Below, piece after piece: positions 1 through 33,095 of a stretch of 33,095 nucleotides of DNA; the first letter of the stretch is position 1, and each line of letters starts with the position of its first letter. The DNA is from a virus. The position numbers and the translations under genes were made by a program. The notes beneath the pieces were generated by a model. The model was not told the origin of the DNA and did not search any database. It saw only the letters and a program-made list of their open reading frames with translations. The stretch is taken from the IMG/VR virus record IMGVR_UViG_3300045988_124089, one strand, 5' to 3'.

Positions 1-119
1 AGGCGGAAGCGGATGTTAAGGTGATCGAGGCACAGGCTGAGGCAGATGCCAATAAGATCGTATCCGAATCCATCACCCCTGAACTGATCCAGATGAAAGA
101 AGCCGAAGCTCGTTTGAAG
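1..119. repeat. Left copy of 119-bp exact terminal overlap (identical to 32977-33095)
   Basis: Base-by-base comparison of both window ends. The overlap lies inside a CDS that reads through the junction in frame. Confidence 0.95.
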
Positions 120-176
120 CACGGATGGGTTACTGTGCAGGGTGCAGATACTGTTGTTACCCAGCAAGGCAACTAA
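1..176 (+). CDS. 3' end of the SPFH/band-7 (prohibitin/HflC-like) gene that starts at 32298 and wraps the circular junction
   Basis: Frame continuing from 32298 stays open through the junction. It reads ...EAEARLKHGWVTVQGADTVVTQQGN and stops at TAA 174-176. The unique continuation is 120-176. Confidence 0.8.
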   Translation, partial: AEADVKVIEAQAEADANKIVSESITPELIQMKEAEARLKHGWVTVQGADTVVTQQGN

Positions 177-264
177 AAGAATCCTCCAATGGCGGCAGGA
201 GGTTAAACAAGAGCCGCTGCCAGAGCGCGAGAGCGCAAAACCGAAAAGAGAAAGGATGGTTTGG

Positions 265-873
265 ATGCCCACAAAAAATAGTCCCCGGCGGCGTGCGCCG
301 TCTGCGGGCGCTTCTGGCGGCGTTTCGGTGAAGCCGGTATGTTTTCCGGTCGAAGTACCGAAACCCGCGCAGACGGCCCCGGAGGGCTGCCGCGTTATCA
401 CTCTGGCGGTGGATAAGGACGCAGCCCGCGTGATGCTGCTCCCGGATGACGCCGCTGTCCGCAAGCTGCTGGATGACGCCTACGGCCCGGCGGGCTGGTG
501 TATGCGCCGGTATTATGCCGGAAGTCAGCTCTGGTGTCAGGTCGGCGTTTACTCGCCCGATACCGGCGAGTATGTCTACAAGGACGCTGCCGCTATGTCG
601 ATTCCGGCCAATAACCCGGCCAAGATGCAGGAGATCACGAGCTTTCTGGCCGCTGCGGCGCTCTGGGGCGCCGGGTCGGACGTGCTGGATGTCGGCAAGA
701 TGCTGCTCAAGACCGCGCAGGTGCCCATTGTGGAGAGCGCGGACAAAAAGCGCTGGATGATCGGCACTGCGCTGCGGGTGGATCGCTTCGCGCGGGACGA
801 CACCGGCAGGATCACCATGGTGCAGTTCGCCACCACGGAGGGTAAAAAGATTTTATGGCCCGAAGCGACGTGA
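265..873 (+). CDS. Putative single-strand annealing protein (Rad52/Sak-like)
   Basis: ORF 142-873; the upstream part overlaps the SPFH gene end. ATG 265 has AAGGA 8 nt upstream (alternative ATG 256). The motif LLDDAYGPAGW resembles the Rad52/Sak 'LDevfGp.GW' core. It sits first in a NinB-HNH-SSB recombination module. Confidence 0.5.
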   Translation: MPTKNSPRRRAPSAGASGGVSVKPVCFPVEVPKPAQTAPEGCRVITLAVDKDAARVMLLPDDAAVRKLLDDAYGPAGWCMRRYYAGSQLWCQVGVYSPDTGEYVYKDAAAMSIPANNPAKMQEITSFLAAAALWGAGSDVLDVGKMLLKTAQVPIVESADKKRWMIGTALRVDRFARDDTGRITMVQFATTEGKKILWPEAT

Positions 874-1412
874 TCGGCAAGCTCCCGGTCGTCTATGACC
901 CCACAAAGCAAAAGATCGTTGTGGAAAACTCAGCGGAATTTGTTAAAACGCAGATACGCCAGAAATTAGACGACCTCGCCCACGGCTCCCCGCTGCGGCT
1001 GACCATTACCGTGGAGCGGCAGCGGAAAAAGTGCAGTCTGGAGCAGAACCGCATGATGTGGGCGCTGCTCACCATCATGGCCGACCACTACAACGCCGGA
1101 AAGGCGGGCGGCACGACCCCGGAGGCCTGTTATATCGAGATGCTGGAGGAATACGGCCTCGAATATGACTTTTTAGAGCTTCCGGTGGCCGCCGTTCCCA
1201 TCCTGCGCAATGCTTACAGACTTGTGCACATTGTGGAGCTGCTGGACAATGACCGCTGCACTGTCAAGGCGTCGATGGGGTCAAGCAGCTTTACCAGCGC
1301 CCAGATGTCGGCCTTTATTGACGGCATTTTCGACCGTCTGGCCGAAATGGGCGTCAACGATCCGAATGTGACACAATATTGGCAGGAATGGCAGGAGGTG
1401 CCGAGGGGATGA
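855..1412 (+). CDS. NinB/Orf-like recombination mediator
   Basis: 185-aa ORF. CSLEQNRMMWALL and SMGSSSFTSAQMSAFIDGIFDRLAEMGV resemble lambda NinB motifs (SLDQNRKLWA; GQSTSRM..EFAELLE). Overlaps its neighbours, suggesting translational coupling. Confidence 0.55.
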   Translation: MARSDVIGKLPVVYDPTKQKIVVENSAEFVKTQIRQKLDDLAHGSPLRLTITVERQRKKCSLEQNRMMWALLTIMADHYNAGKAGGTTPEACYIEMLEEYGLEYDFLELPVAAVPILRNAYRLVHIVELLDNDRCTVKASMGSSSFTSAQMSAFIDGIFDRLAEMGVNDPNVTQYWQEWQEVPRG

Positions 1413-1720
1413 GCGCGTCTATCATGCAGATCCGGCGGGAGTGTTACGTCTGCCGGGAAAAGTACAACGTGGCCACGGTGGCCGGGCTGGAAGAGCACCA
1501 TGTGCTCAACGGCCCGCTTCGGCCCATGGCCGAGAAATACGGCCTGAAGGTCTGGCTGTGCCACCGCCACCACAACGAGCCGGGGTACAGCGCCCATTTT
1601 GACCACCATCTCCGGCTCGACCTGAAGAAACAGGCCCAGCGGGATTTTGAGTCACTGTATGGGCACGACCGCTGGATGGCAGAAACGGGAAAGGATTATC
1701 TGAAATGCTCAACGTTGTAG
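1409..1720 (+). CDS. HNH/His-Me-finger-like zinc-binding protein (putative nuclease)
   Basis: ATGA overlap with the upstream stop and GGAGGTG RBS at 1394-1400. Motifs CYVC...EEHHVLNG...WLCHRHHN fit a CxxC/HH/CxxHH pattern. Confidence 0.5.
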   Translation: MSASIMQIRRECYVCREKYNVATVAGLEEHHVLNGPLRPMAEKYGLKVWLCHRHHNEPGYSAHFDHHLRLDLKKQAQRDFESLYGHDRWMAETGKDYLKCSTL

Positions 1721-2157
1721 CAATCATGGGGCGGCTCGTCGCAGACCCGGAGCTGCGCACCACCGGGAACGGTACCAATGTGTGCAGCTTCCGCATCGCG
1801 TGCGACCGGAATTTCGCCCAGAAGGGGCAGGAACGGCAAGCGGACTTCATCGACGTTGTCGCGTGGCGGCAGTCGGCGGAGTTCATTTGCAAGTACTTCC
1901 AGAAGGGCAGTCTGATCGCCGTAGAGGGATCCCTGCAAAGCCGCCAATATCAGGACAAGAACGGGAACAAGCGCACTGCGGTTGAAGTGCTGGCGAATCA
2001 GATCAATTTTGCGGGGCCTAAGAAGCCCGGCGGGCAGCCCGTGGATGACGGTGGCGAAGCGCCGCCCAAGGACTACCGGGAACCCGCTCCCGCTTACTCG
2101 CAGGGCAGCGCGGACGACTTTGCGGTGACCTCCGATGATGACGATCTGCCGTTCTGA
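1705..2157 (+). CDS. ssb: Single-stranded DNA-binding protein
   Basis: N-terminal OB-fold signature MLNVVAIMGRLVADPELR...FRIA..R...DFIDVVAWRQSAEF...KGSLIAVEGSLQSRQY. Gly/Pro-rich linker and acidic C-terminal tip DDDLPF. Confidence 0.93.
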   Translation: MLNVVAIMGRLVADPELRTTGNGTNVCSFRIACDRNFAQKGQERQADFIDVVAWRQSAEFICKYFQKGSLIAVEGSLQSRQYQDKNGNKRTAVEVLANQINFAGPKKPGGQPVDDGGEAPPKDYREPAPAYSQGSADDFAVTSDDDDLPF

Positions 2158-2176
2158 TCCGCAGGAGGGAACAAAC

Positions 2177-3082
2177 GTGAAAAACACGACGAAAAAACAG
2201 AGCTACATCCTTGTCCTCGACTGGATGGTGGACAAGTACCACCTCAAGGGCAATGAGCTGCTGGCCTACGCTCTGATCTATGGCTTCTCGCAGGATGGCG
2301 ACAGCGAATACAAGGGCAGTTTCAGCTACCTGACCCGCTGGCTGGGCGCTGATCGTGCAACAATAATCCGGGTGCTCAAGCGTCTGGAAAGCAAGGGCCT
2401 GATCTCCAAGCGGCAGGAACTTGTATCCGGTCAGATGGTCAATCGGTACGTCGCCGAGGTGCCCGAAGAGGTCAAGGAGACCGTCGAGAGCAAGGCCGAG
2501 ACGCCCGAAAATCCGGCGGAATCTCACCCGCCTGACCAGTGGCAAAACGCCACTAGTTGCAAAACGCCACTAGTGGCAAAATGCGACGGGAACCAGTGGC
2601 AAAACGCCACGGGGGGTAGTGGCAAAACGCCACCCAGTAATACTACTGGGAATACTACTGGGTATACTACTCCTTCGTGCGCGCGAGGCGCACAGGGGGG
2701 CGGGCCTACCCCGAAGGATGTTTTCGCGGAGTACGCCGGAACGGACGAGCCTCTGCTGGAAGCCCTGACCAAGTTCGACGCCTACCGGGCATCCCGGCGG
2801 GGCAAGGTCTGGGACGCTCAGGCAGCGCGGGCCGTCTGCGACAAACTGACCCATCTGGCGAACGAATCAAAAACAACAAAACGCACAGAGTACATGATCG
2901 CCAGCATCATGCAGAGCATCGAGGCCGGATGGAGCGTCCTCGACCACCCAAAGAGCTGGGGGCCCGGAAACCGGGTAACGGCGCGGGCGGCTCGCGGAAT
3001 CGTTGACCGGCCAGAACCCAGCGGAAATGACTTTTTGCAAAACGCTGCACACCGGCGTCCTCTCGCCCGGAAGTGCGGCTAA
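2177..3082 (+). CDS. Replication initiator / replisome organiser (winged-helix N-terminus, DnaD-like C-terminus)
   Basis: GTG 2177 with AGGAGGG RBS 7 nt upstream. The N-terminus (LLAYALIYGFS...SFSYLTRWLGADRATIIRVLKRLESKGLI) looks like a wHTH. It contains an iteron array in its central linker and lies downstream of ssb. Confidence 0.6.
   Translation: MKNTTKKQSYILVLDWMVDKYHLKGNELLAYALIYGFSQDGDSEYKGSFSYLTRWLGADRATIIRVLKRLESKGLISKRQELVSGQMVNRYVAEVPEEVKETVESKAETPENPAESHPPDQWQNATSCKTPLVAKCDGNQWQNATGGSGKTPPSNTTGNTTGYTTPSCARGAQGGGPTPKDVFAEYAGTDEPLLEALTKFDAYRASRRGKVWDAQAARAVCDKLTHLANESKTTKRTEYMIASIMQSIEAGWSVLDHPKSWGPGNRVTARAARGIVDRPEPSGNDFLQNAAHRRPLARKCG
2538..2633. repeat. Iteron array: 5 copies of AGTGGCAAAACGCCAC (candidate phage origin of replication)
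   Basis: Copies at 2538, 2555 (1 mismatch), 2572 (degenerate), 2595 and 2618, with spacing 17, 17, 23, 23 bp. Each unit contains the inverted repeat GTGGC-N5-GCCAC. The array is translated as repeated QWQNAT peptides. Confidence 0.7.
2639..2671. repeat. 12-bp tandem repeat AATACTACTGGG x2.75 flanking the iterons
   Basis: Direct reading: aatactactggg aatactactggg tatactact, encoding NTTGNTTGYTT. Confidence 0.8.
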
Positions 3083-3108
3083 AAAATAAACACACGGAGG
3101 AACCCACA

Positions 3109-3909
3109 ATGAGAAACATGGCTACCATCGCGATCATCAACCTCAAGGGCGGCGTCGGCAAGTCCGTCACCGCTTGCAATCTGGCCTGTATCCTGTCCGG
3201 TATCTACGGCCGGCGGGTGCTGGTCATGGATCTGGACAAACAGGCAAACACCACCAAGTTTTTCGAGCGTGTCCAGAGTGGACACCAGAAGACCATCGCC
3301 GACGTGCTGACGCTGGACGCAAAGCTCAGCGATGTCATCGTACATACCGGATGGCCGGACATCGACCTCGCGCCTAGCAACATGCAGTTGCTGCTCGCCA
3401 ATCAGAGCGTGATGTTTGATCTGGCCCGGCGGCGTGAAGACCGCGTCCGGCGGGCGCTGGCACCCTACCGCACGGAATACGACTACTGCATTATCGACTG
3501 CCCGCCCGATATCGACATGGCCACCATCAACGCGCTGGTCGAGGCCGATTGGGTCATCATCCCGGTGGACTGCGACGAGTGGGCGCTGGATGGCCTGAGC
3601 GAGATCATGGAACAGATCCGGGCCGTCAAGGCCGAGTACAACGAGCGATTGGAAATCATGGGCACACTGGCCACCAAGTACGACCGGGGCCGCTACTCCA
3701 CCAAGACCATCAACCAGCTCGTCAATCTGGATATCCCGACCTTCCGGGCCGATGATGGCGCGGTGCTGCACATCGATAGCAGCGTCCGGGTGAAGGAGTC
3801 GAAGGCATTCCACCGGCCTCTGTACCAGTACGCGCCGAAATGTAGGCCCGCCGCTCAGTATAAGACGCTGGCGGAAAAAGTGATGGAGATCGCGGAGGGA
3901 CAAAAATGA
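3109..3909 (+). CDS. parA: ParA/Soj-family partition ATPase
   Basis: Deviant Walker A IINLKGGVGKSVTACNLA, then VLVMDLDKQANTT and IIDCPP. GGAGG RBS at 3096-3100. ATGA coupling to the next gene. Confidence 0.85.
   Translation: MRNMATIAIINLKGGVGKSVTACNLACILSGIYGRRVLVMDLDKQANTTKFFERVQSGHQKTIADVLTLDAKLSDVIVHTGWPDIDLAPSNMQLLLANQSVMFDLARRREDRVRRALAPYRTEYDYCIIDCPPDIDMATINALVEADWVIIPVDCDEWALDGLSEIMEQIRAVKAEYNERLEIMGTLATKYDRGRYSTKTINQLVNLDIPTFRADDGAVLHIDSSVRVKESKAFHRPLYQYAPKCRPAAQYKTLAEKVMEIAEGQK
3269..3285. repeat. Palindrome copy 1: GTGTCCA-GAG-TGGACAC (inside parA-like CDS)
   Basis: Exact 7-bp inverted half-sites. Member of a 5-copy family (3269, 6581, 13397, 23235, 28503). Confidence 0.9.
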
Positions 3910-4292
3910 AAACGGTTGGTGAACTTATTCGAATAGAAAGAAAAAAGCAGGGGATAACGCAGTTGGAACTTGGCAAAAGATGCGGAATGGATGGTTCCGC
4001 AATACGAAAATATGAATCAGGAAAAATAACCCCAAAATTTGAAACGGTGGCTAAAATTTCAGAAGCGTTAAATCTGAGACTTGAAGATTTTTATCCAAAA
4101 CTGGGCGAAGCCTCTACTGCAAAATGGGAATATGCCAAAAATTTGGCATGGGTCAGCCCGGACAGAAGAACGACGGAGCCTGTCGTCCGGTGCTCGAATT
4201 GTCATGCGAGTATGTCGGAAAGCGAATATCTCCGGTATATTTGGAACTATTGCCCGGTTTGCGGCAAAAAAATGGAGGATGCGACAGAATGA
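3906..4292 (+). CDS. XRE-family HTH protein with C-terminal zinc ribbon
   Basis: ELIRIERKKQGITQLELGKRCGMDGSAIRKYESGKITPKFETVAKISEALN is a classic XRE HTH. The C-terminus has CSNC...CPVCG. The gene is visibly AT-rich versus its neighbours and has ATGA overlaps on both sides. Confidence 0.75.
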   Translation: MKTVGELIRIERKKQGITQLELGKRCGMDGSAIRKYESGKITPKFETVAKISEALNLRLEDFYPKLGEASTAKWEYAKNLAWVSPDRRTTEPVVRCSNCHASMSESEYLRYIWNYCPVCGKKMEDATE

Positions 4293-5395
4293 GCACCGGA
4301 TTAGTACATAGCCTTCTGGACGCACAGCCGTCCACCCCGGCGGGGGAGCCGCCGCTGAAAGTGGTCATGATCGACCGCAAAAACATCATCGTCAACCCGG
4401 ACAACCACAAAATCTACGTCATCGGGGATGTCTCCCGGCTAAAAGAGGATATCAAGACCAACGGCATCCGGCAGCCGCTGGAAGTGGTCGATCTGGAGGA
4501 TGGCAATTACAAGCTGATCGGCGGCGAGCGGCGTCTGACCGCTTGCGAGGAGCTGGCCAAAGAGGGCGATACCCGCTTCAACGCGCTGCCCTGCGTCATC
4601 CTCAAGCTCAAGAATGACGATGACGACAAGATCGCGCTCATCACGGCCAACGCCACCGCCCGCGAGCTGACCGACGGCGAACGTCTGGCACAGTATGAGG
4701 CCCTCAAGGAGATTCTGACGCGCCGGAAGAAAAACGGCCAGCTCCAAGGTAAGGTGCGGGACGAGCTGTGCAGAATCCTCGGCCTGAGCGCGGGGGCGGC
4801 GGCCCGGCTGAATGCCATTTCCGAGAATTGCGATCCAAGTACAATACACCAGATGCGAATTGGAAACATCACATTTACCGGAGCATATAAGCGGGCGCAG
4901 GAAATTATCGAAGCCAAAAAGCCGCCTGTGGAGCCGCCCAAACCGGATAAACCGGTGTACGAAAAGCCCGTCGTTTTTGACTGCGCGCCAAAGGCGGCGG
5001 AAACGATACCGCAGAATCCCGATTATGACGAGTGGAACCTTCCACCAGAGTGCCGGGTAGCCGTGGAAAAGGCAAACCGTGAAGCGGCCCAGAAGCAGGA
5101 AGAACAGAAGCGCGGAAAGAAGACACTGCGGTTGCTGGCAGAAAAAACGCTGAAAGAAGATGCGCCGTGGGAACTGGCATGGGAAGATGTACAGTTTGGG
5201 CTTGAATATTACAAACAGCCTCTTCCCGGCGGGGCGAAGCTCTGGAAACGTGTGGATGAAACCAGAAGAGGAGCCGGTCAGACCTGCGATGATTATGCGA
5301 TCATTTTGCAAGATAACAAGTTTTATACCTGTGGATGGATTTCGTTTTATTCCGGGATCACTGACCTGCTGACACAATATTTTGAGTTGAAATAA
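4289..5395 (+). CDS. parB: ParB/Spo0J-like N-terminal-domain protein
   Basis: Start ATG 4289 overlaps the upstream stop. Motifs IRQPLEVV....YKLIGGERRLTA (ParB box with GERR). The long C-terminal part is unassigned. The upstream ORF extension 4124-4288 was rejected because it overlaps the HTH gene. Confidence 0.75.
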   Translation: MSTGLVHSLLDAQPSTPAGEPPLKVVMIDRKNIIVNPDNHKIYVIGDVSRLKEDIKTNGIRQPLEVVDLEDGNYKLIGGERRLTACEELAKEGDTRFNALPCVILKLKNDDDDKIALITANATARELTDGERLAQYEALKEILTRRKKNGQLQGKVRDELCRILGLSAGAAARLNAISENCDPSTIHQMRIGNITFTGAYKRAQEIIEAKKPPVEPPKPDKPVYEKPVVFDCAPKAAETIPQNPDYDEWNLPPECRVAVEKANREAAQKQEEQKRGKKTLRLLAEKTLKEDAPWELAWEDVQFGLEYYKQPLPGGAKLWKRVDETRRGAGQTCDDYAIILQDNKFYTCGWISFYSGITDLLTQYFELK

Positions 5396-5411
5396 ATAAG
5401 GAGGAACCACA

Positions 5412-5864
5412 ATGACGCCGCTGAAGCCGAGAGAGTTACGGAAGCTGTATGCGATACCTTATGACATCGAGAAGCGCCAGCGGCGCATTGAACAGTTGGA
5501 GGCGCTGCAATCCGATGGGCCGCAGAGTGCTTCCGATGTGGTCAAGTCTTCCAGCGGCGAGGGAAATGCCTGTATCCTGAGTCATGCGACCGTGACGGGT
5601 ACGGATGCCTCTTTTACCCGGCGGGAAGATGAGATCAGGCGGCTCAAGGAGATCAACGCCGACCAAAAGGCGAAATACCTATACGGCCAGCGGCTCATTG
5701 AGAGCTGCGACGACTGCGAGCTCAGGGCCTTGCTGACGGCGATCTGTTCACAGGGAAAGAAGCCGCAGGATGTGGCCGTGGAGCTCATGGAGCAGGGCGT
5801 GGATATCGGGTCAGAGGCCATTCGTCGGCGAGTCGAACGGTGGATCAACCAGAATGCGAGGTAA
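5412..5864 (+). CDS. Putative late-gene transcriptional regulator (ArpU/RinA/DUF1492-like, sigma-region-4-like C-terminus)
   Basis: AAGGAGG RBS. Coiled N-terminal part and a C-terminal helix-rich segment (LRALLTAICSQGKKPQDVAVELMEQG...IRRRVERW). Its position just upstream of the packaging operon is typical for such regulators. Weak, pattern-based call. Confidence 0.35.
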   Translation: MTPLKPRELRKLYAIPYDIEKRQRRIEQLEALQSDGPQSASDVVKSSSGEGNACILSHATVTGTDASFTRREDEIRRLKEINADQKAKYLYGQRLIESCDDCELRALLTAICSQGKKPQDVAVELMEQGVDIGSEAIRRRVERWINQNAR

Positions 5865-5913
5865 GATTTTGGACAGAGAAGCATCTACATGATTTTAGAG
5901 AAGGAGGAGTAAA

Positions 5914-6318
5914 ATGAAACTGATTATTGCGAACAACGGTAAAGCGACTATCAATGCGGATTATATTGTGAGCATGAAATGCTTATATACCAAACAACTT
6001 TCCACGGGCGAAGAAAGATATTCCATTGTAGCTGACACGATAAACGATAAAAATTATGTTATTCAAGATGGTCTCACGGAAAGCGAAGCGACCCGACGCC
6101 TTGAAAAAATTGCAAACTATATTGTCCCCGATGAAAGCTTTGTAATTTCGTTTGGAGAAAACAACGGGGTTTATAGTTGCATTTGCAAAAAAGAAAAAAC
6201 AAATTGTTTGATGTGCGATAATTACGGCGGCCATGGAAAATGCAAAATGGCCGCCGCTGTATGCGAATCGAACGACATAAAAACATGTTGCAGATATTAC
6301 CGGGAGAAGGAAGATTGA
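5914..6318 (+). CDS. Hypothetical protein, Cys-rich C-terminus, AT-rich orphan gene
   Basis: AAGGAGGAG RBS at 5901-5909. 134-aa ORF with 10 Cys in the last ~50 residues (CICKKEKTNCLMCDNYGGHGKCKMAAAVCESNDIKTCC). Strong drop in GC relative to the flanks. Confidence 0.6.
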   Translation: MKLIIANNGKATINADYIVSMKCLYTKQLSTGEERYSIVADTINDKNYVIQDGLTESEATRRLEKIANYIVPDESFVISFGENNGVYSCICKKEKTNCLMCDNYGGHGKCKMAAAVCESNDIKTCCRYYREKED

Positions 6319-6346
6319 AACTTCTACGATAATGCGTAAATTCCGT

Positions 6347-6396
6347 GTCCGATTTGTCCGAAATGTCCGATTTGTCCGAAATGTCCGGAATGTCCG
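6347..6396. repeat. Six GTCCG motifs at exact 9-bp phasing (18-bp unit GTCCGATTTGTCCGAAAT x2 plus 2 more)
   Basis: GTCCG starts at 6347, 6356, 6365, 6374, 6383 and 6392. The array abuts and overlaps the -35 position of the promoter at 6406-6414. Confidence 0.85.
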
Positions 6397-6405
6397 TTTT
6401 TGTTA

Positions 6406-6414
6406 TGCTATAAT
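6406..6414 (+). promoter_or_regulatory. Extended -10 promoter element TGcTATAAT (candidate late promoter, no recognisable -35)
   Basis: TATAAT at 6409-6414 preceded by TG at 6406-6407. The -35 position reads CGGAAT, inside the GTCCG array, which suggests activator dependence. Confidence 0.45.
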
Positions 6415-6580
6415 CATAATGCGGTTATTGGGTGAGACATCCAGACCGCTCATTGTGGATTCGAAGACTCCCGGCGGGAAACATAGCACGGCGATGGAAC
6501 GACGTGCTCAATGGGAATTGCGCCGTCCGCTCCAAAACCCAGCGGCGTATGACCAACAAGACAACACTTCCACCCGGCGG

Positions 6581-6597
6581 GTGTCCATTGTGGACAC
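6581..6597. repeat. Palindrome copy 2: GTGTCCA-TTG-TGGACAC (late leader)
   Basis: Exact half-sites. With the flanking G/C it can form an 8-bp hairpin (6580-6598). Confidence 0.9.
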
Positions 6598-6607
6598 CTT
6601 ACGATAT

Positions 6608-6716
6608 GCTGTTGAGCTCACACAATGGCAGAGTACCACTTGCACAGTGCAAGACAGCATTGACGTAAGACGTTACGTTGATGCGGGTGACGGTTCGAAT
6701 CCGTCCGACAGCACCA
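6608..6716 (+). ncRNA. tRNA-like element (non-canonical, 109 nt including encoded ACCA)
   Basis: - Acceptor: 6608-6614 GCTGTTG pairs with 6706-6712 CGACAGC (7 bp, one G-U).
- D arm: GCTC/GAGT at 6616-6619/6631-6634, with A14, GG and A21 in the loop.
- T arm: GACGG-TTCGAAT-CCGTC at 6689-6705.
- 3' end: discriminator A plus CCA at 6713-6716.
- Deviations: only 1 nt between acceptor and D stem; the anticodon arm is replaced by a CTTGC/GCAAG hairpin (6639-6653); an extra 12-bp hairpin sits at 6657-6684. Confidence 0.45.
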
Positions 6717-6781
6717 GACGCGCACCCTTTGAGGGGGCGGCGCGAATAGCGGAGCATCTGGCCGCGAAAGTTCCAGATGCA

Positions 6782-6852
6782 GCGGAACCTTATCTCTTGA
6801 GCCTTCTGGTGAAATTGATATGCGGTGGAATGCAAGGTTCCGCTTATTTTTA
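6782..6852 (+). terminator. Terminator/attenuator-like hairpin immediately upstream of the HNH gene
   Basis: GCGGAACCTT (6782-6791) pairs perfectly with AAGGTTCCGC (6834-6843) and is followed by TTATTTTTA. The 42-nt enclosed loop is atypically large. Confidence 0.4.
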
Positions 6853-6870
6853 TGCAAACGAGGCGGACAC

Positions 6871-7164
6871 ATGGCAAAGGAATATGCACAAGCGTTTTAT
6901 AAAAGCAAGACGTGGCAGCAGTGCCGGGACGCTTATGCTGCCAGTGTGGGCGGGCTGTGTGAGGAGTGCCTGAAGGATGGCATCATCACAGCGGGCGAGA
7001 TCGTTCACCACAAAATCCATGTGTCACCTGATACCATACAAAACCCGGATGTCCTGTTAAATTGGAATAATCTGGAGTTGGTCTGTCGGAGTTGTCATCT
7101 AAAATTACATGGCAATCAGAAAAGATATTCGGTTGACCCGGCGGGGCGTGTGATTCCGCGCTGA
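6871..7164 (+). CDS. Phage HNH endonuclease (packaging-associated)
   Basis: MAKEYAQAFYKSKTWQQCRDAY...CEEC...AGEIVHHKIHV...NLELVCRSCHLKLH gives CxxC...HH...N...CxxCH. GAGG RBS 7 nt upstream. It lies directly before terS/terL, as in HK97-like cos phages. Confidence 0.85.
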   Translation: MAKEYAQAFYKSKTWQQCRDAYAASVGGLCEECLKDGIITAGEIVHHKIHVSPDTIQNPDVLLNWNNLELVCRSCHLKLHGNQKRYSVDPAGRVIPR

Positions 7165-7288
7165 AATTTTGCGCATACTCCCCCCTGTCAAAAATATTTT
7201 GCTAACCACAGGAGACCGAGGGGCAAGGTTCATTTTTCCGCTCTCAGGATCTCAGGAATTTTTTTGGAAAGAAAGGAGTTGCAGGAAG
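7165..7288. other. Candidate cos / terminase recognition region
   Basis: Non-coding gap between HNH and terS, with a C-run (CTCCCCCCTG, 7179-7188) and tandem CTCAGGA x2 (7243-7257). The location is typical for cos in HNH-dependent packaging. No ends can be seen from sequence alone. Confidence 0.25.
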
Positions 7289-7633
7289 TTGGCGCAGAAA
7301 AGCACGACTTGTTCGAAATTGCTCCGAATGGCAAAGGATTACGGCGTGGAAAAAAACGCCCTTTTCCTGCAAGCCGTGGAGCAGTACGACGTTCAGGCGC
7401 GGGTGATCCAGAACATCAAAAACGCGCTGGACGAAGAGGATGGCCACCTTGTTACCTCGAAGGAGTATGTCAAGGGCCGTGAGAATATCTATGCAAACCC
7501 ACTGGTCAAAGAGCTGCCGAAGCACGCCGACGCGGCAAACCGCACACTCCAGACCATGTTGACCATCATCGAAAAGCTGGGAAAGGCCCCGGAGCCGAAA
7601 GACCGGCTGACGGAGATGCAGAAAGATGGATAA
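7289..7633 (+). CDS. terS: Terminase small subunit (P27-like)
   Basis: In-frame TTG 7289 lies 10 nt after GAAAGGAG (alternative ATG 7328). About 100-115 aa, overlaps the terL start, and has the C-terminal ...KLGKAPEPKDRL typical of P27-type terS. Confidence 0.6.
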   Translation: MAQKSTTCSKLLRMAKDYGVEKNALFLQAVEQYDVQARVIQNIKNALDEEDGHLVTSKEYVKGRENIYANPLVKELPKHADAANRTLQTMLTIIEKLGKAPEPKDRLTEMQKDG

Positions 7634-9275
7634 CTACATCTTTTCCTACTATCAGGCCATTGAGGACGGCTCCATCGTTGTGGGCCAGTGGATCAAACGA
7701 TTCTACCGCTATATTGTGAAGGGACTGCAAGAGCAGTCCTTTTTCTTTGACCAAAAACGCGCCTCCAAAGCGATCCGCTACATCGAAACATTCTGCCACC
7801 ACAGCGAAGGACGCTCTGACGTCATCAAGCTGGAACTGTGGCAGAAGGCTTTTGTTTCGGTGGTGTTCGGCATTCTGGACGGCAACGGAAACCGGCAGTT
7901 TCGCGAGGTCGTGCTCATTATGGCACGCAAGAACGGCAAAACGCTGTTTGCGTCGGCGATCATTTCCTATTGCACCTTTCTGGATGGCGAGTATGGTGCG
8001 AAGACCTTTTGCGTTGCGCCAAAGCTGGATCAGGCCGATTTGGTCTATGAGGCGTTTTGGCAGAGCACCGTCAACGAGCCGGAGCTTGCCCGGCGCATCA
8101 AGCGGCGCAAGTCTGACTTGTATGTGGCCGAGAGCAACAGCTCTATCAAAAAGATTGCTTTTAATGCAAAAAAATCTGATGGTTTTAATCCCTCGCTGAC
8201 CATCTGCGATGAGATCAGCTCATGGCCCGGCGATCAGGGCCTCAAGCAATACGAGGTCATGAAATCGGCCCTCGGTGCCCGGCGTCAGCCGCTGATCCTG
8301 AGCATTTCCACGGCGGGCTACATCAACGAGGGAATCTATGATGAGCTCATCAAGCGCAGCACCCGCTTTTTGCTGGGCGATTCCCGCGAAAAGCGGCTTG
8401 CGCCGTTTCTGTACATGATCGACGACATTGGCAAGTGGAACGATATCAACGAGCTGCGCAAATCCAACCCAAACCTCGGCGTTTCGGTCTCGGTGGACTA
8501 CCTGCTGGAAGAGATTGCCGTGGCAGAAGGGAGCCTTTCCAAAAAGGCGGAATTTATCACAAAATACTGCAACATCAAGCAGAACAGCTCACAGGCATGG
8601 CTCCCGACCGACGCCGTGGAAAAGTGCAGCGGAGAGCGCTTGAACTTCGAAAACTTCCGCTCCAGCTACTGCGTGGGCGGCATCGACCTGTCCCGAACCA
8701 CCGACCTGACCGCTTGCGTCGCCGTGGTCGAGAAAAACGACCGACTGAAAGTTTTCGCACAGTTTTTCCTTCCCAGCGAAAAGCTGGAAGAAGCCACGGC
8801 CCGCGATGGTCTGCCGTATCCGCTGTATGTCCAGCGTGGTCTGCTGAAACTGTCCGGCGAGAATTTCGTGGATTATCACGACTGCTTCGATTGGTTCCGA
8901 ATGCTGGTGGAGCAGTACCAGATTCTGCCGCTCAAGGTCGGATATGACCGCTATACCGCGCAGTATCTGGTGCAGGACATGGAAAACTATGGTTTTCAGA
9001 TGGATGACGTTTTTCAGGGCTTCAACCTGACGCCGGTCATCCGCGAGACCGAGGGCTTGATGAAAGATGGCGTGTTTGACATCGGCGACAACGACCTTCT
9101 CAAGGCCCACCTCCTCAACATGGGCATGAAGATGGATGTCGAGAGCGGGCGGATGCGCCCCGTCAAAATCAGCGTCAATGACCACATCGACGGCGGTGCC
9201 GCCCTGCTGGATGCTATGACCGTTCGGCAGAAGTGGGGCGCAGAGATCGGCCAGCAACTGAAAAACAAGGAGTGA
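7626..9275 (+). CDS. terL: Terminase large subunit
   Basis: 549 aa. Walker A-like LIMARKNGKT, Walker B/coupling ICDEISSW, and a C-terminal nuclease region with GIDLS...D. Canonical position. Confidence 0.93.
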   Translation: MDNYIFSYYQAIEDGSIVVGQWIKRFYRYIVKGLQEQSFFFDQKRASKAIRYIETFCHHSEGRSDVIKLELWQKAFVSVVFGILDGNGNRQFREVVLIMARKNGKTLFASAIISYCTFLDGEYGAKTFCVAPKLDQADLVYEAFWQSTVNEPELARRIKRRKSDLYVAESNSSIKKIAFNAKKSDGFNPSLTICDEISSWPGDQGLKQYEVMKSALGARRQPLILSISTAGYINEGIYDELIKRSTRFLLGDSREKRLAPFLYMIDDIGKWNDINELRKSNPNLGVSVSVDYLLEEIAVAEGSLSKKAEFITKYCNIKQNSSQAWLPTDAVEKCSGERLNFENFRSSYCVGGIDLSRTTDLTACVAVVEKNDRLKVFAQFFLPSEKLEEATARDGLPYPLYVQRGLLKLSGENFVDYHDCFDWFRMLVEQYQILPLKVGYDRYTAQYLVQDMENYGFQMDDVFQGFNLTPVIRETEGLMKDGVFDIGDNDLLKAHLLNMGMKMDVESGRMRPVKISVNDHIDGGAALLDAMTVRQKWGAEIGQQLKNKE

Positions 9276-9279
9276 GATC

Positions 9280-10461
9280 ATGGGACTTTTTGAGTCAATT
9301 TTCGGCAAACAGAAAATTGCAAAGCCGTCGCAGGGATTTTGGACGCTGCTGGACGGGTACACTCCGACTTTTACCAGTTGGGGCGGCGAACTCTACGAGA
9401 GCGAGGTCATTCGTGCCGCTGTCCACGCAAGTGCGAACCATGTGAGCAAGCTCAGCGTCAAGGTGCTGGGCAGTGCACAGCCGGAGTTGCAAACCAGACT
9501 CCGCCATGCGCCGAACGAGTGGCAGACGTGGGGGCAGTTTTTGTACCGGCTCTCAACGATTTTGGATATGCAAAACACTGCTTTTATCGTCAAGATAAGA
9601 GATGAGTTTGACCATGTCACAGGTATTTATCCGCTTATGCCCAACATGTGCACGATCTTGTCTACACCAAACGGCCCGCTGCTCCGATATACGTTCCGAA
9701 ACGGGAAACAGGCCGACACGTTAATGAGTGATTGCGGGATTTTGACAAAATTCCAGTATCAAAACGATGTGTTCGGGGAAGACAACAAAGCGTTGAGCGC
9801 CACAATGGATCTTATCAACATCCAGAATCAGGGCATTCAGGAAGCTGTTAAAAATTCAGCTTCCTTCCGTTTTATGGCCCAGCTTAAGAATTTTGCAACA
9901 GCGAAAGACCTGAAAGAAGCGCGGGAAAATTTCAACAAAGAAAATCTTCAGGGCGAAGGCGGCGGAATGCTGCTTTTCCCCAATACCTACACCAACGTTC
10001 AGCAACTGAATAATACGCCCTATGTCGCCAGCAACGAGGAAATGGAGCGAATTCGGACTAATGTGTTCGATTATTTCGGCGTGAATGAAGATGTTTTGCA
10101 AAACAAAGCTTATGGTGATGCGTGGAATGCGTTTTACGAGGGCCGCATCAAACCGTTTGCAATCCAGTTCAGCGATGTTGTCAGCCGAATGCTGTTCAGC
10201 GACAACGAACGTGCACGCGGAACGCAGATCATGGCCACGAGCAACCGGCTGCAATACATGAGCAACACCGAAAAACTCAACGTTTCGGCCCAGATGGCCG
10301 ACCGGGGAATCATGAACCGGGATGAGATTCGCGAAATCTGGAACCTCGACCCGCTCCCGGATGGGCAGGGAAAAGCCTATACCATCCGCGGCGAGTATTA
10401 TCTGCTCAACGACAACGGCGAAGCGCCCAAGAAAGGAGAAAAAACACCAGATGCAAAATGA
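9280..10461 (+). CDS. Portal protein (HK97-family-like)
   Basis: 393 aa, directly after terL and before the prohead protease. AAGGAG RBS. Confidence 0.85.
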   Translation: MGLFESIFGKQKIAKPSQGFWTLLDGYTPTFTSWGGELYESEVIRAAVHASANHVSKLSVKVLGSAQPELQTRLRHAPNEWQTWGQFLYRLSTILDMQNTAFIVKIRDEFDHVTGIYPLMPNMCTILSTPNGPLLRYTFRNGKQADTLMSDCGILTKFQYQNDVFGEDNKALSATMDLINIQNQGIQEAVKNSASFRFMAQLKNFATAKDLKEARENFNKENLQGEGGGMLLFPNTYTNVQQLNNTPYVASNEEMERIRTNVFDYFGVNEDVLQNKAYGDAWNAFYEGRIKPFAIQFSDVVSRMLFSDNERARGTQIMATSNRLQYMSNTEKLNVSAQMADRGIMNRDEIREIWNLDPLPDGQGKAYTIRGEYYLLNDNGEAPKKGEKTPDAK

Positions 10462-11089
10462 AAAGCTTTTGAAAAAGCTGGAGGATGGGCGGGAGTACCG
10501 CGCCATGCGGCTTTCCGTCCGCTCCGATGAGGGTGCCGATTCCTCCATGGTTGTAGAAGGCTATGCGGCCACCTTCAACCAGCCCTATTTACTGTTCGAA
10601 GGCCGGGACTACAAGGTTATGGAACAGATCGATCCCAATGCGTTCAAAGAATGCGACATGTCCGATGTCATTTTCCAGTACGACCACACCGGGCGTGTCT
10701 TTGCAAGGACAAAAAACAACACCCTGACCTGTTCCACGGACGGGACGGGTCTGAAAATCACGGCAGACCTCGGCGGTACCGAAATTGGGCGGCAGTTGTT
10801 TGCCGAGATCAGGGATGGGTACACCGACAAGATGTCTTTCGGTTTTTCGGTCGCCGAGGACAAACGCGAATCGACCGAAGATCACGAAACCGGGTTTGTG
10901 ACCCTGACCCGGACGATCACTAAATTCAAAAAGCTGTACGATGTCAGCGCTGTGAGCCTCCCGGCCAATGACGCGACATCGATCAGTGCCCGGAATCTCT
11001 CGGACGGATTGATCGGAGAGATCAGAGCGGAGCGACTCAAGAGGGCAAATACCGTCCGCAGAATCAACCTGAAACTTTTGGGAGTGTGA
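10451..11089 (+). CDS. Prohead (capsid maturation) protease, HK97 family
   Basis: ATG 10451 overlaps the portal end. Motifs VVEGYAATFN...DPNAF.....DVIFQYDH.....ART...L....DGTGLKITADL...G..L...I..G..DKMSFGF match the S78 HK97 gp4 pattern. Confidence 0.88.
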   Translation: MQNEKLLKKLEDGREYRAMRLSVRSDEGADSSMVVEGYAATFNQPYLLFEGRDYKVMEQIDPNAFKECDMSDVIFQYDHTGRVFARTKNNTLTCSTDGTGLKITADLGGTEIGRQLFAEIRDGYTDKMSFGFSVAEDKRESTEDHETGFVTLTRTITKFKKLYDVSAVSLPANDATSISARNLSDGLIGEIRAERLKRANTVRRINLKLLGV

Positions 11090-11094
11090 CAGAA

Positions 11095-12285
11095 ATGAAG
11101 AAAATTGAAGAGATGACCATCGAAGAGCTGCGCGCCTATGCTGCCGAGATCCGCACCAAGTCCGCAGACCCTGCCCTCGACGATGAGGCACTGGCTGAGC
11201 TGGAAAAGAATGCTGACGCCGTGTCTAAGCGCATTGCGGAATACAACGCCGCAGAACGGCGCAAGGCGCTGCTGAAGAAGTTTGGCGATGAAGGTATCCC
11301 GATGGAAAACCCGACCGTTGAGCCCACTGAAGCCGAGACCCGTGCTCAGAAATTCGCCGAGACCCGCACCGAGAAGATCAGCACCAAGGAAGTCCGTGCC
11401 ACCCTGATGAGCAGCGGCAAGCTGGCCGCGCCCGCTGGTGCGTCCGGCATCAATGATCTCATCGGCTCCAAGGTCTCCAGCATTGTGGACATGGTCAAGG
11501 TCGTCAACTGCGAGGGGATGCGCAGCAACGTGGTCGCCTATGTCAAGGCGGATGCAGACGCTGCGGCTGACCAGACCGAGGGCGGCGAAGCTACCGTCAA
11601 AGAGGCACAGTTCGACACCGTGACGATCAACCCCACCTCCGTGGCGGTTCTTTCCTATATCAGCAAGCAGGTCAAGAAGCAGTCCCCGCTTCTGTATGAG
11701 GCCAAGGTGCGCGAACAGGCTATCGTGAGTCTGCGCAAAAACGCCGCCGCGCTCATCACGCAGAAGCTCGTGGCCAGCACCCTCAACACCACCGTCGCGG
11801 CCACCAAGACCGGTGGCAAGGGCGTTGTTGATGCGACCACCCTGCGCAAGCTGGCGCTGGCCTATGGCGGCGATGAGAGCGTTGTGGGCGGCGCTGTGCT
11901 GTTCCTGCACAAGTCCGACCTGATCGCATTCGGCGACGTGCGCGGCACCAACGAGAAAAAGCCGGTTTATGAGATCACCCCGGACACCGACAACCCCAAC
12001 ACCGGCATCATCAAGGATGGCGGCCTGAGTGTGCGCTACTGCCTCAACAACAACCTGACGCCCTGCGCCGGTACTGCTGAAGACACCGCTGACGCCAAGA
12101 AGACCATGTTCTACGGCATCCCGACCTGTCTGGAGCTCGACCTGTTCAGCGATTACGAGATCTCGGTTTCCTCCGATTTTGCGTTCAACAAGCTGATGGA
12201 GACCATTCTGGGCGATGTGGAGCTGGGCGCTGATGTTGTCGTCAAGGGCGGCTTCGTGGCGCTGGAAATCCCGGCTAAGACCTGA
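11095..12285 (+). CDS. Major capsid protein, HK97 fold, with N-terminal coiled scaffold (delta) domain
   Basis: 396 aa. The N-terminal ~100 aa are charged and helical (EELRAYAAEIRTK...AELEKNADAVSKRIAEYN). Position follows the protease. Confidence 0.88.
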   Translation: MKKIEEMTIEELRAYAAEIRTKSADPALDDEALAELEKNADAVSKRIAEYNAAERRKALLKKFGDEGIPMENPTVEPTEAETRAQKFAETRTEKISTKEVRATLMSSGKLAAPAGASGINDLIGSKVSSIVDMVKVVNCEGMRSNVVAYVKADADAAADQTEGGEATVKEAQFDTVTINPTSVAVLSYISKQVKKQSPLLYEAKVREQAIVSLRKNAAALITQKLVASTLNTTVAATKTGGKGVVDATTLRKLALAYGGDESVVGGAVLFLHKSDLIAFGDVRGTNEKKPVYEITPDTDNPNTGIIKDGGLSVRYCLNNNLTPCAGTAEDTADAKKTMFYGIPTCLELDLFSDYEISVSSDFAFNKLMETILGDVELGADVVVKGGFVALEIPAKT

Positions 12286-12301
12286 TAAGGCGGTGTGACC
12301 T

Positions 12302-12598
12302 ATGACGCAGCTGGAAATGGTCAAGCGGGCGCTGCGCATCACGGCGGCAGTGTTTGACGATGAGCTTTCTGCCCTCATCGAGGCGGCGCTGGATGATCTG
12401 GAGATCGCTGGCGTGGCCGCACGGGGCAACCCGGACAAGCCGCTCATCGCCCGCGCCGTCACGACTTACTGCAAGGCCAACTTTGGCGAGCCGGACGATT
12501 ATGACCGGCTCAAGGAGTCCTATGATGAGCAAAAATCCCAGCTCATGACGGCCTTCGGCTACGCAGAGAGGGTGGTGACGGATGAAAAAATACGCTGA
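12302..12598 (+). CDS. Head-tail connector (gp6-like, DNA-packaging QLRG-type)
   Basis: 98 aa. LEMVKRALRI...DDELSALIEAALDDLEIAGV is the typical gp6-like N-terminus. Synteny supports the call. Confidence 0.7.
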   Translation: MTQLEMVKRALRITAAVFDDELSALIEAALDDLEIAGVAARGNPDKPLIARAVTTYCKANFGEPDDYDRLKESYDEQKSQLMTAFGYAERVVTDEKIR

Positions 12599-12890
12599 GG
12601 TGACGCTGATCGGCGAAGAGCTGACCCGGAACGAGCGCTCGGAACAGGTGGCGGTGCAGACGGAAACGTCTGTGATCGGCACGCTGTCCGGCGTCACGGC
12701 GTCTGAATTCTATCAGGCCGCAAATTCCGGCTATCGCCCGGAAATCGTCGTCACGATCTATGAGCAGGAATATGCTCAGCAGCGGCGCATCCGCGTGGGT
12801 GATGTTGTCTATACCGTCATCCGCACCTACCTTTCCGGCGACTATATTGAGCTGCACTGCCAGCGGAAAGGGGCGGATGAAGATGGCTAA
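12582..12890 (+). CDS. Head closure / head-tail adaptor protein
   Basis: 102 aa, overlapping neighbours. Size and position match SPP1 gp16/HK97 gp9-type adaptors. Confidence 0.6.
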   Translation: MKKYAEVTLIGEELTRNERSEQVAVQTETSVIGTLSGVTASEFYQAANSGYRPEIVVTIYEQEYAQQRRIRVGDVVYTVIRTYLSGDYIELHCQRKGADEDG

Positions 12891-13347
12891 CCCGCCCAGC
12901 GGCATGAAGATCACCAAGAATGGAGTTACCTACCAGTCCAACATCGACCGGACCAAGTACACCATTCAGGAACTCAGCCGCGCCGCCCTCCGCGATGTTG
13001 GCAAGTACGTCGTCAAACAGACCCGTACTGCATCCGGTGCCCGCAAGCACATGGGCAGACTCACCATCAAGTCCCGCTTTTATGGCAAAAGCGGGGCTTT
13101 TTCGTGGTGGGTGAGAAAGAAAGAGACCGACCTTCAAGTCGGAATCAAACACAATACATGGTACGGCGTATTGCAGGAACTCGGCGACGGAAACCAGCCG
13201 CCTAAGAAAATCCTGACGACCGCCGTACAGGAAAACATTGATGAGATACGCAGGATAGAGGGACACTACCTGTCCGCCGTCGAGGACGAAAACCGCGCCC
13301 TCGGCCTGATCGATGACGAGGAGATGGAGCCAAATGACACCGACTAG
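12877..13347 (+). CDS. HK97 gp10-like tail-attachment/neck protein
   Basis: Start ATG 12877 or 12883. The motif NTWYGVLQELGDGNQPPKKILTTAVQEN resembles HK97 gp10-family 'a.y...lE.G......p.PflrpA'. Confidence 0.6.
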   Translation: MKMANPPSGMKITKNGVTYQSNIDRTKYTIQELSRAALRDVGKYVVKQTRTASGARKHMGRLTIKSRFYGKSGAFSWWVRKKETDLQVGIKHNTWYGVLQELGDGNQPPKKILTTAVQENIDEIRRIEGHYLSAVEDENRALGLIDDEEMEPNDTD

Positions 13348-13711
13348 TACCACCTTCGAGCGGTTTACCGCTGCCATTGGCGAAAAACTCCGCGAAGTGT
13401 CCACAGTGGACACCGTTTTCTACGAGCGGAGCCGCGAGGCGGGCTTTCCGCGCATCTGCTACACCGCGACGGTGTGGACGAGCGACAGCACCCTTCGCGG
13501 CACCCTGTCCTGCACCATCTCCGGCAATGGTCTGCCCTCTGAGGTGGACCATATCGCGCAGACCCTGCTGGATGAGTTGAATGTTTTTTCTTCTTGCTCC
13601 GACGAGCTGACCTATTATCTCTACAACGGCAGGACTGCCCCTGTTGAGGATAGTGACAAGAGCGTCACTATCCGACTTTTGACATTTGAGTTTTTAGCGA
13701 TGGGAGGTTAA
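13334..13711 (+). CDS. Tail completion/terminator-like protein
   Basis: 125 aa, called by position between the neck genes and the major tail protein. Contains palindrome copy 3. Confidence 0.45.
   Translation: MTPTSTTFERFTAAIGEKLREVSTVDTVFYERSREAGFPRICYTATVWTSDSTLRGTLSCTISGNGLPSEVDHIAQTLLDELNVFSSCSDELTYYLYNGRTAPVEDSDKSVTIRLLTFEFLAMGG
13397..13413. repeat. Palindrome copy 3: GTGTCCA-CAG-TGGACAC (inside tail gene)
   Basis: Exact copy, translated as V-S-T-V-D-T. Confidence 0.9.
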
Positions 13712-13717
13712 CCATCT

Positions 13718-14329
13718 ATGGCACTTTTTAACCACAAGCGCATGACCGGCCAGACGACCCAGACCAAGGATCGTTTGCAGTTGGGCGCCGGTATTTACGT
13801 CCGCGATTATAACCCCAAGACCGACACCTACGAGAGCCTCCGGCAGGACCCCAGCAAGCTGCTGGGCGCAACGACCGGCGGCGGTACGTTCACGGGCTCG
13901 AAGGTTGGCCACTGGCTCCAGATCGACGGCACCCCGGAAAATACCAAAGGAAACTATATTCTGGATTACTGGAAGGCCAGCCTCCAGACCACCATGCAGG
14001 AGATCACGCCGGAAATTTTGCAGATGGGCATGGCCGCCGCAACCATCACCACCGGAAGCACTGATCTTGAGGGTTACAAGGTCATCACCCCGAAAGACAG
14101 TCTGGACGATGAGGATTACATCGACAGCCTGTCCTTTATCGGTCGGCTGAGCGGCAGCTCTCTGCCCATCGTGCTGACCATTTTTAACGCATTCAACACC
14201 GGCGACCTGTCGATGAACCCGCAGGATCAGAAAGAGACGACCATCGCTCTGACGTTTGACGCGAGCTATGACGCCGACGATCTGGACAAGCAGCCCTATG
14301 TGATCTACTACCCCACTAAGGCCGAATAA
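13718..14329 (+). CDS. Major tail protein
   Basis: 203 aa with GGGAGG RBS. Lies immediately upstream of the G/GT chaperone pair and the tape measure. Confidence 0.7.
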   Translation: MALFNHKRMTGQTTQTKDRLQLGAGIYVRDYNPKTDTYESLRQDPSKLLGATTGGGTFTGSKVGHWLQIDGTPENTKGNYILDYWKASLQTTMQEITPEILQMGMAAATITTGSTDLEGYKVITPKDSLDDEDYIDSLSFIGRLSGSSLPIVLTIFNAFNTGDLSMNPQDQKETTIALTFDASYDADDLDKQPYVIYYPTKAE

Positions 14330-14343
14330 GGGAGGATAAAACA

Positions 14344-14694
14344 ATGCGGAAACTGAATGGCGGCGATGTCTTTGCTGCGCTGCGCCTGATGCGTGCTCTG
14401 GACTTGACGGAGCCCATCAAGGCCATTGGCAAGCAACTGGAACAGGCCAAAACCAACGACGACAAGAGCGCGGCGGGGCTGCAATTTCTGGGCACGCTGC
14501 TGGAAAATGCAACCGACCCCAAGGCCGAGGAACTTATCTGGAACTTTTTGGCCGGGCCGTTTGAGAAAAAGAACGGTGCCGCAGCAAAGGCGATGGAGAT
14601 CAACGAGCTGGCTGATGCGGTCTGCGAATTGATGAAGGAGAATGATCTGGCCGGTTTTTTCGGCAAGGTGCGGCGGTTGATCCCGATGAAGTAA
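14344..14694 (+). CDS. Tail assembly chaperone (G-like, zero-frame product)
   Basis: 116 aa, acidic, directly upstream of the tape measure. Contains a slippery heptamer near its 3' end. Confidence 0.75.
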   Translation: MRKLNGGDVFAALRLMRALDLTEPIKAIGKQLEQAKTNDDKSAAGLQFLGTLLENATDPKAEELIWNFLAGPFEKKNGAAAKAMEINELADAVCELMKENDLAGFFGKVRRLIPMK

Positions 14695-14972
14695 TAGATG
14701 CGGTTTTGCACCGTTACGGCGGGAACATCCGCTTTTTTGATGCGTGGACATGGGAAGAGACGGTGGCGTTTTTGCCGAAAATCCTCAAATTCGCGGCGGA
14801 AGATCAACTGCGGCTGCGGTGGTATCTCCGCTATGAGGAGGCATACCCGCACTTTGAGGATTTCAAGGCCGCACTCCTTCCCGCAGCGCCCGCACCAAAG
14901 GAAAAAGTCGAGTCTATCGTCGCCGACTCCTTGAAACTGCTGAATCTGGATTGGAGGGCCGAAAATGGCTAG
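14655..14972 (+). CDS. -1 frameshift extension of the tail assembly chaperone (GT-like product, 14344..14661 joined to the -1 frame through 14972)
   Basis: Slippery T_TTT_TTC at 14655-14661 in the X_XXY_YYZ register of the 14344 frame. The -1 frame is open from the slip site to TAG 14970-14972 (ORF 14706-14972 is its 3' part). It ends overlapping the TMP start. Confidence 0.7.
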   Translation, partial: FFRQGAAVDPDEVIDAVLHRYGGNIRFFDAWTWEETVAFLPKILKFAAEDQLRLRWYLRYEEAYPHFEDFKAALLPAAPAPKEKVESIVADSLKLLNLDWRAENG

Positions 14973-17220
14973 TGGTACTGAGATTTTCCGGCTGTTCGGC
15001 TCCATCCTGATCGACAGCACGGAGGCCGATAAAAGCCTGAGCAAGACCGATTTCGGTGCGAAAAAGGTGCAGGAAACGCTTGGAAAGGCCGTCACGGGTG
15101 CCGCAAAGTTTGCCGCCGGTGCCGCTGCCGCAATGACGGCAGCCGGTACGGCGGTTTTTAAGTTTGCGGACAGCGTGGCCTCGGTGGGCGACAACATCGA
15201 CAAGCAGAGCCAAAAGCTCGGCCTCAGCGCAAAGGCCTATCAAGAGTGGGATGCGATCTTAGGGCACTGCGGTGCCTCCATCGACTCCATGAAGGGCGGC
15301 ATGAAGACCCTGACCAAGGCAATTGCCGACGGCTCAGACGATCAGGTGGCCGCTTTTCAGGCCGTTGGCTTGAGCCTCGACCAAGTCAAGTCGATGTCCA
15401 CCGAGGATGTGTTCTCGGCAGTCATCACGGGACTGCAAGGTATGGAGGAGGGCGCAACGCGATCCCAGCTCGCCACCACTCTGCTGGGCAAGGCAGGGCA
15501 GGAACTGGGCCCGCTGCTCAACACCAGCGCAGAGGATACCGAGAAAATGCGTCAGGCGGTCAACGAGCTGGGCGGCGTCATGAGCGACGACGCCGTGGCC
15601 GCGTCGGCTTCGTTCAAGGACGCATTGCAGGACCTGACTACTATCGGCACCGGTTTCAAAAATTCCGTTGGCTCCATGGTGCTGCCATACGTCACCGAAG
15701 CGATGACCGCGATCACAGACGGCTTCCGACAGGATGGCATCGTGGGCATGGCAAACGCTGCCGTTGAGATCGTTTCTGATTTTGCGGGGAGGCTCGTGAC
15801 GGAGATCCCGAAACTGGCCACCAGCGCGACGCAGATGGTGACGGGACTGACCGGCTACATTGAGAGCCACATGGACGAGATTCTGGCGACCGGCGGCGAG
15901 CTTGTCCTCAATCTCGTGACGGCGATCACCGAAAATACCCCCAAACTGCTGGCAGCGGGAGTGAAGCTGGTTACGGCTCTCCTCAAGGGAATTATCCAGC
16001 ATTTGCCCGATATTGCTCACGCTGGCGTCCAAATCGTCGAAGCAATAGGCAAAGAAATTGCTGAGCTGATCCAAAAGGCGCTCAACTGGGGCGCTGATTT
16101 TGTGGCGAATATCGTTAAGGGCATCCGCGATAAAATCAGCTCTGTGGCCGATGCAGCAAAGGATGTGGCCGGTGCGGTCGCCAAATTCTTGCACCATACG
16201 ACCCCCGACGAAGGCCCTCTGGCCGGAGACGATCAGTGGATGCCGGAGATGATGCAGCAGTTTGCGGACGGCATCACTGAAAACACTCCCGCTGTGGCCG
16301 AGGCGGCGGAGCAAGCGGCGGAAAAAATTGCGACGCCCTTCTCGGATTTGTCCGGCAAAATTTCCAAACTGGTTTCCGACGGCCCCATCGGTTCCATCAA
16401 AAATCTGTATACTGCTGTCAAAAAGCAGGACTGGAAAAGCGTCGGCTCGTTTGTGGCGGAAGCGGTCTACAACGGCATGAGCACCGACCAAAAGGAAAAG
16501 GCAGAGACTACCGTTGTCGGTTGGCTGACCGCCCTCAATGATGCTTATTCTACTGGTGGATGGCAGAGCGTGTTTCAGCTCGGCGCCAGCGTTGCCAATA
16601 CGCTGAGCGCGACACTTTCCCAGCATTCCGGCGCTATCGTCACAGCCGGGTCGAAATGGCTGAACGGCCTCTATCAGTACGTGTCGAAATCGACACCAGT
16701 GCTGTCCGCGCTGGCAAAGCTGCTGGGCAAAGGACTTTTCAGTGGCATTACGGCATATTTCCCGCAACTTTTTGTTGCGATCGGCAGCGTTGTCAGTACA
16801 ATTGGTACTGCTTTGTCTGGCGTCATCTCCGCAGTGATTGCAACTCTGTCCGCAATCCCTGTTGAGGGCCTCGCACTGGCGGCTATTGCGGCTGCTGGTC
16901 TGGCGGCTTTGCTGATTACGCTGGCCAAGACTAAATCTGATCTCAACAAGCAGGGCGCATCCACGAACATCGCGACCCCCAGCGAGCCGACGCCTACACC
17001 GAGTTCACCGGCTCCGCCTATGCCGCCCAAGGACCCCGGAGGAAGCTCTTCGAGCGGTTCTTCCGGCACCGGCGGCTCTGGAAGCGGCTCCACCACAGAA
17101 GAGCCCACGCCGGGCGTTACGGTCGTGCAGTATATCTATACCAACACCGACGCCACCGCATCGGACTTGATGCGGGAAGCGATCTGGGAAGCGGAAAGGA
17201 GTGCTCTCGTTGGCTTATAA
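14965..17220 (+). CDS. Tape measure protein
   Basis: 751 aa, Ala/Gly-rich and helical, with hydrophobic segments near the C-terminus and a Pro/Ser/Gly-rich tail. Canonical position. Confidence 0.88.
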   Translation: MASGTEIFRLFGSILIDSTEADKSLSKTDFGAKKVQETLGKAVTGAAKFAAGAAAAMTAAGTAVFKFADSVASVGDNIDKQSQKLGLSAKAYQEWDAILGHCGASIDSMKGGMKTLTKAIADGSDDQVAAFQAVGLSLDQVKSMSTEDVFSAVITGLQGMEEGATRSQLATTLLGKAGQELGPLLNTSAEDTEKMRQAVNELGGVMSDDAVAASASFKDALQDLTTIGTGFKNSVGSMVLPYVTEAMTAITDGFRQDGIVGMANAAVEIVSDFAGRLVTEIPKLATSATQMVTGLTGYIESHMDEILATGGELVLNLVTAITENTPKLLAAGVKLVTALLKGIIQHLPDIAHAGVQIVEAIGKEIAELIQKALNWGADFVANIVKGIRDKISSVADAAKDVAGAVAKFLHHTTPDEGPLAGDDQWMPEMMQQFADGITENTPAVAEAAEQAAEKIATPFSDLSGKISKLVSDGPIGSIKNLYTAVKKQDWKSVGSFVAEAVYNGMSTDQKEKAETTVVGWLTALNDAYSTGGWQSVFQLGASVANTLSATLSQHSGAIVTAGSKWLNGLYQYVSKSTPVLSALAKLLGKGLFSGITAYFPQLFVAIGSVVSTIGTALSGVISAVIATLSAIPVEGLALAAIAAAGLAALLITLAKTKSDLNKQGASTNIATPSEPTPTPSSPAPPMPPKDPGGSSSSGSSGTGGSGSGSTTEEPTPGVTVVQYIYTNTDATASDLMREAIWEAERSALVGL

Positions 17221-18073
17221 AATCGATATCCAGACCGCCAATGGCCGCGAAGTGCTCATCAACGTGCCCGGCTCTGGTCTGAAAGGCAATCTTGACCCGA
17301 TCAGCGGCGTGGATGTGGATATCTCCACAAGTCAGAGCGTCAATCAGGTGGGTGAAAGCATTGACTCGCAGACCGTCGGCGGGGTTCTGCGTACGATCAG
17401 CGGCGAGTGCCTGAGCACCACAGCGGCGAAACAGCTTTTGTCCGCACTGCCGCCGCTCACGGAGGGACGTCTAATCCTGAACGATCTCTATTTCACGGAG
17501 TACGTGGTCAAAAAATCGCCCTACGTCGTCCGCACAGCGGGCAGCCGGAACGGCCGCACCTTTTCACTCATGCTCTACTGCCGAAAACCATACTGGCAGC
17601 GGCTGGATGCGACACAAACTGTCTTAGGTGGATTTTCGCCTACATTCCGGTTCCCGGTCAATTATTCCACGCCCCACCGCTTTGGCGTCAAAAGAGTAAA
17701 CGCATTTGTGAATATTCGGAATGACGGCGATTTTCCGGCCACCTTTCTGGCTGAATTTTCGGCAGTTGGTGGGAATGTGGAAAATCCGGTGCTGCTGAAT
17801 GTGGTGACATTGGAAAAACTCCGCTTTTTGACGACACTGACGGCGGGCCAGACTCTGCGCGTTTATCATGACAACGACCATTTGGCCGTTGTCCGGGTGG
17901 AACATCAAACCGAAACCGATGCTTTTGCCTTTCTGGATGACGACAGCAGCCTTTTTGAGCTTGCGGCAGGTGACAACATTCTCCGCGCCGGAGCAGACTC
18001 CGGTGAAGAAAGTTTGCAGTGCACGCTCTCTTTTTATGCGGCTTATATGGGGGTGTATCCAGATGATTTTTGA
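17201..18073 (+). CDS. Distal tail protein (Dit-like)
   Basis: About 290 aa, directly after the TMP. GTG 17201, or TTG 17210 which lies 9 nt after AAAGGA. Confidence 0.65.
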   Translation: MLSLAYKIDIQTANGREVLINVPGSGLKGNLDPISGVDVDISTSQSVNQVGESIDSQTVGGVLRTISGECLSTTAAKQLLSALPPLTEGRLILNDLYFTEYVVKKSPYVVRTAGSRNGRTFSLMLYCRKPYWQRLDATQTVLGGFSPTFRFPVNYSTPHRFGVKRVNAFVNIRNDGDFPATFLAEFSAVGGNVENPVLLNVVTLEKLRFLTTLTAGQTLRVYHDNDHLAVVRVEHQTETDAFAFLDDDSSLFELAAGDNILRAGADSGEESLQCTLSFYAAYMGVYPDDF

Positions 18074-19079
18074 TGTGATTGACCCGGATACCCTTTCGAC
18101 GATCCGACAGGTGAACACATGGCGCAGCATGACGTGGAAACGTGGATACAACACCGAAGGCAAGTTTTTGATCGAGGTGGACAACACCGCCGAAAACGCG
18201 CAATTGCTCTCGGCTGGCCGGTATCTGCGTGAGCATGGCACTGAAAATGCCGTTGTCCTGACCGCAGGGTATAATGAACCCGGCGGGCACACATGGGTCG
18301 CAACTGGGTACCCGCTGACCAACCTGCTCCGCAGACGGGTCAGCACTACCGTTATCAGTCAGCAGACGGCAGAGCTCGCCCTGCGAGCGCTCTTTGAAGA
18401 GTGTTTTTCCGAGGGCCGGGCGCTGCCACGGCTGAGCCTCGACGACCCGGCGGGGCTGACAGTCACATATGCGCAACAGCTCAGCGGGAAAAGCTTCTAT
18501 GAGTATGCTGAGACCATCTGTCAGGCGCTCGATATTGGGTTCCGGGTGCGGATGGTGGGGAGCAACGACGAAAAAAAGCTGCTGTTTGGGCTCTACCAGC
18601 CGCCGCGAAATCCAAACCTGAAATATCGCAAGCTCTATGGCAACCTCGAACAAGTCCAGCTCAAAATCTCCGATACCGATTATGCCAATGTGGCGTTGGT
18701 TCTGGGCTCCGGCGAGGGCGATACCCGCACAAAGTGCGTCGTCGGTGACATTGCCAGCACTGGAAACGCCCGGCGGGAGATCGTGATCGACGCCCGCGAC
18801 ATCCAGCCGCAGGATGGAGAGACCACCGCAAGCCAGAGCTATATCAACCGCCTTGCAATGCGTGGATACGAGAAACTGCTGGAAAAGCAGAAAATCGACA
18901 GTCTGAGTTTCCAGATCGCCGATGATGGCCGGGCAGAGCTGGGCAATATTGTCACTTGCATTGTCGATGGAGTGCGGCTGTCGTCTGAGGCGCGTATCAC
19001 TGAGATCGAGATCACAGGGAAAAAGGGAGCAATCAGCCGGAAAATCACGGTCGGAACTCCCGTTATTAGGAGGCGATAA
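18063..19079 (+). CDS. Tail-associated protein (Siphovirus Gp37/Tal-like)
   Basis: ATG 18063 overlaps the Dit stop. 338 aa. The upstream part of ORF 17868-19079 overlaps Dit and was rejected. Called by position after Dit. Confidence 0.55.
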   Translation: MIFDVIDPDTLSTIRQVNTWRSMTWKRGYNTEGKFLIEVDNTAENAQLLSAGRYLREHGTENAVVLTAGYNEPGGHTWVATGYPLTNLLRRRVSTTVISQQTAELALRALFEECFSEGRALPRLSLDDPAGLTVTYAQQLSGKSFYEYAETICQALDIGFRVRMVGSNDEKKLLFGLYQPPRNPNLKYRKLYGNLEQVQLKISDTDYANVALVLGSGEGDTRTKCVVGDIASTGNARREIVIDARDIQPQDGETTASQSYINRLAMRGYEKLLEKQKIDSLSFQIADDGRAELGNIVTCIVDGVRLSSEARITEIEITGKKGAISRKITVGTPVIRRR

Positions 19080-19081
19080 TT

Positions 19082-20896
19082 TTGGCTATTACTACTTACC
19101 CCCTCAACGGCATCGACTACGACGCCGCCGACGCTGCCGGGTTCACCGCCACCCGCACGTCGGGCGTGTACAGCAGCGAGGAGGATTTCGCCGTCACCGC
19201 GGCGGGCGGCTTGTCCGTGACCGTCAGCGCGGGCGTGGGCTGGGTGAACCCCGCCCGGTTTGAGGGCTACAGCGTCATCATGCGGGAGGCCGAGACCCTG
19301 ACCCTCGCCCTTGCGGACGGCCAGCGCCCCCGCATCGACCGCATCGTGCTGCGCTACGACGCAGCAGCCCGCAAGTCCTCCCTGCTGGTATTGCAGGGAA
19401 CCCCCGACACTCAGCCCACCGCGCCGGGCATCTCCCGCACGGCGCTGCTGTACGACCTGTGCCTCGCCCAGATCACCCGCCCCGCCGGTTCCACCACCAT
19501 CGTCACGGGCAACATCACCGACACCCGGCTCGACCCCGCCCTCTGCGGCGTCATGCGGGACGGCGTGACGGGCATCCCGACGGAGGAACTGATCGCGTCC
19601 GCGCGGGAGCGCATCAACGCGCTGGAAGAGACGGCCAGCGCCGCCGCCAAAGAGGCCGACGCCAGCAAGACCGCAGCGGCACAGTCGGAGGCCAACGCCG
19701 AGGCGTACAAAGAGGCCGCTGCTACGTCGGAGAGCAACGCCGCTGGCAGCGCCTCCGCCTCTGCCGATTCCGCTGCCGCAGCCGCCCGGAGCGAGAGCGC
19801 CGCGGCGGGAAGTGCCACGAAAGCAGTCGGCTCGGCCAGCGCAGCGGAGCAAGCCAAAGCGGCAGCGGCGACGTCGGAGGCCAACGCCGCCAAACATGAG
19901 GAAGCCGCAAAGAAAGCGGCTGACGAGGCCGGGGCCAAGGCAGGGACGGATAAGACCCTGAGCATTGAGAACGCACCGGCGGATGCAAAGGCCACCGGTG
20001 ACGCGCTGGCAAAAAAAGTGGGCAAGGATGTCATCCTCGACGAGGACGGCAACGTGATTTTTTACAGCAAAGCCGCTGTGGATGAGCTGCTGGCGGGCAA
20101 GCTCTCCCTCTCTGGCGGCACGCTGACTGGCCCGTTGATTCTTCCCGGTGGGATGACCGCTCTTGGCTATGCGAACAATGCGGGAAACCGCAATGCCATG
20201 CCGCCCCGTGACCGCAGCCTCGGTGCGCCCACCACAGAGCATTTCGAGATGATCGGAAGTGACAAGTACAACGAGCTATTCCTCGGCGACTACTGGACGG
20301 TGGAAGGCGTGGACTGGGTCATCGGCGATTTCAAGTTTTGGTACAACACTGGCGATACGGCTTGCACGAAGCCCCATGTTGTTGTGTTCCCCCGAAACAG
20401 ACTGTATACTTACAAGTTCAACCCCACCGACACGACTGCGGGCGGCTATGTTGGCTCTGACCTGTACAAGAACGGCCTGACGCAGGCAAGGCAGATGGTC
20501 ACTGCTGCATTTGGCTCTGCCCATATCCTGAACCACCGTGAATATCTGGTCAACGCTGTCACCAACGGCAAGCCTACTGGCACGGACTGGTACGACAGCA
20601 CTGTGGAGCTGATGAACGAGAACATGGTCTATGGCGGCAGACAGTTCAGCCCCATGCCGGACGGCGCAACTAACCCGTGGAGTACCTGCCGTAACTATAC
20701 CATCAACAAGAGCCAACTGTCCCTGTTCCGCTACGAGCCGTGGATGATTTGTAACGGACAGTGGTATTGGCTGCAAGACGTCGTCTCGGCAGTCGGTTTC
20801 GCGGATGTCAGCAGCTACGGCAACGGCCTTGCGGACTGCACCTCTGCCAGTAGAAACGGTGGCGTTCGCCCTGTCGTCGGTATCTGCCAACAATAA
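19082..20896 (+). CDS. Tail fibre / receptor-binding protein with Ala-rich coiled-coil stalk
   Basis: 604 aa; TTG start 10 nt after GGAGG. Conserved-looking N-terminal anchoring domain, then a ~150-aa A/S/E-rich stalk (AAKEADASKTAAAQSEANAEAYKEAAATSESNAAG...), then a globular W/Y/C-rich C-terminal domain. Confidence 0.65.
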   Translation: MAITTYPLNGIDYDAADAAGFTATRTSGVYSSEEDFAVTAAGGLSVTVSAGVGWVNPARFEGYSVIMREAETLTLALADGQRPRIDRIVLRYDAAARKSSLLVLQGTPDTQPTAPGISRTALLYDLCLAQITRPAGSTTIVTGNITDTRLDPALCGVMRDGVTGIPTEELIASARERINALEETASAAAKEADASKTAAAQSEANAEAYKEAAATSESNAAGSASASADSAAAAARSESAAAGSATKAVGSASAAEQAKAAAATSEANAAKHEEAAKKAADEAGAKAGTDKTLSIENAPADAKATGDALAKKVGKDVILDEDGNVIFYSKAAVDELLAGKLSLSGGTLTGPLILPGGMTALGYANNAGNRNAMPPRDRSLGAPTTEHFEMIGSDKYNELFLGDYWTVEGVDWVIGDFKFWYNTGDTACTKPHVVVFPRNRLYTYKFNPTDTTAGGYVGSDLYKNGLTQARQMVTAAFGSAHILNHREYLVNAVTNGKPTGTDWYDSTVELMNENMVYGGRQFSPMPDGATNPWSTCRNYTINKSQLSLFRYEPWMICNGQWYWLQDVVSAVGFADVSSYGNGLADCTSASRNGGVRPVVGICQQ

Positions 20897-20910
20897 AATG
20901 GAGGAAAGAG

Positions 20911-21279
20911 ATGAAGACATTCACCATTACCTTTGCCGATGGGACAAAGCTCGAAAACCTGACCCTGAACCCCGGTGCGAATACGTTCCACTCTAAAACC
21001 GAGATCACCGCAGAAACGTTCGACGGCAAGCTGTCGGAAGTACACATTGCCGCCAGCGACGGCGATATGACCGAGTGTGCTTACCCGGACACCCTGCACG
21101 ATGCAGAGCTTGTGCAGATCATGCAGCCCGCTGACACCCCGGACGGGACGTGGCAGTTTATCTTACGAGAGATTCCAGAGGACGAAGTCGCTAAAGCCAA
21201 AGCAGAAAAACGTTTTACTTCGTTGGAAGCGGCAAACGACGACCTTGTGCTCATGATGGCTGATTTGATTGGAGGTTAA
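20911..21279 (+). CDS. Hypothetical tail/lysis-junction protein
   Basis: 122-aa ORF with GGAGGAAAGAG RBS. No motif recognised. Confidence 0.55.
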   Translation: MKTFTITFADGTKLENLTLNPGANTFHSKTEITAETFDGKLSEVHIAASDGDMTECAYPDTLHDAELVQIMQPADTPDGTWQFILREIPEDEVAKAKAEKRFTSLEAANDDLVLMMADLIGG

Positions 21280-21283
21280 AACT

Positions 21284-21454
21284 ATGAAGACGCTGAACGC
21301 ACTCAAGCTGCGCATTATGGTGCGCGCATTCCGCATCCGGCTGAACAACGGCGAAGCCTTTGAGAAAATCGCGGCGGATTACCCCGTCCTGACCGCAGAT
21401 GACCTTGAGGATATCCACGTCCAACTGGTCAAGGAGGCGCAGGAAAATGGCTGA
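21284..21454 (+). CDS. Small hypothetical protein (XkdX-like position)
   Basis: 56 aa, ATG 9 nt after GGAGG. Lies between the fibre genes and the endolysin. Confidence 0.45.
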   Translation: MKTLNALKLRIMVRAFRIRLNNGEAFEKIAADYPVLTADDLEDIHVQLVKEAQENG

Positions 21455-22133
21455 TAAGACCATTATGGACGTCTCCCGCTGGCAGGGGCGCATCGACTGG
21501 GACAAGGTCAAGGCAAGCGGCCTTGTCTCCGGTGTGATGCTCAAAACTGTCAGCACAAACCGCAAGCTGAGCAAGCGCAAGGATGGGTTGTACATTGACC
21601 CGACCTTTGAGCGCAACTATGCCGAATGCAAGCGCGTTAGTCTGCCGGTCGGCGTATACTACTACACCTACGCCACCGATAAAGAGATGGCAGACGCAGA
21701 GCTTGCCTTGCTCAAGACTGCCTTGACCGGAAAGACCTTTGAGTTGCCCATAAGCGTGGACGTGGAGGACAACAAAATCAAGAAGCTGTCCACACAGGCG
21801 CTGACCGACCTTGCCGCTTATGCGCTTGCTACGGTGGAGCGCTGGGGCTTTTATGCCCTGCTGTATGTTGGGCTGAATTTTGCGCAGACGGAGTTGTACA
21901 TGGGTGGCGCGGCGCTGCGCAAGTACGATGTATGGCTGGCAAGATATCCCGGAGACAAGAGCAAGACCAAACCGGAGGACAAGCCCAAAACAGACTTTTC
22001 CTTTGGGATGTGGCAGTACACCAGCACCGCCAGCGTTCCGGGCGTGAGCGGCAACGTAGACCTGAGCCATGCGTATAAGGACTATGCTGCCATCATTGCG
22101 AAAAAGGGGCTTGACAGGCTCCGGGAGGTGTAA
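21447..22133 (+). CDS. Endolysin, GH25 muramidase family
   Basis: MADKTIMDVSRWQGRIDWDKVKASG....MLK......DPTFERNY......PVGVYYY.....ELPISVDVED matches the GH25 (DxSxWQ ... D.E) signature. Confidence 0.85.
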   Translation: MADKTIMDVSRWQGRIDWDKVKASGLVSGVMLKTVSTNRKLSKRKDGLYIDPTFERNYAECKRVSLPVGVYYYTYATDKEMADAELALLKTALTGKTFELPISVDVEDNKIKKLSTQALTDLAAYALATVERWGFYALLYVGLNFAQTELYMGGAALRKYDVWLARYPGDKSKTKPEDKPKTDFSFGMWQYTSTASVPGVSGNVDLSHAYKDYAAIIAKKGLDRLREV

Positions 22134-22137
22134 GCCC

Positions 22138-22440
22138 ATGCCGCAGATTCTCTCGTACATCTCTGCACACTGGACGGAATGGGCCATCGGGCTACTGGGC
22201 CTTGGCTGGGGCTACCTTGTCAAAAAGGTGACTGAGTACAAGACCATCAAAGACGGTCTGCTGGCCATCATGCACGACCGCCTGTACCAGTCCTGTACCT
22301 TTTACATCAAGCAGGGCAGCATTGACACTGGCGGCCTGAAAAACATCGAATATCTTTACAAAAGCTATCACGCACTGGGCGGCAACGGCACTGGCACAGA
22401 ATTGTACAACCGGGCCAAAGCCCTGCCCCTCTGTGACTGA
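22138..22440 (+). CDS. Membrane-anchored protein, possible holin/lysis accessory
   Basis: 100 aa with one N-terminal hydrophobic segment (WTEWAIGLLGLGWGYLV). Adjacent to the endolysin. Confidence 0.4.
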   Translation: MPQILSYISAHWTEWAIGLLGLGWGYLVKKVTEYKTIKDGLLAIMHDRLYQSCTFYIKQGSIDTGGLKNIEYLYKSYHALGGNGTGTELYNRAKALPLCD

Positions 22441-22455
22441 AAGGAGTAGAAATAC

Positions 22456-22797
22456 ATGGAAACTATCCTTAACACCATTCTCACCCCGCTGCCTTCGTGG
22501 TTGGCGCTGGTTCTCATCGTTGTGGGCGCTGTGTCGCTTGTGCTGGGGCTTATCCGTCTGGGCTACGGCGCGGCGGTCAAGGGCACTGTGCTCGACCTCA
22601 TTGCAAGGGCGGAGCACGAGATTCAGGGCACGAAGCGCGGCGCAGAACGCAAGGCGTGGTGCGTCAAGATGCTGCGCACCTATCTGGACAACAGCAAGTG
22701 GGGCAAGCTGGTCTCGTGGGCAATCACGGAAGAGACCATGAGCAAGGTCATTCAGTTTTTCTTTGACCGCATGAAGGCGGCACTGCAAAAGCAGTAA
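22456..22797 (+). CDS. Holin-like protein (LL-H-type architecture)
   Basis: 113 aa. N-terminal TM segment (LPSWLALVLIVVGAVSLVLGLI) followed by a charged helical domain. AAGGAG RBS. Confidence 0.5.
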   Translation: METILNTILTPLPSWLALVLIVVGAVSLVLGLIRLGYGAAVKGTVLDLIARAEHEIQGTKRGAERKAWCVKMLRTYLDNSKWGKLVSWAITEETMSKVIQFFFDRMKAALQKQ

Positions 22798-22807
22798 GGA
22801 GGATATC

Positions 22808-23044
22808 ATGGGCACTACATACGAGCATTTTGTTGACACTAGCAAAATGTACGTCGCACAAGAGCAATTTCGGCACATCACGAAAATGGTCTGCGCATGT
22901 CTTCGTGGCCTCACGAAAACATACCATCTCGGCAACGTCCCCGTAATGGTGCGCAACGCCGGACAGTTGCCGCAGCCTTTCTGGCTCGGTGCTGCCCGTG
23001 GCGGCGGCTCGCGTAGTGCTGCCCGCTGCGCTGCAAGGACTTGA
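22808..23044 (+). pseudogene. 5' part of a frame-broken sigma-region-4-like gene (or independent small ORF)
   Basis: Strong AAGGAGG RBS before ATG 22808. The ORF ends at 23044, while the HTH-encoding frame (open from 22947) has no RBS of its own. Confidence 0.3.
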
Positions 23045-23216
23045 CCGACAGCAGATGACCGCCGCCATCAAAAGCGCACCGCTTGGGAGGGTGGACCGTA
23101 AGATAGCCTTACTGCGGTACGTTGAGCGGCTCCCGCTGCCGGACATTGCGGCACAGACACATTACAGCCGGAGAGCCGTGTGCTACCGGCTGGACAAAAT
23201 AAAGCGTCTTTTCTGA
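22989..23216 (+). CDS. Sigma-70 region-4-like HTH segment
   Basis: LQGLDRQQMTAAIKS....RKIALLRYVERLPLPDIAAQTHYSRRAVCYRLDKIKRLF resembles sigma region 4.1/4.2. The nominal GTG start lacks an RBS. Confidence 0.5.
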   Translation: MLPVAAARVVLPAALQGLDRQQMTAAIKSAPLGRVDRKIALLRYVERLPLPDIAAQTHYSRRAVCYRLDKIKRLF

Positions 23217-23225
23217 CGATGCGAC

Positions 23226-23266
23226 AATCCCCCGGTGTCCACAGTGGACATCGGGGGATTTTTTGT
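23226..23266 (+). terminator. Strong intrinsic terminator (contains palindrome copy 4, 23235-23251)
   Basis: AATCCCCCG-GTGTCCA-CAG-TGGACAT-CGGGGGATT forms a ~16-bp stem followed by a T-run. Confidence 0.85.
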
Positions 23267-23280
23267 TATACGGATTTTTT

Positions 23281-23316
23281 CAGCGCCTGTGCATTTTTTG
23301 CATGGGCGCTTTTTTG
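23281..23316 (+). terminator. Second, tandem intrinsic terminator
   Basis: AGCGCC...GGCGCT stem with an internal TGCA/TGCA, followed by TTTTTTGTTTC. Confidence 0.55.
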
Positions 23317-23399
23317 TTTCTTTCGTTGCGCACTCCCTGCGCACTCGCATCCGGCCATACTGCTACACTTAGGCCACAAAAGCAAGGGAGGATTGCGAT

Positions 23400-23804
23400 A
23401 TGGGTATGTATGACGGTTGGTCACATCCGAATCAGTACAACCGCCAGCCGTACAACGGATACGGCCAGATGCAGCAGCCGCAGGTGGCGCAAAACCCGTT
23501 TCTGATGGTGCCGACCATCGCGGATGTGGACAAGGTGGTTGCTCAAGCAGGGGAGACCCGCTGGATCATGGTGCAAAACGATGCGGTCATCGCGGTCAAG
23601 ACGGCCAATGCGATGGGATACGCGACCACGGAGTACTACCGGCTGTCAAAGTTCGACCCGGCGGCCATGCAGACACCGGCACCGGGCTGCAACTATGTGA
23701 CCGAGCAGCAGATGGAAGAGCGGATCAACGCCGCGATCTCTCAGGTGATGAGTCAGATGCAGCCTGTTCCCGCCGCAAAATCCACCCGGACTAAGGAGGC
23801 ATAA
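23400..23804 (+). CDS. Cargo cassette gene A: hypothetical, Q/N/Y-rich N-terminus
   Basis: 134 aa with GGGAGGA RBS. N-terminus NQYNRQPYNGYGQMQQPQVAQNP. Confidence 0.6.
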   Translation: MGMYDGWSHPNQYNRQPYNGYGQMQQPQVAQNPFLMVPTIADVDKVVAQAGETRWIMVQNDAVIAVKTANAMGYATTEYYRLSKFDPAAMQTPAPGCNYVTEQQMEERINAAISQVMSQMQPVPAAKSTRTKEA

Positions 23805-23806
23805 CG

Positions 23807-24034
23807 ATGAGTAACCCGCTGATGCAGTTCATGGGCGGCGGTGCGCCGTCCGGCCTTCCCGGCCCTCTGGGCAACATGGCGCAGATTTTGCAGCAGTTCC
23901 AGCAGTTCCGGGCCTCTTTTAAGGGCGACCCGAAGCAACAGGTGGAGATGCTGCGGAAGTCCGGTAAGATGTCGGATGCTCAGTATCAGCAACTGGAGGC
24001 AATGGCCAAGCAGATCATGCCCTTCCTCAAGTAG
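23807..24034 (+). CDS. Cargo cassette gene B: small Q-rich helical protein
   Basis: 75 aa with AAGGAGG RBS. Sequence MSNPLMQFMGGGAPSG...ILQQFQQFRASFKGDPKQQVEMLRKSGKMSDAQYQQLEAMAKQIM. Confidence 0.6.
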   Translation: MSNPLMQFMGGGAPSGLPGPLGNMAQILQQFQQFRASFKGDPKQQVEMLRKSGKMSDAQYQQLEAMAKQIMPFLK

Positions 24035-24093
24035 TCGGAGAGTTGTGCGCACAACTTGAAATATATTCACAATTCGCAAGAAAGGAAATCAAT

Positions 24094-24732
24094 ATGGACA
24101 ATATGAGTCTTAGCGATATCGCTGCCGTGACCCGTGGCAACGATAACGACGGCTGGGGACAGGGCGGCGCGTGGTGGATCATCATCCTCTTCCTGTTCGT
24201 CTTTATGGGCGGCGGTGGCCTGTGGGGCAACCGTCAGGGCGAGTATGGTCAGTATGCCACTGCGGCAAGCCAGCAGGAAATCCTCTATGGCCAGCAGTTC
24301 GGCCAGATCAACGACCGCCTGACCAACATCGGCAACGGTATCTGTAATCTCGGCTATGAGATGCAGGGCAACATCGGCCAGCTCGGCAAGGAAGTTGCTC
24401 TGGCACAGGCTGGTACCAACACCACCATCCTCCAGACCGGAAACAGCATCCAGAGCCAGCTCGCACAGTGCTGCTGCGACAACCGTCTGGCAACGGCCAA
24501 TCTGTCCGCTCAGATGGACAAGCAGACCTGCGCGATCAACTCCAACATCGACGCGAAGTTTGCCGAACTCCAGAAGAACCAGCTTGAGCAGACCATCGCG
24601 GCACAGGCCCAGCGCATCAACCAGTTGGAACTCCAGAGCCAGATGACCAACGTTGTGCGGTATCCTAACGGGTACACCTACAACGCAGGGCCGTCGCCCT
24701 TCTGCGGCTGCAATGGCTGTGGCAACATCTAA
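24094..24732 (+). CDS. Cargo cassette gene C: membrane-anchored Q/N-rich coiled-coil protein with Cys-rich C-terminus
   Basis: ATG 24094. Gly/Trp segment plus TM (GGAWWIIILFLFVFMGGGGLWG), long Q/N-rich repeats, a CCC motif, and the C-terminal sequence FCGCNGCGNI. Confidence 0.6.
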   Translation: MDNMSLSDIAAVTRGNDNDGWGQGGAWWIIILFLFVFMGGGGLWGNRQGEYGQYATAASQQEILYGQQFGQINDRLTNIGNGICNLGYEMQGNIGQLGKEVALAQAGTNTTILQTGNSIQSQLAQCCCDNRLATANLSAQMDKQTCAINSNIDAKFAELQKNQLEQTIAAQAQRINQLELQSQMTNVVRYPNGYTYNAGPSPFCGCNGCGNI

Positions 24733-24759
24733 CATCTGACGCCCTATCGGCGAGGACAC

Positions 24760-24792
24760 GCGGGGCGGCAAAAGCTGCTCCGCTTATTTTTT
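24760..24792 (+). terminator. Intrinsic terminator/attenuator between cassette genes C and D
   Basis: GCGGGGCGGC-AAAA-GCTGCTCCGC forms a 10-bp stem (2 G-U pairs) followed by TTATTTTTT. Confidence 0.65.
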
Positions 24793-24807
24793 AAGGAGGA
24801 TATGACT

Positions 24808-25206
24808 ATGTCTAGGTCTGCTATCTATACCGCCAATACCACCCCCACCGCTCTCGCGGTCGGCAGCATCATCCCCGTGGGAACCACGGTGCGCCGTTTC
24901 GGTAAGTGCATCCGGCAGGACGGCAACACCATCACGCTGGCCGGGCCCGGCTACTATCTGGTCAACGCCTCGGCCACCGTTGCACCCACCGCCGCCGGTA
25001 CGGTCTCCGTTACCGGCCAGAAGGACGGCGTCGCTGTGATTGGTGCCACTGCGGCCGCCACTACGACCGTAGCAGCCGAATCGGCAAATCTGTCGCTGGA
25101 TTTCATCGTCCTCAATGTCGGCTGCGGCAGTTCCATCCTGTCCTTTATGCTGGGCGGCGCAGATTCTACGGTCTCCAATCTGGCCGTGACCGTCACCAAG
25201 CTGTGA
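24808..25206 (+). CDS. Cargo cassette gene D: beta-rich protein, BclA-C-terminal/C1q-TNF-like pattern
   Basis: ATG 24808 lies 8 nt after GGAGG (alternative 24802). The pattern FGKCIRQDGNTITLAGPGYYLVNASATVAP..GTVSVTGQKDGVAVIG...LSLDFIV......SILSF resembles BclA-CTD-type jelly rolls. Recognition by eye only. Confidence 0.4.
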   Translation: MSRSAIYTANTTPTALAVGSIIPVGTTVRRFGKCIRQDGNTITLAGPGYYLVNASATVAPTAAGTVSVTGQKDGVAVIGATAAATTTVAAESANLSLDFIVLNVGCGSSILSFMLGGADSTVSNLAVTVTKL

Positions 25207-25219
25207 GGAGGTAACTGCC

Positions 25220-25729
25220 ATGTGTTACGATGATCTGCGTGCACGCATGTGCAAGGAGCTTCATGATATCGAGGAGCGGGGGACATTCTGCCGCTGTGAT
25301 CTCGACGACGCCCACAAGCTGATCGAGAGCATCTGCGGCCTCGACGCCATGTCTGCCCCCGCTGAAGAGCACCACAAGGCAGACAAGCACGAAACCGCCC
25401 ACGTTGAGCACGCCGCTCATCCGGCGCACCTCACCCTAGAGGACGCGAAGCGCTGGACGTCCAAAATGCAAAACGCCGACGGCACCACCGGATCACACTG
25501 GACGCCGGATCAGACTAGCGCCGTGATGTCTCAGCGCGGGCTGTCCTATGATAAGGCCGATTTTTACGCGGCCATGAATATGATGTACTCCGATTACTGC
25601 ACGATTGCCAAGTCCTACGGCATCGATACCGCGAACTTTTACGCAGACCTCGCCGCCGCCTTTCTGACGGACAAGGACGCCGTGCCCGGCAAGATCGTGG
25701 AGTACTGGGAGACTATCGCGAGCGACTGA
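25220..25729 (+). CDS. Cargo cassette gene E: hypothetical, Cys pairs at N-terminus, His-rich linker
   Basis: 169 aa with GAGGAGG RBS. MCYDDLRARMC...CRC...ICG, then EEHHKADKHETAHVEHAAHPAH, then a conserved-looking C-terminal domain (NMMYSDY...FLTDKDA). Confidence 0.6.
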   Translation: MCYDDLRARMCKELHDIEERGTFCRCDLDDAHKLIESICGLDAMSAPAEEHHKADKHETAHVEHAAHPAHLTLEDAKRWTSKMQNADGTTGSHWTPDQTSAVMSQRGLSYDKADFYAAMNMMYSDYCTIAKSYGIDTANFYADLAAAFLTDKDAVPGKIVEYWETIASD

Positions 25730-25736
25730 AGTGCTC

Positions 25737-25758
25737 TGACTACTTTTTGACTACTTTT
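25737..25758. repeat. attP arm-type repeat pair TGACTACTTTT x2 (left arm)
   Basis: Tandem 11-mers at 25737 and 25748. The same motif is repeated at 25933 and 25944. Confidence 0.6.
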
Positions 25759-25785
25759 CGCACGTCAAAAGCTGAGACTATACGT

Positions 25786-25805
25786 TAGTATCTGCTAGTA
25801 TCTGC
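25786..25805. repeat. Tandem TAGTATCTGC x2
   Basis: Direct reading. Lies inside the attP region. Confidence 0.7.
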
Positions 25806-25821
25806 AACTCAAAATAAATAC

Positions 25822-25866
25822 AAAAAAGCGCATGACTGCTAAAAATTCAGCAATCATGCGCTTTTT
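25822..25866. terminator. Bidirectional intrinsic terminator
   Basis: A-run, then GCGCATGA...TCATGCGC (8 bp, with inner TGCT/AGCA), then T-run. Separates the cargo cassette from attP/int. Confidence 0.75.
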
Positions 25867-25870
25867 CCTA

Positions 25871-25895
25871 TAGTTGCGCCAGCAGGAGTCGAACC
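25871..25895 (-). other. Candidate attP core: 3' fragment of a tRNA gene (T-loop, T-stem 3' strand, acceptor 3' strand)
   Basis: The reverse complement reads GGTTCGACTCC-TGC-TGGCGCA-A-CTA. The upstream half of the tRNA is absent (the T-stem 5' strand does not pair). Located about 60 bp from the integrase stop. Confidence 0.55.
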
Positions 25896-25932
25896 TTTTG
25901 CGCATATCGCTTTTTCGTCATTTTATTGTTTT

Positions 25933-25954
25933 TGACTACTTCTTGACTACTTTT
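25933..25954. repeat. attP arm-type repeat pair TGACTACTTCT/TGACTACTTTT (right arm)
   Basis: Same orientation as the left pair. Overlaps the integrase stop codon. Confidence 0.6.
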
Positions 25955-27092
25955 ATTTATCCTCATCATCATAAAATTTAATCATTTTTTCGGTGGCATC
26001 TTTTAGCTTGCGCTCTCGGATATGAGTATATATTTTGTACGTTGTCGAGATGTCCGCGTGACCCATGATCTTTTTTGCCTCCAGCACTCCAACACCGGCA
26101 TCGTATAAGTCCGACGCGAACGAGTGCCGGAACTGGTGAGCCGTAACGGTTGGCTCCATTACAGGCGGCAATGGATTTTTAGTCGCTTTTGGGCCTCGGC
26201 GGCTATCTCTGTATCTTGTCTTGCTCTCACTCGGCTGAACGAGTCCCAGCTTCGTGCAATACGCAAGCCATCGGCTGTGATACTCTGCATCGGTTAAGGG
26301 CCTTGCCATGCCACCGATGATATATTCTGTCGGCTTGCCCCGGCGCGGCTCTATCTCTCGCTTGAGATGGGGCATAAGCGGGATGACCCGGACGCCGTTA
26401 TTGGTTTTAGGGCCCTGTATTTTGACACCGCCACCTGACCATGACACTTTTTTGCTGACATAGATTTTGTTACTTTCGAAATCTATGTCCTCCCATCGGA
26501 GAGCAATCAGCTCACCCAGACGGCAGCCGGTGTACATCAGCATCCATGCGCACAGCCCGAACCCTTCGGGATGCGCCCGGAAAAGAGCAAGCTCCTTGTC
26601 TGTAGGCGGTTCCCGGATAGCCGCGGGCTTCCCGGCGGGGGACTTGATATCCTGCATCGGATTGTAAGATGATCCGCTTGCAAGCCGCCACCCCCGGAAA
26701 ATCCCTCGCAATATGCTGATCGTGTTCCGAATGCTGCTCGTTGATAACCCCTCATCTTTGAGAGACTGCCCGAAACTTACGATCATGACCGGCGTAATTT
26801 CATCCATCCGTTTGCCCGAAAAAAATTGGACGCAACGTTCATAGTTAGACCTATATGTTGAGTCCGTCCCGTCTATGATGCGTTTGAGCAGCTTGTCCCA
26901 ATAATCAGCAGCAACAATTTCAAAAAGCTCTGCCTTACTTTCGGCTTCCGCTTTTTGGATTAGTGCTTCTTTGTATTTTGCCTCTGCTTCAGATTTTGTT
27001 TTTCCGTAAAAAAAGCGATATTTTCCATCCGGCATCTTTCGCTTGATCTGACAGCGCCCATCCGGGCGCATCCCTTTACTTTTTCTCGGCAT
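25953..27092 (-). CDS. int: Tyrosine integrase/recombinase
   Basis: 379 aa. N-terminal SAM-like/arm-binding region, then catalytic motifs TGCRLGEL (R), HQFRHSFAS (HxxR) and GHADISTTYKIYTH (Y). Confidence 0.93.
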   Translation of the reverse strand: MPRKSKGMRPDGRCQIKRKMPDGKYRFFYGKTKSEAEAKYKEALIQKAEAESKAELFEIVAADYWDKLLKRIIDGTDSTYRSNYERCVQFFSGKRMDEITPVMIVSFGQSLKDEGLSTSSIRNTISILRGIFRGWRLASGSSYNPMQDIKSPAGKPAAIREPPTDKELALFRAHPEGFGLCAWMLMYTGCRLGELIALRWEDIDFESNKIYVSKKVSWSGGGVKIQGPKTNNGVRVIPLMPHLKREIEPRRGKPTEYIIGGMARPLTDAEYHSRWLAYCTKLGLVQPSESKTRYRDSRRGPKATKNPLPPVMEPTVTAHQFRHSFASDLYDAGVGVLEAKKIMGHADISTTYKIYTHIRERKLKDATEKMIKFYDDEDK

Positions 27093-27678
27093 CTCTATTC
27101 ACATCCCTCACTGAATACGCATCATCGCCCCGGCGGGCTGCCTCGGTGCCGCAGTCACGAGCTTGATACATGATCGGCATAATGGGCTGTATGCCGTTTG
27201 GGTCTGGATCCCGGTCATTGGCATGATCCAGCTCATAGTTGGTCCCAATGGTGGAGCATACGGCCACACGGTTCGCAAGCGTGGTGTGCAGGTTGGCAAG
27301 CACCTCGGTCAGGACGCCCAGCGGGTCAGACCCATGATCTCCATAGTAGAGGTATAGCCAACCATCCACCTCGTAATCGGACATATCATCCACCACTGCG
27401 TGCAGTATCTGCCGCTTTTCCTCGGTGGTGATGTCGTCTTCCAGATACTCCAACAGGCCCGGATGGATACAGGCGTCTGTGTACCGCTTGGCCGGGACAC
27501 CGCACGAAACGCACCAATTGATAATATCGGCCAGCGTGACAGGGGAGGTCCCTTGCTCTCTGCCCGCAATGGTCGGGCGGCTTACGCCCATCCGCTTGGC
27601 AAGCCTTTCTTGACTGATTCCTGCCTTTGCCCGCGCCATTTCCAGAGCTTTGGCAACTCGTTTGTCATATTCGTTCAT
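27076..27678 (-). CDS. XRE-family HTH regulator with unassigned ~130-aa C-terminal domain, co-transcribed with int
   Basis: ATG 27678 with AAGGGGTGG RBS (alternative GTG 27687). HTH AGISQERLAKRMGVSRPTIAGREQG. Its 3' end overlaps the int start by 17 nt. Confidence 0.7.
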   Translation of the reverse strand: MNEYDKRVAKALEMARAKAGISQERLAKRMGVSRPTIAGREQGTSPVTLADIINWCVSCGVPAKRYTDACIHPGLLEYLEDDITTEEKRQILHAVVDDMSDYEVDGWLYLYYGDHGSDPLGVLTEVLANLHTTLANRVAVCSTIGTNYELDHANDRDPDPNGIQPIMPIMYQARDCGTEAARRGDDAYSVRDVNRDAEKK

Positions 27679-27711
27679 AATTTCCACCCCTTTTTCGACA
27701 ATTCCTCCTTT

Positions 27712-27733
27712 ACAGGATTTTATAAAAATCTGT
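27712..27733. promoter_or_regulatory. Imperfect palindrome ACAGGATTTTA/TAAAAATCTGT (operator-like) in divergent intergenic region
   Basis: 22-bp near-palindrome (2 mismatches) between the - strand XRE/int operon and the + strand small genes. Confidence 0.35.
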
Positions 27734-27805
27734 ATTGGATATTTTACAGCAGCCTATGTTATAACAAAGTTGTCAAAAATAACCAGCATAGGAGGTAAAA
27801 AAATA

Positions 27806-27910
27806 ATGGCTGCTACTATGTATGTACCCGACGATATGGAGATCATCGACGGGATGCCCGCATCAAAACCAAAAGACCCGGATCGCGTCCGGGCCCCATG
27901 GGAGGAATGA
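27806..27910 (+). CDS. Small hypothetical protein (34 aa)
   Basis: GGAGG RBS 10 nt upstream. Coupled to the next ORF. Confidence 0.35.
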   Translation: MAATMYVPDDMEIIDGMPASKPKDPDRVRAPWEE

Positions 27911-27912
27911 CC

Positions 27913-28113
27913 ATGCCGACCGATACTATGATACTGGGATACGCCCGCAACCGTACCCTGAAGCTCATCTATGTACTCGCTAATTATGGAGCCGACGCCG
28001 AGGTCTACGACGAAATGCTGCGTCTCGCACAGCAAGCCCGCGACGACCTCGATGCCGGACGTGATCCGGCGGATCGGCTGGCCGATATCAACGGAACCAT
28101 TGTTGAACTATAA
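27913..28113 (+). CDS. Hypothetical protein
   Basis: ATG 27913 lies 7 nt after GGAGG (alternatives 27898/27907). 66 aa, helical. Confidence 0.45.
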   Translation: MPTDTMILGYARNRTLKLIYVLANYGADAEVYDEMLRLAQQARDDLDAGRDPADRLADINGTIVEL

Positions 28114-28126
28114 GGAGGATATTTCT

Positions 28127-28396
28127 ATGAGCACGAAAAAAACTGTTGAGATGATGAAAAAAGATTGCTTGGATGATGTCAGTCGTTGGCTTTCGGAGAT
28201 GGAAGCGCGCGGCATGACTACCGAAGAGCTCGACCTTCGTATCGATCTTCTTCGCGCCGTCAACCGCTACCTTACGGAGAATGCACCGGTAACTACTACG
28301 GGCTACAATCTTGAAAGCCTGTATCCCTTTCACGGCTTCCCGATGTTCGCCCCTCCTTCCGGGGGAGCAGGTCCCTTTCCGAGCTCCGAAAGCTGA
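28127..28396 (+). CDS. Hypothetical protein
   Basis: AAGGAGG RBS. 89 aa. Confidence 0.5.
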   Translation: MSTKKTVEMMKKDCLDDVSRWLSEMEARGMTTEELDLRIDLLRAVNRYLTENAPVTTTGYNLESLYPFHGFPMFAPPSGGAGPFPSSES

Positions 28397-28502
28397 TTGG
28401 ACATCGCTTCTTTTGGGCCTTATTTTCGGCGCTACCGCAAAAAAGTGGAGCCAAAACAACTAATTTCGTTTCCCCGTCGTCACCCGGCGGCGGGGTTTTC
28501 AT

Positions 28503-28519
28503 GTGTCCACAGTGGACAC
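28503..28519. repeat. Palindrome copy 5: GTGTCCA-CAG-TGGACAC (between convergent genes)
   Basis: Exact copy. Preceded by CACCCGGCGG, as is copy 2. Confidence 0.9.
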
Positions 28520-28525
28520 GTTCCA

Positions 28526-29158
28526 TCAATGGCACTTTTTGCAGGGGGTATAGCCTTCTGCTTCTGCTTGCGCAAGATCGACCTCTTTCGGGTCCTTCAT
28601 GCCGCTACAAGAAGAATTGCTGTGGTATTTCTTGCCGCCATTGGTGGGAATCCAGACCTTTTCACTGGTGGTCGGTGCGGCAGGGGCGGCGGCAGTCTGG
28701 GCGGAGCTGGATGCAACAGCAAGCGCTTTCTGCCCGGCGGCGCTCAGATCGGCGAACTCGTTGATCTTGTCGCCCATCTTGACGGCACCCGACTGGATGT
28801 CGAGGATCGGCATACCGTTCCCGGCCAGCTTGCCGGAGTAGGTGCCGTATAACGTCATCTGCTGGGCCGGAGCTGCTGCTTGGATAGCGGCAACGGTGGT
28901 TTTGCCGATTTGGATGTAATACACGCCATCGGCAGTGTCAAAACCGTACAGATTGCCCTCTTTGGTCGTCGTGACGGCGGTATAGTTGGGCTTGCCGGTG
29001 ATGGTGAGCTTCTGCCCGGCGGGCTGCTCATTGGCCTGAGCATAAGCAACGGCCTGATAAGTCTTGACGTCGGTCGCGGCCATTGCGACCGGGCAGGACA
29101 TGACGGTAAGAGCCAGCGCCAGAGCGGCGGCGGCAACGCGGATTTTTTGGATTCTCAT
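28526..29158 (-). CDS. Secreted or lipoprotein moron with C-terminal H/Cys motif
   Basis: Signal peptide MRIQKIRVAAAALALALTVMSCPVAMA, an Ala-rich linker, and the C-terminal sequence KYHSNSSCSGMKDP...GYTPCKKCH. AGGAG RBS. Confidence 0.6.
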   Translation of the reverse strand: MRIQKIRVAAAALALALTVMSCPVAMAATDVKTYQAVAYAQANEQPAGQKLTITGKPNYTAVTTTKEGNLYGFDTADGVYYIQIGKTTVAAIQAAAPAQQMTLYGTYSGKLAGNGMPILDIQSGAVKMGDKINEFADLSAAGQKALAVASSSAQTAAAPAAPTTSEKVWIPTNGGKKYHSNSSCSGMKDPKEVDLAQAEAEGYTPCKKCH

Positions 29159-29170
29159 AGCAATTCTCCT

Positions 29171-29368
29171 TTATCTCTTCTTTTTACCGCTGGTTTTCGT
29201 CCAACGGAGGCCGGTGCCGGGGATGGAAAACGTCACGCGATCCTGTCCCTTTGCGGTTTTTGTAAAACGCAAGCCGGGGATCCCCCAGCTAAAACCGACG
29301 CCGGACTTGCTGACGTTTACGCGCCCATGCTTGCCCAAACGGAGCGATTTGCGAAAACTGAATCCCAT
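29171..29368 (-). CDS. DUF4236-like small basic protein
   Basis: MGFSFRKSLRLGKHGRVNVSKSGVGFSWGIPGLRF...SIPGTGL matches the DUF4236 repeat pattern as remembered. The start is taken at the internal ATG with an RBS. Confidence 0.55.
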   Translation of the reverse strand: MGFSFRKSLRLGKHGRVNVSKSGVGFSWGIPGLRFTKTAKGQDRVTFSIPGTGLRWTKTSGKKKR

Positions 29369-29446
29369 TGAAATCCCTTCTTTCACAAATATGCACAAAA
29401 CGGTAAGGGCTGATTTGCCATTTTCTACAAGGTTACGTTGAAGCCC

Positions 29447-29475
29447 TTGCTTTTTCTCAAATGCAGTTGTAATAT
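29447..29475 (+). promoter_or_regulatory. Sigma-70-like promoter TTGCTT-17-TAATAT
   Basis: Hexamers at 29447-29452 and 29470-29475, upstream of small ORF 29511. Confidence 0.35.
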
Positions 29476-29510
29476 AAAGCCAAGAAATACAACAAAAAGG
29501 AGTGTTGCAG

Positions 29511-29621
29511 ATGACGGTTGAAGAATTCTTAGCTTATTTTCAAGATCACCCGGAACTAATCCAAGAGGCCCTGAAGCTTATGAGGGAAATCCAAGCTAAA
29601 AAAGATTCAGCCGTTGCCTGA
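29511..29621 (+). CDS. Small hypothetical ORF (36 aa) convergent with the repressor gene
   Basis: AAAGGAG RBS. MTVEEFLAYFQDHPELIQEALKLMREIQAKKDSAVA. Below the ORF-track size cut-off. Confidence 0.3.
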   Translation: MTVEEFLAYFQDHPELIQEALKLMREIQAKKDSAVA

Positions 29622-29933
29622 ATTTTTCTCTTTGGATTTCATCAGCGTCAAAATCGCGCTTCTTTCTTCAGGCGTCATCTTTTTGGCCAATTCTACAAAC
29701 TCTTTCATATCCTCATTGAGCTCGCCATCCCCGGCGGGCTCTTTTTTTGTGCCCATCAGCTCCTCGACGGTGATGCCGAAATAGTCGGCCAATTTTTTAA
29801 GAGTATCGTTTCTTGGGACGGCTCCGTTTTTCCATCCTGTGACCGACTTCGAAGTTTTTCCTATTTGCTTCGCAACATCGGTTTTTGATTTTCCAATTTT
29901 TTTGCAGTACATTACATAGTTTTCATAAAACAA
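29607..29933 (-). CDS. cI-like XRE-family repressor
   Basis: TTG start 6 nt after GGAGGT (the track ORF extends to 29957). HTH KSKTDVAKQIGKTSKSVTGWKNGAVPRNDTLKKLADYFGITVEELMG. Divergent from the cro-like gene. Confidence 0.8.
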   Translation of the reverse strand: MFYENYVMYCKKIGKSKTDVAKQIGKTSKSVTGWKNGAVPRNDTLKKLADYFGITVEELMGTKKEPAGDGELNEDMKEFVELAKKMTPEERSAILTLMKSKEKNSGNG

Positions 29934-29961
29934 AATATCACCTCCTTTTTTGTGCACATCT

Positions 29962-30020
29962 CCAAAACTCTTTGAAACTCTCTTTTTTCTCTTTACTTGG
30001 GAGTTTTAGAGAGTTATAAT
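29962..30020 (+). promoter_or_regulatory. Genetic-switch region: early promoter TTTACT-17-TATAAT with AAACTCT-type inverted repeats (operators)
   Basis: -35 at 29992-29997 and -10 at 30015-30020. AAAACTCTTTGAAACTCTC (29963-29981) is mirrored by GAGTTTTAGAGAGTT (30001-30015). Confidence 0.55.
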
Positions 30021-30157
30021 AATACCGTACTCAAGAGCGAGACCCCATCTCAGACCGCTTGAGTGCTCAAGGGTTTCTCCTAGAAAGCTGCTTTGCACAC
30101 ATACTGGATTACCCTACCGCGCGGGCGGGCTTCAGCCATGAGCCCGAACCGGCAAAA

Positions 30158-30180
30158 GGCGCTATCGTACAGCGCTTTTT
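30158..30180 (+). terminator. Weak intrinsic terminator inside the early leader
   Basis: GGCGCT-ATCGTAC-AGCGCT followed by TTTT, with an A-run upstream. Confidence 0.35.
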
Positions 30181-30340
30181 GCAGCCTTTCCCATTTTGAC
30201 CGTGGGAAAGGAAACAGCGTTGCCAAGCCGAAACAGACGTAATTAGATTTCCGCAAGTTTATTATAGCCCGTTTCCACTTGCTTGGCAATGTTTTATTAG
30301 CCTTTTTGGGAAACATTTTACACAAGCGAGGTGGAAAACG

Positions 30341-30529
30341 TTGCAGACAAGTTTCAGCGTCACATGGAAGGCGGAGGCCGTCAAGCAGCTTGCTTTGCGC
30401 GGCTGGACATATGAAGACCTTGCCCGCGAGACCGGGCTCAGCAGAAGCGTCATCAACCGGTATATGAGCGGAAATTATACGAACGATAATCCCCGGTCAC
30501 TGATCGATCGGGCTTTGGGGATGGGGTGA
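30341..30529 (+). CDS. Cro-like / early HTH regulator
   Basis: TTG start 6 nt after GAGGTGG. HTH WTYEDLARETGLSRSVINRYMSG. Confidence 0.55.
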   Translation: MQTSFSVTWKAEAVKQLALRGWTYEDLARETGLSRSVINRYMSGNYTNDNPRSLIDRALGMG

Positions 30530-30533
30530 GCGG

Positions 30534-30710
30534 ATGACAAGGAGCGCAATTTTTGCTTGTATGATGTGCTTTCTGGCGGGCGGCTGCCTGTGCGCGTTGG
30601 TGTTTATCGCCGCAATGAAGCCGCGCCGGGACGTGTTTGCCGGGTGGGTCGCCTATCTGCTCATCGTTTTCATGCTAGCCTATAAAATCGGAGGTGCGTT
30701 GATCTTATGA
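30534..30710 (+). CDS. Small membrane protein (58 aa, two hydrophobic segments)
   Basis: MTRSAIFACMMCFLAGGCLCALVFIAAMKPRRDVFAGWVAYLLIVFMLAYKIGGALIL. ATGA coupling to the next ORF. Confidence 0.45.
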   Translation: MTRSAIFACMMCFLAGGCLCALVFIAAMKPRRDVFAGWVAYLLIVFMLAYKIGGALIL

Positions 30711-30919
30711 CCTGTTACATATTTGCAGACCTGATGGTCATGTTTGGCCGGGACGCCTACCACGCCCAGATGACCGAGACGTTGCTGCTGGTGTTCCTGC
30801 TGACCCCGCTGGTGATCGGCGGACCGTATTTGCTGGCCCAGTGGGACAAGTTCAAGCGGGAAGACAACGCCCGGCGGCGTGCCGCTTTCCGGCGGCGCAT
30901 GGAAAGGACGGCGCGGTGA
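30707..30919 (+). CDS. Small membrane protein with basic C-terminus
   Basis: 70-aa ORF with hydrophobic segments followed by an RR-rich tail. Confidence 0.5.
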   Translation: MTCYIFADLMVMFGRDAYHAQMTETLLLVFLLTPLVIGGPYLLAQWDKFKREDNARRRAAFRRRMERTAR

Positions 30920-30920
30920 T

Positions 30921-31232
30921 ATGCTCATCATGAACAAAAAGCACGACTCCATTATCAATGCCGCACAGTGTTCCAGCATCTACATCGGCCCTGAATTTGA
31001 GCTAAAAGCAGTTCCTTCTGGTGGCGGAAACATCTACCGTCTCGGAATATACGAAACCGAGTCAATTGCCAGAGCCGTGCTTAATGATTTGCTGACTCAC
31101 AGCATATCGGGCTCTACCTATCAGATGCCCGATGACAAGAGAGCTCTTATTCTCGCGCGCGGAATGGACGACGATAAGCCGGATAAGTTTTCCGGAAATG
31201 GTAAAAAGACAGTTCGGAGGGGTGGGTCGTGA
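30921..31232 (+). CDS. Hypothetical early protein
   Basis: ATG 30921 (or 30930) within track ORF 30879-31232. Confidence 0.45.
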   Translation: MLIMNKKHDSIINAAQCSSIYIGPEFELKAVPSGGGNIYRLGIYETESIARAVLNDLLTHSISGSTYQMPDDKRALILARGMDDDKPDKFSGNGKKTVRRGGS

Positions 31233-31465
31233 TTCTTCCGATTGTAAACCCGGAAATCAAGGCTGGCGATGTGTTTGTTGGAACGATCAATGGTTCGCGA
31301 CTAGAAGTTTGTGAAATAAAAGAGAAAGGCTGCTATTGCTCTCCCGCTGGACGAATGATTGAACGCAAGGAACCGCTTGTACATATCAAGGACTTGAAAA
31401 CCGGAAAGATTTTCGAGACGAACCTTATAACTGCGCAAACTCTGCTCATAAAAAAGGAGTCTTGA
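31229..31465 (+). CDS. Hypothetical early protein
   Basis: GTG start after GGAGGGG, overlapping the upstream stop. Confidence 0.45.
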   Translation: MILPIVNPEIKAGDVFVGTINGSRLEVCEIKEKGCYCSPAGRMIERKEPLVHIKDLKTGKIFETNLITAQTLLIKKES

Positions 31466-31466
31466 T

Positions 31467-31634
31467 ATGGATGATATTTCATATGCGCTTCAGCGGAAAG
31501 CTCGTGAGCAAATGAAAACTATTCTGCTTCAAGATATCTTAACGGATATTACAATTTGCAAAATAGAGGGCTGGCCATATTTTGATTATCTGAATGAGCT
31601 GAAAGCTTTAATCGATGGATTTTTTCAGAAATGA
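31467..31634 (+). CDS. Hypothetical small protein (55 aa)
   Basis: ATG 2 nt after the upstream stop. AT-rich. Below the ORF-track cut-off. Confidence 0.35.
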   Translation: MDDISYALQRKAREQMKTILLQDILTDITICKIEGWPYFDYLNELKALIDGFFQK

Positions 31635-31644
31635 GAGGCCGGAT

Positions 31645-31974
31645 ATGAAAGAATATTGTAGATTTAACCGTCCTTGCCAAATTTGCGGCACAGTGATGCA
31701 CAATGTTGCGGCCAATAAAAAATTATGTCCCAGTTGCTTAAAGAAAAATCAAAGGGCACGCGATTCTGAACGCAAGGCAGCAAACAGAGCGGAAGAAGAC
31801 GATTCCGGTCACCGTGAACCATATGTCAGAAAATACCGCTCGCAGAAGAAGCCCACCGAAGACAACAGCATCGGCGCGGTATGTGCCCGCGCCATCGCGG
31901 CTGGCCGCACCTACGGCCAGCAAGTCGAATTTGAACGCAGACAGAAGGAGTTGAAAGACCGTGGCGAAATCTAA
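31645..31974 (+). CDS. Zinc-ribbon protein with basic tail
   Basis: CQIC...CPSC pair near the N-terminus. GAGAGG RBS. Confidence 0.5.
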   Translation: MKEYCRFNRPCQICGTVMHNVAANKKLCPSCLKKNQRARDSERKAANRAEEDDSGHREPYVRKYRSQKKPTEDNSIGAVCARAIAAGRTYGQQVEFERRQKELKDRGEI

Positions 31975-32197
31975 CCGTAACGACGCATGGCACGACAGCT
32001 ACAAGGCCATTTTTGAAAAAACCGGCTGCATCCGGCTGACGCTGGAACAGGTCAGCGTGTGCATGGGGATCCCGGCCCGGTATGTGCGCAAGCGCTACCC
32101 GGACGGCTGGGCGAATATGGCGGGCGATGAGGGCAAGGGCCGTGGGAACACGATCCGGCTGGATACCCTTCTCGATCAAGAATTTAGGACGTACTGA
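31961..32197 (+). CDS. Hypothetical early protein
   Basis: GTG start 10 nt after GAAGGAG. Confidence 0.45.
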   Translation: MAKSNRNDAWHDSYKAIFEKTGCIRLTLEQVSVCMGIPARYVRKRYPDGWANMAGDEGKGRGNTIRLDTLLDQEFRTY

Positions 32198-32211
32198 AGG
32201 AGCGTAGTGAG

Positions 32212-32286
32212 ATGAAAGAGGTACTATTCTTTTTTATTACTGTTTTCATCGTCGCTTATATCATAATTTCATATTTTCAAGAGTAA
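32212..32286 (+). CDS. 24-aa hydrophobic peptide upstream of the SPFH gene
   Basis: MKEVLFFFITVFIVAYIIISYFQE. AT-rich. Ends 11 nt before the SPFH start. Confidence 0.3.
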   Translation: MKEVLFFFITVFIVAYIIISYFQE

Positions 32287-32297
32287 AGGAGAACATC

Positions 32298-33095
32298 ATG
32301 AAAAAAGTCATCGCATTTCTTTCCGCCTTGTTGGTAGCTGTTATCTGCGTTTTGTGCCTCAACCGGGTTCCGGTAGGGTATGTCGGCGTTGTCTATTCTG
32401 CCAGCGGTGTAGAACAGAAAACATTGTCTCAGGGCTGGCACTTCCTTTCGCCGATGAAGCACGTCAGCAAATTCCCAATCAGTCAGCAACAGGTTATCTT
32501 TTCGGATGATCCGGCTGATTACGACTCGAAAGAACATGCGGATTGGCACATTGATGCCCCCGCCAGCGGCGGCATGGTCGGAATTAACCTGACGGTCAAC
32601 TATAATTTTATCCCGGACCGTGTTGTGGAACTGTATAGCAAATTCAACGGCATGGACGGCGAGACACTGGTTGAAAGCAGAATCCAAAACAGCATTATCG
32701 CATACGTCAAGGAAGTTACTCCTCAGTTTTCAGTTATGGATATCTATTCGGAGAAAAAGACGGAGGTAAACAACGCGATTACGAACTATCTGAACGAAAA
32801 ACTCACATCCGAATACGGGATCAATGTGTCAAGCGCATTAGTCATTGATGTTGAGCTGGATGATACTTTGACCGAAAAAATCCGTGCTAAAGAGCAAGCG
32901 AAGCAAGACGCCGAAATCGCCGAGTTGAATAAACAAACCGCATTGGCACAGGCTGAAACGGATAAAGTGAAAGCTCAGGCGGAAGCGGATGTTAAGGTGA
33001 TCGAGGCACAGGCTGAGGCAGATGCCAATAAGATCGTATCCGAATCCATCACCCCTGAACTGATCCAGATGAAAGAAGCCGAAGCTCGTTTGAAG
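32298..33095 (+). CDS. SPFH/band-7 (prohibitin/HflC-like) membrane protein, 5' part; continues at 120-176 after the junction (284 aa total)
   Basis: AAAGGAG RBS and an N-terminal TM segment (VIAFLSALLVAVICVLCL). The motif VPVGYVGVVYS...GW.F is the typical SPFH start. The C-terminus is an Ala/Glu/Gln-rich coiled coil (AKQDAEIAELNKQTALAQAETDKVKAQAEADVKVIEAQAEADANK). Confidence 0.85.
   Translation, partial: MKKVIAFLSALLVAVICVLCLNRVPVGYVGVVYSASGVEQKTLSQGWHFLSPMKHVSKFPISQQQVIFSDDPADYDSKEHADWHIDAPASGGMVGINLTVNYNFIPDRVVELYSKFNGMDGETLVESRIQNSIIAYVKEVTPQFSVMDIYSEKKTEVNNAITNYLNEKLTSEYGINVSSALVIDVELDDTLTEKIRAKEQAKQDAEIAELNKQTALAQAETDKVKAQAEADVKVIEAQAEADANKIVSESITPELIQMKEAEARLK
32977..33095. repeat. Right copy of the 119-bp terminal overlap
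   Basis: Identical to 1-119. Confidence 0.95.

Follow-up and report, generated by a model that had tools for sequence, protein, structure and literature searches.

What are the five copies of one palindrome scattered over this phage genome for, and which protein do they serve? An earlier note on this DNA read them as parS-like sites of a ParB-like protein encoded by the phage, and named as an alternative binder an HTH/Zn-ribbon protein whose gene lies between parA and parB. The window, i.e. the whole stretch of 33,095 nucleotides that was analysed, has a 119-bp exact terminal overlap and therefore represents an assembly closed into a circle of 32,976 bp.

Five palindromes around a circular genome

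A motif scan of the window returned exactly five matches to GTGTCCA-N3-TGGACAC with up to two mismatches, four of them exact and one with a single mismatch (Table 1), as the earlier note had listed them, gene context included (parA, late leader, tail-region ORF, terminator and convergent genes). Its contention that they are not due to chance also holds: 100 dinucleotide-preserving shuffles of the window averaged 0.11 matches and never exceeded 2, and the half-site GTGTCCA is confined to the five palindrome places. Because the flanking sequences of the five copies are unrelated to each other, the palindrome is not part of a longer dispersed repeat. The gaps between copies around the circle are 3.3, 6.8, 9.8, 5.3 and 7.7 kb. 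As a separate observation, CCCGGCGG occurs 22 times, every time on the same strand.

Table 1. Coordinates of the palindromes and of the genes and elements discussed with them.
Feature	Position	Strand	Basis or context
Replication initiator, HTH_36, O/DnaD-like	2135..3082	+	domain and PHROG matches
ParA ATPase	3073..3909	+	AAA_31 E = 1e-48; phrog_164 ParA-like E = 2e-56
Palindrome 1, parS-like	3269..3285	.	spacer GAG, exact; inside parA (3073-3909)
HTH_3 + Zn-ribbon gene	3906..4292	+	inserted between parA and parB
ParB-family protein, 368 aa, proposed binder	4289..5395	+	Pfam ParB_N, phrog_4715, PDB ParB/Noc matches
Conserved cassette upstream of palindrome 2	6346..6414	+	repeats + extended -10
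Palindrome 2, parS-like	6581..6597	.	spacer TTG, exact; late-operon leader
Palindrome 3, parS-like	13397..13413	.	spacer CAG, exact; inside ORF 13313-13711, head-tail/tail region
Palindrome 4, parS-like	23235..23251	.	spacer CAG, last base T, one mismatch; after lysis genes
Tyrosine integrase	25953..27092	-	domain and PHROG matches
Palindrome 5, parS-like	28503..28519	.	spacer CAG, exact; between convergent genes beside lysogeny module

Individual copies are retained in relatives of the phage. The copy inside parA is kept with its GAG spacer in L121, L122, L124 and L126, palindrome 3 is kept in L122 and L124 with the spacer CTG (a synonymous change), and counterparts of palindrome 5 are present in L121, L122, L124 and L153. 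Palindrome 2 occupies the position that is most widely conserved across the family: all three ParB clades have a site 2.4-4.4 kb downstream of the start of parB. Palindrome 2 stands ahead of the HNH/terminase genes, and an ORF that overlaps it (6332-6973) is not conserved among relatives and looks spurious. Upstream lies a putative late promoter, a cassette of six direct TGTCCG repeats with a period of 9 followed by the extended -10 element TGcTATAAT (6406-6414). The cassette is also found in clade-ii relatives, and was not found in the one clade-iii leader looked at. Its repeat unit differs among relatives (CGACCG in L122 and L124, TGCACG in L127) while the palindrome stays constant, and a different protein must therefore bind the TGTCCG-type array.

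ParB and the distribution of the motif

The par genes lie downstream of the replication initiator gene in the same early operon and are translationally linked to it, the start of parA overlapping the end of the initiator gene, which has internal iteron-like tandem repeats (2538-2671). They are outside the lysogeny module and may not be expressed in a lysogen. ParA is a short form without an N-terminal HTH, with the Walker A motif NLKGGVGKS. In ParB an N-terminal ParB/Noc-type domain containing LIGGERRLTA precedes the helices of an HTH region, and the C-terminal domain is family-specific. The protein reaches 29.7 bits against Pfam ParB_N (gathering score 26.3), and matches phrog_4715 (E = 8e-31) and the PDB structures of ParB (4umk, E = 1e-5) and Noc (E = 3e-5). 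Against the NCBIfam canonical ParB model TIGR00180 and the Noc model it falls under the curated cut-offs, and its AlphaFold model is of poor quality. With a profile built from the family, the match to Noc reaches 1e-16 and that to Spo0J 2e-13, ParB/Spo0J falling in the range 1e-13 to 1e-14. The N-terminus of Spo0J stimulates ParA, as does the N-terminal Lys/Arg of ParB in other systems; the starts of ParB relatives (MSK/MAKGF..L) resemble that of Spo0J, and the N-terminus in the window's own clade is MSTGL, without Lys/Arg.

The earlier note had proposed a search for the motif in related phages with a homologous ParB, and among 79 viral loci picked only for a ParB relative the exact motif is present in 74, with 172 copies in 1.34 Mb where ~0.005 are expected; four of the five loci without it are truncated. 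A second sample of phages was drawn on terminase relatedness alone. Among its loci with 4.5 kb or more of upstream sequence, the motif was found in all 18 ParB+ loci and in none of the 10 ParB- loci; the terminase of some of these 10 is closer than that of the ParB+ clade. Faecalibacterium phage FP_Lugh, of the same host genus, has neither ParB nor motif. The motif is present in all the Subdoligranulum, Gemmiger and Faecalibacterium loci whose ParB is 44-58% identical, usually at most 80 bp upstream of parB, and six distant loci (L004, L041, L046, L056, L060 and L110) carry it at the parA|parB junction while having essentially only ParA (26-30% identity) and ParB (25-35%) in common with the window. 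Wherever the region is covered, ParB+ loci have ParA next to ParB. In L123/L162, where ParB is 78% identical, ParA is missing and the 10 kb to each side contain no motif. Multiple dispersed copies persist in several clades, at positions that are non-homologous between clades. With real gene calls, most sites fall between the genes of an operon (HNH|TerS, ClpP|capsid, after capsid). The phages bearing these candidate parS sites form a large Faecalibacterium-type group in which an integrase is carried as well.

The site also varies with the ParB clade, the more distant clades having variant palindromes at the parA|parB junction. With Lachnospiraceae-type ParBs and in the cultured Clostridium phage Saumur the palindrome there is GTGACCG-N3-CGGACAC; L138 and L140-142 have 2-3 dispersed copies of it and Saumur has a single one, so that dispersal of the sites is not universal. 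L137 carries GTGTCAG-AAA-CTGACAC, L143 carries both symmetric variants, and the predicted recognition helix of ParB differs by site class (RL(N/K)xI versus RME(S/A)I). Co-occurrence with ParB, position at the parA|parB junction and co-variation with the clade together give strong support to reading the palindromes as parS-like. On these patterns we consider it highly probable that ParB binds the five palindromes; that they are its cognate parS sites with a role in partition is a reading towards which we lean with rather less assurance.

Partition and its alternatives

We infer that the likeliest role of the sites is the positioning or segregation of circular phage DNA. The HTH domains of a ParB dimer would grip the two 7-bp arms, whose centres are separated by 10 bp and which thus lie on the same helix face. 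By analogy with ParB, Noc and KorB, the protein would use its GERR box to bind CTP, and would close as a clamp and spread from each site, and with sites every 3-10 kb this spreading could cover the whole 33-kb circle. ParA would act on the ParB-site complex, positioning or segregating a circular replicating genome, a form that would follow infection or excision or belong to a plasmid-like carrier state. The window phage appears solely as 33-34 kb contigs, with different permutations, and the identical integrase protein is found only on contigs of that size. A relative with a ParB 59% identical occurs as ~35-kb contigs and also, in integrated form, in a contig of 237 kb. Given this relative and the tyrosine integrase, the group does not consist of obligate plasmid-prophages like N15, and the need for a centromere in inheritance is not obvious.

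A live rival, though on balance the less likely one, is that ParB binds the sites mainly to control or silence transcription rather than for segregation, as KorB of RK2 or BisD of ICEclc do; ParB clamps at the late-leader site and at operon junctions might repress or time the late and lysis genes, and ParA might be an accessory, like IncC. The sole position conserved across the three clades is indeed the late-operon leader, where the predicted late promoter of the window lies ~160 nt upstream of the palindrome, but elsewhere the non-homologous positions suit spacing or coverage better than control of specific promoters. The mostly intergenic sites of the family would fit operon control, whereas two of the five in the window are inside coding sequence, distant from any predicted promoter. 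Location of the par genes in an early lytic operon and the integration of a relative also favour regulation, and KorB is a ParB-family regulator with dispersed sites. BisD is another already known (PMC12409273). The retention of ParA beside ParB in every covered ParB+ locus is most simply accounted for by cargo positioning.

Far less probable is a dedicated role in recombination or module exchange, in which a phage recombinase would cut or pair the palindromes. The homology shared with six relatives stops exactly at 6600, 3 bp past palindrome 2, and that with L121 and L153 at 28522, 3 bp past palindrome 5, and NinB/Orf and SSB are encoded by the phage. By these boundaries the shared 17-mers evidently act as module-exchange points between related phages, but conserved 17-mers under selection would turn into crossover points passively. 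The 3-bp spacer is unlike the 6-8 bp overlap of tyrosine-recombinase cores and equally unsuited to serine-recombinase cores, and the parA|parB position and the co-variation with ParB would go unexplained. We give slightly less credence still to RNA hairpins (terminators, attenuators or transcript stabilisers) to which ParB would be irrelevant. Some palindromes do appear to double as hairpin terminators: palindrome 4 is the tip of a terminator (23226-23260) with a 16-bp stem and then a T run, palindrome 3 was marked as a weak terminator-like hairpin, and at 18912 in L153 the arrangement GGC[palindrome]GCC+TTTTT lies between protease and capsid genes. A proper U tract is found at palindrome 4 only, however, and palindrome 5 lies between convergent genes behind a separate terminator (28472-28495), 6 bp past the stop of 28526-29158 (minus strand). 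The sequence of the arms, beyond mere pairing, is conserved across relatives with proteins only 25% identical, the conserved variant GTGACCG-N3-CGGACAC is asymmetric with an A-A mismatch in any stem, and strict ParB co-occurrence would be left without explanation. Least probable of all are operators of another regulator (the HTH/Zn-ribbon protein or a CI-like repressor), a host-wide repeat, or chance, the last excluded by the shuffles. Several HTH proteins are encoded (3906-4292, 27076-27687, 29607-29957), but the motif was not found in the divergent switch region around 29957-30530, and distant motif-bearing loci share essentially ParA and ParB alone with the window. The HTH/Zn-ribbon protein was rejected as binder: L121, L122, L126 and L127 have 4-5 motif copies without the gene, which among motif-bearing relatives occurs in the window and L124 only and on this distribution is outside the conserved par system. 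As for a host-wide repeat, no locus in the metagenome sample has more than two copies, and contigs >100 kb have single copies, except the ParB-linked L264.

Relation to known systems

If the sites are parS, their scatter repeats the design of the dispersed centromeres of phage-plasmid N15, here in integrase-carrying Faecalibacterium-type phages. The analogy with N15 drawn earlier was accurate: N15 has four single palindromes, IR1-4, of the form GTGCGACC-NN-GGTCGCAC, which likewise start with GTG and end with CAC (PMC7205306). N15 is also a temperate siphovirus, with SopA/SopB and, in place of one clustered centromere, several single palindromic sites spread over its genome. It differs in being a linear plasmid-prophage without integration, whereas the window phage has a tyrosine integrase and an integrated relative; in the geometry of its sites, 8-N2-8 as against 7-N3-7 (often 8-N1-8); and in host, that of the window phage being a Gram-positive gut anaerobe. 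ParA of the window is a short Soj-like form and not of the long SopA type, which has an N-terminal HTH.

The chromosomal Soj/Spo0J-parS system of Firmicutes and its paralogue Noc-NBS give the best sequence matches to the N-terminal and HTH region of ParB, and share with the window the GERR CTP box, a short ParA with KGGxGKS and multiple dispersed palindromic sites, some within genes; the start of Spo0J, too, resembles that of the window ParB's relatives (MAKGF..L). In contrast, the C-terminal domain of the window's ParB family is distinct and variable, the curated TIGR00180 and Noc cut-offs are not reached, and the site is unrelated to TGTTNCACGTGAAACA, which was not found in the window with up to three mismatches. 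KorB is a ParB-family CTP clamp that acts at a distance by sliding, and KorB-IncC (RK2) and BisD (ICEclc), systems in which such clamps regulate globally or at long range, resemble the window in having a ParB-family protein with several specific sites across a mobile element. With BisD, the element is integrated and long-range action is by sliding (PMC12409273). In the window phage, however, no KorA/BisC-type partner was found, sites are not seen at promoters, the late leader excepted, and no close homology is detectable. In RedRock-type mycobacteriophages, parABS serves prophage maintenance. These extrachromosomal prophages likewise belong to temperate phages with parA, parB and parS (for context, PMC7157519), but there parABS stands in place of the integrase and parS forms a cluster beside parB, whereas the window phage combines an integrase with parAB and dispersed sites.

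Replicon organization, the palindromes and the Par proteins

The two ends of the window (55% G+C) overlap exactly, which indicates a closed circular assembly with a true length of 32,976 bp, and an identical integrase was found on two other contigs, of 33,031 and 34,054 bp, that have different break points. The genes follow the order of a temperate HK97-like siphovirus, with a lysogeny module (a tyrosine integrase and two HTH repressor-like genes), an early operon (NinB/Orf, SSB, a replication initiator with internal iterons, ParA, an HTH/Zn-ribbon gene and ParB) and, after the latter, the late order HNH-terminase-portal-protease-capsid-tail-lysis. Within the early operon, parA and parB are coupled to the replication initiator. 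The nearest named relative, the Faecalibacterium phage FP_Lugh, has the endolysin region alone in common with the window (86%), and related ParB proteins occur in named genomes of Subdoligranulum, Gemmiger and Faecalibacterium. The iteron-like tandem repeats within the initiator gene (AGTGGCAAAACGCCACT about 2.6 times, a 23-bp variant 2.7 times and AATACTACTGGG 2.8 times) are probably the origin. The region adjoining the 3' end of the integrase gene holds short direct repeats (TGACTACTTTT, TAGTATCTGC and TTGACTACTTC, two copies each) and a hairpin with a 20-bp stem, and is a candidate attP with arm-type sites.

Coordinates of features in the window
Feature	Coordinates (strand)	Remarks
Terminal overlap	1-119 and 32977-33095	exact, 119 bp; signature of circular contig, k=119 assembly
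Replication initiator	2135-3082
Iteron-like tandem repeats	2538-2671
ParA	3073-3909 (+)
Site 1	3269-3285	exact motif
HTH/Zn-ribbon protein	3906-4292 (+)
ParB	4289-5395 (+)	N-terminus at 4289-4303
Candidate late activator gene	5914-6318
TGTCCG array with extended -10	6346-6414
Site 2	6581-6597	exact motif
tRNA-like element	6608-6716
ORF holding site 3	13313-13711
Site 3	13397-13413	exact motif
Terminator stem holding site 4	23226-23260	16-bp stem
Site 4	23235-23251	final T
Candidate attP region	25737-25952
Hairpin in candidate attP region	25822-25867
Tyrosine integrase	25953-27092
Terminator before site 5	28472-28495
Site 5	28503-28519	exact motif

An earlier note on this DNA had claimed five dispersed copies of the palindrome GTGTCCA-N3-TGGACAC, and a search allowing up to two mismatches returned exactly five matches, four exact and one with a final T. 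Its view that they are not due to chance also stands, dinucleotide-preserving shuffles of the window giving a mean of 0.11 matches. The 7-mer GTGTCCA is absent from the window outside these five sites, and the flanking DNA of the five copies is mutually unrelated. The placements that it had described were likewise recovered: site 1 within parA; site 2 in the non-coding late leader; site 3 inside a gene; site 4 as the tip of a terminator; and site 5 between convergent genes. A conserved TGcTATAAT element precedes site 2 by ∼160 nt, HNH endonuclease, TerS and TerL genes follow it, and site 5 comes directly after a terminator. The five sites are spaced 3.3-9.8 kb apart on the 32,976-bp circle, a minimum gap of at least 3.3 kb having, by our own calculation for the window alone, a probability of ∼0.06. 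The 7-N3-7 geometry sets the arm centres 10 bp apart, and the spacer is often of the form X-N-X', giving an 8-N1-8 palindrome, in data that are redundant.

The assignment of ParA and ParB-like proteins to the phage was sound as well. ParA has the deviant Walker A motif NLKGGVGKS, in agreement with the type I ParABS pattern KGGxxK[ST], lacks an N-terminal HTH and matches AAA_31 (E = 1e-48), CbiA (E = 5e-20) and the ParA-like phrog_164. ParB has a GERR box, LIGGERRLTA, in agreement with the type I pattern GxxRxxA, and passes the Pfam ParB_N gathering score (29.7 vs 26.3). It matches the structures of H. pylori ParB and Noc; its family profile reaches 1e-16 against Noc and 1e-13 to 1e-14 against Spo0J/ParB, the matches of this profile to Noc, ParB and Spo0J structures spanning E = 1e-16 to 1e-11. 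Scores fall below the cut-offs for canonical ParB/Spo0J (TIGR00180, 30.2 bits vs 58.45) and for Noc (TIGR04285, 36.7 vs 315), and we therefore regard the protein as a divergent member of the ParB-CTPase fold rather than a canonical Spo0J. For the HTH DNA-binding domain expected after the N-terminal domain, the alignment to H. pylori ParB (4umk) extends to residue 178, and an AlphaFold2 model from a 25-sequence alignment, poor overall (pLDDT 55, pTM 0.36), has helices 129-210 at pLDDT 70-83; the C-terminal part differs among relatives. In type I ParABS, an N-terminal Lys/Arg peptide of ParB stimulates ParA. The predicted N-terminus in the window's clade is MSTGL, invariant in 25 sequences and without a basic residue, and MSKGF, MAKGF or MAKKF in more distant relatives; the putative ParA-stimulating basic residue is thus missing from ParB of the window's clade.

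Co-inheritance of the palindrome with ParB

The association between motif and ParB was assessed in three samples, none of them chosen for the motif. The earlier note had suggested a motif search in relatives with homologous ParB, and among the viral loci selected by ParB, 74 of 79 hold at least one exact motif, amounting to 172 copies in 1.34 Mb vs ∼0.005 expected. In three of the five motif-less loci the sequence runs on for under 3.7 kb past parB, a fourth is a fragment of 7 kb, and the fifth (L162; L-numbers denote loci compared with the window) has ParB without ParA. Among loci selected by terminase, counted where at least 4.5 kb of upstream sequence was available, the motif is present in all 18 with ParB and in none of the 10 without, and several phages of the latter kind have a terminase nearer to the window's than that of the ParB-bearing clade. 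Named-genome loci selected by ParB (44-58% identical) carry the motif in seven of seven cases, and most of them (L129-L131 and L134) have a copy, mismatched at no more than one base, in the 80 bp preceding the parB match. FP_Lugh, which has no ParB, has no motif. These phages thus appear to have, as in ParABS, specific palindromic sites that go with the par operon and are inherited together with its ParB.

Two loci deserve separate mention. L123, the same contig as L162, encodes a ParB 78% identical to that of the window, with ParA absent and no motif site within 10 kb on either side. L125 (7 kb) has a ParB relative without the motif, and four clustered GGGAAA-N3-TTTCCC palindromes lie at 3967-4047 between a rep fragment and parA.

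The position and sequence of the sites also follow ParB. Some loci recovered by scanning viral contigs for the motif have ParA (26-30% identity) and ParB (25-35%) as their only clear similarity to the window, and in L004, L041, L046, L056, L060 and L110 the motif lies between parA and parB or directly upstream of parB. The exact motif is missing from ParB relatives at 31-34% identity, which have variants of it at the parA-parB junction. GTGTCAG-AAA-CTGACAC is found at this junction in L137, GTGACCG-ATT-CGGACAC in two to three dispersed copies per 20 kb in L138 and L140-142, both symmetric variant forms in L143 and, in the cultured Clostridium phage Saumur, GTGACCG-AAT-CGGACAC between the genes annotated as ParA and ParB. 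The pattern across the family is GTGnnnn-N3-nnnnCAC, and the predicted ParB recognition helix is distinct in each of two site classes. The HTH/Zn-ribbon protein, which the earlier note offered as another binder, is encoded in the window and L124 only and so is not the common binder. As judged from sequence, the five palindromes are very probably the cognate binding sites of the phage ParB.

Distribution of the sites and their possible roles

Three clades keep multiple sites, at non-homologous positions. The window's clade has them inside parA and in the late leader, as well as ∼7-9 kb before and ∼8-9 kb after the start of parB; in a clade at 50% identity they lie 33 bp, 3.8 and ∼7.5 kb upstream of parB and 2.47 and 8.04 kb downstream; and in the third clade there is mostly one, 2.9-4.4 kb downstream of the parB start. 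The sole position common to all three is the late leader, and most sites fall between genes of an operon when the gene calls of the pipeline are used. In a motif scan of metagenome contigs (at least 120 loci), the matches listed have at most two copies per locus, and those on contigs over 100 kb are single copies except in the ParB-linked L264; most metagenome matches are expected to be due to chance. A host-wide repeat of the REP or uptake type would have a similar density in host DNA and in unrelated phages of that host; the motif is absent from FP_Lugh and from the 10 terminase-selected loci without ParB. With respect to lifestyle, ParB P0109 was found in identical form on ∼35-kb contigs and inside a 237-kb contig adjoining an integrase, which implies that relatives integrate. 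For the integrase of the window, close homologues come only from contigs of at most 36 kb, which is suggestive but not conclusive of a free circular phage form; a homologue at 55%, on contigs of Mb size, is part of an unrelated phage that lacks ParB.

The earlier proposal of parS-like sites for the phage ParB has thus gained co-occurrence, synteny and co-variation with ParB; the partition role we infer, and we lean towards the sites acting with ParA to position or segregate the circular phage genome. N15 SopB with IR1-4 is the closest known system (PMC7205306). As in N15, several single palindromic ParB sites are dispersed in a temperate phage genome, here also in the window's relatives, but N15 is a plasmid-only prophage with no integrase, whereas the window phage has a tyrosine integrase, and ParA type, site geometry and host differ too. 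A mainly regulatory role, like that of KorB or BisD, is a less probable alternative. The sites of a KorB-type regulator would be expected at or near the promoters of several operons; a promoter is predicted near site 2 only, ∼160 nt upstream of it, and a consensus promoter scan, weak evidence for this organism, gave no match beside the other four sites. We consider it quite improbable that ParB-parS in these integrating gut-Clostridia phages is, as a whole, a genome-wide CTP-clamp system and not a centromere. ParB would then load at module boundaries, gate late transcription from the leader site, reinforce terminators and mark the exact points of module swaps between phages, with ParA merely positioning the ParB complex; such a system would amount to a phage equivalent of KorB or BisD with an additional influence on mosaic evolution.

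The palindromes might instead act as RNA hairpins, as several copies are incorporated in terminator-like hairpins, including site 4 and a copy at 18912 of L153 between the protease and capsid genes. However, the arm sequence itself is conserved beyond pairing, a conserved asymmetric variant would disrupt the stem, and site 5, between convergent genes, comes after a terminator of its own. The GC-rich stem and U tract of an intrinsic terminator are present at site 4 alone, site 3 is a weak match, and sites 1, 2 and 5 have no T run. Since copies are built into such hairpins, dual use as ParB site and hairpin is likely. Two sites also coincide with the ends of homology. Blocks of blastn homology to L126, L127, L153, L154, L094 and L044 break off at 6600, 3 bp beyond site 2, and those to L121 and L153 do so at 28522, 3 bp beyond site 5; the switch from the same early module and leader to different late modules falls exactly on the palindrome. 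By these alignments, palindromes 2 and 5 mark apparent junctions of early/late module exchange, which we take to reflect passive crossover at a 17-mer conserved by selection; a spacer of 3 bp is not known from site-specific recombinase cores. A cos or pac site is ruled out by the five copies and by the same leader cassette preceding different terminase modules.

As probable ParB-binding sites, the palindromes provide a concrete parS, GTGTCCA-N3-TGGACAC, together with variants for related clades, in a ParB family found on many human-gut viral contigs (the 79 ParB-selected loci). Annotations of parA and parB in Faecalibacterium/Gemmiger phages (PMC12323421) and a survey of prophage ParBs (PMC12704722) have been published; we found no earlier description of the ParB site of these phages, and literature searches with the motif string returned primer noise only. 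Why an integrase-bearing phage with an integrating relative keeps a partition-type system with several dispersed sites can now be tested, and there may be practical uses for the site and its variants, as orthogonal ParB/parS labelling pairs or as module-boundary markers in gut phage genomes.

A strand-biased motif and the late leader cassette

The short motif CCCGGCGG occurs 22 times in the window, from 284 to 30877, always on the + strand and never on the - strand (shuffle mean 2.3), with some copies within minus-strand genes (integrase, repressors). One copy (6573-6580) abuts site 2 and another (28483-28490) is 13 nt before site 5. In relatives placed in the ParB orientation, the + strand carries 12-23 copies per 20 kb and the - strand none; the two strands of FP_Lugh carry 12 and two, and few or no copies occur in Lachnospiraceae-type relatives. 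The motif resembles a polar motif of the Chi type belonging to hosts or phages of the Faecalibacterium group; the string was not found in the literature together with Chi or AddAB.

In the late leader, six direct TGTCCG repeats with a period of 9 adjoin the extended -10 element TGcTATAAT. A cassette of this type is kept in L007, L044, L061, L094, L103, L121 and L126, where the palindrome follows 235-265 bp later; the array unit is CGACCG in L122 and L124 and TGCACG in L127. The array as a set of ParB half-sites is ruled out by this variation of its unit between relatives while the palindrome is constant. Among seven close relatives compared, the gene preceding the array occurs only with TGTCCG arrays (window, L121 and L126), which makes it a candidate late activator. 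Directly after site 2 lies a tRNA-like element with a 7-bp acceptor stem (GCTGTTG/CGACAGC), a T arm (GACGGTTCGAATCCGTC), a 3' ACCA and a long internal insert; ARAGORN and Rfam gave no match in the window or late leader. Another tRNA-like sequence occupies the position of this element in L122 and L124.

Follow-up and report, generated by a model that had tools for sequence, protein, structure and literature searches.

A conserved regulator gene, repeat array and structured leader RNA in a probable control region upstream of the packaging genes of a gut-bacterial virus

Little is known of how late genes are controlled in uncultured temperate phages that infect gut Clostridia. One viral contig of 33,095 nt (IMG/VR record IMGVR_UViG_3300045988_124089, hereafter the window) carries a non-coding stretch immediately ahead of its packaging genes, which raises the question of what this DNA does and how transcription reaches the genes behind it. 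A sequence-only reading of the window had described a structured late leader at this site, with a phased array of GTCCG motifs, an activator-type promoter, several hairpins and a terminator.

Here, we find that this is a control region upstream of the packaging genes in a gut-bacterial virus, with a layout that varies on a known phage late switch. The features listed in the sequence-only reading all lie where it had placed them and are conserved in ~60 related human-gut phage contigs. On balance, we favour the view that the region controls the late (packaging and morphogenesis) genes in a temperate siphophage whose hosts are Clostridiales of the human gut, through five steps proposed below, and the module provides a testable case of such control.

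Layout and inheritance of the region

The elements of the region are inherited together as a module. A gene for a 150-aa regulator comes first, and behind it an array of 9-bp repeats abuts a −35-less TRTG/extended −10 promoter. Next are a structured 5’ leader of ~190 nt, a cargo slot that varies, a 3’ domain that is conserved, and an intrinsic terminator, beyond which lie the HNH, terS and terL genes (Table 1). Regulator gene, array, promoter and leader occur together in 68 IMG/VR contigs and in one Clostridiales MAG, and TerL relatives that lack the regulator also lack the leader. The gene order in the window (SSB, replication protein, ParA-like, ParB-like, regulator, leader, HNH, terS, terL) is likewise that of the relatives, and it places the regulator at the end of the early/replication module, immediately 5’ of the terminase genes. 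The ParB-like gene lies at 4124–5395, and a CI-like repressor is encoded at 27079–27687. In TerL-related L026-type phages, the same position is occupied by a true Sigma70_r4/DUF1492 protein. BLASTN of the leader against GenBank phages returned short chance matches only.

An open reading frame at 6332–6973 can be dismissed as coding, as it has no Pfam match and relatives differ from it by indels of lengths not divisible by three, in agreement with the non-coding character previously claimed for the region. An unrelated or unstructured sequence at this position in relatives had been named there as evidence against a structured leader; the relatives instead keep both the region and its structure.

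Table 1. Positions of the elements of the module and of neighbouring genes in the window.
Feature	Position	Strand	Composition or basis
150-aa regulator gene	5412–5864	+	All-helical; three C-terminal helices resemble a sigma-70 region-4 type HTH; candidate array binder
Six 9-bp direct repeats	6346–6399	.	TGTCCG + three A/T-rich bases; TRF period 9, repeat finder
TRTG/extended −10 promoter	6404–6414	+	TATGcTATAAT; no −35 hexamer; predicted start ~6420–6421
P1 hairpin	6421–6449	+	Extreme 5’ end of the transcript; GCGG...CCGC with inner GGGUG/CAUCC stem; MFE fold
Conserved 5’ leader core	6469–6598	+	Alignments of relatives, RNAalifold
Palindrome hairpin P4	6580–6598	+	Last element of the leader core
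tRNA-like RNA in cargo slot	6608–6716	+	Cloverleaf fold, z = −3.65
Conserved 3’ domain	6717–6780	+	H1 (~6719–6744), AUAGCGGRGCAUC, H2 (6754–6761 with 6773–6780)
Intrinsic terminator	6781–6853	+	11-bp stem, 6781–6791 with 6834–6844 (AGCGGAACCUU with AAGGUUCCGCU), then UAUUUUUAU
HNH endonuclease gene	6871–7164	+	First gene past the leader; ATG at 6871; Pfam HNH and PHROG matches
terS	about 7331–7633	+	Downstream of HNH
terL	7626–9275	+	Pfam TerL_ATPase and TerL_nuclease; PHROG matches

The regulator, its presumed binding site and the promoter

The regulator has no Pfam or PHROG match at threshold, and one protein search recovered 128 homologues, another only 41 representatives among 1.8 billion proteins. 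Its AF2 model (pLDDT 84) resembles phage DUF1492, Sigma70_r4 and ECF-sigma-like proteins in BFVD (E = 1e-2 to 1e-1), and five of ten distant homologues give sub-threshold Sigma70_r4_2 matches (E = 0.002–0.05). A fold search against the PDB returned nothing below E = 2, a PDB sequence profile search gave noise only, and hhalign of the regulator profile against the true sigma-r4 protein of L026, its positional analogue, was not significant. No match to Phage_antitermQ or any other Q family was detected up to E = 10.

Six GTCCG units at exact 9-bp spacing had been reported to overlap the −35 position, and TRF, the motif positions and the repeat family all agree on this array. Counted from the predicted start, it runs from about −75 to −22, taking the place of a −35 element, and it is here that the regulator presumably binds. 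All relatives carry 5 to 10 repeats in the same register to the −10, with the last repeat at a fixed distance from TGnTAnnAT, which is itself invariant in about 45 distinct relatives. The extended −10 previously read as TGcTATAAT at 6406–6414 is present, with TATG (TRTG) just 5’ of it, and is kept in every relative. A generic sigma-70 scan finds no −35/−10 pair at 6404–6414, so the promoter is −35-less, in line with the activator-type (factor-dependent) promoter that had been suggested. Promoters with TATAAT and TRTG can function without a −35 element, and this one, with its perfect TRTG/extended −10, could fire unaided.

The repeat motif differs among lineages in parallel with the C-terminal recognition helix of the regulator, and four helix types are matched to four repeat motifs with zero exceptions. 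The regulators of the window and of relative L083, for example, differ at one position in residues 1–127 and at seven in residues 128–147, and the motif changes from TGTCCG to CGACCG. Because the motif switches with the recognition helix, these comparisons support binding of the regulator to the array in the manner in which Ltr-type (RinA/ArpU/DUF1492/sigma-r4) late activators bind their repeats, and the protein at 5412–5864, earlier proposed to act on the GTCCG array, is the best candidate. As gene and array are physically linked, part of this co-variation could reflect co-inheritance. The natural variants offer a readable recognition code, from four helix types to four 9-bp motifs.

Ltr activators are encoded just 5’ of terS, need direct repeats distal to their gene, and act at one promoter that drives the whole late cluster (PMC3753634). 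With this superfamily (RinA, ArpU, LtrA/sigma70_r4, LtrB/DUF1492 and LtrC, and Alt of TP901-1) the module shares a small regulator at the end of the early module, regulator-specific repeats distal to the gene, a single late promoter and a sigma-region-4-like fold. It differs in that its protein matches no named family at threshold and in that its array, at 6–10 contiguous 9-bp units abutting the −10, is longer than the roughly three 7-nt repeats of Ltr systems. Nor are Ltr systems known to us to have, between promoter and first late gene, a conserved and structured leader of 450 nt with tRNA(-like) cargo and an intrinsic terminator.

From the co-variation and the Ltr precedent, we infer a first step in which the sigma-region-4-like C-terminal helix of the regulator would bind the phased repeats and provide the usual −35 contact, and host RNA polymerase would then start at the extended −10 near 6420.

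The leader RNA and its cargo slot

In the second step, the transcript would begin with the conserved folded leader, from P1 to P4. RNA from 6420–6860 folds with z = −3.9 against shuffles. A hairpin stands in the place of P1 in every lineage, each time with a different sequence, and the core that follows consists of an invariant CGGCGGGAA, P2 (6482–6513), an invariant UCAAUGG, P3 (6520–6548), an A-rich linker, a second copy of CCCGGCGGG, and P4. Across the core, 96.7% of cells are paired and eight pairs are changed on both sides, and 0 of 500 shuffles did as well. P2 in particular shows compensatory changes, with G.U pairs that match the + strand; it contains the hairpin formerly noted at 6485–6508, which is real and part of this longer helix. 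The CCGCT/AGCGG hairpin from the same reading does fall inside P3, but RNAalifold favours the GCGCCGU/GCGGCGY register instead. A helix joining the distant 5’ and 3’ domains (inverted repeat I1, 6520–6535 with 6728–6743) was discarded, as the 3’ arm forms a local hairpin in the relatives, with a compensatory change of its own.

A covariance model of the core, R1, scores 120 bits in the window, where it finds a single copy. An independent IMG/VR-wide scan for the core returned 63 contigs, nearly all of which, by contig name, had already been found through the regulator; as for more distant copies, R1 gave only 15-bit matches (E about 0.03) in L026-type phages, too weak to claim. In relative L084, P2 and P3 have been lost by deletion between the two CCCGGCGGG copies and everything else is kept, so the core may be dispensable or this contig defective. 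The leader has no Rfam match (window at gathering thresholds; 6250–6950 up to E = 10), and 18 relatives match only tRNA families, with no ROOL, GOLLD, HEARO, T-box or other family. Covariation shows P1–P4 to be a structured RNA. ROOL and GOLLD are large conserved structured non-coding RNAs of Firmicutes prophages that lie beside or contain tRNA genes; besides lacking an Rfam match, the RNA described here is smaller and has a defined position, with a promoter presumably under regulator control on one side and the packaging genes on the other.

Behind the leader lies a cargo slot that the sequence-only reading did not mention. In relatives it holds real tRNA-Met, tRNA-Trp or tRNA-Lys genes or small ORFs. 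Its sole occupant in the window is a tRNA-like RNA that does not decode and whose variable arm is long, which confirms as a cloverleaf the tRNA-like element seen earlier. The acceptor stem of this RNA is 7 bp long (GCUGUUG with CGACAGC) and its T arm combines a 5-bp stem with a 7-nt loop (GACGG-UUCGAAU-CCGUC, 6689–6705); it also has a discriminator A with an encoded CCA (6713–6716), a degenerate D arm and a 12-bp variable arm (6657–6684). An anticodon arm of a tRNA combines a 5-bp stem with a 7-nt loop carrying U33 and a purine at 37; the window copy has none, its ‘anticodon’ hairpin CUUGCA-CAG-UGCAAG being closed over a 3-nt loop which, if opened to 7 nt, would place A at 33 and U at 37. Anticodon loops of the relatives are variable (CUGAUAC, CUGGUAC, CGUUUAA, UUUCUAA, or closed), and the acceptor and T stems keep their pairing through changes on both sides. 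ARAGORN does not call the window copy, nor does it match RF00005 up to E = 10; the homologous long-arm versions in relatives score 38–53 bits on the Rfam tRNA model, against a threshold of 29. The element is 54% identical to those of L082 and L001, within flanks that are 89–90% identical, and an exact IMG/VR search with its T arm and acceptor end gave 0 matches, making this copy unique among the contigs examined.

With phage tRNAs, class II tRNAs and allo-tRNAs (PMC5389517), the element shares the 7-bp acceptor, the UUCGAAU T loop, CCA and an arm in the variable region, as well as an anticodon that differs between otherwise near-identical copies, and it occupies the site of ordinary tRNA genes in relatives. 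Allo-tRNAs are defined by a 12-bp acceptor branch in the 8/4 or 9/3 configuration (PMC5389517); the acceptor/T geometry is 7/5 in both the window and the relatives, and we set this class aside. Class II tRNAs differ from the window copy, which has no 7-nt anticodon loop, and from the relatives, whose variable arms reach ~60–70 nt. Variable arms of this length far exceed those of any class II tRNA known to us. A tmRNA was also rejected: ARAGORN finds none, the sole Rfam trace is an 8.5-bit match on the T arm, and the cloverleaf is local, with no tRNA-like domain assembled from 5’ and 3’ ends around a tag frame. A literature search on long-arm phage tRNA-like RNAs found nothing relevant.

As the third step, we propose that the window’s RNA would retain the acceptor/T minihelix and CCA after losing a usable anticodon loop, and that it would still be an RNase P and 3’-end processing point parting the leader from downstream RNA, which is its most likely role. 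The placement of tRNAs, of a natural amber-suppressor variant and of small ORFs right behind a late promoter bears on the timing of tRNA supply or on evasion of tRNA-targeting defences.

Termination, read-through and competing readings

The 3’ domain, found in 30 distinct relatives, contains one covarying pair in H2, and other hairpins replace H1 in some lineages. The stem and T-run previously noted before HNH proved to be an 11-bp terminator stem whose loop holds a 42-nt structured insert and which is directly followed by the T-run TATTTTTAT, ending 18 nt 5’ of the HNH start codon. Relatives keep a terminator in this place, built on three different stems, each followed by UUAU(U/A)UU, and with compensatory stem changes. 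A promoter scan found no sigma-70-like promoter between 6420 and 23200, and strong tandem terminators lie at 23226–23310. Because no other promoter is found between the terminator and the end of the late region, read-through into the late genes appears to be required. In the fourth step of the late-control model, the 3’ domain and terminator would halt part of the transcripts, yielding an abundant ~430-nt non-coding RNA, and in the fifth, polymerases that read through would carry on across HNH, the cos region, terS, terL and the other late genes up to 23226–23310. Such passage could amount to partial read-through, and regulated antitermination at this terminator is possible.

The full version of the latter, processive antitermination, holds that the promoter fires alone and most transcripts stop, the late genes being read once polymerase becomes terminator-resistant, either through the regulator at the array (as with lambda Q) or through the leader RNA in cis (as with put and EAR). 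It has the order of the elements in its favour, since regulator, promoter, short non-coding RNA, terminator, late genes and cos follow one another as in lambdoid Q-PR’-tR’, and it would account for a terminator that is conserved with its stems replaced in compensation, for invariant unpaired stretches in a leader core that strictly co-occurs with the regulator, and for a promoter with a full TRTG/extended −10. In relative L088, a further strong hairpin and U-run separates a small ORF from the tRNA genes and stands 5 nt ahead of tRNA-Met; as no promoter-like site intervenes, functional genes there stand behind terminators. We nonetheless consider this account unlikely. The regulator has no Q-family domain and its fold is nearer to sigma-r4/DUF1492 activators, and the RNA matches neither put, EAR nor any other Rfam family up to E = 10, so that placing the module in the lambda Q, put or EAR families, to which its layout had been likened, is not supported. 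By eye, no conserved −10-like pause element (TAnnnT-like) is evident across lineages in the first 25 transcribed bases, L084 has no leader core, and processing of a tRNA(-like) RNA between leader and polymerase would cut a cis-tethered RNA. The lambda Q/PR’/6S RNA/tR’ system also shares a regulator DNA site in the promoter and terminator read-through for late expression, with late genes that span cos, but in the module no sigma-dependent pause signal is recognisable by eye, the promoter has no −35, and the leader is a conserved folded and partly tRNA-like RNA where lambda 6S RNA is unstructured. The cis-acting antiterminators put (HK022) and EAR (Bacillus) are likewise folded RNAs at the head of a long operon containing terminators; the module’s RNA matches neither in sequence or structure by Rfam, is much larger, is followed by a probable processing site and has one variant without the core. 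In its most far-reaching form, which we hold to be doubtful, the ~190-nt leader would be a new cis-acting phage RNA that, in the manner of put and EAR, antiterminates the two or three intrinsic terminators between the late promoter and the tRNA and packaging genes. The long-arm tRNA-like RNAs would then be a new class of tRNA mimics that do not decode and are retained for the acceptor/T minihelix, in processing or as decoys for tRNA-targeting defences. Nothing relevant to antitermination by leaders in phages of Firmicutes emerged from a literature search, and this leader, which has no described relative, would, if it truly controls read-through, represent a new class of RNA antiterminator outside lambdoid phages and Bacillus.

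Two further readings both seem to us quite improbable. The regulator may be a repressor or timer that coats about −75 to −22 and closes an active extended −10, as pSM19035 omega does on heptad arrays, so that the non-coding RNA/tRNA unit would be on without the regulator. Cooperative repressors typically have long arrays of short direct repeats, set end to end, as their sites, the array comes within 12 nt of the TG, and a promoter with TRTG and a perfect TATAAT does not need a −35 to work. The fold class (sigma-r4/DUF1492) and the location of the gene, which closes the early/replication module and lies 5’ of the packaging genes, are however those of late activators (PMC3753634), and repression would leave the late genes without positive control. 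The region may instead be a moron, a non-coding RNA/tRNA cassette that is transcribed autonomously between a promoter and a terminator of its own and has no part in late-gene control, the late genes being transcribed from elsewhere. A promoter and a conserved terminator do delimit the unit, its cargo differs among the window, L082 and L101 despite 99% identical regulators, and L088 has, by eye, a promoter-like TTGGCT-16-TGTATAAC past the terminator, with other genes before HNH. Yet the window has neither room nor a promoter-like site between terminator and HNH, nor a promoter-like site further into the late region, and the regulator family has no other obvious target.

Very little credence attaches to the view that the conserved sequence is a DNA-level signal, such as a terminase site near cos, a ParA/ParB-like centromere or a recombination signal. 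The region lies ~350–800 bp from a probable cos site between HNH and terS, where we presume cos to be by analogy with HK97-type HNH phages and where the start of TerL-anchored contigs 50–500 nt upstream of terL is weakly suggestive. ParA-like and ParB-like genes lie immediately upstream, CCGGCGGG and the palindrome described below are clearly genome-wide DNA-level motifs, and the 103-bp spacing of the CCCGGCGGG copies in the window recurs twice in L026. By contrast, the compensatory changes found in P2, in the stems of the tRNA-like RNA, in H2 and in the terminator indicate that selection acts on a folded single strand of + polarity, real tRNA genes fill the slot in relatives, the array is in fixed register with a promoter element, and those TerL relatives that are without the regulator have no leader either. 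Since its structure covaries on the + strand, the leader itself is unlikely to be a cos or pac site.

The two copies of CCCGGCGGG, at 6470–6478 and 6573–6581, are present as first described, but the long-range helix proposed between them does not hold: mutual pairing is possible only around a central G.G mismatch, and copy 1 is invariant where copy 2 degenerates without compensation. We rejected this helix also in view of the deletion between the copies in L084 and of the 8-mer CCGGCGGG, a genome-wide, strand-polar motif with 19 of its 20 copies on the + strand. The palindrome GGTGTCCATTGTGGACACC was correctly placed at 6580–6598, but it is not a leader-specific RNA element; invariant in sequence and found also within coding genes, it occurs five times in the window, where 0 copies are expected, and is a multi-copy DNA element. 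A literature search on the two DNA motifs found nothing relevant. In a host group for which no such signals are defined, the strand-polar CCGGCGGG and the multi-copy palindrome are candidate Chi-like and protein-binding signals.

Regulator, repeat array and promoter

We favour, at a little better than even confidence, a reading in which an Ltr-like regulator would activate a late promoter, giving a transcript that would start with a conserved structured leader, carry tRNA-type cargo and pass a partial terminator on its way to the packaging genes. The repeats and the extended −10 described by the sequence-only reading are present: six TGTCCG units lie at exact 9-bp spacing, and the extended −10, TGcTATAAT, has TATG just before it. 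The array spans about −75 to −22 and stands in place of a −35 element; no −35 hexamer was found, and the site is missing from the output of a −35/−10 scan. The distance from the last repeat to the TG of the extended −10 is always 12 nt in relatives.

Features of the window and their positions
Feature	Position	Remark
CCGGCGGG copies (examples)	487, 1432, 2027, 2794, 3210, 3447, 4337, 5226, 5618, 6471, 6574, 7138, 18280–18770, 26632–29731	
HTH_36 replication-type gene	2135–3082	
Tandem-repeat blocks	2538–2671	inside the HTH_36 gene
Palindrome copies	3268–3286, 6580–6598, 13396–13414, 23234–23252, 28502–28520	
Regulator gene	5412–5864	plus strand
AT-rich small gene	5914–6318	precedes array
Repeat array	6346–6399	
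Extended −10	6406–6414	
CCCGGCGGG copies	6470–6478, 6573–6581	
Leader hairpins P2, P3	6482–6513, 6520–6548	
tRNA-like element	6608–6716	
Terminator stem	6781–6791 with 6834–6844	11 bp, then T-run
HNH gene	6871–7164	follows terminator
HNH–terS spacer	7165–7330	likely cos region
Unannotated late-region ORF	13313–13711	
Tandem terminators	23226–23310	
Strong late-operon terminator	23226–23260	
Integrase, CI-like HTH protein	25956–27687	minus strand

The 150-aa regulator most likely binds this array, judging from how the two vary together. The repeat motif differs by lineage and tracks the regulator's last helix, with no exceptions in about 40 distinct loci: ...RRRV(E/D)RW(I/V)(N/D/E)QN goes with TGTCCG, ...RCRVNRWIQKK with CGACCG, ...RSRVDRWIKKN with TGCACG or TGACCG, and ...RRRVYRWIQKN with TGTCAC or GGTCG. 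Between the window and the related locus L083, the regulators differ once in the first 127 residues and seven times in residues 128–147, and these helix differences are accompanied by a motif switch from TGTCCG to CGACCG.

No Pfam or PHROG family matches the regulator, whose own family is rare (a set of 1.8 billion proteins contains only 41 representatives). Its AF2 model (pLDDT 84) resembles phage proteins annotated as DUF1492, Sigma-70 region 4 or ECF sigma; half of the tested distant homologues give sub-threshold Sigma70_r4_2 matches in the same C-terminal stretch, and L026-type phages, which are related by TerL, have at this position a gene for a true Sigma70_r4/DUF1492 protein. Residues 42–62 are modelled as disordered (pLDDT <50), and residues 36–65 (GPxxxxDVVKSSxGxGNACxxxHAxVxGxD) rank with the best-conserved segments of the family; this conserved, model-disordered stretch could be a partner-binding loop.

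Members of the Ltr superfamily are late activators of Gram-positive phages, encoded just upstream of terS; they require direct repeats just beyond their gene, each is specific for its own repeats, and a single promoter serves the whole late cluster (PMC3753634). The module resembles these systems in position, repeats and fold, although no sequence match above threshold places the regulator in the superfamily. The promoter and regulator part is a novel example of an established type. No counterpart of the leader RNA or of the long-arm tRNA-like RNAs was found in Rfam 15 or in the literature searched.

Leader RNA and its cargo

The leader is a folded RNA of plus polarity. RNA 6420–6860 folds better than 100 of 100 shuffles (z = −3.9), and the local hairpins proposed earlier are present. 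The non-coding assignment also held up: ORF 6332–6973, whose frame spans the repeats, matches no family, and relatives break its frame with indels of 1, 4 and 5 nt. Alignment of 27–32 distinct sequences defines a core running from an invariant CGGCGGGAA through P2, an invariant UCAAUGG, P3, an A-rich linker and the second CCCGGCGGG to the palindrome. Six P2 pairs show changes on both sides; over the whole core structure 96.7% of cells are paired, none of 500 shuffles reaches the observed covariation, and sliding the partners by 1–3 columns lowers pairing to 29–47%. P3 and the palindrome are nearly invariant, so that the alignment neither supports nor refutes their pairing, with a single compensatory case in P3 (GCACC...GGUGC in the related locus L081). 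Every lineage forms a hairpin at the 5' end (P1), but its sequence differs. The related locus L124 (5137–5357) carries the core in tandem duplicate.

Regulator, array, promoter and leader are inherited as one unit. A TerL-anchored search recovered three contigs with a homologous leader (69–77% identity), and a search anchored on the regulator recovered 68 IMG/VR contigs and one human-gut 'Clostridiales bacterium' MAG, nearly all with the array, a TGnTAnnAT element and the 5' leader; GenBank phages yielded no relative of the leader. Scanning the whole of IMG/VR with the invariant RNA core alone gave 63 contigs, nearly all of them, as judged by contig name, those already found through the regulator. 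A covariance model built on the core detects a single copy in each genome; in TerL relatives without the regulator it detects none. The four parts are therefore co-inherited. In relatives, regulator and array lie 37 nt to 2.5 kb apart, with differing small genes in between. Both the window's AT-rich small gene and the related locus L002 (2365–2625) encode a small Cys-rich protein with the C-terminus ...C(C/K)(R/D)YxxK; the window copy gave no family match.

The slot after the palindrome is occupied in some relatives by a small ORF that has a terminator-like hairpin of its own, followed by tRNA-Met(CAU) and tRNA-Trp(CCA), and in others by a long tRNA-like gene; tRNA-Lys(UUU) often follows the final terminator. 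Cargo differs among the window, L082 and L101, whose regulators are 99% identical, and against L082 or L001 the window's flanks are 89–90% identical and its tRNA-like part only 54%. The cloverleaf-like element noted earlier in the window belongs to a small family of tRNA-like RNAs with 7/5 acceptor/T geometry, whose variable region carries an extra arm that can reach ~65 nt; copies in relatives score 38–53 bits against the Rfam tRNA model. Their acceptor and T stems stay paired through two-sided changes, and the 'anticodon' arm varies (GAU, GGU, UUU with G33, UCU, or closed), the GAU and GGU loops being one base apart in otherwise identical copies. In the window this loop is closed to 3 nt, so the window copy, with its arm unconserved, is no decoding tRNA. 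It would retain the tRNA half recognised by RNase P, by the 3'-end processing machinery and by the CCA enzyme.

Several slots hold variants of their own. In L120 (2649–2724) the Trp(CCA)-slot tRNA carries anticodon CUA, differing from tRNA-Trp of L103 by C35U and one T-loop base, and by its sequence is a natural amber-suppressor variant. L101 (5418–5492) has anticodon AAU in the Met(CAU) slot. The small cargo ORFs of L088 and L081 encode unrelated proteins, yet both contain at their 3' ends (L088 4935–4990, L081 5320–5375) the common nucleotide stretch GUGAGCCGnGGGCAGAGAUCGGAGG..C.GGCUGUAU, translated differently in each; it may represent a further RNA element preceding tRNA-Met.

Termination, probable read-through and competing explanations

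The predicted stem before HNH was confirmed, and its T-run ends 18 nt before the HNH ATG. The 3' domain is common to 30 distinct relatives: a hairpin H1 whose sequence varies, AUAGCSGGGCAUC, hairpin H2 and, after these, the terminator. Three unrelated terminator stems occur among relatives, each followed by UUAU(U/A)UU, which is strong evidence that termination as such is under selection. Because the window has no downstream sigma-70-like promoter before the tandem terminators and the T-run lies so close to HNH, we infer that the late genes are transcribed by read-through.

The sequence-only reading had proposed an antitermination switch of the lambda Q/PR'-tR' or put/EAR type, which we now think unlikely. 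The layout does copy lambda Q-PR'-tR', functional tRNA genes of relatives lie behind a terminator with no promoter between, and the leader contains invariant single-stranded stretches. However, a Q domain and matches to put or EAR were not found, no pause signal was evident, and the natural variant L084 (3560–3580) lacks the 103 bp between the two leader copies of CCCGGCGGG, a deletion exactly at direct repeats that removes P2 and P3 and keeps every other part of the module. Still less probable than antitermination are repression by the regulator in place of activation and an autonomous RNA cassette. Least probable is a DNA-level signal.

Genome-wide motifs and phage context

The two CCCGGCGGG copies are present in the leader as noted; the helix proposed between them fared worse, since the strand-polar, genome-wide distribution of the 8-mer CCGGCGGG speaks for a DNA signal and not an RNA helix. 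CCGGCGGG occurs 20 times in the window (2.3 expected). Nineteen copies are on the plus strand, spread over intergenic DNA and all three frames; twelve copies fall within 7.2 kb to the left of the probable cos site. Over 1.02 Mb of related loci, 558 copies lie on the anchor-gene strand and 10 on the opposite strand. The 8-mer resembles a polar DNA signal and may be a Chi-like site for host AddAB/RecBCD. In L026 (2944–3240), a non-coding stretch before HNH holds four CCCGGCGG copies at spacings of 103, 103 and 82 nt; 103 nt also separates the window's two leader copies.

The 19-nt palindrome reported in the leader, GTGTCCAC-N3-GTGGACAC, was found there and has five copies in the window (0 expected), two within coding genes (the ParA-like gene and the unannotated late-region ORF) and one as the core of the strong late-operon terminator. 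It is sequence-invariant in relatives and occurs also in phages with a different regulator; the ParB-like protein, the repressor or another DNA-binding protein may bind it. In L026-type phages a palindrome sits directly at the start of HNH.

The virus is a temperate siphophage whose minus strand encodes an integrase and a CI-like HTH protein. Genes upstream of the leader region encode SSB, a replication-type HTH protein, a ParA-like ATPase and a ParB-N-domain protein; downstream are HNH, terS, terL, a portal-size ORF and more long plus-strand ORFs. The HNH–terS spacer, likely the cos region, contains ACTCCCCCCTGTCAAAAATATTTTGC; a similar CCTCCCCCTGGTCGAAAAATCGAGC lies in L026 (3575–3640), and many TerL-anchored contigs start 50–500 nt upstream of terL. 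Three blocks of tandem repeats lie side by side in the HTH_36 gene and resemble origin iterons; they are built on AGTGGCAAAACGCCAC, and their periods are 17, 23 and 12 nt.

What the first reader, a model, noticed from the sequence alone, without database searches (positions are those of the whole stretch)
6608..6716. Non-canonical tRNA-like element embedded in the late-operon leader
**tRNA-like features**
- A 7-bp acceptor stem (one G-U pair).
- A textbook D arm (GCTC...GAGT with A14, G18G19, A21).
- A textbook T arm (GACGG TTCGAAT CCGTC).
- An encoded discriminator-A plus CCA.

**Non-tRNA features**
- It is 109 nt long.
- Only one nucleotide separates acceptor and D stem.
- The anticodon arm is replaced by a 5-bp hairpin with a 5-nt loop (6639-6653). 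The best 7-nt loop alternative gives only 3 bp, with anticodon GCA.
- A perfect 12-bp hairpin with a GACG loop (6657-6684) occupies the variable region. That is much longer than any class II variable arm.

**Candidate functions**
- A decoding-incompetent tRNA mimic, for example a decoy for host anticodon nucleases or tRNA-targeting defence.
- An RNase P/Z processing signal that punctuates the late mRNA.
- A CCA-adding or aminoacylation mimic.
- The tRNA-like module of a larger ornate RNA. ROOL and GOLLD RNAs of Firmicute prophages are known to sit next to or include tRNAs.
Basis: partly seen in the sequence, partly recalled or inferred. Interest (0 to 1): 0.75.

Follow-up and report, generated by a model that had tools for sequence, protein, structure and literature searches.

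The report
Trimmed tRNA-like RNA in phage leader
A gut-bacterium phage carries, just ahead of its DNA-packaging genes, a 109-base RNA that keeps the top half of a tRNA but has lost the codon-reading part; it is the shortest member of an undescribed family of phage tRNA look-alikes, and its job is still unknown.

Summary
**Observation.** It is real. A structural descriptor finds it once in the window, against 0.02 hits per shuffled window.

**What it is.** It is tRNA-derived, not a chance fold.
- Homologous leaders carry 140-155-nt versions that score 41-50 bits on Rfam tRNA (gathering score 29). They hold a ~70-nt structured insert in the variable region.
- The most distant relatives have an ordinary tRNA-Thr(UGU) in the same slot.
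- The window copy is the shortest form. It has lost U8 and the 7-nt anticodon loop, and its insert has collapsed to a 12-bp hairpin.

**Conservation.**
- The acceptor, T and D stems stay paired through compensatory changes.
- The 12-bp hairpin is kept in five distinct short-form sequences, with one double compensatory change.
- The anticodon-position hairpin is dispensable.

**Most likely role (inferred).** It is a non-decoding, tRNA-shaped processing module cut by RNase P. It would release a stable tRNA-like RNA and free the conserved two-hairpin domain that always follows a tRNA or tRNA-like 3' end in this phage group.

**Excluded.** ROOL, GOLLD, tmRNA and YrlA are not supported. The decoy idea remains open.

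**Verdict.** New variant of a known kind.

The parts
6346..6396 (+). Six direct TGTCCG repeats with a 9-bp period. Likely binding sites for a regulator upstream of the leader promoter.
   Evidence: Read from the sequence. The repeats are conserved in relatives. The function is inferred.
6406..6414 (+). Extended -10 promoter element, TGcTATAAT. The transcript would start near 6421.
   Evidence: Read from the sequence and conserved in the alignment. The consensus scan did not list it because there is no -35 hexamer. Inferred.
6421..6579 (+). Structured 5' leader domain. It contains a remnant of the D and anticodon arms of a tRNA-Trp at 6506-6539.
   Evidence: The consensus fold shows some compensatory pairs. 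The local alignment to a phage tRNA-Trp scores 33, against 17.4 +/- 3.6 for shuffles; 1 of 500 shuffles reaches that score.
6580..6598 (+). Hairpin GGUGUCCA-UUG-UGGACACC, 9 nt upstream of the tRNA-like element. In L008 it is followed by a U-run and looks like a terminator; in the window the U-run is degenerate.
   Evidence: All 7 pairs are invariant in 8 sequences.
6608..6716 (+). The tRNA-like element as a whole, 109 nt.
   Evidence: Fold, descriptor against shuffles, homology to 140-155-nt tRNA-like genes, and covariation.
6608..6614 (+). Acceptor stem, 5' strand. It pairs with 6706-6712. The base at -1 is U.
   Evidence: Four of the 7 pairs show changes on both sides across the family, and 99.5% of cells are paired. 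The base at -1 is T in 91 of 91 distinct family members.
6616..6634 (+). D arm: a 4-bp stem and an 11-nt loop containing GG. It is preceded by a single connector, A6615; U8 is missing.
   Evidence: The stem is 100% paired in 29 sequences.
6639..6653 (+). Hairpin at the anticodon-arm position: 5-6 bp with a 3-5-nt loop. It is homologous to the extended anticodon arm of the L002-type relatives. It cannot decode and appears dispensable.
   Evidence: L233 carries a 7-nt deletion that removes it. L265 has an A-to-C change that breaks the sixth pair.
6657..6684 (+). 12-bp hairpin (10 Watson-Crick and 2 G-U pairs) with a GACG loop, in the variable region. It is what remains of the family's ~70-nt variable-region domain; the basal helix CAUUGRC/GUURAUG is shared with relatives.
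   Evidence: It is 100% paired in 5 distinct short-form sequences. Three pairs vary, and one of them changes on both sides (A-U to G-C).
6689..6705 (+). T arm: GACGG UUCGAAU CCGUC.
   Evidence: Three of the 5 pairs change on both sides across the family, and the stem is 100% paired.
6706..6716 (+). Acceptor stem 3' strand (6706-6712), discriminator A6713, and encoded CCA (6714-6716).
   Evidence: CCA is encoded only in the window's lineage of the family.
6717..6782 (+). Conserved 3' domain. It consists of hairpin H1 (6719-6744), the linker AAUAGCGGA, and hairpin H2 (6754-6780) with the invariant loop CCGCGAAAGUU. In this phage group it always lies directly 3' of a tRNA or tRNA-like end.
   Evidence: The pattern occurs in more than 119 viral contigs. 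Its context is shown. The H1 helix has at least 5 different sequences, and H2 covaries. No Rfam family matches.
6781..6853 (+). Intrinsic-terminator-like hairpin. The arms are 6781-6791 and 6834-6844, followed by a U-run. Its 5' arm begins at the AGCGG that ends the 3' domain.
   Evidence: Read from the sequence. The scan flags 6824-6844 plus a T-run. An equivalent terminator is present in relatives.
6871..7164 (+). HNH endonuclease gene, the first gene of the packaging module. It is followed by terS (7169-7633), terL (7626-9275) and portal (9280-10461).
   Evidence: Pfam and PHROGs matches.

Best explanation
**What it is.** The element is a non-decoding RNA module derived from a tRNA gene. 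It sits in the leader that precedes the packaging genes of a temperate phage, whose relatives live in Faecalibacterium. It is the most reduced member of a phage-specific family of tRNA or tRNA-like genes that carry a large structured insert in the variable region. That family occupies a 'tRNA slot' which holds an ordinary tRNA-Thr(UGU) in the most distant relatives.

**What selection has kept and lost.**
- Kept: the 12-bp acceptor/T-arm helix, the D-arm/T-loop elbow, U at -1, the ACCA end, and the basal helix of the variable arm. These are the parts recognised by tRNA end-processing enzymes.
- Lost: U8, the anticodon loop, and most of the insert.

**How it most likely works (inferred).**
1. 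The leader is transcribed from the TGcTATAAT promoter.
2. RNase P cuts between U6607 and G6608.
3. The 3' side is cut and trimmed back to the encoded CCA.
4. This releases a stable ~109-nt tRNA-shaped RNA.
5. It also separates the 5' leader from the conserved two-hairpin 3' domain with its terminator (about 135 nt) and from any read-through mRNA.

In short, it acts as tRNA-type punctuation. Whether the released RNA has a further role, such as binding a host or phage factor that recognises tRNA acceptor ends, is not known.

**Shown:** the structure, the homology, the covariation and the genomic context.
**Inferred:** transcription, processing and function.
For: **Structure.** The fold matches the description, and the descriptor hit is far above chance.

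**Homology.**
- Leaders of L001, L002, L009-L012 and others align through the element.
- Their 140-146-nt versions, and the 136-155-nt types A to C, score 41-50 bits on Rfam tRNA.
- A canonical tRNA-Thr(UGU) occupies the same slot after the same hairpin in L008, L247 and L249.

**Selection on the tRNA core.**
- Between the window and its sister L002 type, three acceptor pairs and two T-stem pairs differ, and all remain paired. Four of these are changes on both sides.
- Family-wide, the acceptor stem is 99.5% paired, the T stem 100% and the D stem 100%.
- The whole tested structure is 91.4% paired, against 82.2% in shuffles; 0 of 500 shuffles reach the observed value.

**The short form is conserved.**
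- Five distinct sequences on at least 10 contigs differ at 10 or fewer positions.
- Among the four closest copies there are at most 2 mismatches in 109 nt, while the 270 nt upstream differ by 17-24 positions in most pairs. L230 and L231 differ by only 2 there, and L232 and L233 by 9.

**The 12-bp hairpin.** All four substitutions that fall in it in L265 keep the pairing.

**Fit to processing.**
- U is at -1 in 91 of 91 distinct family members, with a (U/G)AUAU spacer.
- Leaders in the family are arrays of tRNAs and tRNA-like modules separated by such spacers.
- The invariant 3' domain always starts 0-4 nt after a tRNA or tRNA-like 3' end, whichever one it is: tRNA-Trp, the insert-bearing type, or the short type.

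**Not coding.** Relatives differ by indels of 7, 37 and about 100 nt, and the spanning ORF has no family match.
Against: - There is no expression or processing data.
- A simple cleavage site would not need a 12-bp extra hairpin.
- The strong conservation of the ~70-nt variable-region domain, and of the anticodon-loop sequence in relatives, points to a function beyond punctuation. The window copy may have lost that function.
- An encoded CCA blocks RNase Z in the Bacillus and E. coli systems that have been studied (my own knowledge). The 3' cut would therefore need another nuclease.
- The low divergence of the element compared with its flanks could reflect recent exchange of the module rather than purifying selection.
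- The short-form alignment has only 5 sequences, so its covariation statistics carry no weight on their own: 191 of 500 shuffles match the observed value.
Confidence: 0.55

Rival explanations
1. It is a neutral pseudogene: a tRNA (or insert-bearing tRNA-like) gene that is decaying by deletion. It has no function of its own and is carried along with the leader.
For: - U8 is lost, the 7-nt anticodon loop is lost, and the ~70-nt variable-region domain has been reduced to a hairpin.
- The Rfam tRNA score has fallen to 15.7 bits, against 41-50 bits in relatives.
- A natural variant has a further 7-nt deletion.
- The same leader holds an obvious tRNA-Trp remnant at 6506-6539, so tRNA decay does happen in this region.
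Against: - Every remaining stem is fully paired.
- Differences from the sister type in the acceptor and T stems are compensated: four changes on both sides and one change to a wobble pair.
- All four substitutions in the 12-bp hairpin of L265 preserve pairing.
- The element is less diverged than its flanks.
- It persists in phages with different downstream packaging modules.
Confidence: 0.2
2. It is a counter-defence tRNA mimic. The RNA soaks up or blocks a host nuclease or toxin that targets tRNAs, such as an anticodon nuclease or an enzyme that modifies or cleaves the acceptor end. This would parallel phage tRNAs that rescue infection from retron, PARIS or Septu effectors.
For: - Relatives keep anticodon-like loops that cannot decode normally, either because position 33 is a purine or because the stem is 8 bp.
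- These loops are strongly conserved: CAUUUAA occurs in 72 of 89 distinct sequences.
- Near-identical copies differ just at anticodon positions: CAUUUAA against GAGUUAA, and CUGAUAC against CUGGUAC.
- A tRNA-Lys(UUU) gene accompanies the element in several relatives.
- Phage tRNAs are known to evade tRNA-cleaving defences (PMC11555353, PMC11464382, PMC13096335).
Against: - The window copy has no anticodon-like loop at all, and one relative lacks the whole hairpin. At best it could mimic the acceptor/T half of a tRNA.
- No defence or anti-defence gene is linked to it in the window.
- Nothing has been tested.
Confidence: 0.12
3. It is one domain of a single larger functional RNA of about 430 nt (6421-6850). 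That RNA would act in cis on late transcription, for example as a leader that modifies RNA polymerase or switches between terminator and antiterminator. Alternatively it would be a large ornate RNA.
For: - The whole leader is conserved and structured. The 5' domain is closed by a long-range helix that ends next to the element, and some pairs covary.
- Two terminator-like hairpins lie between the promoter and the HNH gene.
- The 3' domain abuts a terminator whose 5' arm overlaps the conserved AGCGG.
Against: - The modules occur in different orders and combinations in relatives. The tRNA-like lies after the 3' domain in most contigs and before it in the window lineage. The 5' domain is absent in L008, partly deleted in L001, and interrupted by an ORF in L010.
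- No pairing between the element and its flanks is predicted, other than adjacency.
- There is no ROOL, GOLLD or other large-RNA match in Rfam.
Confidence: 0.1
4. It is a DNA-level site, such as a cos/pac recognition site or a phage attachment site that overlaps a tRNA, rather than an RNA.
For: It lies about 150 nt upstream of the HNH-terS-terL packaging genes. There are also repeats and a palindrome nearby.
Against: - Changes on both sides of a pair keep RNA-type pairing, including G-U pairs, on one strand.
- Many related contigs end 10-100 nt after the HNH gene, which places cos downstream of HNH and not in the leader.
- The integrase gene is 19 kb away.
- The same module sits next to different terminase types.
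Confidence: 0.03

Closest known systems
Ordinary phage-encoded tRNA genes, for example the tRNA-Thr(UGU) in the same slot in L008, L247 and L249
   Same: - Same position after the same hairpin in homologous leaders.
- Same acceptor, D and T architecture.
- U at -1.
- The 5' half of the commonest insert-bearing type is identical to the tRNA-Thr of L095.
   Different: - No 7-nt anticodon loop and no U8.
- A 35-nt variable region.
- Fails ARAGORN and the Rfam threshold.
- It cannot decode.
Phage T4 RNAC (species 1 RNA) and RNAD, small stable RNAs of the T4 tRNA cluster
   Same: - Encoded among phage tRNA genes.
- Similar size: RNAC is 139 nt.
- RNAC has a perfect T arm (CCGGG UUCGAAU CCCGG) near its 3' end, long hairpins in place of a normal body, and only a weak partial tRNA-type Rfam match of 17.5 bits.
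- Its biological role is unknown (PMC3014915).
   Different: - There is no detectable relationship beyond the tRNA-like features, and no direct alignment was made.
- RNAC has no D arm or cloverleaf core like the one here.
- It belongs to a lytic coliphage, not a Faecalibacterium temperate phage.
- That RNAC is matured by tRNA-processing enzymes is my own recollection and was not checked here.
Class II tRNAs, allo-tRNAs, and engineered aptamer-tagged tRNAs
   Same: - An extra helix emerges between the anticodon and T arms.
- Engineered tRNAs carrying a hairpin aptamer on a long variable arm can still work in translation (PMC7590224).
- Long variable arms serve as protein-recognition elements (PMC7609411).
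   Different: - The variable region is 35 nt here and about 70 nt, with a pseudoknot, in relatives.
- PMC7609411 gives 4-5 nt for class I tRNAs and more than 10 nt for class II. That natural class II arms stay below about 25 nt is my own knowledge.
- The window copy has no anticodon loop.
tRNA-linked RNA biogenesis: tRNA punctuation, the E. coli 3'ETS-leuZ spacer RNA, and gammaherpesvirus tRNA-miRNA units (my own knowledge)
   Same: A tRNA-shaped module sits directly in front of structured hairpins plus a terminator. Cleavage by tRNA-processing enzymes would define the ends of the neighbouring RNA.
   Different: No processing has been shown here, and the downstream domain has no known function.
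Theta (minimal HDV-like) ribozymes next to gut-phage tRNAs (PMC10879173)
   Same: A conserved structured RNA lies immediately 3' of phage tRNA genes in gut viromes. This applies to the adjoining 3' domain, not to the tRNA-like element itself.
   Different: - I could not fit the nested double-pseudoknot HDV fold by hand.
- No HDV-type Rfam family matched.
- The hosts here are Faecalibacterium, whereas the theta ribozyme hosts are mostly Bacteroidota.
- The domain is followed by a terminator.
Counter-defence phage tRNAs (PMC11555353, PMC11464382, PMC13096335)
   Same: These are phage-encoded tRNA variants whose value lies in their interaction with host tRNA-targeting nucleases rather than in codon supply.
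   Different: Those are functional, decodable tRNAs. The window element has no anticodon loop, and no link to any defence system was found.

Membership tests
tRNA (canonical cloverleaf; Rfam RF00005) | 7-bp acceptor stem with a discriminator base (and CCA) | tested here: met
   6608-6614 pairs with 6706-6712, followed by A6713 and CCA.
tRNA (canonical cloverleaf; Rfam RF00005) | 5-bp T stem with a 7-nt GTTCRANYC-type loop, and a D arm with G18 G19 | tested here: met
   GACGG UUCGAAU CCGUC, and GCUC-ACACAAUGGCA-GAGU.
tRNA (canonical cloverleaf; Rfam RF00005) | Two-nucleotide connector U8-N9 | tested here: not met
   There is a single A at 6615. Relatives have UA.
tRNA (canonical cloverleaf; Rfam RF00005) | 5-bp anticodon stem with a 7-nt loop, U33 and an anticodon | tested here: not met
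   The hairpin has 5-6 bp and a 3-5-nt loop. It is deleted in L233.
tRNA (canonical cloverleaf; Rfam RF00005) | Variable region of 4-5 nt (class I) or a short extra arm (class II) | tested here: not met
   There are 35 nt between the two arms, including a 12-bp hairpin. Size classes are taken from PMC7609411.
tRNA (canonical cloverleaf; Rfam RF00005) | Score at or above the Rfam gathering score (29 bits), or detection by ARAGORN | tested here: not met
   The window gives a partial 15.7-bit match. ARAGORN finds 0 genes, and its relaxed modes are inconsistent. Relatives score 41-50 bits.
Insert-bearing tRNA-like family of Faecalibacterium-type phages (defined here) | Homologous position and flanks, and a shared tRNA core whose stems covary | tested here: met
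Insert-bearing tRNA-like family of Faecalibacterium-type phages (defined here) | A ~70-nt variable-region domain with the TGGY:RCCA pairing, an outer helix and an inner hairpin | tested here: not met
   The window keeps only the basal helix CAUUGAC/GUUGAUG, capped by a short hairpin. It is a truncated derivative.
tmRNA | A tRNA-like domain split around a tag reading frame and pseudoknots | tested here: not met
   ARAGORN finds no tmRNA. There is no Rfam match. The element is contiguous and only 109 nt.
YrlA / bacterial Y RNA | A Ro-binding helix formed by the 5' and 3' ends, with a tRNA-like module at the far end | tested here: not met
   There is no Rfam match at E up to 10. Here the two ends form the acceptor stem itself.
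ROOL / GOLLD large RNAs | A match to the family covariance models (roughly 580-800 nt of conserved architecture) | tested here: not met
   There is no match in the window or in 21 related loci, at the gathering score or at permissive E-values.
HDV-like theta ribozyme (considered for the adjoining 3' domain, 6717-6782) | Located directly at the 3' end of a phage tRNA | tested here: met
   The domain starts 0-4 nt after the tRNA or tRNA-like end in all contigs inspected.
HDV-like theta ribozyme (considered for the adjoining 3' domain, 6717-6782) | Nested double pseudoknot (P1, P1.1, P2, P3, P4) with a catalytic C in J4/2 | tested here: inconclusive
   I found no consistent assignment by hand, and no HDV-type Rfam match. 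No descriptor search such as RNArobo, and no cleavage assay, was possible.
T4 RNAC-type stable RNAs of phage tRNA clusters | A non-tRNA stable RNA encoded in a phage tRNA cluster, with a T arm and paired ends | tested here: inconclusive
   The architectures resemble each other. However, stability and processing of the window RNA are unknown, and no common ancestry is evident.

The most novel reading that the evidence does not exclude
The window element and its 136-155-nt relatives form a previously undescribed structural class of phage tRNA mimics. A tRNA body carries a ~70-nt pseudoknotted domain in place of the variable loop. The anticodon loops are deliberately non-decoding (a purine at position 33, or an 8-bp stem) and vary at anticodon positions. 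These RNAs would work as decoys or adaptors for host tRNA-binding defence nucleases or for a phage factor. The window's 109-nt form would be a minimal mimic of the acceptor/T half. Together with the invariant two-hairpin domain that trails tRNAs in the same leaders, they would make up a new RNA-based module of Faecalibacterium phages.
Probability: 0.22. Interest if true: 0.8.

Novelty: new variant of a known kind. Interest (0 to 1): 0.55.

Why it matters
Phage tRNA genes are usually explained by codon supply or, more recently, by escape from tRNA-cleaving defences. Here a whole lineage of gut phages keeps tRNA-shaped RNAs that cannot decode in the normal way.

- One group carries a large conserved extra domain. 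The window's form is stripped down to the half of a tRNA that processing enzymes recognise.
- If these are processing handles, they show how phages use the host tRNA-maturation machinery to cut leader RNAs into defined pieces.
- If they are mimics that bind host factors, they would be a new RNA-based counter-defence.
- In either case they are invisible to ARAGORN. Infernal-based annotation would mislabel the longer ones as tRNAs.
- The conserved domain that trails them is missing from Rfam.

Faecalibacterium is a major human gut commensal, and lysogens exist, so the predictions can be tested.

Tried and rejected
**Searches that found nothing or nothing consistent**
- Rfam at the gathering score and at permissive E-values returned only tRNA. 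This covered the window, the 6300-6900 region and 21 related loci.
- ARAGORN found nothing in default mode. Its relaxed and intron modes gave inconsistent isotypes and boundaries.
- BLASTN of the leader against 50,697 GenBank phage records gave no match.
- An exact T-arm/acceptor pattern was absent from IMG/VR.
- The first genome-collection scan, with a lineage-specific pattern, gave no match.
- A broader pattern for the variable-region insert in IMG/VR returned, outside the human-gut contigs, only chance matches inside coding sequence.

**Ideas considered and dropped**
- HDV-like/theta ribozyme fold for the 3' domain: no consistent P1/P2/P3/P1.1 assignment by hand.
- T-box-like pairing of UGGN with the NCCA end: the UGGC in H2 does not covary with the discriminator base.
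- The 213-aa ORF 6332-6973 spanning the leader: no Pfam or PHROGs match, and relatives differ by indels that are not multiples of three.
- A cos or att site: rejected on the position of contig ends and of the integrase gene.

**Protein annotation that did not help**
- The conserved upstream protein (5412-5864) has 128 homologues, all unnamed and without Pfam domains.
- It shows only a marginal resemblance (E = 0.065) to the protein with a weak sigma-70 region-4 match found upstream of the leader in other contigs.
- The 'late regulator' label therefore stays an inference.
Full report
**1.

- a 7-bp acceptor stem with one U-G pair;
- a single connector nucleotide;
- a GCUC/GAGU D arm with GG in its loop;
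- a short hairpin where the anticodon arm should be;
- a 12-bp hairpin with a GACG loop in the variable region;
- a GACGG-UUCGAAU-CCGUC T arm;
- the 3' end ACCA.

The unconstrained minimum-free-energy fold reproduces this architecture (-41.0 kcal/mol, z = -3.45, 0 of 200 shuffles as stable).

I wrote a descriptor requiring a T arm, a 7-bp acceptor stem and a D arm. It hits this site once in the 33-kb window. In dinucleotide-preserving shuffles it finds a mean of 0.02 sites, and 4 of 200 shuffles had any hit.

Standard detectors miss the element. ARAGORN finds nothing, and its relaxed modes contradict each other. Rfam gives only a partial 15.7-bit tRNA match against a gathering score of 29.

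Two minor corrections apply. The 12-bp hairpin contains two G-U pairs. The fold also prefers 6 bp with a 3-nt loop for the first hairpin.

**2. Context.**

The window is a complete temperate phage. Its genes, in order, are:
- SSB, a replication protein with an HTH domain, a ParA-like ATPase, an XRE regulator and a ParB-like protein;
- two small unknown proteins;
- about 550 nt without a credible gene;
- HNH endonuclease, small and large terminase, portal, further structural genes and a GH25 lysin;
- integrase and repressors on the other strand.

The non-coding stretch contains, in order:
- six TGTCCG repeats with a 9-bp period (6346-6396);
- an extended -10 element TGcTATAAT (6406-6414);
- a structured 5' domain;
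- the hairpin GGUGUCCA-UUG-UGGACACC (6580-6598);
- the tRNA-like element;
- a two-hairpin 3' domain (6717-6782);
- a terminator-like hairpin with a U-run (6781-6853).

So 'leader of the packaging/late operon' is a fair description. Late timing itself is inferred from gene order only.

The 213-aa ORF that spans the region has no family match. It is also broken by indels of 7, 37 and about 100 nt in relatives.

**3. Relatives show what it is.**

Using the HNH protein I fetched 66 viral loci. Seven of them have a homologous leader.
- At the position of the element they carry 140-146-nt sequences with the same acceptor, D and T arms and a much longer insert between the anticodon and T arms.
- These score 41-46 bits on Rfam tRNA.
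- One relative, L008, has a plain tRNA-Thr(UGU) there.
- Loci fetched through the conserved upstream protein show the same in the most distant lineage, L247 and L249.

Pattern scans then showed the insert-bearing form to be common in human-gut viral contigs. There are 89 distinct sequences of several types, 136-155 nt long.

The insert shares these features:
- the motif AACGYUGGYGAYAC;
- an outer helix;
- an inner hairpin whose loop (YUARCCAR) can pair with the upstream UGGY.

This last pairing is present in all 24 aligned sequences that have the domain. It covaries once, UGGC:GCCA against UGGU:ACCA.

The anticodon loops are mostly CAUUUAA, with a purine where U33 should be. Variants are GAGUUAA, CGUUUAA, CUGAUAC or CUGGUAC on an 8-bp stem, and one canonical UUCCUAA.

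A genome scan places relatives in a Faecalibacterium assembly. None is in GenBank phage records.

**4. The window copy is the most reduced form, but it is maintained.**

A metagenome scan and the protein-anchored loci gave five distinct short-form sequences on at least ten contigs.
- The four closest copies differ by at most 2 positions in 109 nt. The 270 nt upstream differ by 17-24 positions in most pairs, although two pairs are much closer there (2 and 9 differences).
- L265 differs at 10 positions. Four of these lie in the 12-bp hairpin and all keep it paired: A-U to G-C on both sides, A-U to G-U, and G-U to A-U.
- With five sequences the shuffle control has no power (191 of 500). This is therefore supporting evidence, not proof.

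Against the sister L002 type, three acceptor pairs and two T-stem pairs differ, and all remain paired. Four of them are changes on both sides.

Family-wide figures:

| Helix or measure | Pairs changed on both sides | Cells paired |
|---|---|---|
| Acceptor stem | 4 of 7 | 99.5% |
| T stem | 3 of 5 | 100% |
| D stem | 0 of 4 | 100% |
| Whole tested structure | 17 of 33 | 91.4% (82.2% in shuffles; 0 of 500 shuffles as high) |

Sliding the 3' partners by 1-3 columns gives 24-49% paired.

The anticodon-position hairpin behaves differently. L233 has lost it through a 7-nt deletion, and L265 breaks its sixth pair.

The same leader also contains a clear remnant of a tRNA-Trp at 6506-6539. Decay of tRNA genes therefore does occur here.

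My reading is that the element is a truncated derivative. Its acceptor/T helix, elbow, ACCA end and extra hairpin are under constraint. Its decoding end is not.

**5. How it most likely works.**

The parts that are kept are those that RNase P and the 3'-end machinery recognise. This rests on established knowledge of tRNA processing. Three observations fit that view.
- All 91 distinct long family members have U at -1 and a (U/G)AUAU-type spacer.
- In most related contigs the leader is an array of modules separated by such spacers. The modules are a mini tRNA-like, a second anticodon-less tRNA-like, tRNA-Met and tRNA-Trp, the 3' domain, and then the insert-bearing tRNA-like or a tRNA-Thr.
- The 3' domain starts 0-4 nt after a tRNA or tRNA-like 3' end in every contig inspected, whichever tRNA that is. 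Its core pattern occurs in more than 119 viral contigs, and its first helix has at least five different sequences.

I therefore favour tRNA-type punctuation. Processing would release a stable ~109-nt tRNA-shaped RNA and define the ends of the flanking leader RNAs.

This is an inference. Its weak points are:
- the unexplained conservation of the extra hairpin here and of the ~70-nt domain and anticodon-like loops in relatives;
- the encoded CCA, which in studied bacteria blocks RNase Z (my own knowledge).

The rivals are a neutral pseudogene, a counter-defence mimic, a domain of one large cis-acting RNA, and a DNA site. They are weighed in their own sections.

**6. Comparison with known things.**
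- It is not a member of the tRNA family by the usual tests. It fails on U8, the anticodon loop, the variable-region size, the Rfam score and ARAGORN, although it is clearly derived from a tRNA.
- It is not tmRNA, YrlA, ROOL or GOLLD.
- The closest analogue I could examine is T4 RNAC. This is a 139-nt stable RNA of the T4 tRNA cluster, with a perfect T arm, paired ends and long hairpins in place of a tRNA body. It gives only a weak tRNA-type Rfam match, and its role is still unknown (PMC3014915).
- Long or aptamer-bearing variable arms are known in class II, allo- and engineered tRNAs (PMC7609411, PMC7590224).
- Phage tRNAs that defeat tRNA-cleaving defences (PMC11555353, PMC11464382, PMC13096335) are the nearest functional precedent for the mimic idea.
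- Theta ribozymes (PMC10879173) are the precedent for a conserved RNA directly 3' of gut-phage tRNAs. I could not fit the HDV fold to the 3' domain.

**7. Verdict.**

The element is a new variant of a known kind: a phage tRNA-derived, non-decoding RNA.

The window copy alone is modestly interesting. The family behind it, and the trailing domain that Rfam does not contain, raise the interest to about 0.55.

Noticed in passing
window 6717-6782 (also L076-L191, for example L095 and L178): A conserved two-hairpin domain made of a variable helix H1, the invariant linker RUAGCGGR, and hairpin H2 with the invariant loop CCGCGAAAGUU. A GCGG:CCGC pseudoknot is possible. It lies directly 3' of a tRNA-Trp(CCA), or of the tRNA-like element, in more than 119 gut viral contigs. 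A terminator-like hairpin always follows. No Rfam family matches. It is a candidate new RNA motif.
   Followed up: partly
window 6346-6396 and 6580-6598: Six TGTCCG direct repeats with a 9-bp period lie upstream of the extended -10 element. The same pentamer in inverted orientation forms the hairpin or palindrome GGTGTCCA-TTG-TGGACACC just before the tRNA-like element. In L008 this palindrome is followed by a T-run, like a terminator. It may be a shared protein-binding motif.
   Followed up: partly
window 6506-6539: A remnant of the D arm and anticodon arm (loop CUCCAAA) of a tRNA-Trp lies inside the 5' leader domain. The alignment score is 33, against 17.4 +/- 3.6 for shuffles.
   Followed up: yes
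L114 6611-6746, L198, L078 3505-3659, L250 3552-3686 and about 85 other loci: A family of 136-155-nt tRNA-like genes with a ~70-nt structured variable-region domain. The dominant anticodon loop is CAUUUAA, with A at position 33. Near-identical copies differ just at anticodon positions. One member has a canonical loop, UUCCUAA. They pass the Rfam tRNA threshold but ARAGORN does not call them.
   Followed up: partly
L095 and L178, 120-420 nt upstream of the 3' domain: Further anticodon-less tRNA-like modules occur in the leaders of most related contigs. Examples are GCGATAC...GGCGGTTCGATTCCGCCGTATCGCACC and GCCGCCTGAGCGCAGTTTGGAGCGC...TGGTTCGATTCCAAGGGCGGC. Together with a long conserved non-coding stretch, these leaders are arrays of tRNAs and tRNA mimics.
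   Followed up: no
L008, L013, L016, L018, L020, L022, L025 and others: Many viral contigs end 10-100 nt after the HNH gene. This suggests that the cohesive ends (cos) lie between HNH and the small terminase gene. In the window that would be around 7165-7250, where the terS ORF as listed starts only 4 nt after HNH.
   Followed up: no
L010 1350-1620 and L001 about 2712: The leader tolerates large rearrangements. L010 has an XRE-type ORF inserted between the 5' domain and the hairpin. L001 lacks about 100 nt between two CCCGGCGGG repeats.
   Followed up: no
L009, L011, L012 (about 2912-2988), L090, L232, L265 3735-3807: A canonical tRNA-Lys(UUU) sits between the leader terminator and the first late gene in several relatives. 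It is absent from the window.
   Followed up: no
window 5914-6318: This 134-aa ORF, between the conserved upstream protein and the repeats, is an accessory insertion. Among the loci screened with tblastn it was matched only in L121. It has no family match.
   Followed up: no

Follow-up and report, generated by a model that had tools for sequence, protein, structure and literature searches.

Five genes (A to E) located between the lysis genes and the attachment site in a 33,095-nucleotide stretch of viral DNA (IMG/VR record IMGVR_UViG_3300045988_124089; the window) belong to a gene unit that is found again, arranged as (A)-B-C-D(-E), at more than 200 of the loci fetched, ranging from phages of Oscillospiraceae and Lachnospiraceae to those of Bacteroidales and including both siphovirus and myovirus types. 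It is tentatively proposed, at somewhat less than even confidence, that this region may be a self-contained, activator-dependent 'late-late' operon for a membrane-tethered assembly in the infected cell, and part of the conserved backbone of a very large group of temperate gut phages. Faecalibacterium prausnitzii is the most probable host. The features of the region are listed in Table 1.

Table 1. Predicted features of the module and its surroundings (window coordinates)
Feature	Position	Strand	Basis or remark
ORF1, 78 aa	22808..23044	+	Directly after lysis genes, own RBS
sig, sigma-70-region-4/LuxR-GerE-like helix-turn-helix (HTH)	22989..23216	+	75-aa ORF; likely start ATG 23055 gives 54 aa
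Tandem intrinsic terminators, end of late/lysis transcript	23226..23310	+	16-bp stem (23226-23260) and 12-bp stem (23282-23310), then T runs
Two TGCGCACTC direct repeats, putative sig site	23327..23346	+	11-bp period; proximal copy ends 17 nt before -10
-10-like hexamer TACACT, A promoter	23364..23369	+	Conserved in relatives
A	23400..23804	+	ORF and family alignment
B	23807..24034	+	ORF; phrog_22984
C	24094..24732	+	ORF, start set from homologues
GC-rich hairpin and T tail between C and D	24760..24783	+	10-bp stem
D	24802..25206	+	ORF; homologues begin at 24808
E	25220..25729	+	ORF; Pfam DUF7841
attP arm, two GACTACTTTT repeats	25738..25758	+	Sequence inspection; region conserved up to core in prophage L002
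Bidirectional terminator, closes module and insulates it from int and att site	25822..25867	both	20-bp stem
attP core	25874..25895	-	22-mer identical to 3' end of tRNA-Gln(TTG)
attP arm, integrase side, two GACTACTT repeats	25934..25954	+	Sequence inspection
Tyrosine integrase	25953..27092	-	phrog_1, E=2e-60; Phage_integrase Pfam family in public gene calls

Extent, insulation and distribution of the gene unit

Each of A to E has many homologues in other contigs, and they are therefore genes, as the initial annotation had described, and not chance open reading frames; the sequence motifs quoted in that annotation were all found. The reading frame of C opens at 24043, and its true start was set at ATG 24094 from homologues of 212-213 aa that begin MDNMSLSD. 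The description of a five-gene unit held as to the presence of A to E but not as to the fifth position, where E is replaced by an unrelated protein of 112 aa in most close relatives; to judge from gene order, the constant core of the module is (A)-B-C-D, since the fifth gene is variable.

The insulation of the unit at the lysis/attP junction was confirmed, A to E being bracketed by the double terminator and the 20-bp bidirectional terminator; a hairpin scan of the late genes upstream (positions 1-20000) found no hairpin of more than 8 bp, and nothing there resembles the tandem terminators. The presence of attP was likewise borne out by its core, which matches the 3' end of a tRNA-Gln gene and begins approximately 145 nt past the gene unit. 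At one prophage junction (L002), the same 22-mer completes an intact tRNA-Gln gene and homology to the window ends precisely there, and three IMG/VR prophage contigs terminate at the core. The core is bracketed by four arm-type repeats (GACTACTT type), two on each side. No complete tRNA was found in the window by ARAGORN, only the 3' part being present, as expected for attP.

A co-occurrence check, suggested in the initial annotation, showed that the genes travel as an ordered unit across the fetched loci. The module always follows the lysis genes near the prophage end, except that it follows tail genes in one Bacteroidales-type locus examined. Among relatives, it is the stretch from sig to the module whose gene content varies, the module itself being constant.

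The proposed regulator and the A promoter

ORF1 extends, in a different frame, into the 5' part of the sig ORF, and public gene calls annotate ORF1, not sig; in one locus (L038), a 1-nt indel joins ORF1 in frame to the HTH. The match of sig to Pfam Sigma70_r4_2 (E=1e-3, 19.1 bits) is under the curated cut-off of 25.7 bits, which is exceeded by the positional equivalent in a distant module (f12, 26.2 bits), and a Bacteroidales-type equivalent (f21) scores 22 bits on Sigma70_r4; weak Pfam matches to Mor (E=0.03) and GerE (E=0.016) were obtained with distant equivalents only. A small gene encoding a sigma-region-4-like HTH is present upstream of the module in every lineage, Bacteroidales included. 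The sigma-region-4-like gene noted in the initial annotation does lie upstream, and a functional tie to the module is now proposed from covariation between its recognition helix and the repeats of the A promoter.

The A promoter has no consensus -35 element, and its -35 position is occupied by the proximal TGCGCACTC repeat. This repeat is unique within the window, and a role as a general operator of late genes was ruled out because it was found at the A promoter only. The TACACT hexamer, approximately 30 nt upstream of the ribosome-binding site, is kept with either repeat class and with either allele of the 5' untranslated region and A, and distant relatives likewise have a terminator followed by a -10-like element. 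The helix YSRRAVCY is paired with TGCGCACTC repeats in 17 of 17 loci, and the helices YSRTA[VI]GY and YCRTSIGN with TTCGTTG repeats in 26 of 26, although these counts represent few independent covariation events because there are only two or three allele classes, from related F. prausnitzii phages. The pairing persists across 0.6-3.8 kb of variable inserted DNA, and both repeat classes occur with both alleles of A and its 5' untranslated region.

From this pairing we infer that sig is the module's own dedicated regulator of the A promoter, and since the -35 element is missing, the promoter is predicted to be activated, not repressed. It could be instead that sig represses, or that it has an unrecognised promoter active in lysogens. 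Since the late/lysis transcript seems to have sig as its final gene, with sig apparently transcribed only together with the late and lysis genes, and since the promoter has no -35 element, expression of the module is predicted in the lytic phase and not in the lysogen. An anti-sigma/ECF-type pairing of sig with C was dropped, the available Pfam search having found no anti-sigma domain in C.

GerE of Bacillus, Mor/C of phage Mu and PhoB-type pho-box promoters are precedents for small late regulators that consist of an HTH alone and work at the -35 region. With 54-75 aa, sig is essentially one such HTH of the sigma-region-4/LuxR type; tandem direct repeats with an 11-bp period would stand in for the -35 element, and the putative target lies at the far right prophage end in what would be the last temporal gene class, like Mu mom. 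Unlike these regulators, sig has no detectable sequence membership in the GerE or Mor families, and its binding and activating roles are predictions from sequence.

The bor and lom genes of lambda and the toxin genes of streptococcal prophages are morons at the lysis-attP junction, and the initial annotation had taken A to E for lysogenic-conversion or defence cargo of this kind. The module does share with morons the classic site between late genes and att, an apparent promoter of its own (from conservation) and flanking terminators; it includes a membrane-anchored protein (C); C is far slower to diverge than D and A, as an arms race would predict; and some distant versions carry predicted proteases (f10 with a Cys-His-Asp set, and SprT-like/HExxH proteins), a profile search of the f10 family against the PDB returning only noise. 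However, the module is a conserved backbone of hundreds of very different phages and not a variable hotspot, the variable cargo being found upstream in the gap between sig and the module, and the sporadic presence among related phages that is typical of morons was not observed. Four to seven genes in fixed order are found on hundreds of unrelated phage backbones, whereas the exclusion systems known so far consist of one or two genes. The promoter without a -35 element and its apparent dependence on a dedicated regulator made at the end of the late operon also set the module apart from morons. No PADLOC or NCBIfam match rose above noise: the best PADLOC hits (E=0.006 and 0.07) are to coiled-coil-like parts of C, with none for A, B, D, E or sig. 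The cargo and defence readings were therefore not sustained, and it is considered unlikely that the module is expressed in the lysogen from its own promoter, with C and its partners blocking superinfection at DNA entry or forming an abortive-infection or defence system; superinfection exclusion as such is a possible function. Neither for BclA-like genes in the prophages of gut bacteria nor for lysogenic conversion of Faecalibacterium did the literature searched yield anything relevant.

Proteins of the module

The family alignment of A, the most variable member of the module, reveals an N-terminus rich in Gln, Asn, Tyr and Pro, a small conserved beta domain and a C-terminal helix. B (75 aa; phrog_22984, E=9e-13) is helical, with a high content of Met, Gln and Phe, and directly precedes C in most loci.

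The protein that marks the module is C. Its features are an acidic N-terminal tail, a single hydrophobic segment between Gly-rich stretches, an invariant QLAQCCCDNR motif, a near-invariant Cys147 and a GCGC-type C-terminal tail. It was assigned to phrog_16490, and its family comprises at least 7,882 clusters at 90% identity (3,774 at 50% identity), none of which has a Pfam family or a name, and across which C is never fused to another domain. When 50,697 phage records were searched with C (tblastn), only uncultured human-faecal phages and one weak match, a hypothetical protein of a Vibrio phage (E=2e-4), were found. The AF2 monomer model of C (pLDDT 44, from a 64-sequence alignment) is uninformative and did not bear out the coiled coil that the initial annotation ascribed to this protein. 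The initial annotation had suggested remodelling of the cell envelope, but none of A, B, D and E carries a signal peptide or lipobox, and C shows a charge bias, itself weak, that favours a cytoplasmic location for the bulk of the protein. The invariant cysteines of C may hold an assembly together by disulfide or metal linkage.

The architecture of C, with its N-terminal membrane anchor, helical region and conserved cysteines, presumably resembles that of the i-spanin Rz, and the module comes right after the genes for holin and endolysin, with a predicted late timing. C might therefore be an accessory of lysis or release, its intermolecular cysteines helping to finish the disruption of the envelope or to free the progeny from debris, but this is judged quite improbable: the hosts are mostly monoderm, neither an o-spanin partner nor sequence similarity to Rz was found, none of A, B, D and E having the hydrophobic N-terminus or lipobox of a lipoprotein, two strong terminators and a separate regulator set the module apart from the lysis cassette, and no lysis system known contains anything comparable to the TNF-like jelly roll or DUF7841.

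The attenuator that the initial annotation had placed between C and D is real and conserved: 91 of 126 distinct C-D spacers have a hairpin with a T tail, the stem sequence of which differs by lineage. It may be an internal attenuator or a stabiliser of the transcript 3' end.

D consists of a jelly roll alone (134 aa), and its predicted likeness to the BclA C-terminal domain and to C1q/TNF proteins was borne out by an AF2 model (pLDDT 94.3, 11 strands) and by Foldseek, which returned 354 PDB matches at E<=1e-3, including the BclA C-terminal domain (3twi/1wck, E of about 5e-11, TM 0.77), BxpB (TM 0.83), ExsFA, C1q and TNF ligands, with a sequence identity to BclA and BxpB/ExsFA of only 12-20%. 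Stand-alone relatives from uncultured gut phages (TM of about 0.9) and fibre heads were found in BFVD, and one homologue in nr carries the name 'BclA protein'. D has no collagen-like GXY repeats, no exosporium-targeting N-terminus and no signal peptide, and it varies more in sequence than C does. Weak Pfam matches of D to MinC_C and XM1 gp53 were taken as noise or as a possible lead, and an embedded satellite or small virus with a jelly-roll capsid was ruled out, replication and packaging genes being absent. Of the profile searches, another check suggested in the initial annotation, those with the A family and DUF7841 gave only noise against the PDB, as did sequence searches with A, C, D and E.

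D shares with BxpB/ExsF the form of a stand-alone domain (approximately 135-165 aa) without a signal peptide, and Cys-rich partners are encoded beside it; BxpB/ExsF forms trimers that dock terminal peptides of partner proteins (PDB 9h3d). Unlike the exosporium proteins, D comes from a phage of a non-sporulating host and has a membrane-anchored CCC-motif protein as its putative partner. The initial annotation had speculated that the phage proteins join the spore coat or exosporium, with which the identity of the best structural matches of D, the Cys-, Gly- and Tyr-rich composition, the assembly without signal peptides and a regulator that is a GerE-sized HTH (with weak GerE matches of its distant equivalents) would agree. 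Remodelling of the spore surface is nevertheless extremely improbable, given that F. prausnitzii, the host of this phage group, is not known to sporulate, that variants of the module are present in Bacteroidales-type phages, and that D lacks the collagen region and targeting N-terminus of exosporium proteins.

The heads of numerous phage tail fibres and collagen-like fibres have the fold of D as well, which raises the question of whether C could be the stalk and D the head of a fibre or decoration on the capsid, neck or tail that binds bacterial or mucus glycans, with A, B and E as chaperones. D is variable, as receptor-binding proteins are, late expression is predicted, a collagen-like gene adjoins the module in one relative, and D has a weak Pfam match to a minor capsid protein family (E=0.13). 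However, near-identical modules (C 94% identical) accompany unrelated virion genes in siphovirus- and myovirus-type phages, which makes a specific attachment site on the virion hard to reconcile; the module is no part of the structural operon and is set off from it by terminators; the hydrophobic segment of C is of the membrane type; the attenuator would make the stalk and the head differ in amount; and the phage already has Dit, Tal and a 604-aa fibre protein. A virion component is accordingly thought improbable, if less so than a lysis accessory.

In E, a helical N-terminal part with Cys residues and a linker rich in His precede the DUF7841 domain at the C-terminus (residues 67-163; E=4e-27, 95.2 bits, cut-off 25.2). 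The Bacteroidales-type module also has DUF7841 (E=1e-26), and in many relatives E is exchanged for unrelated proteins. Metal linkage through the His stretch, as proposed in the initial annotation, finds no support, the stretch not being conserved even in close relatives. Neither the DUF7841 profile nor the E sequence found a relative in the PDB, and no paper in the literature searched mentions DUF7841. This family, PHROG 16490 (C) and PHROG 22984 (B) are all of unknown function, and their linkage with a jelly-roll protein and a regulator is undescribed in the literature searched.

Proposed mechanism and implications

For the late-late operon proposed here, sequence scans show no termination of the late transcript in the tail and lysis genes and its stop at the double terminator; sig would be its last product. 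Sig would then bind a tandem array of two or three 9-bp repeats with an 11-bp period, as the perfect covariation of protein and site suggests, and its presence on the proximal repeat, at the -35 position of a promoter with only a -10 element (TACACT), would turn on A-B-C. The conserved hairpin after C would let only part of the transcripts pass into D-E, predicting an excess of A to C over D and E. C would enter the cytoplasmic membrane through its Gly-flanked hydrophobic segment, with its bulk probably cytoplasmic, and A, B, D and E, having no export signals, may assemble on it. The CCC motif and GCGC tail of C could join subunits or partners by metal or thiol chemistry, and D, presumed to be trimeric and diverging fast, may be a head that binds ligands or docks peptides. 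The assembly would have its effect as the lytic cycle ends, inside the dying cell or on it, and neither in the lysogen nor on spores; a more specific guess, offered as speculation, is a membrane-tethered complex on the envelope or debris that acts at release, through exclusion or masking of receptors.

It is conceivable, and put forward with reserve, that the series regulator-(protease)-A-B-C-D-E represents an undescribed and widespread machinery confined to gut-anaerobe phages, membrane-tethered and linked by cysteine or metal, with a fast-evolving C1q/TNF-like head, that is put together in the last minutes of the lytic cycle under a sigma-region-4-like activator of its own and carries out a step for which no system is yet known. 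If so, that step would be release, exclusion, or the protection or targeting of progeny. From their covariation, regulator and repeats are predicted to be an activator and its cognate operator, of which natural variants differ in specificity, and this can be tested at once. For annotation, the lesson is that adjacency to attP and insulation by terminators do not by themselves prove lysogenic-conversion cargo. The family of C, with its invariant QCCCD, spans thousands of clusters from human and animal gut metagenomes without a domain model, a name or a literature, and a conserved, regulated module of several proteins in prophages of such key commensals as Faecalibacterium, Oscillospiraceae, Lachnospiraceae and Bacteroidales amounts to a sizeable unexplored part of gut-phage biology.

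Genome setting and attachment site

Gene annotation identified the window as the genome of a siphovirus-type temperate phage in the attP configuration, encoding a large terminase, portal, major head protein, tape measure, Dit and tail proteins, a GH25 endolysin with two small membrane proteins, a tyrosine integrase and a repressor-like HTH protein. All five ORFs (A to E) that the initial annotation had singled out as a terminator-insulated cargo cassette adjoining attP exist in the window (see table). The start of C was placed at ATG 24094 on the basis of homologues of 212-213 aa that open with MDNMSLSD, and homologues of D begin at its second Met.

The module does adjoin attP. The core GGTTCGACTCCTGCTGGCGCAA has a single copy in the window, where none would be expected by chance. 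In the relative L002, which is integrated in a bacterial contig, the same 22-mer forms the 3' end of a full tRNA-Gln(TTG) gene; L002 matches the window collinearly between the stop codon of E and the core and departs from it straight afterwards, and three IMG/VR prophage contigs end at the core. No full tRNA was found in the window by ARAGORN, in agreement with attP. The GACTACTT repeats flanking the core probably represent the expected arm-type integrase sites, and these and the TAGTATCTGC repeats are likely to be arm-type binding sites of Int/Xis.

The 90%-identity cluster of E includes a protein of Faecalibacterium prausnitzii (WP_097840148.1/PDX80147.1, on a 175-kb contig), and the G+C content of 55-60% agrees with this species as host. 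F. prausnitzii is non-sporulating, and spore remodelling by the module in such a host is very unlikely.

Several other features of the window were noted. The TGTCCGAAA array, at the very start of an ORF just before the terminase gene, at the head of the late operon, could be regulatory or related to packaging. Clustered tandem repeats of the early region, including AGTGGCAAAACGCCACT, are iteron-like and possibly indicate an origin of replication. A 604-aa tail/fibre protein matches 'head protein' PHROGs at its N-terminus and tail-fibre PHROGs in its middle; its long central Ala/Ser/Glu-rich low-complexity region accounts for a local G+C peak of 0.68.

Coordinates of the module and of associated features in the window
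Feature	Position	Strand	Remarks
Tandem repeats including AGTGGCAAAACGCCACT	2538-2671		17-23 bp
TGTCCGAAA array	6346-6396		5.7 copies, 9-bp period; in ORF 6332-6973
604-aa tail/fibre protein gene	19082-20896		
ORF1	22808-23044	+	78 aa; RBS AAGGAGG
sig	22989-23216	+	likely start ATG 23055
Terminator	23226		16-bp stem
Terminator	23282		12-bp stem
A promoter repeats TGCGCACTC	23327-23346		two copies
TACACT of A promoter	23364-23369		conserved in relatives
A	23400-23804	+	
B	23807-24034	+	
C	24094-24732	+	
C-D hairpin	24760		10-bp stem
D	24802-25206	+	
E	25220-25729	+	
attP arm repeats GACTACTT	25738-25758 and 25934-25954		two per side of core, four in all, same orientation
TAGTATCTGC repeat	25784-25806		two copies, between E and terminator
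Terminator	25822		20-bp stem, bidirectional
attP core GGTTCGACTCCTGCTGGCGCAA	25874-25895	-	22-mer

Conservation and spread of the module

Related loci (232) were fetched, of which the first 226 were covered by tblastn, iterated HMMs and flank clustering. The genes clearly travel together: the order (A)-B-C-D(-E) is conserved, the patterns found being BCD (59 loci), ABCD (55), BCDE (48) and ABCDE (11). Myovirus-type prophages carry the same module, with C 94% identical. The module occupies the extreme right of the prophage, with a recombinase gene within 4 kb in 90 of the 143 loci that have at least 4 kb of downstream sequence; in other loci it directly borders host DNA. One copy (L223:9132-11474, on a 917-kb contig) is accompanied by tail and lysis genes and by genes from another mobile element (AAA_25, Mob_Pre and a D5_N/DUF5906 primase), with no adjoining integrase, which suggests a decayed or composite prophage.

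The module stays constant throughout the F. prausnitzii group, and the gap between it and sig, the small sigma-region-4-like HTH gene upstream, holds variable inserts, none of them in the window. Some relatives have three reverse-strand genes there, as in L225 (L225:7861-9033), where genes for 107, 115 and 150 aa separate the regulator gene from the module promoter; in L224 (L224:6681-8462) a gene for a 593-aa collagen-repeat protein is inserted between p113 and the regulator gene. The term cargo was thus misplaced: A-E behave as conserved backbone, and the true cargo hotspot looks like the region around the regulator gene. The fifth gene does vary, an unrelated 112-aa protein replacing E in most close relatives, and identity within the group is about 90% for C, down to about 65% for D and to about 55% for A.

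In distant Clostridia phages the consensus order is holin and endolysin, a small sigma-region-4-like HTH protein, f10, A-B-C-D, an E-like protein and a protein of about 105 aa. The f10 family (about 126 aa; L186:6182-6562, L211:2305-2691 and 25 other loci), absent from the window, has invariant Asp18, Cys19, Arg22, His98 and Asp109 and, judging by these residues, looks like a papain-like Cys-His-Asp enzyme; it has no match in Pfam or PDB. Some distant modules are followed by SprT-like or HExxH proteins, which the window does not have. The Bacteroidales-type version comprises an HTH protein, C, a small beta-rich protein, an A-like protein, a DUF7841 protein (E=1e-26) and an HExxH protein, and in the single such locus examined (L200) it follows the tail genes. 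After that module, this Paludibacteraceae-associated contig (L200:12266-15401) carries a reverse-transcriptase gene (phrog_1423, E=1e-50) with a 393-aa ORF ahead of it, probably a diversity-generating retroelement.

Transcription unit and its putative regulator

The terminators of the module are real and exceptional, since no hairpin with a stem longer than 8 bp is present in the 20 kb of late genes upstream. The insulation originally proposed is thereby borne out: the late genes look like one long transcript ending at the double terminator, and A-E look like a separate transcription unit closed by the bidirectional terminator. Of 126 distinct C-D spacers, 91 have a hairpin with a T tail, whose stem sequence differs between lineages; this hairpin is therefore a conserved attenuator or stabiliser, which would imply that more product is made of A-C than of D-E.

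The stretch before A has the same make-up in relatives: a terminator, two or three tandem direct repeats with a period of 11 bp, the conserved TACACT and an RBS. The proximal TGCGCACTC repeat ends exactly 17 nt before TACACT and so occupies the usual place of the -35 element, of which no consensus copy is present; the window has no further copy of the repeat motif. The product of sig (54-75 aa) is essentially one sigma-region-4-type HTH (Pfam E=1e-3, under the cut-off), and its positional equivalents in other lineages score at or near the cut-off. The recognition helix YSRRAVCY(R/H)L accompanies TGCGCACTC repeats in 17 of 17 distinct loci, and YSRTA(V/I)GYRL or YCRTSIGNRL accompanies TTCGTTG repeats in 26 of 26, whether the unrelated DNA lying between gene and promoter measures 0.6 or 3.8 kb. 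Each repeat class occurs with both alleles of the neighbouring 5'UTR and A gene; recombination has therefore reshuffled the neighbours, not the pairing of regulator and site. There is thus good, though indirect, reason to regard sig as the cognate regulator of the A promoter, and the missing -35 element makes activation likelier than repression.

From the lysis genes to sig, sequence scans found no promoter-like site on the + strand and no strong terminator, the sole two hits being weak hairpins of 5 and 6 bp within the endolysin gene (21832-21860), and ORF1/sig starts 10 nt after the preceding gene. Thus, sig should be made solely as the final product of the late transcript, which would place A-E in a 'late-late' class. 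The coding arrangement here is odd: ORF1, which is well initiated, runs in a different frame across the 5' portion of the sig reading frame and ends 10 nt short of ATG 23055, and in public gene calls ORF1 is annotated and the HTH frame is missing. In one relative (L038) a 1-nt indel joins the two into a single 140-aa protein; either a pair of coupled genes or programmed frameshifting could account for the arrangement. Lysogenic conversion or defence, the role first suggested by the position next to attP, fits less well with this late-linked regulator, with the backbone conservation of the module and with the absence of PADLOC matches.

Module proteins and proposed function

C is the signature protein of the module. 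Alignments of lineages only 25-40% identical preserve an acidic N-tail, a single hydrophobic segment between Gly-rich stretches, an invariant QLAQCCCDNR (Q123, C127-C129), a near-invariant Cys147, a PxP-Y motif and a GCGC-type tail at the C-terminus, and the family has a median of 10 Cys per protein. It comprises at least 7,882 clusters at 90% identity and, at 50% identity, 3,774 clusters (E<=1e-3) or 597 (E<=1e-30); the members listed are all single-domain proteins of 170-340 aa, none with a Pfam domain or informative name. The AF2 model of C was uninformative (pLDDT 44) and did not bear out the coiled coil initially attributed to it. Its N-tail carries 0.4 K/R and 2.8 D/E and the stretch after the membrane segment 0.9 K/R, a weak bias compatible with an N-out/C-in topology. 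Together with the lack of hydrophobic N-termini in A, B, D and E, this points to assembly of the module proteins at the cytoplasmic face of the membrane. A spanin-like lysis factor would also act late, but the module is insulated from the lysis cassette, a lipoprotein partner is missing and the hosts are mostly monoderm, so this reading fits less well.

The BclA-C-terminal/C1q-TNF-like jelly roll predicted for D was upheld by an all-beta AF2 model (pLDDT 94.3), for which the top Foldseek match in PDB was the C-terminal domain of BclA (E=5e-11, TM 0.77), with F-BclA, BxpB (TM 0.83), ExsFA, C1q, TNF-family ligands and cyanophage tail-fibre domains among further matches. The best BFVD matches (TM about 0.9) were stand-alone proteins of 130-150 aa from uncultured gut phages, two of them labelled 'BclA protein', and the next tier consisted of heads of collagen-like and tail-fibre proteins. 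A role for the module as a virion fibre fits less well with its portability between siphoviruses and myoviruses, its membrane segment and its attenuator.

E belongs to DUF7841 (E=4e-27), of which no mention was found in the literature searched; its His-rich linker is unconserved even among close relatives. B and C match PHROGs of unknown function, and searches of NCBIfam, PADLOC and PDB sequences gave nothing significant. The module was found in none of the cultured phages of a 50,697-record collection. Its classifiable parts are of known kinds (a jelly roll, a sigma-region-4-like HTH and a terminator-insulated unit at the lysis-attP junction); within the reach of these searches, no description was found of their being combined in one conserved module that regulates itself and includes an invariant CCC protein.

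The D fold, attP, the order of the genes and the covariation of regulator and site apart, all statements on function are inference. The reading that agrees best with the evidence is a membrane-tethered, multi-protein assembly that infected cells would build as the lytic cycle closes. Its membrane anchor would be C, whose cysteines may join subunits or partners to one another; D would be a head that evolves fast and docks peptides or ligands, as BxpB/ExsF and BclA suggest by analogy; and A, B and E would be accessory proteins.
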